Assembly (NCBI GenBank): GCA_024137785.1
Contig: JAHRHZ010000283.1
Span: 16,283,451 to 16,347,450 of the forward strand
Source: Ginglymostoma cirratum
Lineage: Eukaryota
Direction of reading: 5' to 3'
Length of the DNA: 64,000 bases
Below, in pieces: positions 1-64,000 of this stretch; the first letter of the stretch is position 1; each line of letters begins with the position of its first letter. The notes under the pieces are model-generated. The model ran no database searches. It was given only the letters and a program-made list of their open reading frames with translations, and was not told the origin of the DNA. Both the position numbers and the translations under genes were made by a program.

Positions 1-1719
1 AGATATATCTTTCAGGACTCAGCCAACTAGGTCAGTAGTGCTGCTCCCTAAGTATATTCTATGACTGTGCTATCATTAATGCTGCTTCTGTGGTGTTCAA
101 CACTGGTTACCTATGCATGAGTGTGGGGAATGGTATTTGGAAGTCAGCTGGAGGTTTGACCTGTGACCACACGACCTCACGAGATCCAGAATTGATGGAA
201 GATCCTGGGCCCACTCCAGACTGAATTTGTCACCACCTCTAGTCTGTCTTGCTTATAGAACGGGTTTAGTGATGTAGAAATCTGAGACGAGAGAAGAGGA
301 TTATTTAAGTATGTTCTGAATTTCAAAGCCAGTACTTTTGCATGGGGAAAGTTATCAATCTAAACTTAATGGATTTTTAGTCAATTTAATCTGGAGCAGG
401 CACAAATACCTACGTGTACTATTGCAGAGGCTATTTTGATGGAACCATTGCTGATTACTTGAAAGTTATCTCTCGGGGAAAAGAAGATCCTGGGTAAATC
501 TGATCTTGCCTGTCCCTAGTTCTCCATGGCAAATCATGTGTATTTTGCCTCTTGACCGTTCCTGCATTCTCCAGGCTTCTGTTACCTCACATTGATAGCA
601 GTGAGCATTCTCTATCGTGGAGAATCTGGAATAGTAATCTGTATCACTGAGTCTTTGGATTATCAGTGCACGATATTGGCCACATTAGAACAATGTTTTA
701 TGTTAGTACCTAACTTCCATTTATCACAAAGCATTTGCTTGACACCTTTTAATTTTTTGGATAAGGGGCTTTCCAGCTGTTATGTTTCTTTTCTACTTGA
801 AGAATCACGGAGGTGTGCATCTAAGGCATGTATTGATGTTTGGTTGCTTTGCTTTTTTATTCAGTGTTTAGTTTTCCTTCTCCTGAATTGTGAAATAAGA
901 TAAAACACACAATCCATTTCAGGGCGGTTAGGATTTTCAGCTGCACCAGATATTCCCTCTAAATATGAAAATAAGATCGCTCCTCTAATTTAGTTGCTGT
1001 TCCTTCTGAAATCAAGTGAAACACTAAGTACGTAATTTTAAATTACCAGGATGAAACATTCTCAACGAACAAATGACACCAGCTGTCAGTTTATGCAGCT
1101 TTGGCTTTCAGAGCAATAGAATAAGAGTTGTCGAACCAGGTTAAAATGTGCAGAATACATTTTTTTACTTCAGCATGAAGCTGTCAATCAATAAACAAAC
1201 GGTTTCAGATTGGCTCCTTTACCTGGTGGATGTAGCTTCCGAACTAAGTATCAATAGGTTCCAAAACAGTAGCTACCTCCTGACTGAAATCAATATTAAA
1301 TGCAATGTTGACACCTGAAATTGCCTTTAAACTTGATCTGCACCTGTGAATGTGGATTATTTTCCAATTGGGAAACTGTCTGCAGTCGCTCATCAAAAAT
1401 CTGTGTTTCCATAACCTTAAAATTCATAAGCCACTATATATGCCGCGTTTCTGATTTGATTTGTAATTTAGGTTTTTTTAATGTTGTATCAAACTTTGAA
1501 GATCACCACCACTGCAAAGGATTTTTGTCTTTGGAATACCCAATTATTCTATCATAACTGTGGATCTAAATAATATTCTAAAGCTCAGTTTCTTTCTAGA
1601 AAAGTTGAATTGACAAAGAAAATTACAGAGAAAACCAGCTAACATTCTAAGTGAGAAATCATGGATCATACAGTTTCCAAAAAGAATCACAAGGAGGCTA
1701 TGGCAAGCAATAACATCCT

Positions 1720-1948
1720 TGAAATAACTCCAGAGGCTGGGGTCCCATCACCAAGTGACCCTTTATTTACATGTGGAGAGCCTTTGACACTGATCTACCC
1801 CTCTGACCCAGCTCTGAGTGACGGGATGTCTGACACTCCTGTTCTTATCTATCAGCTAGGGCTCCCTGATTGGACCAGATTAACAGCCCCAATCAGGGCA
1901 CACTCATTCTATGAGGTCTACCTGACTGACCTCGTTACAGTCTCTACA
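1720..1948 (-). mobile_element. Solo LTR (Gypsy-like), 229 bp
   Basis: TG...CA termini; AATAAA on the - strand; internal inverted repeat ccctgattgg/ccaatcaggg; near-perfect 4-bp flanking duplication (tcct 1716-1719 / ttct 1949-1952); no coding remnants. Confidence 0.6.
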
Positions 1949-2646
1949 TTCTGTCCTTTCGTGTCAAAGCCTAGAGTTATCTGTGATTTATGAATTTGTC
2001 TTGCTGAAACCCTGATAGAGAAGTCAGTTCAGTTCGCACTGCAAACCAGCTAGCCATATTTGTAATTTTGCAAAGAGGCTTTAAGGATATCTTTTGAAAG
2101 CTAACATTTTCCACTGTTTGATGGACTGTGGCCTTGCATCTTTGGGACCGAGTTAGATGACTGGAACAGGGCCAGAGTAGATTTGATCTGCATGTCACTG
2201 ATGTTACACTGATGCTTTGGTGAATGCAATAATTCATGCAAAATTTGAAAGCGTCTGTTGCATTACAGTAATAGAATTGATCTAAAATTTGTGTTTTTTT
2301 CCAGGATAAATGTATTTTTGTGTATAATTAATGCTGCGGTCTTGGCTGCTGTGCAAGGACTGGCGAGATTGACAATGTAGCCGAAGCAAATCAAGCTGTT
2401 AAGAGTGCAGGATGCTTAGCTTTAATGTTCTTGTGTTTCCTGATTAAAACTGTAGCATTTGAAATTACTTATTTGCAAGGGGAAGCACTGTTCAAAGCCT
2501 TGAACTCCATTTTTTGATAAATTATTTAACATCAGTGATGTGAAGATTAAAAATTACAAATTCATTATTTTGGAATGTTTCCCCACTGATTTCAAACACT
2601 TTTCACTAAATGATGCAGGAAGCAAATTCACTGTTCTATTTTCTAG

Positions 2647-2733
2647 GAGTGCCTACTGTGCGGCATCTGTTGCCTCCTTAACGAACATCATCACACCAAC
2701 GTTGTTTGAGGGGACACCTGAGTGGGTGTTAAG
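2647..2733 (+). CDS. FNTB: FNTB coding exon (human exon 7 equivalent), 87 nt
   Basis: ttctag acceptor, gtcagt donor; encodes (R)SAYCAASVASLTNIITPTLFEGTPEWVL(R), matching farnesyltransferase beta. Earlier exons were not found in the window. Confidence 0.96.
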
Positions 2734-3769
2734 GTCAGTATTTATGAAATGAGAAAAACCAATAGACAACTCAATTGTTTTCAGAAGTTGTGAATTAGCA
2801 TTGAATCTTGGAATACATTGCTTACGTGAATAATCGAGTAATGTGCGAAGGATATATTCTCACTGATCATATATGTTGCATCCTTTTACTTAATTGCACT
2901 ATTTATTAGATACCTCCACATCCTGTTTAGATGGGTGGTTGGGCAGTCTGCTTAATTGCATCCCATACTAGGTGAGCACAGCAGGAACAGCAGTTCAATT
3001 GCTGTGAAGAAAATTCTCCTTTCCGACTCTCCTCTTCATGTCTGTCGCAAACAACCCAATAAAGATGCAGAAGCTTTGTAAACACAGTTGAGATTATAAT
3101 TGGAATTGGTTCACCTGTTCATTTAATCAAATGTTATTTAGCCAAAATGCTGAAAATATTCAATTAATGTTTTGAGTATCATTTCTAAGAATTGATTGGA
3201 CAAACTCTTTTGAGAGAGAATATTCTTTCTACCCACTGTTGCATTCAATAATTATTCAGGTGGTCCCTCCAAAACTGCAGTGTACAGGAAGTGAGGAAGT
3301 TGCTGTCAGAAGGGAGTCATGTACCTCCTCCCTAAACTACTGTGCTGTAGGTTTATTTACGCTGGGAATTCACAAGCATTTTTAGATCTGACTTTTAAAT
3401 TTGTTCATGTTACTAGATAAAGCAAAATGCAAATCTGACAATTACAAGTTTAACCTTTTGGCAGTGTTTCAAAAGTATGATCACTAAGTGTGCATATATT
3501 CAAGAAACTTATTTTGAGTGGAGGTGTTTTCTTTTAAATGTACGCAGGATTTTGGATCATGTTCAGGATTCAGTGTTTGAAACTGACCATTCATGTCGAG
3601 GCAAAAGTCTGAAAAATCACTGGTAAAGATTTAAGCTATGTCAAAACAGAAAATCAAACATGGCCTTGTAGAATATCATGCCCTACAGAAGGGCACAGCA
3701 CAGAGGGGAAGTGCAAAATTGCTTTTGATGACCTTTGTAGAACAGTGATCATTGTGTTTTCCTTTACAG

Positions 3770-3899
3770 ATGTCAGAATTGGGAGGGTGGGATTGGTGGT
3801 GTACCTGGAATGGAAGCCCATGGTGGCTATACTTTCTGTGGTATGGCTGCCATGGTTATCTTCAAAAAGGAATGGATGCTGGACCTCAAAGCTTTGTTA
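3770..3899 (+). CDS. FNTB: FNTB coding exon (exon 8 equivalent), 130 nt
   Basis: tttacag acceptor, gtaagt donor; encodes CQNWEGGIGGVPGMEAHGGYTFCGMAAMVIFKKEWMLDLKALL, a prenyltransferase repeat; phase matches the previous exon. Confidence 0.97.
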
Positions 3900-5759
3900 G
3901 TAAGTCAGAACTTCCCAACATTTTTTTTGGTGTCTTTTGTTTCTTATAATAATATCTCTCCTCTGATTTAATGACCTTAGCTGAAAGAACAATAAGTACC
4001 AAAGCGACTACCTTATTTGGGTTGATATCGAATTGATATTGGGATATTCAGACTGCCGTCACATTGCTACCATGCTGGAGCAACTAAACTATCATTGAGT
4101 CAACAATAGTGACAGACCAGAATGTCTGTCTATCTTCGATTGTCAGTTGATTCCACTTGCACGTATTCCAACATCTCTGACTGCTGTTCTCAAGAGGTTA
4201 TATGTTTTGAGAAAAATTGTTTGAAGTGTGATTTGTCATAAGTCGCCATAACATTTTTACTCCATTCACTGAATATTAATTTTCTCCGGTATTTTTATGA
4301 CCGTATATGTACTCACTCATAGAGAATTTGGATGACTGCACAGGGCCAACCTACTGAAATTACGGCAGTTCACTTTTATTCTCAAGTAAGAAGTGTGCAC
4401 AGCTATTAAAACTAATGGAGCTGGAATTTTTTTTATGAGAATTGATGCCTCTTGCTTGACCCAAGTCAGACTTGATCTTTAAGTGGCAGTTGCTGTAAAG
4501 ATTGCCGGAAAAGAAATTTTAAAGATGATTGTCAAATAATTTGTCTTCTCTGTTCTAATTTGAAGTCATGTCTTCACAATTTGCCTCTTGATATCTTCTT
4601 GAGGGCGTTTGCCAGATGCAAAGTATTTCACATTTAATCTTTGTCCAGCTAGAATCCGGATTCCTGAGTGGATTGGAGCCCTGTGAATATAATTCTCCAT
4701 TTTTAAATAGGTTGACTAACCCTATAGCCTACCGTAACATTTACAGTTGGGAAAATCTGGAATTCTTTAAATCAAAATTAATTTGTAAACATTTAGATGA
4801 CAAGTAACCAACTGAGGGATTTTATAAAGGAATGTCAAACCTGCAAATGTAAAGATGATGGAGCCCATGGAGCTGGAGCTTTAGTGTTTGGAGGAAATGC
4901 TGCAATGTGGAACTGTTGTATTTTCGGAAGCTTTGACAAAGTACAACAGAAACTGAGAGAAGATTGATTGGTATGCCCTTGTGAGGTTGAATAAAAGGGA
5001 GAAAGAATGACCGTTCAGGGTGATTTCTCAGTGATTAGATTTTTTTTTTTGTAGTGCTGACAAGCTCACATTTGAAGCCTCTTTCCTTATTGTCCTTGAA
5101 CTGAATGGCTTGTGTGACCTTTTCAGAGGACAGTTGCTATAGGTCTGAAGTCACGTAGAGGAGACCAAATAAGGATGTCTTTCTTCCCTAAAAGACATCA
5201 GTGAACCAGGTGATTTTATGCCAGTAAAGTTGCATGAATGATTTGAATGTGGGGCTAAGGAACGTTGTCAAAATTTGCAGTAGATAATAGAATGGGAGAC
5301 ATAGTAAATAATTCTGAAGTGTAAAGAAGTGCAAGGCCTCATCAGTAAGATAGATAAAATGCTGGACATCTGTCATGAAAACAGAAAATACTACTAACAC
5401 TGAGCAGGACAGGGACAATCTGTAGGTGGGGGAATAGAGTTAATGCCCTGGATTTTTCGATGCCAAATGACCATCTAGCCAATGTAGGTGAGAATTGCAA
5501 ATCCAGACCCTGTGGAATCCGCAACGTGGCAGCCTCCAAGGGAATTGACTTGGAGCTTAAAGATTGCCCCTCTGCCTAGAACTCGACAAAAGTATCCATT
5601 TAAATTGGAAAACTTGGAAGGTTACAAGGTTAAATAGTAAAGTTATCAAACACTTAGTCTAATGCTTGAATAATTATTAAACTGACCGTACAACTCCGTA
5701 CACGTCTAAGTAACCCTCTCCAAGACCCTGACCTGATACCCACTTTGAGTTTGATTTAT

Positions 5760-6375
5760 TGTTATTACAGGCACCTACATATAGTGAAGTGTTGTTTTGT
5801 GTTCCATATAGGCAGATTGTACCATACAAAATGCATCAGCGTAGCAGAACAGAGTGCAGAGTACAATGTTACAGCTGCAGAGAAGGTGCAGAGAGAGATC
5901 AACATCGCCATTAACATTTGAGAGGTCTGATCAAAAGTCTGATAACGGCACGGTTGAAGCTGTTTGTACATGTACTGAAACTTTTATATCTTCTGTCTGA
6001 CAGAAGAGGGTGGAAGAGAGTATAACTGGGATGGGAGAAGTCATTGATTACATTGGTTGCTTCCCTGAGGCAGTGGGAAGTATAGACTGAGTTAGTGGAA
6101 CACTGGTTTGCGTGGACTGGGCTGTGTTCACAACTCTCTGTAGGTTCTCGTGGTCTTGGGAAGAGCAGTCGCCACACCATGCTGTGATGCGTCCAGATAG
6201 GATGCTTTCTGTTGTGCATCTAAAAAACTTGGTGAGTCTTTGTGGACTTGCCAAATTTCCTTAGCCTCTTGAGGAAGTAGGGACATGGTTGTGCTTTCTT
6301 GACACTGGTGTCAACGTGGGTGGACCAGGACAGACTTCTGGTGATCATCATTCCCAGAAACTTAACGCTTCCTCA
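5760..6375 (-). mobile_element. Rex1/Babar-type LINE, 3' fragment
   Basis: Frameshifted ORFs 6048-6254 and 5911-6219 give FRCTTESILSGRITAWCGDCSSQDHENLQRVVNTAQ and DFSHPSYTLFHPLLSDRRYKS, typical of the Rex1/Babar RT C-terminus. Confidence 0.8.
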
Positions 6376-8279
6376 TCGTCCCCACTCCAACCTGTCACGC
6401 CTCCTGCACCCTTGTGACCTCATGTCCCTGTGGGCCTGACAGCTCCACCCTCACAAACCCAAACCACATCTACCCTGCTGGAACCAACTCCAACCTACCC
6501 TAAACACTCTGTCTCTTACTTGGCCCTTCCCACCTTACACTCTGGCACCCTACCTATCTGACATCCTACCCTCCTGTCTCCCAACCTCTTACTTACCTTA
6601 TGTACTAGACATTTCACAACTTTTTCACAGGAGCTGTTAAAGGGGTTGTCTGTTTTGCTGGGCATTTAAATCACAAAATTCAGCTATTGATTGCTATGAG
6701 AAAGGGAGCATCGTTTGCTTTCCCCAACTGCAGTGGACCCTTCAGATTTAAAGTATGGCTCCATGTTTCTGAAGAGCCGTGATTGGAAGCTCATGTCAAG
6801 AAAGTGGAGCTCTTTCTTAACCTAAAAGAACGAGCACTCTGAGTGCATTGGCCACTCTTCAGAAAATCCAGCCAAGTGTTTCAGATTGAGACCTGTCATT
6901 GGAGCAGGAAATAATTAAACTGTTGAGAAGATGTAATTAGTTTTAAGCAAATGCAGATGTAGGGAAGAATCAGGTTGGAGAATGGAAAAGCGAGAAGAAA
7001 GGGCTGTGATCAGGTTGGCGGGAGAAATATAGTGACAGAAGATATTATGATTCCAGGTGAAAGGGGATGATAACTGGGACAAATTGAGTAACAAGTGCTT
7101 AATCTAAAGGAGGGGTAAATGGTAACACACTTTAACCTCGCTAGTCTGGAAATCTATTATTTGGAAGCCCCAGTTATCTTGGTATTTTTTTGGATCGAAC
7201 CAAAGCAATTAATGGATTCAGTACTTTACCATTCGGGTAATGCAACAAATCAAGTAGGCTTGGGCTCAGTATCCATCAGTTTTCTATTTGTTGCCCCACA
7301 AAAACAGCAGGGATAATTATTTATCTTGCCTCACTGAAACCAGGTTAAAATCACCTTGCAACATACTGACTCATACCTCATTAATGTGCCTGAGTCAAGT
7401 GATGATCGTCTTTAAGTACAAAGATCCGGGCTAACAAATAACAATTAGTCTTGAGCCCGAGCAGAGAAGCATTGTTGATTCCCCACCTTACGTCCATCAA
7501 CTGACTTCCACTGCGCATCTGTTTCAGGGAGATGTAGAAGCCCAACAGCCATAATTGCCCAGGTCTCTCTCAGCCAAGATCAATGGAGATGGGGAGGGTT
7601 TGCTTATCACCTTGTTCTGCTTCAGAATCACCAATTATCCCTATTTCCATTCAAGCTTGATATCTACAGCCAGGATTTTTAATACTTTAATGTTTTTCCC
7701 TGGCGCCATCGGCATAATTTTGAACAGTGCTCTGGGAAGCATAGAAGTTTAGTTTTGGGATATGCTTAACCATTTTTATTGTGACGTTATAATGTTTTCC
7801 CACTCTTTTTTTTTTATGTTTCACAAATGTATTTACCTACGGTATTTTCCAGTTCTCCCACTTGTGATTAGGCGTTCTAATATTGTTCCATAATTCAGGA
7901 AATCCCGTCTTCGAAGCATTCTGGACTGGAGAGATTACAACATAGTTGAAGCATTGTTAACAGCTGCTGTAAGCATGTATGGTAGAAGCAGGTACAGTCT
8001 AAATAGTAGAAATCAAATTTGAGGCCAGAAGGCTATCAATTGTCAGGCAGGTGCAGTGCTATTCCTTCAGCTTACATTTGAAGTGCATTAGACAATGTAA
8101 AAGAATAATGTTGGAGAAGTCACAGTGGGAATGAGACAGACTTAAAGTGACTGGCGACTGGAGTTTAAGGATCAGGCTTGTAGACTGAGCAAAGATGTTT
8201 CAAGGAGCAGTCCCCTAATCTGTGCTCGATCTCCTCGGTATACAAAAGGCCATACCGTAGGCAAAAGATATAGCAGCAG

Positions 8280-9330
8280 CGGCAGCAACTTAAATTTATG
8301 TTGCACCGCTAATCAACAGAAAGTCCCAACACGTTTCAGAGGACCATTATAAACCAAATAATACACTGAACCACATAGGGAGATATCAGGTCAGCTGAAC
8401 AAAAGAGATTTTAGGGTGTGCGTGGCAGGGGCGGGGGAGTGGAGGAGAGATCTAGGAAGGGTATTATAATCCCTAGGACGTAGGCACCTGAAAGCACAGC
8501 TGCCAGTGTTGAGCTGTTAAAATCAGATGTTCAGTTAGCGAAGCATAAGTATCTGCAAAGGGGCTGTGGGATGGAGAGGTTGATGTAGATAGGGAAGGGC
8601 AAGGCCTTGGAGAATTTTGAAATTTGTGTGAGACTTTTAAAATTAAGACATTACTTGCCCAAAGCCAAAGTAGGACAGCTCGTGGACGGATGATAGGAGA
8701 ATGGGATTTACTGCAAGAAGGACATAGTCTGCAGAATTTTGGATGACCAAGTTTACAGAGAGCAAGATTTGGAAGACCAGTTAGGAACACATTGGAATTG
8801 TCAAGGCTAAAGCTAACAATGTTATGAGTGAAGGTTGCAGCAGCAGATGAGCTGAAATAGGAACATAGTGGAGCCCTGGATAACAAGGTGGGGGGCTGGA
8901 TGAACACAGCAGGCCAAGCAGCAGCATAGGAGCAGGAAAGTTTGACGTTTCGGGCCTAGACCCTTCATCAGAAATCGTGGACTGGCCTCTCCAGTCCTTC
9001 TTCAGGATAGTGGAGCCCTGTTATGTTGTTGGAAATAGGCAGTTTTGGTGATGGCTCAGAACCCCATCTCGGGGTCAGGTGTGACCCTGAGGTTGTGAGT
9101 AGACGAGCTTAATCTTGGGCTGTTGCCACGGAGAGGAATGGAGTCTGGAGAAGTTTGGAGCAAGGATGAAAAGACAATGGCTTCAGTCTTCCTGGTAATA
9201 ATTGGGAAAAATCTTTGCTCATCCAGTAATAGATGTTAGTAAGCTGTCTGATAATTTAGCTGCAGTGGTGCTGCTCAGGTAGCATTGGATATCCCCAAGG
9301 TGCATGTGAAAAGTAACACTGTCTTCCTAA
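8280..9330 (-). mobile_element. Decayed L2 LINE 3' fragment, interrupted by a younger insertion at 8879-9006
   Basis: ORF 8473-8907 contains SLDNSNVFLTGLP...SHSPI...LLWL, resembling the L2 motif SRLDYCNSLLAGLP...HITP.L..LHWLP. Confidence 0.65.
8879..9006 (-). mobile_element. Short non-autonomous element with hammerhead core (copy 1)
   Basis: 14-bp TSD atagtggagccctg (8865-8878 / 9007-9020); - strand 8944-8971 reads CTGATGA-A-GGG-TCTAGG-CCC-GAAAC-GTC. Confidence 0.85.
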
Positions 9331-9549
9331 TAGGTAATTTGCTGCCTATCGGGAAGTGTTAGATTATGATGACTATGCCCATAAGAACAAGCACTCACTG
9401 CTTTTACATATCCTCAGGTCGACTCAAAGCAGAAGGTGAACAGCTGTCATTTAGATTTGTTAGGGTGCATACTTTGTCAGCAAGGTGGAGCCCACCCCAG
9501 TGGGATTTCAGTTTATTGAAGATAGTAGTTTAATATGTTTAGCAGTCAT

Positions 9550-10250
9550 GTTATGTCTGTCCAGTCCATAGGCTCAACAAGCACAGGTCTTCATTATTTA
9601 GTATAGTGGTTGTTCTGATGGTCGGCATCTTATCACGCAGTGGGTCAGATTCCTGCCAGTCAGCCAGAAACTCTGGGTTCATGCCCTGCTTTGAGTTCAC
9701 GTTCCACTGCAGGACTTTATGATCACAGAAGGTGCTTTCATGCAGCATTGATTATCATCCTGGAAATCTTTCCAGTATGTCCAGGGCAAGGTGCAAGAGT
9801 CTCCTGGTCAGTTATGTTTGATGTGGCCTGGCACCAAGCTGTCGCTTCTGGCAGGCTAGTGACCTGTTGCAGGAAAAACTAGCTATGGAAACAGACATAA
9901 ATCCATTTGTCTTCCTTATCTGTCTCTAGACTCGCACATTTAAGTATCTTTATGGTCTTCCTTTTGTGTGGAATGGCTCACGAGCTTTCCCCAACAGTAA
10001 AATCTGAAATTTGTGGAGCTTTGTATGGAACAAGTGTACAGCATATAAACTTGATGCATTTTGCAGATTTGTGTTGGCTATCTGCCACCAAACCCTTGCT
10101 GTTGTTCCTCCTCCATTAACTGCAGGCCAATATCTTGTTTCCAGCTCTGTTAGATTTCCAATGTATTTGCAGTAGGAGTAAGGCAGGTTTCTGGAATTCA
10201 CTTCTGCCAAACATGCAAATTATTGGGTTCTGGAAGAAATGTTGAGTTTG
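9550..10250 (-). mobile_element. Highly decayed LINE remnant, possibly L1/Tx1 C-terminus
   Basis: Broken - strand translation PGHTGKISRMIINAA.KHLL.S loosely resembles the Tx1-type ORF2 C-terminus; stops and frameshifts; weak. Confidence 0.3.
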
Positions 10251-11654
10251 GAGTAAATTTAGTGTTGAGTTGGGTGCAAAAATGTTTTCCATTGTACTAT
10301 TGGAAGCTGCAGATTGCCTTTAAAAATAGGGATATTGTCTGAAAAAGTCGTGGGTCTTTGTTGAATTTGTGAATGGTATGCCACCATTAGGTGTAAAGCA
10401 CAATTTTGCACACTTCATAATTATAAAAGGAGGGAAAACTATCAAGAGACTGTAGTGTTTTTTTTTATCCCAAATTAATACCAGGTATGGAAGAAAAAGA
10501 GTGAGTTACGTGACCTTGGAGCTGAAAAGAGGCAAGAGAAGATTTTGCACAGGGTGTTTAAATTAATGAAGGATACTTATAGAGTGAATGATGAAGACTG
10601 TTCCTCAGTTGCGTGTTCAATGTTAGTAGGCCAATGTCTGAATGCACAGAGTGAAATTTACAAATTTGTTAATACAGTGACTTTTCAACTTTACCACAGG
10701 AAATCAGAGGCTGCTGCATCCTTTAAAAGAGATAACTGGTTAATAGTTATAGAAAAATATGAAGCTTGAAGGAGGAATCCAAGAACTGGCATTAGAACTG
10801 TAGAAAATCCTGCATGGTGACTGTCAGGCTTATTGTTATCAAAAGTATTTGCTTCTCATTCAACACTTTGTATCCTGAGGTTAGCACGGAATGGTTTTCT
10901 CAGGATGGGGAAATATGGTGGACAGGTATCTCGTAGTGCTTTCTAACATGCACAAGGATTTCAATGTAGATATCAAGATGCAATAGTTAAAAATCTTCCA
11001 CTGATTACAAAGTGAAGCTGTCAGTTTGCTTTAGTAATGAGGTCTTGTGTTTGTTTTAATTTCACTACAGGGTGAGAGTTGGCAGCTTCCTGACTTGTCA
11101 TCTGTTAGCAGTATTTGGCCCTGGTTATAACTGGAGAAATCTTCCCCCAAACTGCCAAAGGTCTGATTAGCTCTGTGAGAAAAATTAGATATCTTAGATC
11201 TATATGTGCACCAGTAAAGTAGAAACAAGTTGCCACGCATAAGCACCTTGAAAAGCCAACAGTGGTTTGCATTCGGATCTAATTTTATTTTACAATGTTG
11301 CCAGGTTTGTTAATTTATCGAGGTTGGAGACTAGAGTAAGTCAAGCTTCAAGACAACTGAGAGATTTGGTTCTATCTTTGCAAGTTTGACAGCAGATTTT
11401 TCTATGTTGTTTTCAAATTTTAAGTAGGAGGATATTCAAAATGTAGAACATCGTAATGATTCTTCAGTTAGGCCTACGGAGATGGTGGATCCAGTTTTCA
11501 AATCTCAGTAGCAGAGAGAACACTATTTGAAATTTTAACAGAAGTTTTATTTAATAAGACCCCTTAGTGAAGAAAATCATAAGAAACCATTTCATTTCAA
11601 AGTTTACACCTAAAGGTAGTTGAATCTTTTGAGATTTTTAAAAAATTATTTCTA

Positions 11655-12731
11655 GGTTACAAAGGGACATTGATAGGATGCAGAGCTGGGCTGAGAAGTG
11701 GCAGATGGAGTTTAACCCTGAAAAGTGTGAGGTCATTCATTTTGGAAGGACAAACTTGAAAGCAGAATACAGGGTTAGCGGAAAGATTCTTGGCAGTGTG
11801 GAGGAGCAGAGGGATCTTGGGGTTCATGTACACAGTTCCCTGAAAGCTGCCACCCAGGTGGATAGAGTTGTTAAGAAGGCGTGTGGTGTGTTAGCTTTCA
11901 TTAATAGAGGGATCGAGTTCAAGAGCCGTGAAGTTACGCTCCAGCTATACAAAAGCCTGGTTCGGCCACATCTGGAGTATTGTGTCCAGTTCTGGTCGCC
12001 TTATTACAGGAAAGATGTGGAAGCATTGGAAAAGGTGCAGAGGAGATTTACCAGANNNNNNNNNNNNNNNNNNNNNNNNNNNNNNNNNNNNNNNNNNNNN
12101 NNNNNNNNNNNNNNNNNNNNNNNNNNNNNNNNNNNNNNNNNNNNNNNNNNNNNNNGTGTGGTGTGTTAGCTTTCATTAATAGAGGGATCGAGTTCAAGAG
12201 CCGTGAAGTTACGCTCCAGCTATACAAAAGCCTGGTTCGGCCACATCTGGAGTATTGTGTCCAGTTCTGGTCGCCTTATTACAGGAAAGATGTGGAAGCA
12301 TTGGAAAAGGTGCAGAGGAGATTTACCAGGATGTGGCCTGGAATGGAAGGGAGGCCTTATGAGGAAAGGTTGAGAGAGCCAGGGCTTTTCTCTTTAGAAC
12401 GACGAAGGATGAGAGGTGACTTGATAGAGGTGTACAAAATGATCAGAGGTATAGATAGAGTGGAGGTAGCTATTACGAGGGGGCATAGTTTTGAAGTGAG
12501 TGGAGGTAGATATAGGGGGGACGTCAGAGATGGGTTCTTTACTCAGAGAGTGGTCGGGGTGTGGAATGCATTGCCGGAGAGGGTAGTAGAGTCGGCCTCC
12601 TTAGGGGCATTTTAAGTGGCTATTAGGCATATGGATAATAGTATAAGGTAGAGGTGGAGATTAGATAGTGTTAGGGTAAAACGTTTGGCACAACATCGTG
12701 GGCCGAAGGGCTTGCACTGTTCTATGTTCTA
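11655..12731 (+). mobile_element. Young CR1 LINE, 5'-truncated RT/3' end (spans an assembly gap)
   Basis: WAEKWQMEFNPEKCEVIHFG...LYKSLVRPHLEYCVQFWSPYYRKDVEALEKVQRRFTRM...LFSLERRRMRGDLIEVYKMI...FFTQRVVGVWNALP; ends in a ttctatgttcta tail. Confidence 0.95.
12056..12155. other. Assembly gap (100 N) with 174-bp identical overlap on both sides
   Basis: 11881-12054 is identical to 12156-12329, indicating an unmerged contig overlap. Confidence 0.95.
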
Positions 12732-13849
12732 AGTGGGTGGAACACTGTCTACTATCAGTTTATAAGTGTATGTATGATGTGATTACTTAATTTATCTTTT
12801 GTAAAATAAATTCACTTGATATTTTGAACCTAAAACCAGGTCTGATGTGATGCTGTACAATTGAGATCTGGAGTGAGATCTCAGCAGCTAAAATCATTTA
12901 CTAAACTGAGTTTTGCTGCTCACATTGTAGGCATGCAGGATTACTGAAATCCTGACTAGCTATCAAGGCAAGAACAGATGCTGTCAAAGCTCGACTAGCG
13001 AGGTCAGAAATAAACCAAAAACACGACTGCTTCCTGTTTGGTGCTCTCTGTTCCCGTGCCTTTTTATGACTTGTGTCTGATGCCTTTGGGTTTGCACCCA
13101 CAGTTTGTCAAAGGTAAAAGTTGTAACATATTCCTTTAAAGGCTCCCTTGACAGTCTCTGTTGGTCATGTTGAGCTCCTGTGTTTCAGCAAGCCGGAGAG
13201 TAAATAACAAATGAATCTTATTGTGAGCAGTATATTCTTATAATAAGTACGATTGTTATAAAAAGCAATAGCTAACTTTGCAGCGCATCTTCAGTGAGTT
13301 TGAGTAGAAAGTTTCTTTGTGATATTCAAACATCACCAGCCGTCCATCAGGGCCACGAAGATTGTGATCTGAGAAGATTCAACGTGTCATGAGGTTGTGA
13401 ATTCAAAGTCCGTTCCAGAACTTGACCATGTAATTCTGGTTAACACAAATGCTAGATTACTGTACTTTTGCAAGTGCATTTTCTTGTTTCACTTTTGTTC
13501 AGGTGGTCATGGGTTTTGTAGCAGTGTTGGAAGAAGGCAGGACATTTGTCAGATGTCTTCTCCAAAAATCAATTGCTCAAATTAGAGGACTAAAGGAGAT
13601 GATCTGGTTTTTCCAGTTTGGTATCTTTTGGGATCTGTGGGCAAATTAGCTGCCACAGTAATCTCCAAACAAGAATGAATGCATTTAAAAAAGTGTGAAT
13701 GGGAAGAAAAAGGAACGCTTGCATTTATATTGCACCTATCAACCACCAGATATCTCAAAGGGCTCAGCAGCCGGTATGCATATAGCAAGCTCCCACAATG
13801 GGAATGCAGACAATATGAATGTTTAAGACCATAGCCATGTTGTAACAAT

Positions 13850-14770
13850 CATGAAAGGGTGACCTGGGATTGTAAACAAATCACAATTGTAACCAAGGAG
13901 ATTCCATAAGGATCAATATTGGGTCCTCAGCCATTTACAATTGATATTAATGCCTTTGCACTAAGTGGAATGTCTCCCATTTGCAGATGGTACAAAACTA
14001 GGTGGAAAGGTCACATGTGAGACGTACTCAAAAATGCTCCAAAAGGCTGTACAATTTAAGTGAGAGGGCAGAAGGCTGGTATGCTATGGGAAAAGCAATG
14101 AGAGAGATGACTGAATGTTGTTTTGTAGAGGGATTTGGGTATCCTTGTATATGCATCAAGAAGCTTACGCAAGTACAGCAAGCAATTTGGAAGGCAAATA
14201 GTGTGTTAGCCTTTATTATAAGAGGTTTGGAATGAAAGAGTACAGATATCTTGCTGCAGTTTTTCATCGGGTTTTGGTAAGACTACACCTGAAGTATTAT
14301 GCACAGTTTAAAACTCCTACTGAAAGAGGTACAAAGGGGTACAATAAATATTTGCTTTCAGGTGAATACTTCAGAAAAGATTCTCTGAGTAGTGATTTAA
14401 GTAGAATGGAGCTACATTATCTATTGTTTACTAAAGTGTGAGGTAATCTCATTTAAATGTATAAAAGTCTTGGACAGTTTGATTGGAATAAAATGCTGAA
14501 AGTTGTTTAGCTCTGAGTCATAGTCACAGGAAAAGAAGTAGGCCATTTCAGGAGATGAGAACTGTCTTGACTCCGTGTCGTGGATCTTTGGAATTCTCTT
14601 CCCTCGATGCCTGTGAATGTGTTTCTCAAAATTGAAGGTGATGGATTCTCAAACGTAATAGGAATGAAGGGATATGGGCATAGATGGTTCAGTGAGTTGT
14701 GTTTGAAGATTAGCCATGATAGTAGTGTAAATAAAGCAGGCTCAAGAGGCTATAAGACCCCTCCTCCTAT
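13850..14770 (+). mobile_element. Old CR1 LINE fragment
   Basis: Degenerate G.P.GSILGPQ.F.I.IN..., ADGTKLGG, ANSVLAFI, VLVRLHL.YYAQF, DLWNSLP and a CR1-type 3' UTR. Confidence 0.8.
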
Positions 14771-15819
14771 CCTTATAATTCAGTTGCCAAATGAATGAAG
14801 TAATGGTTCACAGCCATGTGGATAATCCTCACTATTTTTGTTATTTGGACAGTACAGTCGTATTCCTTTGAAATGGCAACCTATGTATTAGACAGCTTTT
14901 GTATTTTCCTGCAATTCACCTAAATACAGAAATACAGTTATCCAGAAAGAAAGAAGCAACATTCTTAACATGTAATACTGTTATTCATTCAATTTGTAAT
15001 TCATAGAATATAATTGATGGAAAATCATCAACTCTAACGGCAAATAGATTCCTGAGTCTGTCACAGAGTCCCAGTCCACTGTGGTTACACATTGGAGGAC
15101 TATGTGGCATACTAGGTTTAAGGTTTTGCAATAAAAGGAAGCTCTGTCATTTAAAGAATGTGCAAGGAAGAGCCAGGTGAATTGTTTTATGACATTCATG
15201 TTCTTGTGTTTTGACAATTGGAGATTGAAGAGGAAGTTGGTGGGGAAACTGACATAGTTCCTTTCCCTGCAATTTGACAGGTGAAAGAGACAGCTTCACA
15301 GTCCAGAAAGATTGGGACCTTCCATCAGATCCTTTTTGTAATTTTAGAGACCTCTATCAGTTCCCTTTTAGTCATCTCTTTTCTGGGTGAGAGTCCCAGG
15401 TTGTTTAAACTTCTCTGTATATAATTTCTTGATGGACTCAGTTTTTCAATTCTACTGTTATCTTTGTGAATTTTTTTGTTTTGCACCTTCTGCAGTACCT
15501 CTTGTCATCATGTAATGTGGATATAAGAGCTGTACGTGGTACCCTGATGGGTGTACTTGGAGTTTTAAAGGATATAGATTAAGTGGCATAGCAGTAATTA
15601 ATAATTAGTTTTTTGTTTGCCATTGGTTGACAATAAAAAGCCATTTTCCTTCTGACTAGAAAATTTGGTGCAAATTATTTTTGTCCAGGACAGCAGCCTG
15701 TCAGGCAAATAGATGATCATGGTGGTTTAATGGACAGTTACACATTTGTGATGGCTTGGGGGATAGTGCGGTTTGGTTATTGGTGCATTCTCCCAACTGA
15801 GTCGTGGCAGATGGGTAAG

Positions 15820-16250
15820 GTTTTAGAAGCAGCAATCAGAAAATATTAACAAGCATTTGAAGAGTTTTATGTTAATTAAGGAGAGCCATACAGATTTATA
15901 AAAGGCAGATTGCCCTTGATTAGTCGAGTTGAGTTTTTTAATTAGTTAAAAGGGAAGTTTGAAGGGAATAGATTTGATGTTTGAATGGATTTTGACAAAG
16001 TACCACATAAAAGATAAGCTAACAAGATTGAAACTCATTAAAAAAAAAAAGTAGCTTGGAACCCTGTTGCTTCATATGCATAGATCTTTGAAGATGGCAA
16101 GTTATTGATCCAAAACAGATGGATCTTGGCCTTTTGTCAGACAGAAGTGTATCGTAGCAATACAGACAAATTTGTGCTGAAGTTTTTATAAAGCTGTGGT
16201 TAAGGGCTCAACTAGAGTATTGTGCCTAGTTGTTGTCACCACATTTTGAC
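15820..16250 (+). mobile_element. Old CR1 LINE fragments
   Basis: Remnants of Q.GF.KG..., DF..FDKVPH.R and LEYCA..LSP motifs. Confidence 0.55.
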
Positions 16251-16699
16251 CAACCTGAGTGCCTTTCAGACATTAAAATGACCCATCCAAAGCTTCCCCA
16301 CATTACTGCTAAGGTCTGAGTGAATGGATAAATGACAGTGTTGATTATCTAGGCAAAGTGCGTGTTGATATTTGAAACAAGGATAATTGAGAAGGGAGTC
16401 ACACAAATCCACAGATCCCAAAAGAAATCTTCGAGTTAACGCATGTATCCCTGTGAATCAGCAAGGTTGAGATATGAAGTTTAACTTTGAGGATTGCATG
16501 TGCTTGTGAGCTGGAGGGAATCTAAAGTACAGAAATTGACACCACATCAGCAAGCCAGTTCCAGCTTGCCACCATTTGCATTTAACTGCAATGCATGTGA
16601 ACAACCCTTTAGGGAGAGGCAGGTTATAATATTGATCAAATTGAGCAAATAACAACGTAGCTTTTGAGTGTTCCTATGAGTACAGGGTTTCTTAGAATT

Positions 16700-19600
16700 T
16701 GCTAGTAAAAATGCACTGAGAACAGGGTGTCATTTGTGGCAGCTGAAGACATACTAGGGTAAGATGTCAAGCACAGCATATTTCTTCTGGATTGTGTAGA
16801 AGGTTTTGTTCAGAGAATTTGTGCTGAATGGTTTCTTCCACAATAGCTCATTAGCTTTGGAGCTTTGGATCTGTTAGATTAACTTTGGTGCTGATGCTGT
16901 TTTGCTCTGGACCTCGGATGAGGACTAAGATGACCAGCAGTAATAGAAAGTAAAGCAGCTTACTCCTATCAGTCCTGCTGTTTCGTAGGATAAAGGCCAG
17001 AACTGTGTAGTTCACAGGTGGCAACACCCACAACACAGGGTATACAAACAAAGGATAAACTTCCATGACACCGGTGTGTAAAGGGGTCCAGAGTCTACTG
17101 CAGGGGGGAAAACAGCTCCAGCTGGCTTTGGTAGCATTTCTTTGCCAGTGGCAGTTAAAGTCACCATCAATGTCACTTTCTTTCCCTTTGGTTCCTTCTA
17201 GTGCTACAACTGAGACAACTGCAGGATCTTGGCCTAAAACTGCATAGGATAGGTGAATGATGACTGGGTTACCAAGGTGAGCAAGGTTTGCCACAGATTA
17301 AGAAAGAGTGGGCAGATTTTGGTTTGCAGCTCTGGCTGGTTTCCCACTACCCAGAAGGGGAAAAAACCCCCAGTAAAACTGGCGAATGACACGTTTGGTC
17401 CAACTCGCCTTGTATACATCAAAATGGAGCTTCTGTACAATTAGAGATATAAGGTACTGCAGATGCTGGAGAATCCGAGATAACAAGCATGGGGCTGATG
17501 AAGGGTTTAGGCCCGAAACGTCAAGTTTTCCTGCTCCTATGATGCTGCTTGACCTGCTGTGTTCATCCAGCCCCGTGCTTGTTATCTTCTGTACAATTAG
17601 TATGTTTGTTTGTTTTCAAGTATTTTTTGGTTCTTGCCTCTGGGAGGTGCAGGGTGTCATCAGACACAACTGTCTGGCAATTGATGCATCCCAAGATCAC
17701 TAAGGACTATTTTTCAGTTGAATGGCATCCACTCCATCAGTGAATAGTTGGCAAACACCATAAAAGGTTACTTATGCGATGGATGCAACATTCTTAGGCA
17801 CCTGCCATGCTTTTTTTTTCTCCTTCTGCTTGGTAGTCTGTCCATACCTCGAAGCAGCTGGCTGCTCTATGTCAAAGGATGCCTACCGATGCCCACAACA
17901 GTGAGTTCTAGGAGCAACGTGATCAAAATTATTCCGTAGGCTATCAACATGTTGGAGATGTGTTTCAAATGCCTGGACATATCTGGAGGTTTCCTTTTAA
18001 CAAGCAACACCTATGCTCTCCAGGATGTTTATTTGTGGTGGACTGATGCTATGCAACATTGCATAACAACAAGGTTTGAACTGACAAGAAGAAAAAGGCT
18101 CAAAGTGCAGGACCTCTTCAGGTGTTTTCCGAGGCAGTGTATCATGTGACCAAGGCACCTCCGTCCAGGTAAATTGTTGCCCAGGATGACATCATTGTGA
18201 GATTCACATGGGTTCTTCCAGTCCAACCATCTGGTAGCCACACTTGAGAATCGTCTCCTTTCCCCAACACGAAGGAATCCTATAAACTTACCAAGCATCT
18301 GAATTTTGCCCCCCCATCCCCACCCCCACCCCCATCCATTCCTTGGCACCAGTTCTTATCTTAATATTAATTCCAAGTGCAAAGGCCACTTCCCAAGGAG
18401 CAGGTAAAAAATGGCCAACGTTGGAAAGTGCTGGAAACAAATATTTTGCAGCCTGAAAAATTAAACAAAATGTTAACAGTCTGATATTGTATAACACATC
18501 CGTATGTATGCCCTTGTGCAACTACCTTCTCTTCCTTTTCCTTCATGATGCAACTTCTGTCCCTCAGCAGAGGTAGAATCAGGCTGCTGCGATATTGGTT
18601 AGCCCCCTTCTCCATTTTCAAGCCCAACAGAGTCTATTGGCTTTTGCAGGTTTTGTTTTTAAATTCATTCACAGGATGTGGGCACATTAGCCAGGTCAGT
18701 ATTTATTGCCCAACCCTCAATTGACATTCAACCACCTAGTAGCCTTGACCGTTGGAATGCAAGATAGCATCTGGTACTTCGACTGAGATGGTGCCAGCTG
18801 TTTTAAAAAGTGGAAAAGCTTTGAGCCAAGTCCCATGGCCCACAGGCACTTCTGTGCTGGCCATAAGCTAGAGAACATTTTGCTGCAGTGAGGTGATGAA
18901 TGGCCAAAATTAGGGTTTCATGCATATTATTTCAGTTGCATTTGTTGTGTGAAAGCTGTTGGTAAGGATCTGATTTGTGTGCATTTGATCACCCTGTCTG
19001 ATGTTTCATGTGGTCATATTTTTCTTTGGACAAATATGCCATCACATAGACATTCAATATCATACCACTTGTGCTTGAGAGAGAATCTACCAGTCTGCAT
19101 GCAAATGTCTGCAGTGCAGCTGGAAAGCCTTCCATGATTTTTCCCTTTCTGCTCCAGAAGTATCCTCTTGGTTTATGACTTCTAAAGTTCAGCATCTGCT
19201 TCCAGCTTGGCAGAGCTTGGAGCATCTTGCGATGTTTGAAGTGGACTTGCTACCACTGCCCACTTTCACTGTCTGCTCTTGCTCACTTGTGATAAGAGCC
19301 ACTAGGTCCCACTTGAATACAGGTACACAAACCCTTTTCAGTTATTGACCATTTGAGGAATTGTCGGCCTCCTTCAGATGTGTGCGAAGTTGAAGACATG
19401 CATGGGACTGCCAAATTAATAATAATTTAAATGTTCATCAGGCGTTGATCGTATTTTTCTTGCTACCAGCACCTAATCAACATGACCATGCTATATGCCC
19501 GATACTTAATTCGGCCACTAGACAACATGTTGTAACTCCACTGATGTCCAGGAGTGCTCCCTCTGATGCAGAGTGTTGGTTGACATTTACATTCTGGTCT
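16700..19600 (-). mobile_element. Highly decayed non-LTR retrotransposon sequence (L1/Tx1- or RTE-like; clade uncertain)
   Basis: Fragmentary RT-like words on the - strand (DDTLHL, RQFYWG...GKPAR, NVGHF) with many stops and frameshifts. Confidence 0.35.
17445..17585 (+). mobile_element. Short fold-back element with hammerhead core (copy 2)
   Basis: 15-bp TSD cttctgtacaattag (17430-17444 / 17586-17600); 20-bp inverted arms 17478-17497 / 17568-17587; CTGATGA-A-GGG-TTTAGG-CCC-GAAAC-GTC at 17495-17522. Confidence 0.85.
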
Positions 19601-19742
19601 CTGTCTTGTTTACTTCCCTTTTGAAAGGACGGGGGTAGAAGAGACCCGTGAATCGTGGTATGGCAAGTGTAGAATGGATGGATTCATAACAAGTATTTGT
19701 TAAACTTGACTGAGGTAAAGGCTTGCTATTGCTTAAAGATGG

Positions 19743-19758
19743 GTGTGTGTGTGTGTGT
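19743..19758. repeat. (GT)8 microsatellite
   Basis: Direct reading. Confidence 0.9.
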
Positions 19759-20059
19759 CAGAGGTGAATTTGCAGGTAGAGACATGAGAATGCATAGGCA
19801 AAAAAGGATCAGTGCACCTGCAAGTTGGTGGCTGTGAACAGTGATGTGTTTGAGAAGGTGGATTGAAGAGGTCGGTAATGCACACATCAGTAGTTGTGTT
19901 CAGTTTTGTTATTTTAATTAAAGCCTTTGAAGTATGAAATTAGAAATGTGTTTGTTTACAGAATGCAGTATTGCCTGTGTCTGCTTCCTATGTATCCCTC
20001 CAGTGACCCAGCAATCTCTCTATATGATTGTTATAAAATATTTTAGTTGACATGTTCAG

Positions 20060-20250
20060 ATGTATTATGACACCTTTGGAGCAGATGATACTTGAATCCA
20101 GACCTTGCTCAAAGACAGGGTGATTACCACTGTGCCTACAAGTGCTGTGTGTATTTTATAACCAATTACACACTTCTCAAGCCAGTGGGTTATGAATTCA
20201 GGCCTCCTGGCCCAAAGTAGGAACACTGTCATTGCACCACAAGAGCTCAG
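20060..20250 (-). mobile_element. Two adjacent decayed tRNA-derived SINE heads
   Basis: Two similar ~75-nt units with degenerate A-box/B-box spacing; related units at ~33420-33500 and ~54220-54320. Confidence 0.4.
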
Positions 20251-21170
20251 CTTGTGTAAATTAGCCCGTAATTTACTCTAATTTCCTGCCCCGCTATGGT
20301 AATTAAACTGCTTTTAACATTGAACCCAAGCATGTGGCACCATAGTCCTGCTGCTGACATCCTTCATTAATTCAGGTCATACCTTTGTTTTGCTAACAGG
20401 CTTCTCAACCTTGTCAGTAGTACACAGGTAAAAGCCCCAGCAATTTCATTACATTTATCAGTGAAAAGTCTGTACAAGTCCAGCATCACATCCAGGGAAC
20501 AGCCTATGCATGTTCCTTGTGTCCACTTCCCATCTTCAGATTCCTTCAAATTTCATGTTTACAATATGCGTTTTAAATCCTGGAATTGAAATCTGCTCAT
20601 GGTGTTCTCATCATGCTCATTCAACTGAACTGGTCTAAAAACCTGGAAATAATAAATACATTAATCCAGCAGTGGGATTGTAACACCCAGCATATGTCAA
20701 GTTGCCCTGATGTCTGGCCTTGCTGTGTGCTACTGCATTCTTCTTCCTTTTCCCACTCCCTGCAGATCAAAAAAATTCAAATCCATCTCATAATACCCAG
20801 TTGTATACAACAGGGGCAATTAATTCTGTTGACTAGTTCATTTTGAGGGAGGGGAAGTGCTGGCAGGTTAAAAGTTAGTCACTTCACTCCAAAGGAAGTA
20901 AACTCTTTTTACAACAAGTAATATTTTTCTTACCAATGTGATGAATATTAATTATTAATTATTACTTTGCCTTCTTAATCAGAAGCTGAAGTGGGTCCTG
21001 ATTCTAGTATATGTGCATGAGTAAAATATGTTAAGTATATTGGAAGTACTTCCAACTAAATATTGGGTAAATGTTTGGGAATCTGTTTAAAATAGTGACT
21101 TCAGGAAAAGCTAAGGTTGGAGTACAATGCGACCTTGATATTCTACACAATGACATTGTGTCTTGTATAG

Positions 21171-21303
21171 CGCTGGGTGACCAGTCGGCAGATGCGGTTT
21201 GAAGGTGGATTTCAGGGTCGGTGCAACAAGTTGGTGGATGGTTGTTACTCATTCTGGCAAGCTGGACTCTTACCACTCCTGCATCGTGCATTGCATGCAC
21301 ATG
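21171..21303 (+). CDS. FNTB: FNTB coding exon (exon 9 equivalent), 133 nt
   Basis: tgtatag acceptor, gtgagt donor; RWVTSRQMRFEGGFQGRCNKLVDGCYSFWQAGLLPLLHRALHAH(G), including the zinc-ligand D and C of the DGCYSFW motif. Confidence 0.98.
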
Positions 21304-21799
21304 GTGAGTGTAAAAGCATCTGGTAAACAATGACCCATCCTTATTATCAAGGTGTATACTGTATGCAAATGGATAGAAGGGTTCATGGACAAATACTGAA
21401 TTTCAGAATCATCATTTCAAGAGAACTTGAGCTTTATTTATTGATATTATAGAGTAGACTTGCTGTCATTGTTTTTAATGCATTACACACTGCAAGTTTT
21501 CTACAGTTCACCATATAGGTGAACATTTCATAATGTTGTTTTAGGTGTTGCCTAAATGAAGCTAGAAAGTAAAATAGATCCCAGGCAGACTTTGGTGAAG
21601 CCAGAGGAAAATAAACCATTGCAGAAGATACTGTGGCATCAACCTAAGAGCTAAAATTCTCTAAATAAAAAAGGAGGGGTTAGTCTCACTAATCTGTACA
21701 AAGGAGAGTTCTTGAAGAAGAATGGTGTGGCCATTAGAACAGAGCAGGTGAATAGGACGATGAGGAAAATTGCACCACAGTGTCATTTCCACACAGGCA

Positions 21800-22590
21800 G
21801 AGAGAGACACAGGCGAAATTGGAGCAGGCCATTTGGCCCCACGGCTCTTTTTTGCTATTCAATAAAATCATTGCTGATAGTGTCTTTTTTTTGTCAAATT
21901 CCACATGCTAGTCTACTCCTACAATGTTTGAATCTCCTGCCGAACAAGAATCAATCCATTGTCTGTCGTTAAAAATATTCAATGACCTCATCTACACTGA
22001 TAGAGAGTTCCAAAGTGTGTCAAACCTTTTGAGAGAAAATAAAATCTCAATCTCTATTCTGAAAGAGTGACTCCTAATTTTAAAACAATGCTTCCCTCGT
22101 TACGGACTTGCCCACAAGAGGAACCATCCAATCACTTATCAAGAATATTTCAATCAAGTTACCCTCATTCTTCTGCATTCCAGAGAAACAGGCCCGGGAT
22201 GTCCAACCTACATTAATAACACTGCCCACTCCGGGTATTGCTGCAGTAAAACACCCCTGAATCATCTCTGGTGCATGTACATCCAGACTTAAATGAAAAC
22301 TGCATACAGTATTCAAGTTGTAATCTCGCCAATTTCCTGTATAATGAAGCATGATGTCCTTACTTTTACATTCAATTCCTGTCCTAATAAAGGATAGCAT
22401 TCCATTAGTTGCCTTAATTAGTTGTGTACTCACACACTAATATTTTGCAACTCATGCACTATAACACCTTGATACTTCTACACCTTGGAATTCTGCAGTT
22501 CTTCTCAACCTAACTGATGCTCTGCTTTTTAATTCTTCTGACCAGAGTAAACAAATTCACATTTTGCCACATTATGCTCCGCTCGCTAGA
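21800..22590 (-). mobile_element. Old CR1 LINE 3' fragment
   Basis: ORF 22080-22433 (IKATNGMLSFIRTGIECKSKDIML) plus a CR1-type 3' UTR near 21810-21880. Confidence 0.8.
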
Positions 22591-23699
22591 TTTTTTTTTT
22601 GTCCACTTGCTCAATTAAGCTATATCAGTCTGCCACCTTCTTTTGGCCTTCGCCAACATACCTTCCTTGGCGTCATCTGTGATTTCAGCTGCCGTACTTT
22701 TTCTCTCCTCATTTCTGCTTTTGGTGAGGGCTGCTTTGGTGCTGTGGCAGACGTAGCAACCTAATTCAAAATCAACGCTTCGGGGAGGATGCGCATAGAT
22801 TTTCAAAGCCATAGAACTTGCAAGAGGCAAATACCACTGGGGAGCAGCAGGCTGTTCTTGGAGAATGACTTGGAGACAACACGAGATGAGATGGGGGAGA
22901 AAATAGTGAACAATGAAGCTTCAGATTCTGATAGGAAGCTGAGGATTGTTTGGATGCGGGGACTTTTTTTTTTAAAATGTTGTGGATTTCGATCAGTGAA
23001 CAAGGAAATGGTCAGAGATGATCATAGTGAGAAGCATTGTAATTAATTTCAGAAACTGAATTATGTTGACATTGGGGTTTTCTCTCTGAATTTGTCTGAG
23101 CGGGTGAAGTTATTTCCAGTTCCACAAATTTTGTGGCTTTGCCTTGTGATAAGGAGTGGGGGATTTGCTTCTCTTGCAGTGAAGGTGAAGTATTAGTGTC
23201 ATAATGTACATCTTTCCCTGCTCTTTAACTTACATATTCTCCCTGGGTAATTTATATGTCCTCACATGAATAATATCTTTAGATCGTTTAAAATTTCAAT
23301 CTCTAAAGGTTCCCCTTGATAGCAATATAATATTTCTATTCCAATTTATCACTATTTTGATAAGTACTTGGCCAAAGCTACAAAAATTTAGTTCAATAAG
23401 AGATTATAGAAGTAGGAGCATTCCATTCTCTTGCTGAAGACTGGATTCTCATCATATTCCTTTTGGACAGTCTTCCACATTCCTTCAATTCACACGGATG
23501 TTAAGGAATTGACTTCAGTAGACACAAGTATATTTGTTTGCTTCCAAGTATTTGGTGGTTCTTCATTTTTTTTTTAATGGGATATAGGTATTGCTGTCAT
23601 GGCCAGTGTTTGTTGTCCATCCTTAATTGCCCTTGAGAAGAAGTCATCCTAGTTTCAGGTAGATGTGAACTAATTATACTCTGTTGTAATGCTTTGTAG

Positions 23700-23811
23700 G
23701 AAACAATAGTCTCAGCATGACACGCTGGATGTTTCATCAAGAAGCCCTACAGGAGTATATCCTGCTTTGCTGTCAGAATTCCACTGGGGGATTACTGGAC
23801 AAACCTGGCAA
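23700..23811 (+). CDS. FNTB: FNTB coding exon (exon 10 equivalent), 112 nt
   Basis: ttgtag acceptor, gtgagt donor; (G)NNSLSMTRWMFHQEALQEYILLCCQNSTGGLLDKPG(K). Confidence 0.97.
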
Positions 23812-25575
23812 GTGAGTGGTAACTTTATACTGTGTGCACAGCATATTGTCACTTTATTTAATATGACTGATGTATGAACTTAACATTTCTTGACTGTTGA
23901 AGTAAAATACTAATTGGAAGTGCATCCTTAATGAGTGCCTTTTTGTAGTGATCTGTAATACTTGACTCTAATATACTTGTACACTGATAGAACAGGCACA
24001 GCCTCGATAGGCTGATTGGCCTCCTGCACTTTATTAATTCTGTGACTGTGTGACAACTTGAATGTGCTGGAACACTGGGGACCAAAAAGACTGGGTGCCA
24101 AACTGAAAACTTGGTTAGTTGTCAAGGGTATAGTTCAAGATGCTGCTGTAGTATGTAAATTACCACAAGCTTCCTTTTTTGGCTACTTATTAAGAAATCT
24201 CCCAGACAATCAAATTAAAAACTTTTATTGCATATAGCAAACAAAATAAGATTGCTCAAATAAGTAAGTTAAGCATCTCAACCAAACTTGGAATTTAGCT
24301 ACGATTCCAGTGTCTGCCTCTGGATGTCCAGGGTTCAATCTTTGTGCAGTGTAGTTCTGCTATTGAAGAATCCTGAAGTTGAATTCTTTAGGATTTTCTA
24401 TCTGGTGAATTTTCTTATGTGATATTATTGGTGATCCTTGAGATCCAAACACCCATAACATTGATTACATTTCTGGAGTCCAGGTCTATAGCTTGCCTTT
24501 TATCGGAAGTGGCTTTGTTGTCACATTTGTTGTTAACTGTCCGTTTGAAACACTTGTCCTGCTGTTAACCCCTTCACCTCAGGACATTCCTCATGCAAGC
24601 AATCTTAATTGCCCGTTTGTCACAAGACAGCAAGTTACCAAGCCGTTGTTACCTCCTGTCTCCCAGGAAACCGTTTACGTTGCTTCAGCTCCTTTTTCCC
24701 AGGTTGATTGGCATTTGCTTTTGATTCCTTTTATAACAGTTTCTCCTTTTTGCTTTCCTCTAAGCAAATAGTTTATTCCAGAAAGAGTTATTGCTGATTC
24801 TTTCAATCCCTGAACCGTATTAAAGTTCTGAGGTTTACAGTGTCACACTGTGGTGTACTTGGCTACTGACGTGTAAACAAAAATTGCCACGCACGATCTG
24901 TTTGTATTGGTTTATCATCAAGAACAATGTAAGGTGCTTCATCACAGAAAATGGTGTATCCAGCAGTGAGATTGTCCCTTAAACGTTTAGGGTCAGCTCA
25001 GCATCAACTCTGATTGTGACTAATTACTTTTGGTTTCATAAAGCAAAGTCAGTTTTCCCAATTTGTCTCAGTTTTGTCTCAGTTTGAATACTGTGCTACA
25101 GCATGCAAGTACAGTTTCTGGGATTCTGGTTAGATTCTCAATGTCTAGATGGTTACAGGTTTGGCTGGTTTCCAGGTTTTGCAAGGTATAGTAACTATTT
25201 TATTTAATGGAGAATTGCAAAGACAAGATAACTGCAGTTTGTAGAAACCTGCAGTAATGCAAACCAGTTCTATTATTGTTTAGCTCAGATTAGCAAGAAC
25301 CGTACAGTCTCAAGACATTGGTGTTGGTCACTATCTGGTGTAGTCTGGCAGTTTTCTTGTATCATTTGCAGTAAAACCAAGTGCGTAAGCACAGTGAGCT
25401 TCTTCACTCTTATTTAACCTGAATGCTTAGATCTTCCAATGGATTGACTAAGGAAACTTGCTGGCTTGAGAAATTTAAATGTGGTTCATTGGACAGACCA
25501 GTTACATGGACAAACAATCCAACTCCATACTTAATTGGTGTTGACCCTTAATATGTATAAATATTTCCTCTGCAG

Positions 25576-25690
25576 GTCAAGGGATTTTTACCATACCTGC
25601 TATTGCCTAAGTGGTCTTTCAGTGGCACAGCACTTCGGTGGTGGAGAACTTCTACACGAAATTATTGTTGGTGATACAAACAACCGGCTG
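25576..25690 (+). CDS. FNTB: FNTB coding exon (exon 11 equivalent), 115 nt
   Basis: ctgcag acceptor, gtaagc donor; SRDFYHTCYCLSGLSVAQHFGGGELLHEIIVGDTNNRL, including the zinc-ligand His of DFYHTCY. Confidence 0.97.
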
Positions 25691-25719
25691 GTAAGCATCA
25701 TTAAAAACATACACATGAA

Positions 25720-27360
25720 TTTACAAAATAGAAATAGACCATTCAGCCCCTCAAGTCTGCTCCATAATTCTATATAATCATGGTTGATCTGTATGTGTTT
25801 TGAATTCCACATTCCCACCCTACCCACAATAATTTGATTCCCCTGTCTACCTTTAAAAAAATTAATGATCTCACCCACATTGCCTCTCGAGCAGAGAGTT
25901 CCAAAATAGCACGTCCTTCAGAGTCTCTTCACCTCTGTTCAGAAAGAGTACCTTTTAGGTTCAAAGTATTGTGCCCTAGTTCTAGACTCGCCCATGGGAG
26001 GAAATATCCTTTCTGTGTTCAGTTTATCAAGACGGTTCAGAATCTTGTATACTTCAGTCATATATTGATTATATTGAAATACGTAAGATGCTTATGGGGA
26101 TTGATACGGTAGATGTTGAGAGGGCATAAACTTGGAGTGAGGAGCATCCCATTTAAGACACAGATACAGTGTAGTGAATTTGTGAAGATCGCACCACAGA
26201 GACTTGTCGAGGCTGGGTTGTTAAGTATATTCACTTGATCACTAAGGGAGTCGAGGATTATGGGAATAAGACAGGAAAGTGGAGACTGCTCAGCCATTCA
26301 ATGGGCTGAAATGCTTACTTCTGCTCCTACCTGATCCCTAACTCTGCTAAACTCCAGGTGAAACAGGCCAGCCTGTCCAATGCATCCTCAGAAGAACTAG
26401 GAGCAGGAGTAGACCTGTTTTGTCATTTTAATGCAATCGTGGCTGATCTCATCTCTGTCTCAACTCCAAAATTTCCTGCCCCTTCCCGATAATCCTTTAA
26501 CTCATTACTAAATAAAAATCTGTCCATCTCCTCCTCAAAGTTATTCAGTGCCCTGGCTTCCACCACATTGAATTTTTCTGTTCAACTTCCCTCAATAATA
26601 AAGGCAGGCTCCCAATAGTGTTCTTGATTGTGTTTGTACCTGCGAACGAACTTTTCATAACTCATTCAATATAACACCTAAATCCCTCTATACTTTGGAA
26701 TTCCTCAGTTATTCTCCATTTAGGTGATTCTGTGTTTTCATTCTTCCAATTAAAGTGATCAACTTCACATTTTTCCACATTATGCTCCATCTGCCACACG
26801 CAGCCAATCTGTATCCACTTGCAATTTCATTTTGTCATCACAACATACATAGTGTCATCTCTCATCGAGCTAAAATACCTTATCTCTGATTCTAAACTGG
26901 GGCCCAGCACAGATGCCTGCAGGACTGCCAATCAAGGACTCATTTATGTATCCTTGTGTGTTCTGTTCCAGGCAGCCAGTCCTCTTATCATTTCAAAATT
27001 ACTTGGTTGTCTGCAAATTCCGAAGATCATGAACTGAGATATGCATTTTTTTAAGATAAAAATTCTGCAGGTGTTAACAATTTTGAAATGTTTCATATTA
27101 TTCAAATATATTGGTCATTAACATCTTTTTCACTTGTTTCCTTTTTAACAATTTCCCAGTGATCGATATGTCAAAATTATAAAATAAGATTGTAGGAGTA
27201 GACTGTTCAGTCCATTTGAGTTTGCTCTGCTATTCGGTGAGATTGAGGATGATCTGATCGTGGCCTTAATTCAACTTCCTGCTTGTGCCCCATGACTCTT
27301 GACTCTGACAATGAAACATCCGAGTAACCGAGCCTTGAATACCCAGCCTCTTGAGAATGC
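25720..27360. mobile_element. Cluster of nested CR1 3' fragments in both orientations in the last FNTB intron
   Basis: CR1-type 3' UTRs on - (~25730-26060, ~26395-26570, ~27190-27360) and on + (~26065-26330). Confidence 0.65.
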
Positions 27361-27485
27361 TCTTCAACAGAGAGTAAAGATGAATAACTCAGAAGAAATT
27401 GCAATCAAATCTTTACAGTTTCAGTTACATATTTAAATTAGATGTGGAAATATATACTGTGACGTATATTTTGTTTCTTCAACAG

Positions 27486-27590
27486 GAACCAATCCACCCT
27501 GTATACAACATTAGTCCTGAAAAAGTAGCACAAGCTGTAATGCACTTCCACAAGCTACCAGTACCACAGATGAAAAATAATTCAAATTAA
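27486..27590 (+). CDS. FNTB: FNTB last coding exon (exon 12 equivalent)
   Basis: Polypyrimidine tract then caacag acceptor; EPIHPVYNISPEKVAQAVMHFHKLPVPQMKNNSN* matches the HPVYNI...PVP end of FNTB. Confidence 0.95.
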   Translation, partial: EPIHPVYNISPEKVAQAVMHFHKLPVPQMKNNSN

Positions 27591-41194: not shown

Positions 41195-41590
41195 GATCAG
41201 AAGCAACTTTCACAACCACACAGCATCCCAAAGCACTTATTAGCCAATCAAGTATTTTTCAAGTGTAGTCATTTTTATGATGTATGAGACATGGCAGCTT
41301 ATTAGTAGACAAGTTCACATAAACATGTCAATCAACAGATAACCTGTGTGTCATAATGCTGATAAGAGGGATAAATATTAGCCAGTCCACTATGCTTAAG
41401 ACTCATCTGTACTTCAAAACAGTGCCACATGCACCTGCAGGTGCTTTGGGAACATTCAAGTGAGACACATCAGGTCTGACAGTACACCACTCCCTAAATA
41501 CTATACTGGAGCGTCAGCTTTGATTTTTATGTTTCAAGTTCTGAAAGTTTTGACGCAAGTGGCAAGAATGGTACTAAGTGAGCTACAGTT
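41195..41590 (-). mobile_element. Deu-domain SINE-like relic (SacSINE1/AmnSINE1 type)
   Basis: tRNA-like head at the right end; central ...ctccagtatagtatttagggagtggtgtactgtcag...ggcactgttttgaag...aatatttatccc... block; L2-like tail (aagtgctttgggatg). Recognised from memory, not aligned. Confidence 0.6.
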
Positions 41591-42489
41591 ACCAATGGCA
41601 GCACCAGAAAACTCCACAAGTTAACAGACAACTGTTCTGAGAACTCTGATACACCTCAGAACAAGAGGTGAATCACCAACAGCAGTCTTGATGTGTCACA
41701 GAGAAACCGAGGTGCAGTGTCAGTTGAAATTTGAACCATCCTTATTGATATGTCCAAGGGTCAGGGCCAAGGCAGATCTAACCTTGTTTAGAATTCTGCT
41801 CCCCCCACCAAGCCAAAAATCAGCATTTGAGAAGAACACAAAAATCACTACACTAACCTTGCATCTAAATAATTAAATATACACTATTTCTACATCTTAC
41901 TGACAAGATCAGTTAACCATTTGTCCATCAGAAAGAAAATATAAATTTAGATAATCAATGAGGTAACCTTTTAGATACTATAAAATAGAAAATAATCTCA
42001 TGCAATAACTTGAAACAGTTTGTTTGAAAGAGTAAGTTTTAAAACCATCTATCCACTGATGCTGCCTGGCCTACTGTGTTCCTCCAGCTCCACACTGTTA
42101 TTTCCGATCACGTCTGTTTATTTCAGGCTAGCCTTCATGTAAGACTGTCACAGATTTAAAATTTAGAACATGCTCAAAAATAGTTAAGGTAGTCTTTTTT
42201 ACCCCCCATTATCAGGCCTTTCCAAAGATTGTCAGACCACTGAATTCAAATATCCTACAAATCCTAAATGCAGGGTCTCTCATCTAAGGCTTCAGTTTCA
42301 GTTTAGAAAGCTTCAAACTGCACAGAGAAAGATTAATAAAATCCTTCAGCAGTCCTACCTTTGAAAGTGATTGGTCTTATTACCAATTTAACACAATTTT
42401 TTTTATTGGTTTTAAAATTGTACTATGCATTTTTGGAAAAGCAATTAAATGAACTGCACCATCACAGTGAGCCAAAGTCCGGGAGACAT

Positions 42490-42585
42490 TTTCTGAAGAA
42501 GGGTCTAGGCCCGAAACGTCAGCTTTCCTGCTCCTCTGATGCTGCTTGGCCTGCTGTGTTCATCCAGCTCTACAGCTTGTTATCT
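42490..42585 (+). mobile_element. Single-arm hammerhead-core element (copy 3)
   Basis: CTGAAGA-A-GGG-TCTAGG-CCC-GAAAC-GTC at 42493-42520 followed by the family arm ending ttgttatct; no clear TSD. Confidence 0.8.
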
Positions 42586-42702
42586 AAGGGACACTACCCA
42601 CATTAGAGAGATAAATTTTGCTCAAACCTGAGACAAATTCCAGACTAGAAATCAAAACACAAGTGAACTTAAACAAATAAACTCAATATAGTAGAATCTT
42701 AC

Positions 42703-42826
42703 CTTGCTGCTCAAGCAGAGTATTCTGTCGCTTCAGGTCATCGATGTCCTGCTGATGTGTGTGATTTTTCCGCCTCATGTACTGAATATACTCTGTGGCT
42801 TTATCTAAGATTTGGGCACGGGATGC
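42703..42826 (-). CDS. MAX: MAX exon 4, 124 nt (helix 2 and leucine zipper)
   Basis: caatag acceptor, gtaaga donor; [41 protein letters not shown](V). Confidence 0.98.
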
Positions 42827-44260
42827 CTATTGAAACAAGTTTCAAGAAAGATCTACTTAGTTATTGAACTATTCTGCGTGCCATCAAATTTCAAATTCAA
42901 TTCTTTATTGTATCAAAGAGCAAAACGTGTCGAGTCGTTAGCAGGACAATTACCAAACTAAATATTTATTGCTCAACAGAACCATGCACAGTGTAGATTT
43001 TTAATCAACATGAGCTTAAACAGATGAAATCAAACCTCAGAGGTATTCAGTGAATAACTGGATCAGGGAGTGTTAGAACAATTCATGTTCTACGTCAATC
43101 TACTATTTAATTTGAATTGGGGAGGGATGAGTAGTGGCAGGCCAATGCAGTTGGCTTAACTGTGTTAAGAAAAAAGCGATTTGGTTCCCTGGTCCAGGCC
43201 TAACAGCTAATGACATAAGGTTGATACGATGACAACATAATGAGGTATTGCAAAAGTAGCTGGCACATAAACCTGGATCTCAAAAAGATCAGAAGTCTTC
43301 AAATTAGGAAGGTCAGGAGGAGAAAGAAAAAACCCATCTGAAGTATTTTATAAGAGACATTGTGCTGGCATTCCGTTACGTACAGTTATCTTGCACTATA
43401 GATATATACTGGACTAGTCAAGAATTCTCTGAAAATAACAATGTTTGCTTGATAATAAACAGTTGTGAAATTATTTTCAATGCAGCAATCTCAATGACAC
43501 ACATGATAATGCCCTGATGAATAACTGCTGAAGACAACTGCTTTTATGCTAATCTAGACTTGAATATCTTGTATGTTATTATAAAACATCCATATCTTAA
43601 ACAAATAACTATGCTGCTGGCTCTAACTGTGAAATAACTTGCTGGATTACTGAGACTGGTTGCAGAATATTGCCTTCCTTCATCGTTGTTCTGATGGTTC
43701 TGACAAATAGTGAAATTGGATTTAATAAATAGAATTTTAAAACATCAGAGCAGTCAGTCAGGAACATCAACAAGTGTGACTGAAGAGAATATGACGACAT
43801 TTCCACAATCATTACTGTTTCCTCTTTAGTCTGTTTTAAAAGCACTCAATTTTTTTTTAAAAAAACCCATCATGTACTGTTAAGTTTTTATAATGAAGAC
43901 ATTTCACAATTAGAATCTTTATTCTGCTATGAAATAGCTGGATTTCAGTTAAAATTCATGTTGTATGAATATGTCAACACAAAAAGGATTGAACTAAGCA
44001 ATCATCACAGAATTAAAAACAACAACTATCAAAAATAGGTTATCAAGATAGTCTTCCATCAAAAATATCATGATTCTTTAATGAAAGAATCACACCTGCC
44101 ATCAACCAACAGTGACTTCTGCTACAAAAAGCAGAAAGAAAATCATGTCTACAAATAAGGCAAAAATGCAGCACTTCCCAAAACTTGATTTTTCACGAGT
44201 CTTCAAATACAACCAGTCTGAAAAACCAGTCCACAATAATACCTGGCCCTGACAAACAGA

Positions 44261-45008
44261 TTTGGTGATGCAAACCAGGGCAAGACTTATACAGTTAATG
44301 GTAGGACCCTGGGGAGTATTGCCAAACAAAGAGACCCAAGGATGCAGGTGCACAGTACCTTGAAAGTGGAGCCACAGGTAGATAGGGTGTTGAAGGCAGC
44401 GTTTGGCATGCTTGCCTTCATTGGTCAGGACATTAAGTATAGGAGTTGGGATATCATGTTGTGACTGTACAAGACATTGGTGAAGCTACTTCTGTCACCC
44501 TGCTATAGAAAGATGCTGTTAAACTTGCGAGGGTGCAGAAAAGATTTACAAGGATGCTGCTGGGACTGGAGAGTTTGAGCCAAAGGGAGAGACTGAACAG
44601 GCTGGGGGTTTTTCCCTGCAGCATCAGTGGCTGAAGGCTGATCTGATAGAAGTTAATAAAATAATAATGGGCATTGATCGGGTGAATAGCTAAAGTCTGT
44701 TTTGAAGGGTGAGGGAGTCCAAAACTAGAGGGCATAGGTTTAAGGTGAGATGGGAAAGATTTAAAAAGGACCTGAGGGGTAACTTTTTCACACAGAGGGT
44801 AGAGAGTGTATAGAACGAGCTACCAGATGAAGTGGAGGTGGTGGGTACAACTATAACATCCTAAAATGTATCTGGATAGGTATACGAATAGGAATGCTTT
44901 AGATGGATATGGGCCAAATACTGGCAAATGGCACTAAGTCAGATTGGGATGTCTGATCGGCACAGACAATTTGGACTGAAAGGCCTGTTCCATGCTGTAT
45001 GACTCTAA
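44261..45008 (+). mobile_element. CR1 LINE 3' fragment
   Basis: Degenerate FG..NQGKTYTVNG..., DAVKLARVQKRFTRMLLGLE..., FFTQRV motifs; CR1 tail ctgtatgactcta. Confidence 0.9.
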
Positions 45009-45606
45009 GAAACATCTCATTTTGAATTCTGGTAGAGGTTTCTTCACTCTTGTAACCAGACAACATGAAAAGGTATTTCCCTTGGAAAATATTCCCCCCT
45101 CCAATCCCAATCCCTTCCATGTTTCATGTTAGTCGTAGTCTAAGTTTTGCACTTGAGGTAACATAACCGTACAGAACAATTGAATCATGAAAAAAGTCTA
45201 GTCTGCGATTAATACCTCATTTTGTGTTTTGGGCCAGCTTAAGTCAATCCATCTGGGATAACGAGGCAGGTAATTACTGTAAGCAGTCTTTCCGCATTCC
45301 TTGCAGAAGTGTACCCATACTAATTGTGAAAAACGTCCTCATACAATAGTTAATATTTCTAACTTGGTTAACAGTTATCAGAGAATTTGCCCCACAAAAT
45401 TTTCAATGGAACACGATTTCTATATTTCATTCTACAATAATAACAAAGTTTTGCACAACTTATGTTAACCGGGATTTAGTTATCAACTTTTGATTGAATA
45501 CAGTACATTACCCATATTCAAGAAGTGCAAAAGAAATACCCTGCCACCTGAATCAATATTTTGATGTGTAAGGGCTGATGTACACTTGTTAAATTTTCAT
45601 GGATAT

Positions 45607-45939
45607 GAATCATAGAATCGACAGTGTTGAAAAAGGCCATCTGGCCCATTGAGTCTGCACCAACCATCCGGAAAGCATCGTACTTTAACCTCATTGCTAT
45701 AACACATATGATGGCTAATGGACCTAGCATGGGCATCAATACTACAGTTCAATTTTGCATGGCCAATCCATCTAACTTGCACATCTTTGGACTGTGGGAG
45801 AAAAACGGAGCACCTGGAGGAAACCCACGCAAACTCGTGCAGAACGTGTAGATGCCACACGGTCACCCAACTCTACAATCAAACCCGGGTCCCTGGTGCT
45901 GTGAAGAATCAGTGCCAACCACTGAGCCACCATGTTGCC
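45607..45939 (-). mobile_element. HE1-like V-SINE (tRNA head, V domain, CR1-derived tail)
   Basis: tggctcagtggtt A-box; gggacccgggtttgatt B-box; V-domain gcgtgggtttcctccaggtgctccg...ctcccacagtccaaagatgtgc; tail gattctatgattc. Confidence 0.85.
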
Positions 45940-46899
45940 TATGAATGGTTGAAGTGATTTTGTCGAAACAAAGTCAATTACAGCAATTCAAACAAATCTC
46001 AATTTCTTTCCTCAATAAATGGGATCAGTATGATAAATCATGTACCCTGTCCTTTGTCTGGGCAATGTTTTTGGTATTCCCTTTCTACAAAGTTACTTCC
46101 AAACACATGAAACTGACCATCTAAATTTTTGCTCTCAGTTCCAGATCATAGGCCTACTCCTGACTGTCTCTTTAATCTGTTAGACAGGAACAGGAAATGT
46201 CCTTTTAAATCTATTCCACAATACAACTGGATGTTCTGCAACTTAAAAAAAAAAAATCAATCCACCTGCCTTGCTGTATAACCTCAAAATCTCCTAATAG
46301 CAGAGTGATTGGTCACAGTTTCTTGACTTATATTTGTTCCTCCATCCGAACTGATTAGCTGACATTGTAAAAACTAGTTCTAAAGAGCAGTCATGCTGGA
46401 CTTGAAACGTTAAGTGTTTTTATCTCCATTGATGTTGCCAAACCCAAATTTCTCTAGCACAACCTGCGCTTGTTTTAGATTTCCAGCATCTACAGTATTT
46501 TGTTTTTACTGTTAAATCCAAATTTAATTTCTGAATTTGTACTAAGTACTTGTATAATACAAAGTTTCAAACGTATTTTGCAAACCCTTCACATTGAAAT
46601 TGAGACAAAGGAACAGTGGAACTGGGGTCATTCATTCAGCCAATCAAGTCCGTTCTGACATTCAATTAGAACACTGTTGATCTCTCTTTTAATGCTTTGC
46701 TTCGATATTCCTCAATACCTGAACAAAAATTAAATTTTAAATTTAAAAAATTTTAAAAAGTTAAATTTCAAACATTTCAACTGACCATAATTAATTGCTG
46801 AATCAAGACCCAACAGGACTTGGATCCAGTTAGCACAACAGCAACCTGAGCTTTAGGTGACAAGTTTATAAACGTAAATAAGGGAGACCAGGATAGTCG

Positions 46900-47190
46900 T
46901 GGAATAAGTCAGCTCCAGAGGTACAGATGTGAGTTTTTAAAACAGTAACTGCACAAAGCTAGAGGTGGAAATAAGCAGTCTTAAAAGCATAAATATTTAA
47001 TCAGCAGCTAAGCTCAGGGTGAAACGTGATGTCAAGGTTGTGAATATTCTGATTCAACCTCCTGCATGTTCCACAGTCAGGGATAGAATTGCTGGACAGG
47101 AAACAGTTTGGAGAGGGGACTGAGAATAATAGCTTTGCCATTCTCACTGCTTAGTTGGGAAGAAATTTCAGCTCATTCAGTACTTATTGG
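46900..47190 (-). mobile_element. L2-like fragment
   Basis: Similar to the L2 segment at ~9060-9260. Confidence 0.45.
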
Positions 47191-47249
47191 AAATGTTTTC
47201 CCATCACCCTTCGAAGAAGTGGTTACTGCTGGCATCCTCCTGAACTGCC

Positions 47250-48860
47250 TGACACGACTGAATGGCACATTCTAGACTTTCAGGAGGAAACTATTTCTCT
47301 CAAACTACCTTTATAAATCTTCTGATCATCTTAGTATCTCAATGAGAAATTATACCTTCATCTATATTTAAGGGAAATACAGGCTTAATCATGGCAGCCC
47401 AATCTCACTTTAATGTTTAGCTACAGCATTATCCCAATCCTTGCTGCACTGCCTACCCCTCAAGCTAATCGAGTTTAATATCTTTCTTGAGATGTGGTGC
47501 CCAGAGTGGATGGTACTTTCAGATTGCTCTGCACTGCTGCAACAACTTCTAATAATTTGTATTCTAGTCCCCTTGAGTTAAGAGCTAACATTTCATAAGC
47601 ATTTTTAATTCTTTGAGATTTCTGTACTTGGACCCCAAAATTTCTAAGCTTTCTGCAATTTAGAAAACATGATGAATTATCTTTATTTTTTGAAATGCCA
47701 AATTGGATGCTCTCTACAGTGCAGAAGGAAGCCAGTTGGCCCATCATGTCTAACACATGCTCTTCAAATGAGTCCCACGACTTAGTGTAAATCTCCTGCC
47801 TTTTCACCAGACCGTTGCACATTATTTCTATTTAAATAATAATTCAATGCCCTCTTGAATCACTCAACTGAATCTGCCTCCACCACAGTTTCACACTGTA
47901 CATTCCAGAAAAGATTTTCACACTTTTTATTGCACACAATTTTAAAACCACACCCTCTCATTTGTGATCCTTTTACAAGCAAGAACACCTTCTCCCTATC
48001 TACTTTATCCAGCCTTCTAAAAACCTTGAAGATTTCTATCAGATCTCCTCTTAGTCTTTGCCTCTCCAAAAACAGTCCTAACCTCAATCTATCCTCACAA
48101 CTTAAGTTTTGCATCCTTGGAACAATTCTTGTACGTCTCTTTTGCACTCTCCCCAATATATTCAATTCTTCCCATAATACAGCAACCAGAATTGGACATA
48201 AATTCCAGCTGAAGTCTTAGTAAGTTCTGCATAACCTCCTTACTTTTGTACTCTGCTCCTGATAACAAAACATTGGCTATGTTTGCTTCTTTGTCCAAAT
48301 CATTTATACAGTGAAAAGCCAAGCAATATCACAGATCTCTCAGCACTTAACCCCTCAAGGTCCCCTTGGAATTTTACATTATTCAAACAAGATCACTTCT
48401 CATTCTTCTAAACTACAGAGTGCTCAACCAGTTCTCAAGACAATCCCTAGGTCTCAGGAATCAGTGTAGTCAACATATGCTCAACTGCTTCTAGTGCAAT
48501 CATATCAGTGCAGAGTACTGGAGGTATGATCAGACCAATGCCCTGTACAGTTGTTCTAAGATTCCCTTCAAAGTATATTGCATTCCACCTACAACAAAAG
48601 CCTGTATTCCATGAGCCTTAATTGCTGACTACACAGTGTACTTTTACATGAGTCATAAGTTAGTTGACAAAGAGGTCTGCTGCAGTATTCTGTAGTTTCT
48701 CTCCATTTGCAGGTCACATCCGACCAATGTGACAAATCTCAAAATTTCCCCACATTATACCTTATCTGTCAATTTATTTGCCCACTCATTAACTCAGCTA
48801 CATCCCTTTGCAGTCTCCGTTTCATCCTCACAGCCTGTTTTCCTTTCTATCCTCTTCCAT
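47250..48860 (-). mobile_element. Nested CR1 fragments
   Basis: ORF 47860-48165 (RVQKRRTRIVPRMQNLSCEDRL.LGLF.ERQRLRGDLIEIFK) plus older CR1 remnants on either side. Confidence 0.85.
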
Positions 48861-50578
48861 CACACCCCTTGAATTTCAAGCATTTCTACCTCTGGGATAG
48901 CAATGAGAGAAGAAAGACCAGATGCTGACTTTCTACAAAAGTAAAATACTGGATAAGCTGGAAATTGGAAGTTAAAAAAGTGTTAAAATACTTTGCAGGG
49001 GGTAGCATGTCAGAGAGAAACAAACTTGACAAACATGACCTTTTGCGAATTCAACAGGCACTTCACTTTTAAACTTGACACTCAAGAGCCTTCTGGACTC
49101 AAGGTGGAGTGCAACAACTTCAGACCATAATCTCTTTAGACATCTTGTTTATTTTTGTGGTGTATTTTTCATTCTTTATTCCTTCACTTTGCATCTGGAT
49201 GATTACTGTGCAGCCATCTACACATTCTGCCGACACAGCTTTTGATCCTTACCCTGTCCTATTACCATAACTTTTATAGCTTTTGTTGCATGAAACATCG
49301 TCAATTGATCTTTCCTGCCCTCTACGATATTAGACCTACCCTTCAACTGTTCTTCCCCTCTTCAGTTGCTGAAACCCTATATACAAGTCCCTTCAAAAAG
49401 GAAAAATCACATTGGTGCTGTTGAAAATGCACAGGGCCTATTAAACCCCAATGAAACACCTTGGTTTATATTACTGAACTAAGACATTACAAAAATTTAG
49501 GTCAAGAGGGTGATACTTCTGTGAATGCATAAATGAATCCACAGTCTCAATTATATTCCATAGGCTGGCCTCAGTCCTTCAATTTTATCCCTTAGTATCT
49601 ACAGCTCCTATTTCAAAAGACTGAGTGAATGCTACTCGAAATATTTTGATACAACTTCAAATATCAAAATTCTTTCCAAGAAAGACCAAATGAGATAAAA
49701 GGAGATGGACTGAATCGTGACATGGAGCACTAAGATCAAGCTGCTTAAAAGAAATATACCACTAAACATTCACAGACAGATTCCATTTTGAGTATTATAC
49801 CTGACTGACGTCACTTGCTATTCAATGTCTCTTACCTTGACTTTACCCATTGATCCACAAAGTGGAGTTTCATTTGATAGACTGAGCTAGATATGCTTAT
49901 TACATCACCACCAACTCCACAAGAAAATGTTGTTTTCTGAATATACCAATGGCTGTAGTATTTTGGTTCCAATTCACATGAGAAACTTTACTCGCTTATT
50001 TGCTAAGGTTCGTAGCTCTTCATAACTTAAACCCCATTCATCCATACTTTCATCCCTATCAATTCGATCCCTTGAAATCAGGAGTTCTTTTGCAATGAAA
50101 ACTGATAACAATATAGCCCACTTCAGGGCAGGATAATAAATTAGTTCAAACAGGTTAAAGAACTTTGCTATTTCAGTAATCTGACAGATTATCAAACAAA
50201 GGTAACAATTTTTTAATAGATGGTACTCTACAAATGCTAGGTACCAAATCTTCTCTCTGGCATGTCAAAATTACAATGGTTCTCTCAAATTAATCAATCA
50301 CTGTAATGACATTCAAATTATTTAGCTACATGTATTTACTTTCAAAAGAAAGGTACTCATGACATGGAGCCCAAGAGTTAGTCACAATTACACGATCTGC
50401 CAGCAACATCAGCAATTTGTGATCGGCTATCATTACCGATGTTTTGTCTCCTTAGACCAACAATCTTAAAGAAACAGGTCATTGAGCAGCTAAATAATCA
50501 CAAAAATGCTTCAGACTCCAGCGAGCCATGAACAATGGTTGATCTGCTTGCATTGTTATAAACATTACAATAGTCTAA

Positions 50579-52009
50579 GGTTTTGGCAAAGATCCATAGC
50601 TTGGGTTGTGGGTGAGGTTGTTGACTTGCTCACCGAGCTGGCTTGTTCTCGTTTCAACATTTCGTCACTATGCTAGGTGACATCATCAGCGGAGCCTCTG
50701 ATGAAGCGATGTTATTCTACTCTGCTTGGAATTTATACTCCCCGTTATGGTGAGTAGTGTCTTTTCTGGTTTTGATCTATATGGGTTTGTATATGGGGTC
50801 CAATTCTACATGCATGTTGATAGCATTACGGGTGGAGAACCGTGCCTGTAGGAATTCCCGTGCATGTCTACATTTGGCTTAGGCTACTACCTTATGCCAG
50901 TTGAACTAATGGCCTTCATTTTCTGAGTGTACTGATATTAGGGAGAGTTCGTCATGTCGTTTTGCTGCTAGTTGATGTTCATGTATTCTGATGGCTAGTC
51001 TCTGATCCTGTGGATCCGGTACATAGATGACAGATTTGTCATTTTTAAACGCAACAACTTAGAAGAAACCCACCAGTTCATCAACAGCACATTCACAGGG
51101 ATTAAATTCACAAGGGAAGTAGAAAACAACAATCAACTTCTGTCTTTGGATGTTAAAGTTGAGCGTATGACCAACCGGGAGTTTCAAACCTCAATATACA
51201 GAAAAGCAACCCACACTGATCAAATCCTCAACTTCCACAGCAACCACCCAAATGTCCACAACAAAGCTGCATTAGGACACTATTTAAAATGGGCGAGGAC
51301 ACAAGACAACACTCCAGAACTGCGCAGGAAAGAGCAAGAGCATCTATACAAAATCCTCGCTCTGAACAGATATCCCTGCAACTTCATCCACAGCTGCCTA
51401 CAAAACAGACAGCAGGAGGGCACAGTATGCCCTAACACACTGCCCTATATCATAAACATATCGGAACTGACAACAAGACTCCTAAGGTCACTAGGAATCA
51501 TGGTAACCCACAAGCAGACAGCCACTCACAAGGATTACAGACCCCATTCCCACAACAGGCAGAACCAACATGGTTTACAAAATACCATGCAACAACTGCC
51601 ACAAACATTACATCGGACAGACAGGAAGGAAACTAGCCATCAGAATACATGAATATCAACTAGCAGCAAAACAGCATGACAAACTCTCCTTAATATCGGT
51701 ACACTCAGAAAATGAAGGCGACCAGTTTAACCGGCACAAGGTAACCATAGTAGCCTAAGCCAAACCCAGACATGCTCGGGAATTCCTACAGGCATGGTTC
51801 TCCACCTGTAATGCAATCAACATTTAGAATTGGACCCAATATACAAACCCAGAAATGACACTCACCATAACAGACTTGACAGTATAAATTCCAAGCAGAG
51901 TAGAATAACAACACTTCATCAGAGGCTCCACTGATGATGTCCCCCAGCATGGCGATGAAACGTCTGAACGAGAACAAGCCAGCTCAGCACGAAAGTCAAC
52001 AACCTCACG
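50579..52009 (+). mobile_element. Penelope-like retroelement (5'-truncated, inverted-pLTR configuration)
   Basis: RT remnant (RYIDD.F at ~51018; TSIYRKATHTDQILNFHSNHP) and GIY-YIG endonuclease (VYKIPCNNCHKHYIGQTGRKLAIRIHE); ~380-bp inverted repeats 50612-50999 / 51632-52008; 12/14 TSD ttacaatagtctaa / ttataacagtctaa; frameshifted. Confidence 0.92.
51931..51964 (+). ncRNA. Minimal hammerhead ribozyme motif in the Penelope pLTR (inverted copy at 50656-50689)
   Basis: CTGATGA-T-stem II-GAAAC-GTC; the inverted copy keeps a perfect GTCAC/GTGAC stem II but reads GAAATGTT. Confidence 0.7.
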
Positions 52010-53676
52010 TTATAACAGTCTAACATAACACAAATTACTTCTACGTCAAAAGAAAGTATGTGTAAGTATTCAGCTATCTGAAAGAATTGGAGGCCGTCAA
52101 CTCATTACTAACAAAGACAACTCTGGTATTAATTCAGGTGGGACTATTGGACAATAGAGGTGATGACAGAATAATTCATTGGGAAGCACTCATTCCTCCT
52201 TACCCAGTAAGATCTAGCCATTTTCACCTTCCTTGACCTGCACGTTTCCTAAAGCTCGGAAGTTGTGGCCAACAATAGAAACCTTGTAAAAATAATCCAA
52301 AGCTTCCTTAAAAAGATAACAACTGACCTCATAAGAGTAGCTTGATCACCTACACTCACCCATATTGGTTAAAACCTAACATTGATGAGTTCAAGCCCTG
52401 ATTCAGACTTTTAGCTTTTTAAGCCACACAAGAACCATCCCCATATTCTGGGGCTAAAATTACACCCCCTTCTTCGTTAAAAAGCTCACCATCTGTCAAC
52501 AGTAGGTCTCTTCTTTGCTAAAGGTTTGAAACATTAACAAATGCAAGGTATTCTACAATAAAGCATGCAAGAAAAGGCTCAAACGTTTGTTGCTTGTACA
52601 GAAAGCTTAACATATTTCTGAATTGAAATGCTGGGAATTTTGCTTAGCTATTATTTGTTACTCAATAATTACATCTGGTGCCTAAATAACCTGCAAATAC
52701 ACCTCCGATGAATTCCTGTATGAGAAAGCAATTACATGACCTGACCAAAAAAAAAATCACTCCAGACTGTACGAAGATTAAATAAATGTAAAGAATTAAC
52801 ATATGATATACTTATTACACATATTTCCAGTCCACTTTAATACTTGAAAGTAGTTTGAGATTTGTCTTGCTCATTTCACGTAGTTTAAAAAATACGCAGG
52901 ATAAGAAATGGATATTTGCCTCATGCCTTCACCCTATCCCAACGCTGTTTTCTTTAACACTGAAGTTAACCAGCTCTTTTGATCACGTTTAACTTCGACA
53001 ATCCGCGATGAAAGTTAGATGGAGTTCACAAAAAGTTTCAAGCAAACGCCTTGCTAAGATTCCATGCAGAAGATTCCCGGTTTCAATCTTCAACAAAGCC
53101 CATGGACGTGTGTGTGGATCAAGGCAGAGTTGGATAACTTTCAGATAAATGGGAAATTAAAAAGAAGAAGTTTACAATAGCTCACCCACTACAGACTACG
53201 GAACACCTGAGAACTCAAAGCCTGATTGACAAATACAGAGGAGGTACATGATGTACTTTGCCACCCTTGACACAATTATCTGTCTTAACAACCTGAAAGT
53301 AAAATTACTATTGTTCTGCATTTAAATCAGCCATAAGACAGATACCAGTTTCAGAGATTTTACAAAAATAACAATTATTTTAAGCACTTAAGTGACAGAT
53401 GTAAGCATGGTAATATATTCTTATGTAGTACCACAAATGTATACACTGAAGCAATTCCTAAGGAAATGGTTAAAGAATTGGAGCAACAGTTAGAAAAAAA
53501 AGCATAGAAAACCGAATGGACAATTTTCTCTCAAATTTGCGGCACATCAATTCAAAATAAAAACTTCAAACATTTCCCAACTGTGTTTTCCACATGCATC
53601 TAACAAAAGTTTTACTAAATGTCAAAATACAAACAAAATTTAGTAAAAAGCTGTGGAACTTAACAAGAACACCAAC

Positions 53677-53784
53677 CTTTTCACCCTGGAGTGATGGTAC
53701 AGAGTCACGTAAACTATGAAAGCTGTCTTTGATGTGATCCCTGCGTTTGCGCTCCAATGCGTTGTGGTGTGCTCTTTTATCTGC
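53677..53784 (-). CDS. MAX: MAX exon 3, 108 nt (basic region and helix 1)
   Basis: ttttcag acceptor, gttggt donor; [36 protein letters not shown]. Confidence 0.99.
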
Positions 53785-56486
53785 CTGAAAAATAATATGA
53801 CAGCATCAGTTAGCTTGAAGTACTTTGCATAAAAGAATAAACACATGCTCATAGGTTAACATGTTATTGATATTTAATAGTGCTGAAACTGCAAGTTACT
53901 ATGGACAAATCAGTTAAAGAAAATCATTTTTGAATCAGAAGTTAATAGTCCATGAACACCAAAGCCTTCAGATTCTCTCTACCCAGCCTGCACCTACTGC
54001 TAGCCTACCAAGCCCCTCCTCCACTGTGTCAACCAGAGTCCCAAATTCCAAATAGCTAAAGTTAAAGAAATATTTTAACACAGATAATGACTCACTTTAT
54101 TTGTTTACAGCATTTACACAGCACAGGTTTTGAATATTAAATAGTTTAGCTTTTGGATACATCTGCCATGGGTTCCCATCCCTGTTGCCTTCAAGATGAA
54201 AATAAAGGACCTTTCGGCACGGCTGTAGTGACACTGTGAAAATATTCCTTCCTTTACACAGGGAGGCCTATGGTCAACTCCTACCTGGTCCAAAGGTGTG
54301 TAACGACAACCCTGAACAGGGGTGTTTATATTAAAATACCTTTAAATACAATATCCAATATCACGCCTAACTGAAGGATGCTTCCTTCTAAGTTAAAAAC
54401 TTAGTTGATTTCAAACTTTATTAAATTTAAAAGTTCATTCACTAAGGAACTTTAACTTAATATTTCATGCTTTAATTTTTCATTTAAAAATGGGGGAGGA
54501 AAAAAAGTTGCCTGACCGCTCCAGAATCAAGATCACTGAAGTTTCCAACAATTTACATTCTTAACATTTTCTGATTTTTTAAACTGTAGATTATATGAAC
54601 AGCAGTCAACTCCAAAAACGTCACTGAAGGTTGCATATTTAAAGCCTAACGACCCTTTAAAACAAGATCAATATTTAAATATTAAACAGTAGTTGTGCTA
54701 AATGCAATTCTTATGCATCAGATCTCTTTTGTAATGAACCAGTAGCAGATATTATAACAGCAGTAAACATTTAAAGATGCCTTTCTCCTCACTGTATTTC
54801 AAACTAAATATTTTTAAAACATTTCTATTAGTCAAAAAAGGCCAAGTAAAAGAATAAATTACCATACTGGTTGTGTAACCATAAGATTCACATACCAATG
54901 GCAATCAAATCACATGTCACTCCAACGGAACACCTAACATTTAGAAGGCATTTATCAATTCGAAACATGAGAAGGCTATATTTTGCTAACAAAGACAATG
55001 ACAAATAATAATAATGAAGCTAAGCAATATTACAAAGTAAATGAAAAATGTGTTGACAAGATGAAGCACTGCACAGGAAAAGGCACAAGCTTTTAAAATA
55101 CGCACTCAAACACTCAAAGTCAGTGCAAATATCAAAAGCTTATCCTTTCCTGGGGCAACATCACCTGCAATTTATTTCTTGCCAATTTTAACTTTCAGTT
55201 TGGTTAATAGTGGTATGGGAAGTCATTAATAAATAAGAGCTTTATATGCAAGAAATGTGCTTAGCACACAAGTCATGTACACACACCATTTAGGAAAAAT
55301 GACTGCAGATAACCAAGTACGAGTCTGACTTCACATTCCTTCTTTCAAACTCCTGAATTTGCCTCACCAAATCAGATAATTAGTGAAAAGGACATATACC
55401 GCATTCCACAAGATAAAAAAGTGGCAATCATTTTGAAGCAGCTTTGCACATCTGCTAGTAACGTCAGCTCTAACATTATCAAGTGAGGCACACTGAATAA
55501 CACCTCAAAAATACTGCATAAACGTTGAAGCAAATTCTATACAAAAAATTTCCATAGTTTAATTTCTTACCAAACTATCATATTACACAGGAAGTTAAAG
55601 CTCTGAGCAAACAGGTAACTATTGCCATGTATTAGCCTGACCAGTTAGGAGTAGTGCAATTGTCAGAGAAAGCACTGGCAAACCAAATACTCTTTTTTTT
55701 TGCAAATTTCGGGCAACATTCAATGCCTGCAGATTTCTTGCTGAAATAACAGATAATTATCTGGCTTGCAAACAAAACAGTGTTGCAACTGAAACTCTCA
55801 CGAACTGAAAAACTTGTTAACTGCATTTTTCTGATAGATTTTGTTCAAAGTATTGGAACTTAATAAACAGTTAGGAATTTACCCAATAAACACACCTGGG
55901 ATTTACATTAAAAAAAGCAATTTTTCTCAATTTCAAATGCAAAACAAAGTGAGGAGCAGCTGCAATTTATTTACAGTCCACTGCAAGTACTAAACCCAAC
56001 TGGTGCAACAGCAACACAAAGACATTAGATTTAGTGCCCCTGCAGTGCTTCCCTCCAAAACCTGCACAGCTAGGAAACCAACAAGCATAAAAACAAATTG
56101 CTGAACACATATAGTCCCCAGTAATCATTCTATTCTCAGTAATATCATTCATAACACCTGTAAGGCTCATTCTCATTATCTTCCACAGGTCAAGAACTAC
56201 GTGCCTATTTTTTCTTTACTGAATGTTGGTTTCATATAAGAAGGTAACTCAATTGTGGTCAACGTAATAATTGGTAATATTTGTGTCATCATTCTGTTAA
56301 AAAGTCTCACCTCAACACTAAATGTTGGAGGTCAGTCAAATAGGTCACAGATTCCTCCACAACTTTCAGGGCCATTGTTGCTCTGTGCTTACTTCACAGG
56401 AGACATAAATAAAAGAATCTAAGTGTCACCTATTGAGGCAATACATTCTAGATGCCTAATAATGGATAATAAATAAATAAATAAAG

Positions 56487-56675
56487 ATAGTAGGAACTAC
56501 AGATGCTGCAGAATCTGAGATAACAAGGTGTAGAGCTGGATGAACACAGCAGGCCAAGCAGCATCAGAGGAGCAGGAAGGCTGACGTTAAGGGTCTAGGC
56601 CCGAAATATCAGCCTTCCTGCTCCTCTGATGCTGCTTGACCTGCTGTGTTCATCCAGCTCTACACCTTGTTATCT
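56487..56675. mobile_element. Fold-back element with 67-bp inverted arms (copy 4)
   Basis: 56518-56584 pairs with 56609-56675 with one mismatch; 24-nt loop holds a damaged hammerhead core; one-sided tail at ~56487-56517. Confidence 0.9.
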
Positions 56676-58029
56676 ATAATAAATAAACAAATGTCTGGGC
56701 CTGAGGATCTGAATATCAACTAAATATTAGGGTTTCAGCCCACCAGTGGAGTATTTGGTATCCTGACTGCTCATCATAAAGGCAGTACAGCTGACCTATG
56801 TGAATGTGATATAGATTATGATACACATCACAAAAAAAGTAAAATTTCTCACAGGATCCTAAACTTATTCTTTCAATTTATTTTTAATATTTAAATACGG
56901 CACATAAACTGGGATCATCATGTTTATAACTAAATGTTCAGTTAGCTTTTTAAAGGCATCTTTCTACCTGATCAAAGATTACACACACACTTCCTGGAGT
57001 CCATTTTGTGTTAGGCATACCACCAAAAAAAACCGTACAAGTATCTTAACTATTTACATTTTGTTATTGATACGTGGAGAGAGGGAAAAAAAGTTTCTCG
57101 AAAACGACGAATAACAATTGCTTTTAGCAGCCGATCGTCCGAAGCCGCTGTATCAAACACGTTTACACATCTACAAAAGAGGAAGGGAGGGAGAAAAACA
57201 GCGTCACGACGAATTTGTTAACTGCTTCCATTAGTGCAGGTTTCCGATGGGTCGGACACACTTTCACGCGAAAAGCGAAGGTTGGGTGAATCAGGGGGAA
57301 AGAAGAGGTATAAAAACATACTGGAACAAAAAAACTGCCAGCGATTTCGAGCGAATCTATTTGTTTGGCTTCAGTACAAGAGTGGAATGGATGTAAATGG
57401 GACGCGCTGAGGCTTGTGGGCAAAATGAATTGTTTTTAAAAACATTGCACTGGGAAAGGGGAGGGAATGAAAATCTCCAAAAGTGAAACGAAGATAGAAA
57501 ATCGGCAAGCAAGAGATGAAGGAGAAGAATTCCTAAAACAGCGTGGGTTAAGGAACTACATTAAGGGGTATTTTGCACGATAGGCTACTGGGCCTTTCGT
57601 AATGTCTCTAACCTAGACACTATCTATCACTCAAACTCTAAATGCCTTGAGCTGGCCATTTGACCAGACTCAGGCTACGGGCGGGAATTGATTTTTTTTA
57701 AAAGATACAGACATCAGGGGTAAGTTAAGTTTCGGGACATCTTACTTTAAAATAAAGGTTGCAATAATATTCTGAATAGATAATCCAAATAAAAGAGGGA
57801 GGCTACTGGGACAGCAGCTTGAAGCCACATCCCCAGCAATTATCAGGTTAAAAATAATAATCCAGGCTTTTAAGAGTAATTTGATCTGTTTTTTTTCTTA
57901 CACGAAGTAAATTACGTTTAGGGGATGGTAAAATAAGTTTAAAGATTATTTAAGTATATAGATAAGTTTTATTTTTAAAGAAAAATCAAGGCGACGAGAC
58001 GGGGTCTATGTTAATCCTCCGTTACGTAC

Positions 58030-58056
58030 CGCTGTCTGAAACCTCGGCTGTTCTTC
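58030..58056 (-). CDS. MAX: MAX exon 2, 27-nt microexon
   Basis: ttttcag acceptor, gtacgt donor; EEQPRFQTA, equivalent to the 9-aa p22/p21 alternative exon. Confidence 0.95.
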
Positions 58057-58324
58057 CTGAAAAACAGACAAGTGCACAAAATGATCACACAGCCGGAGAG
58101 TTGGCGCTTTACAAAAAAAAAATCGACAGAGAGAGAGAGAAAGGAGGGGAAATCCGTAACTACAGAGAAAAGGGGGAAAAATTATTTTTTTTCACAATCA
58201 GGTGGAAACAACTCCCAACACGTTAAAAACATTTTATTATTTTCGAAACACAAACGAAACTGAAAAATCAAGCAAAATTTCGAAACAAAAATAACAATAA
58301 TAGAAGGCACCAGGCGAGACTTAC

Positions 58325-58360
58325 GTCGCTTTCGACCTCGATGTCATCGTTATCGCTCAT
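58325..58360 (-). CDS. MAX: MAX exon 1 coding part, 36 nt
   Basis: ATG at 58360; MSDNDDIEVESD then gtaagt donor. The five exons total 483 nt = 160 aa plus stop. Confidence 0.98.
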
Positions 58361-58519
58361 GCTTTTTTTAATTAAAAAAATGCCCAAAAAAAAACCAACG
58401 CAGGGATCGCAAAAACGAAAATTAAACTTTCACAGGAATAGTAAATTAATGTCGGGAGGTACACAAAACAAAAACAAAAACAAAACACACAACTGTGAGG
58501 GGAGAAACCAACAGCAAAA

Positions 58520-58900
58520 TCACTCGTGACTCCGGCAGCAGCTCCGCCCGACAGGCCACGGCCCCCCACATCAACCTCGCCCCCACTGCGCATGGGCGGC
58601 TGGGCAGGCTCCGCTGGGGAATGTAGTACCTTCCACCATTGGCCTCCACTATCCGCGCTGGACGCCTGGACTACCTTTCCCATAATCCCCGGCCTCCCCA
58701 CAGACGGAGTTCCACCCAGTCAGCGAAATGGAAGAGATGGCCGGAAGTTCTTCCAGGAGCCGGAAGTCGCATGTCCCCCCCCAACTGTGTGCGTGGTGCC
58801 CGACGGGAATTGTAGTTCCCCCCTGCACCGCCCTGTTTCCCGGCCTATACTTCCCGAGAGTCATAGCGGCCGAAAGGAGGAGGGCAACATGGCAGTGGGG
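58520..58900 (-). promoter_or_regulatory. MAX: CpG-rich TATA-less MAX promoter
   Basis: Sharp GC/CpG rise; ZNF143/THAP11-type ACTACANNTCCC motifs (58611-58627, 58670-58688, 58805-58816); ETS CCGGAAGT twice (58741-58748, 58760-58767); CCAAT on - (58638-58642); GC boxes; NRF1-like TGCGCATG (58587). Confidence 0.85.
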
Positions 58901-59164
58901 AAGGTAGATAGAGAGAGCAGGATGTTTGACTTGACAACAGGCAAAACAATTCTCTTAGGACTCGGAGTGACGATGAAAGCACCCACACAAAGCGATATTG
59001 CGTGGATGTCCAAATTTCTTTACATCTACAACTTTATTTCACAAACAACAATTCTTATGAGACGATATTAGAACAGGGGTAGGAGATCTAATATCTAAAG
59101 TTGACAGGTTATCTCGTTGAGTCACGACGTTACCAGCTCTTTAATGACCAACTCCCTCACTTCA

Positions 59165-59301
59165 GCGATAGTAGGAACTGCCGATGCTGGAGAATCTGAG
59201 ATAACAAGGTGTCGAGCTGGATGAACACAGGAGGCCAAGTAGCATCAGAGGAGCAGGAAAGCTGACGTTTCGGGTCTAGACCCTTCTTCAGAAATCACAA
59301 A
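59165..59301 (-). mobile_element. Hammerhead-core element (copy 5)
   Basis: 12-bp flanking duplication tccctcacttca (59153-59164 / 59302-59313); - strand 59264-59291 reads CTGAAGA-A-GGGTCTAGACCC-GAAAC-GTC. Confidence 0.85.
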
Positions 59302-59378
59302 TCCCTCACTTCAAGTCCTTTTCGAATCGCTCAAACATGCCACAGGTTGTCCTAGAAATAAGGGACAGAATATATCCA

Positions 59379-59469
59379 GCATGGGGCTGGATAAACACAG
59401 CAGGTCAAGCTGTCATCCAGCCCCATGCTTGTTATCTCGGATTCTCCAGCATCTGCAGTACCTTTTATC
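59379..59469. mobile_element. Internally deleted fold-back element (copy 6)
   Basis: 14-bp TSD acagaatatatcca (59365-59378 / 59470-59483); arms agcatggggctggat / atccagccccatgct; family tail present; no hammerhead core. Confidence 0.85.
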
Positions 59470-59539
59470 ACAGAATATATCCATTTCGTTCTGCTTCCTC
59501 AAGGCTTTGAGACTTGCTGCGTGATGTAGCTTGATGTAG

Positions 59540-59850
59540 AAGGCGTTAACTTTCTGAATGATTGGGAGCAGTAATGATGCTGTGACACTTTAAAGAGCGT
59601 TTCAGAGTGATCTTTGGAACTGTGTGAGTTGTCCATTTAAGAGTTAAAGAACAGAACCAAGGTGGGGCATATGTTTGTTGGACATTTGAATGTTGTGCAG
59701 TTCATCAAAGTTAGTTTTGCAGTTCCTGAATGTTTATGGAGCTGATTTCAAGGAGCACACTAGTTTTTCTTCGATGATCCTGACACTGAAGCTGAAGAAT
59801 GTGGTGGAGACATCGTTGTTGGAATTTCTTTCGTGCTTTTATGCTTTTTT
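59540..59850 (-). mobile_element. Decayed RTE-clade LINE fragment
   Basis: FQQRCLHHILQLQCQDHRRKTSVL resembles RTE FH.RCLR.IL.I.WQD.R.N.SVL. Confidence 0.7.
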
Positions 59851-60159
59851 TCTTATTCACTCTTAGGAGATGGATGTTGGTTGCTGGCCAGGATTTATTG
59901 CCTGTCCAAAGTTGCTCTTGAGAAGATAGTGGGTGAGCTGTTTTCTCGAACTCCTGCAGTCCACTTTCTGTACATTGACCCACAATGTCTTTGAGAATAA
60001 ATTCCAGGATTTTGACTGCAACAATGAAGGAACTACGCTGTATTTCCAAGTCAGGCATGCTGGTGTTCCCATGTATCTGCTGTCCTTGCCTGTCAAGATG
60101 GAAGTGGTCGTAAATTGGAAAGTGCTGTCTAAAGATCTTTGGTGAATTTCTCCACTTGG

Positions 60160-60692
60160 AACACTGTGAGCAGATGCTGGCACCATACTTTAGGAAGGAT
60201 TTATAGGCCTTGGAGGGAGAACGATATATATTTGCAAGAATGACACCTTGATTTCTGATGTTAAATTATGAAGCAAGATCATACAAAATTAGACCTGTTT
60301 TCTCCATAATTTAGACGGTTTAGGGGTGATCTAATCAAAGTCTTCAAGATATTAAATGAAAAGACAGGTAGAGAAAGAAGCTATTTCTGCTGGTTGGGGA
60401 TTCTAGAACTGGGTTGCATGATCGAACAATTAAGGCCAGATATTGCATTAGAGATGTTAGAAAGCACTTGTGTACCGAAAGAGTGGTAGATGTTTGGAAT
60501 TCTTTTCCACAAATGGGAGTTGATGCTAAATCAGCTGTTAATTTTAAATCTGAGGACGATAATTTTTTATTAAGCATAACTATTAAGGGATATGGGCTAA
60601 AGACCATGATATGGAGTGAGGCCATAGATCAGCCATGATCTCATTGAATGGTGGGAGGCTCGAGGAACTGAATGGTCTGCTCCTGTTCCTTT
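60160..60692 (+). mobile_element. CR1 LINE 3' fragment
   Basis: RGDLIKVFKI..., DVRKHLCTERVVDVWNSFP and a CR1 3' UTR. Confidence 0.85.
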
Positions 60693-62099
60693 TGAAGAGT
60701 GAAAGACCAGCTATAGCACACCTAATTTAATCTCTTTTCATGAAAAATACACCAGCAAGCAAATACTTTGCTGCTCTTACTGATTAACTTTTCAAGAACG
60801 TCCAATTTGTTACTTACATTAAAGAGTTTGTTTTCTTAGTTTATTGTGTACGGTGCATTGGCTCGGTGTTTGATCTTATTGTCAGAAGTCCTACTCTATG
60901 TGGACCATACAAAGAAATCTCAGCTGCACAATAGCTGTTGAATCTCTTGACTTCAAAATGCAAAAGCAACTTGATATTTAGAAAGTTTGAATACACAATG
61001 GTTCAAAATAAACACTAGCTTACTGTATAACATACTGAAAATGACGTGTTCTACTTGGCAATAGTGGAACAAGAAGCATAATTAATCTATGAATGTCAGA
61101 ACTGGCCAAAAGCTATTGATGTAATAGGCTTTAAGCAAGTAAAGACAGGGAAAGGGAAGGATAGAACCAAAGGGTAAATTTTGTGATTGTGTTGAATGGA
61201 AGGAGTGCCCTAAATTATAATAGGGATAATAGGTGCAGGACAAATGAACAGGTCAAGAAGAAAAAGATAGTTCACAGAGATACGACATGCTGAGCATTGC
61301 CATTACACTCCAAGTGAGGTGATCTGTTGTTTGTGGAGGCTAGTTGGATTGAAGGTGAGGACAAGGTTCTGGGAGGGAGTTAAAAATCAAAGAAATGTCA
61401 GAAATGATGAAGAGCCTTGTCAGCCCATATTTAGCATTCAAAAGGTACGGTTCTCCAATGTAAACCTGGTCCACTCTTCCATCATCCTCAGGAACACTTG
61501 TGTTCCTTTTCCGTGTCACCATCCTGCATAGGGAGAGGAAATGAAACACTTACGCCTCGTCCCTTCTGCCTGAGTTTCCGATCACTTGGCATTTGAATTC
61601 TCTGTCCTTATACTCTGATCCGGTAAAGTTCTCCAAAGTTATGTGGAACAGCACTTCATCTTCAATTTAACATTTTAGAACATTTTGCACTTGTTACAAA
61701 CAACTGAAAATTGAGGAAAACATTGAATTGGGTTGAAAATCTACAATAAAACTGGACTATTGAATTTCTTTTGAAAGTAGTTTTTTTTAACCTGTAATTC
61801 AAATGTCTAAAGGTAAGTGGTTGGAACAAAATAGAGGTCATACACTTTACAATAACACCACTTATCTGCTTTTCCTTGAATTATCTACCTTTATTTTCTC
61901 AAAAGCATGCATTGGAATTTAATTCTGATGAAAGCCTGTAGACCTGAAATGTTAACTATTGTTCTTTTTTCCTCAGATACTGCCAGACATCCTATTTAGT
62001 TCCTGCATTATTCTTATTTTGGATTGAATATTATTGCAAACCTATAGCTGTTATCTGAATGTAGATCTTGCAGTTTTAAACGTGTGCTTTTGGTGGAAT

Positions 62100-64000
62100 C
62101 GTAAGAAAAAGGAGCAGGAGTGTGCCATTCACCACCGAGCTTGCTTCGTAATTCTGTGAGATTGTGGCTGTTGCCTTATCTCCTCGTTCCTGCCTTCTTC
62201 TCCATAATCCTCGACACCCTTGTGGATCAGAAATCTGCCTAACTCAGCTTTGAATGCATTCAATGACCTAGATGCCATTGCTCAAAGGAGGAAATTTCTC
62301 CATATCTAAGTCATAAATTATGACTTGTTTATGAACTCTCATTTCTAAACTCTGTCCTTTAGTTCTTGGGTGGAACATCCTCTCAGCATCTACCATCTCA
62401 AGCTCCCCTCAGAATTTTATGAGATAACAAGGTGTAGAGCTGGACGAACACAGCGGCCAAGCAGCATCAGAGGAGCAGGAAAGCTGACGTTTCGGGNNNN
62501 NNNNNNNNNNNNNNNNNNNNNNNNNNNNNNNNNNNNNNNNNNNNNNNNNNNNNNNNNNNNNNNNNNNNNNNNNNNNNNNNNNNNNNNNNNNNNNNNNNNN
62601 NNNNNNNNNNNNNNNNNNNNNNNNNNNNNNNNNNNNNNNNNNNNNNNNNNNNNNNNNNNNNNNNNNNNNNNNNNNNNNNNNNNNNNNNNNNNNNNNNNNN
62701 NNNNNNNNNNNNNNNNNNNNNNNNNNNNNNNNNNNNNNNNNNNNNNNNNNNNNNNNNNNNNNNNNNNNNNNNNNNNNNNNNNNNNNNNNNNNNNNNNNNN
62801 NNNNNNNNNNNNNNNNNNNNNNNNNNNNNNNNNNNNNNNNNNNNNNNNNNNNNNNNNNNNNNNNNNNNNNNNNNNNNNNNNNNNNNNNNNNNNNNNTGGC
62901 CTGCTGTGTTCGTCCAGCTGTACACCTTGTTATCTCAGATTCTTCAGCATCGGCAGTTCCTTCTATCCCTCAGAATTTTATGTTTCGTTAAGATCACCTC
63001 TCATTTTCTAAACTCTAATGAATAAAGGGCCAATTTGCTTGACCTTATAAGACAATCCCTCAGTCCTAGGAATCAGTATAGTCAATATCCTTTCAACTGC
63101 CTCTGGTTCAAATATGGTCTCACCAGTGCCCCGCATAGTTGTAGTAAGGCACCTTTGTACATTGTATCCACTTAGCAATAAAAGCCAACATTCCATTTGC
63201 CTTTGTTGTTTAGTGTATTGGATGCAAACATATGATTCATGAAAAAGGATACCAATATCGTTACTGCAGTGTTTTGTAGTTTCTCTCCATTTGTAGGTAA
63301 TTTCTATCCAAAGTGACTGCTCTCAAGTTTCCCCACAATATACTTCATCTGTCAATGTTTCCCCACTCGTGTAACTCATTCATATTCCTTTGCCTTTTTT
63401 CATCTTCACAACCAGCTTTCCTATTTGCCTTTCGCTTATCTGCAAACTTTGCTGCAGTTCAGTCCATTCCTTCATCCAAATCGTTAATAGATCGCAGGTA
63501 GTTGAGACCCCAGTACTGATCACTGTGTTACTTCTGTAGTTAGTTTGCAATGTTGGATATGTCCCATTTATCACAACTTTCTCTTCCTTGTTGTTTAGCC
63601 AGTCATCTATCCATGTTAATACATCATCCCCAACCTCTGAGATATTATCTTGTGTAGTAACCTTTAATGTTGAAACTTATTGAATGCTTTTTGGAAATCC
63701 AAAGACAAAACATCTGCTGGTAACTCTATTCACCTTGTTTGTTACATCCTCAAAGAACTCTAATAGATTTGTCAAATGTCATTTCCCTTTCACAGTACCA
63801 GATTGCCGTGCCTGTTTTTCAAAATGTTGTGCAGCTACTTCGCCTATTTTAGCATTTTCTCAGTTACATGATAAGTTAGCTGCTCTCTTGCTCTATGATT
63901 TCTGTTTCTCTGCTTTCTTGAATAAGGGTATTACATTTTGCATTTTTCAATCCACTGTATCAGTAGTACTTGGCCACCTCCAATGCTGAGTTGTTTCTTC
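62100..64000 (-). mobile_element. Old CR1 fragments, interrupted by element copy 7
   Basis: CR1 3' UTR near 62105-62170; RGDLNET.KI, ANGMLAFI, FADKRK and DVF.FGFPKSIQ.V remnants. Confidence 0.75.
62422..62966. mobile_element. Longest fold-back element (copy 7); interior hidden by a 400-N gap (62497-62896)
   Basis: 16-bp TSD ccctcagaattttatg (62406-62421 / 62967-62982); inverted arms on both sides of the gap; one-sided tail. Confidence 0.85.

Follow-up and report, generated by a model that had tools for sequence, protein, structure and literature searches.

Penelope-like elements (PLEs) leave a documented and ordinary insertion signature, consisting of inverted pairs, a one-sided tail of 30–40 bp and long TSDs (PMC8557442, PMC3846280, PMC11167929); the formation of their inverted structures and tails has been called undefined (PMC8557442). 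Remnants of PLE pseudo-LTRs (pLTRs) with minimal hammerheads number thousands per vertebrate genome, with ~4,000 in the coelacanth and ~9,000 in Xenopus (PMC4209133). Two searchable supplements of that study contain no shark term, and we found no publication on the shark family described below, most subscription journals and Repbase Reports lying outside the coverage of the search.

The short repeats present in the window (the whole 64-kb stretch of DNA that was analysed) share with the pLTRs of EN+ PLEs (Penelope/Poseidon and Neptune; Craig et al., 2021, PMC8557442; Arkhipova et al., 2013, PMC3846280) the 5′ truncation, the head-to-head inverted copy, the 30–40 bp tail at one end, the occurrence as solo pLTRs and the hammerhead inside the repeat. 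TSDs are likewise variable, measuring 8–10 bp in Adineta and 12–16 bp in the short family. In the Adineta examples, however, pLTRs are found next to an ORF or to captured DNA, and TSDs are missing from several of the solo pLTRs, whereas the predominant form here is an ORF-less copy of 91–190 bp with intact TSDs, 5′ ends being concentrated at the edge of the ribozyme. The anatomy of the short family also recalls the Anolis Poseidon element PAc (Frangieh et al., 2024, PMC11167929), for which in vitro work showed that two internal RT start sites define the tail, both strands are cut and extended, and uncleaved RNA is the main template. PAc differs in preferring AT-rich targets, no target consensus being evident among the five TSDs found here, and in opening its ORF at helix II, whereas the short family yielded no ORF start. 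Most likely, the family is ordinary of its kind and represents known Penelope-like pLTR ends, not a new class of element.

Insertion anatomy of the short family

A profile HMM built from the 11 arms of seven elements matched the 64-kb window with E values of 1e-7 to 1e-43, while the best match in the reversed window had an E of 1.6. All seven elements of the original prediction were recovered where it had placed them (Table 1), together with an eighth, degenerate arm absent from its list (c8) and older cousins elsewhere in the window. The arms fall into at least three subfamilies; their identity is mostly 84–97% where overlaps are long, and 72–82% for short overlaps between subfamilies. The size range of 90–550 bp given initially holds only in its lower part: the fully sequenced copies all measure 91–190 bp, whereas the 545 bp assigned to 62422–62966 (c7) include an assembly gap of 400 N (62497–62896), so that 545 bp is not the length of this copy. 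Similarly, the arm had been described as often present as an inverted pair, which is the case in four of the seven copies, the other three being single arms.

Exact TSDs of 14, 15, 12, 14 and 16 bp flank five of the seven copies, as predicted, and a length of 12 bp was reached by only 1 of 2961 random pseudo-elements; for c3 no TSD was found. The one-sided tail of ~30 nt was also confirmed in five of seven copies, at 32–34 nt, and each inverted pair carries exactly one tail (4/4). The 3′ ends are fixed at two sites ~33 nt apart, while the 5′ ends vary from −35 to +73. Inverted arms are joined head to head with their 3′ ends outward. None of the nine arms whose 5′ end is known exceeds 137 nt and, among the four extending past the core, three end within 10 nt beyond it. 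In the three resolvable pairs, truncation has always gone further in the arm with the tail, the 5′ ends of the two arms being offset by 73, 16 and 16 nt.

Each arm of c2, c4 and c6 contains sequence missing from its partner. Neither arm can therefore have been copied from the other, and snap-back copying of an arm from its partner is ruled out for these three copies. The arms of one pair always belong to the same subfamily (4/4), and c4 and c7 each have a private variant common to both arms and found in no other arm of the window; overall, arms of a pair are no closer to each other than to other arms of their subfamily. Within single insertions the arms differ at 1/19, 3/71, 1/16 and 2/39 positions, and gene models of Stegostoma contain the family as well, so that the description of the family as recently active can be kept in a relative sense only.

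Table 1. Features of the short family and of related elements in the window
Feature	Positions	Strand	Description
c1, single pLTR arm	8879–9006	−	tail-less; intact core 8971–8944
c1 TSD	8865–8878/9007–9020		14 bp
c2, left arm	17445–17497	−	with tail; 5′ truncation at +73 from core; left TSD 17430–17444
c2, right arm	17495–17586	+	tail-less; intact core 17495–17522; 3-nt microhomology at junction
c2, right TSD	17586–17600		15 bp; first base common to element end
Further cousin	28195–28319		inverted pair
Further cousin	33146–33272		inverted pair
c8	42052–42108	+	third subfamily; degenerate arm lacking core and TSD; profile HMM E 1e-11
c3, single arm	42486–42585	+	tail-less; intact core 42493–42520; no TSD
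Further cousin	46397–46482		
Poseidon-type PLE	50579–52008	+	separate, older insertion
Poseidon-type PLE, left arm	~50579–51011	−	inverted, with tail
Poseidon-type PLE, right arm	~51003–52008		tail-less; RT end, GIY-YIG remnant, own hammerhead 51931–51964 (+)
c4, left arm	56486–56588	−	with tail; truncation inside GAAAC (+22)
c4, right arm	56589–56675	+	tail-less; 5′ end +6, without CUGANG, GAAAC mutated; blunt junction
c4, TSD-like match			10 bp only, in TAAA run
c5, single arm, most complete	59165–59301	−	helix I 5′ strand, core 59291–59264, 65-nt body, 32–34 nt tail
c5 TSD	59153–59164/59302–59313		12 bp
c6, left arm	59379–59410	−	tail-less, ~9 nt of 3′ end also missing; 5′ end +52; left TSD 59365–59378
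c6, right arm	59413–59469	+	with tail; 5′ end ~+68; right TSD 59470–59483 (14 bp)
c6, whole copy			no hammerhead
Older cousin pLTR	61923–62026	+	degenerate hammerhead core; profile HMM E 0.007
c7, left arm	62422–62496	−	tail-less; enters assembly gap within helix II; left TSD 62406–62421
c7, assembly gap	62497–62896		400 N
c7, right arm	62897–62967	+	with tail
c7, right TSD	62967–62982		16 bp; first base common to tail end

The hammerhead core

The pattern CTGA-N-GA-N8-25-GAAACGTC occurs five times in the window and in none of 100 shuffles. Four occurrences are the intact cores of c1, c2, c3 and c5, in agreement with the four predicted, and the fifth belongs to a separate coding PLE (see below). 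The core boxes, helix II and a palindromic ACGU in place of helix III are all present, and the assignment to minimal type I hammerheads made in the original prediction is supported by the motif together with the published description of such ribozymes. It has no Rfam score behind it: the Rfam hammerhead models, by which the assignment was to be checked, matched neither the whole window (E≤5) nor an 81-nt excerpt (E≤10). The metazoan PLE hammerheads (Cervera and de la Peña, 2014, PMC4209133) have the same core boxes, the G10.1–C11.1 pair, an additional base separating positions 9 and 10.1, and the palindromic 15.2–16.2 without helix III; they too are mostly single and dispersed motifs, some forming opposite-strand pairs.

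Helix II is 4 bp long and all of its 20 cells are paired in the five sequences, among which helices I and II together show no two-sided and two one-sided changes. Helix I consists of 2–3 contiguous pairs in c1, c3 and c5 and of none in c2, so that none of these copies has the 4–5 bp of a minimal type I hammerhead. For comparison, helices II and I measure 7–8 and 4–5 bp, respectively, in Schistosoma, while the D. virilis hammerhead has a helix I of 2 bp (PMC4209133). The hammerhead would be a passenger of the pLTR, with monomer cleavage predicted to be unlikely in these copies. In c2, the inverted arm stands in the place of the helix I 5′ strand, and c1 carries ~28 nt of 5′ sequence, without counterpart in other copies, that resembles a second half-hammerhead.

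Relation to Penelope-like coding sequences

Peptides derived from the repeat match 34 gene models, three of which are named Stegostoma proteins. A single YIDD RT segment of PLE type, in antisense register, is found in four of them (z 13–29, against z ≤4.5 for the other 30). In one model (P0017) the order is antisense RT, sense RT and sense pLTR; a stingray protein (P0185) with the Neptune-type zinc-finger linker CX4CxxC and the GIY-CxxC-YIG motif matches the RT segment of this model at 54% identity over 85 aa. This link is drawn from spliced gene predictions, i.e., from non-contiguous DNA, with the linker seen in the relative P0185; moreover, three of the 34 models match CR1-like pieces of the window, indicating that such models also join unrelated repeats. 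With PLE RT sequence attached to the repeat in four models, a coding element may have given rise to the copies as products limited to the pLTR.

Such an element was not encountered in the window, where no RT and GIY-YIG ORF is contiguous with the short repeat and where the stingray protein gave no tblastn match at E<1, leaving no Neptune-type coding remnant. Searches with two of the three sense reading frames of the repeat returned no long RT protein beginning with a pLTR peptide, a negative of little weight, and the plasmid and phage collections gave no match to the repeat. Bacterial and archaeal 18-mer matches at 25 loci are attributed to chance, as roughly 17 are expected, none extends beyond the seed and the best scores 14.8 bits.

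The window does contain a coding Poseidon-type PLE of a different family, whose build is the same as that of the short copies and whose tail arm is again the more truncated. Its tail region, when translated, resembles the N-terminus of a PLE ORF (tblastn E 0.002). This element was rejected as the partner of the short family: the two have only core words of ≤13 nt in common, and the short arms are matched no better than E 0.027 by any of 150 protein relatives of this PLE.

Origin of the copies

Taken together, the insertion anatomy and the four gene models with PLE RT argue for the predicted link to Penelope-like elements, and the proposed mobilisation by a PLE RT/GIY-YIG protein is supported as well. 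Judging from sequence comparison, we favour, with a probability of about 0.65, the reading that the elements are ORF-less solo or inverted-pair insertions of the 3′-terminal pLTR of an EN-bearing PLE, probably of the Neptune clade. Based on the anatomy, the PLE protein would cut the two target strands 12–16 bp apart, which would generate the TSD, and reverse transcription would be primed at one or the other of two RNA-internal sites separated by 32–34 nt, so that the tail would be included or left out. If both target strands prime, two short cDNAs could be joined head to head, through microhomology or bluntly, into a fold-back having a tail on one arm. The retention of the cleavage junction in the copies suggests that the template was uncleaved RNA; the full element or a short derivative may have served as such, as both fit the same insertion mechanism. 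Observations against the pLTR reading include the absence of a Neptune-type coding remnant from the window, the clustering of 5′ ends at the ribozyme 5′ edge, not an obvious outcome if a 3-kb RNA were truncated at random, and the lack of overall greater similarity within pairs than among arms of the same subfamily.

The alternative that survives best differs from the pLTR reading in the template alone. The copies could derive from a dedicated ORF-less retroposon of ~135 nt, extending from the hammerhead 5′ edge to the tail, with its own masters and with the PLE protein acting in trans, i.e., a PLE-dependent SINE. Non-autonomous pLTR-forming elements have been described for Chlamys PLEs (PMC8557442), and such an origin would account for the lack of coding sequence in all eight insertions of the 64-kb window, for their division into several subfamilies and for the end of homology between copies ~5 nt upstream of the core. 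In addition, an inverted pair is visible by eye in 8 of the 34 gene models, and in six of these eight the junction of the arms lies no more than two codons from the core 5′ edge. This count is biased, however, since only junctions crossed by an open frame can enter a gene model, and the same boundary would result if synthesis ran off the start of a full-length transcript. Considering also that PLE RT adjoins the repeat in 4 of 34 models, in orders compatible with one element, we regard a dedicated retroposon as possible but rather improbable.

A retrozyme origin appears far less probable. The copies would then be dispersed monomers of hammerhead-processed tandem units, reverse transcribed from circular RNA. 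Non-LTR retrozymes (Cervera and de la Peña, 2020, PMC7229834; Li et al., 2026, preprint 10.64898/2026.07.22.740005) are likewise ORF-less and PLE-related, with a type I hammerhead and long TSDs (>4 bp in PMC7229834), and the preprint, which traces retrozymes back to pLTRs, describes families in one cartilaginous fish. They differ in being tandem repeats with mostly canonical ribozymes and circular RNA (PMC7229834), whereas the short family has solo or inverted copies, PLE tails and a minimal ribozyme (no helix III, helix I of 2–3 bp). No copy in the 64-kb window is tandem, none of its arms has the cleavage site as its first position, and tail sequence, which a small circle would place upstream of the core, is found there in none; the distinct retrozyme-like family proposed originally is therefore not supported.

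The remaining two explanations are very improbable. A MITE or fold-back DNA transposon, with the arms as terminal inverted repeats, would account for the four inverted pairs and for c4, which folds into one long hairpin of about −150 kcal/mol, but it is largely refuted by the single arms c1 and c5 with TSDs of their own, by the termini made asymmetric by the tail, by the variable inner junction and by TSDs that vary between 12 and 16 bp, the fixed short TSD named at the outset as evidence for a DNA transposon not being found. Twin priming yields non-overlapping pieces. A LINE-dependent SINE with inverted forms produced by L1-type twin priming would fit the CR1-like fragments of the window as well as the variable TSDs and the 5′ truncation, both compatible with target-primed reverse transcription of LINE type, but both arms have the same 3′ terminus, neither a poly(A) nor a simple-repeat end is present, and blastn of five copies against those fragments gave no match.

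Returning to the pLTR reading, the copies are short and numerous and keep both ends and their TSDs, which makes them a good dataset for the origin of the inverted structures and tails of PLEs. They might record how these are made, although we put this forward tentatively, as a conjecture with the odds against it: one dimeric PLE protein would act on both target strands, from two internal starts on a single uncleaved RNA; the tail-primed RT would trail, leaving the tail arm always more truncated; and priming in the 5′ pLTR, or on a ~135-nt ORF-less RNA, would end by run-off at the ribozyme 5′ edge, giving a SINE-like product of fixed length. A shark genome rich in short TSD-flanked copies would make this model testable by sequence statistics alone.

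Annotation of such copies should read PLE, and not MITE, microRNA hairpin or unknown repeat. This is of practical use because the hairpins give sub-threshold Rfam microRNA matches and the repeat leaks into shark gene models. The best Rfam matches of the window are indeed of this microRNA kind and are caused by the fold-back of c4. As for c3, it lies within an intron of a MAX-like gene, antisense to the gene.

Anatomy of the short elements

The seven short elements of the original prediction (c1 to c7, starting at 8879, 17445, 42490, 56487, 59165, 59379 and 62422) were all found in place in the window. Complete copies measure 91-190 bp; the upper size of 550 bp formerly given is not real, the copy c7 spanning a 400-N gap. 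Their arms, taken separately and oriented in the hammerhead sense, yield 11 alignable pieces, all recovered by a profile HMM at E<=1e-7, with nothing below E 1.6 in the reversed window. The same profile added an eighth, degenerate arm, c8. Exact TSDs do flank five of the seven copies (14, 15, 12, 14 and 16 bp), and only 1 of 2961 random intervals reached 12 bp. No TSD was found for c3, and the TSD-like match of c4 is just 10 bp long, within a TAAA run.

Each unit comprises, in order, about 5 shared nt (the 5' strand of helix I), the core, helix II (4 bp), GAAAC-GUC and a body of 65 nt, after which a tail of 32-34 nt may follow. The 3' ends fall at two places only, with the exception of the left arm of c6, which is about 9 nt short, and the 5' ends, counted from the core, spread from -35 to +73. 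Four copies are inverted pairs with their 3' ends outward, each bearing one tail, never more or fewer; the other three consist of one arm. In c2, c4 and c6 truncation goes further in the tail arm (offsets of 73, 16 and 16 nt, the c6 junction being ambiguous by about 2 nt); the junction shows a 3-nt microhomology in c2 and is blunt in c4. In these same three copies each arm holds sequence that its partner lacks, so that the template of both was external, neither arm being a copy of the other. Both arms belong to the same subfamily in all four pairs, and in c4 as in c7 the two arms have a variant in common that all other arms of the window lack. A single-template origin of the paired arms is only suggested, because paired arms are on the whole no closer to each other than to the remaining arms of their subfamily.

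Elements of this kind have been published, as have their ribozyme and their insertion signature; what remains of interest is the asymmetry of the tail arms and the 5' boundary, both known from three or four cases. The short family of this shark was not found described in the literature searched, nor in the available passages of PMC6765202, PMC3088659, PMC12602865, PMC4350176 and 10.1101/2025.06.08.657570, and may well be catalogued already in Repbase, Dfam or the supplements of preprint 10.64898/2026.07.22.740005 or PMC4209133.

The hammerhead core

As predicted, the core pattern is present in four short-family copies; it occurs five times in the window, the fifth time in a different element, and never in 100 shuffles. 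The motif agrees with the minimal hammerhead of metazoan PLEs, as described in the accessible part of PMC4209133; the proposed check against the Rfam hammerhead models failed to detect it. In helix II all pairs are intact and none is changed on both sides, among five sequences only. In c1, c3 and c5, helix I is down to 2-3 contiguous pairs; c2 has lost it, and the fold-back predicted for that copy involves the core in pairing as well. According to excerpts of published work, minimal PLE hammerheads did not cleave as monomers and cleaved weakly as dimers (PMC4209133), Xenopus hammerhead dimers failed to cleave in 8 of 9 cases tried (preprint 10.64898/2026.07.22.740005), and the Anolis PLE hammerhead required the PLE protein for cleavage and was dispensable for insertion in vitro (PMC11167929). 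By inference, the cleavage activity of the short-family copies would be low.

The unshared 5' part of c1 (8979-9006, minus strand) resembles half of another hammerhead, with CUGAAGA, an A and a 7-bp hairpin but lacking GAAA. Neither the rest of the window nor the protein matches contain this sequence, which may be a template switch or true upstream sequence.

Origin of the short family

We read the short family as insertions of the pLTR alone, from a PLE that is probably Neptune-type (probability about 0.65), since standard PLE features and priming observed in vitro account for its anatomy. In the portions consulted, PLEs typically show 5'-truncated inverted copies and, at one end, a tail of 30-40 bp (PMC8557442; PMC3846280; PMC8969392), and in vitro the RT has two internal start sites and both strands are extended (PMC11167929, in part), which explains both the inverted pairs and the existence of two 3' ends. 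During short-family insertion, RT would start at two internal RNA sites and both target strands would be extended, yielding pairs. Plain truncation does not explain why 5' ends cluster at the edge of the ribozyme. The Drosophila PLE transcript begins inside the upstream pLTR (PMC2377424, passages), which points to one possible cause: priming within the 5' pLTR, with subsequent run-off, may place 5' ends at this edge. A short master is another possible cause, and a short derivative in its own right, served by the PLE machinery, is a rather unlikely alternative to pLTR-only insertion. The retrozyme-like affinity initially proposed is not upheld: non-LTR retrozymes are tandem in the parts seen of PMC7229834 and preprint 10.64898/2026.07.22.740005, and none of the copies in the window is.

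Relatives were sought with conceptual translations of the repeat in two frames against protein sets. The frames gave 30 and 4 proteins (31 EukProt gene models and 3 Stegostoma tigrinum proteins), so that the repeat is widespread, at least among carpet-shark genomes, and finds its way into gene predictions as a contaminant. The Stegostoma annotations P0022, P0027 and P0032 (a zinc finger HIT 3 isoform, an HMGI-C isoform and an uncharacterised locus) carry translated repeat pieces that may be mis-predictions or exonised copies. An antisense arm is directly followed by a sense arm in 8/34 models, counted by eye (a looser script count of 15/34 included weak matches, since dropped), and the arms meet at most 2 codons from the 5' edge of the core in six of these eight, a figure that favours short junctions. 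Four models, P0001, P0010, P0017 and P0033, additionally contain one YIDD RT segment, read in the antisense register (z 13-29 vs <=4.5 in the other 30). P0017 reads antisense RT, sense RT and sense pLTR, as expected of a long inverted insertion; in P0033 an inverted pLTR precedes a pLTR with its tail, and RT follows on the opposite strand, which is the canonical PLE 5' end. Only one of 11 candidates gives this segment a longer match, a protein of Hypanus sabinus that has an RT end, a CX4CxxC linker and GIY-CxxC-YIG, features of the Neptune/Nematis signature (PMC8557442, in part). Against this Neptune link, the RT-repeat joins come from spliced predictions, CR1-like pieces likewise occur in 3/34 models, and no Neptune coding remnant lies within the window.

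Other elements and genomic context

Features of the window beyond c1 to c7
Feature	Position	Strand or arrangement	Content
Degenerate arm c8	42052-42108		
Second, older PLE	50579-52008	5'-truncated, inverted	RT end, weak GIY-YIG match, own hammerhead, tail
Older cousin	61923-62026		
Older cousin	46397-46482		
Older cousin	28195-28319	inverted pair	
Older cousin	33146-33272	inverted pair	
Presumed MAX-like gene	~39245-58360	minus	four exons, near 58360, 53780, 42820 and 39270
CpG island	58501-59000		

The coding PLE is built like the short family: its short arm is inverted and bears the tail, its long arm has none, and the two are 81% identical over 402 bp. It has a possible decayed, inexact TSD of about 15 bp. 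Its RT end gave Atlas HTH_animal clusters at 0.96; its best relatives carry RVT_1, one of them also GIY-YIG, and its own GIY-YIG match stands at E 0.069. We assign it to the Poseidon type because its 832-aa relative P0040 is without the Neptune linker. As partner of the short family it was ruled out, nothing beyond core words being common to both.

The presence of the older cousins indicates that the short-family lineage has been inserting over a long period. One of the four retains a decayed hammerhead core; three entered a second HMM, in which their E-values are circular. The self-complementarity of the two cousin pairs exceeds that of all of up to 300 random intervals.

The window is eukaryotic. 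Its four-exon gene, which we take to be a MAX-like bHLH-zipper gene, harbours c4, c3 and c8 in its introns. Both intact cores inside these introns (42493 and 51931) are antisense to the gene, numbers too small for meaning. The elements c5 and c6 (59165-59469) belong to different subfamilies and stand just past the CpG island, separated by 77 bp. In an 18-mer seed scan of bacterial and archaeal genomes, 6/25 matches (L008, L012, L015, L016, L018 and L019) came from one Verrucomicrobiales genome and probably represent an unrelated bacterial repeat. A 174-nt exact duplication flanking a 100-N gap inside a CR1-like fragment (11881-12329) is probably an assembly artefact. Two other two-copy repeats were observed, at 48437-48844 and 63049-63422 (67% identical) and at 22449-22580 and 26659-26788 (77% identical).
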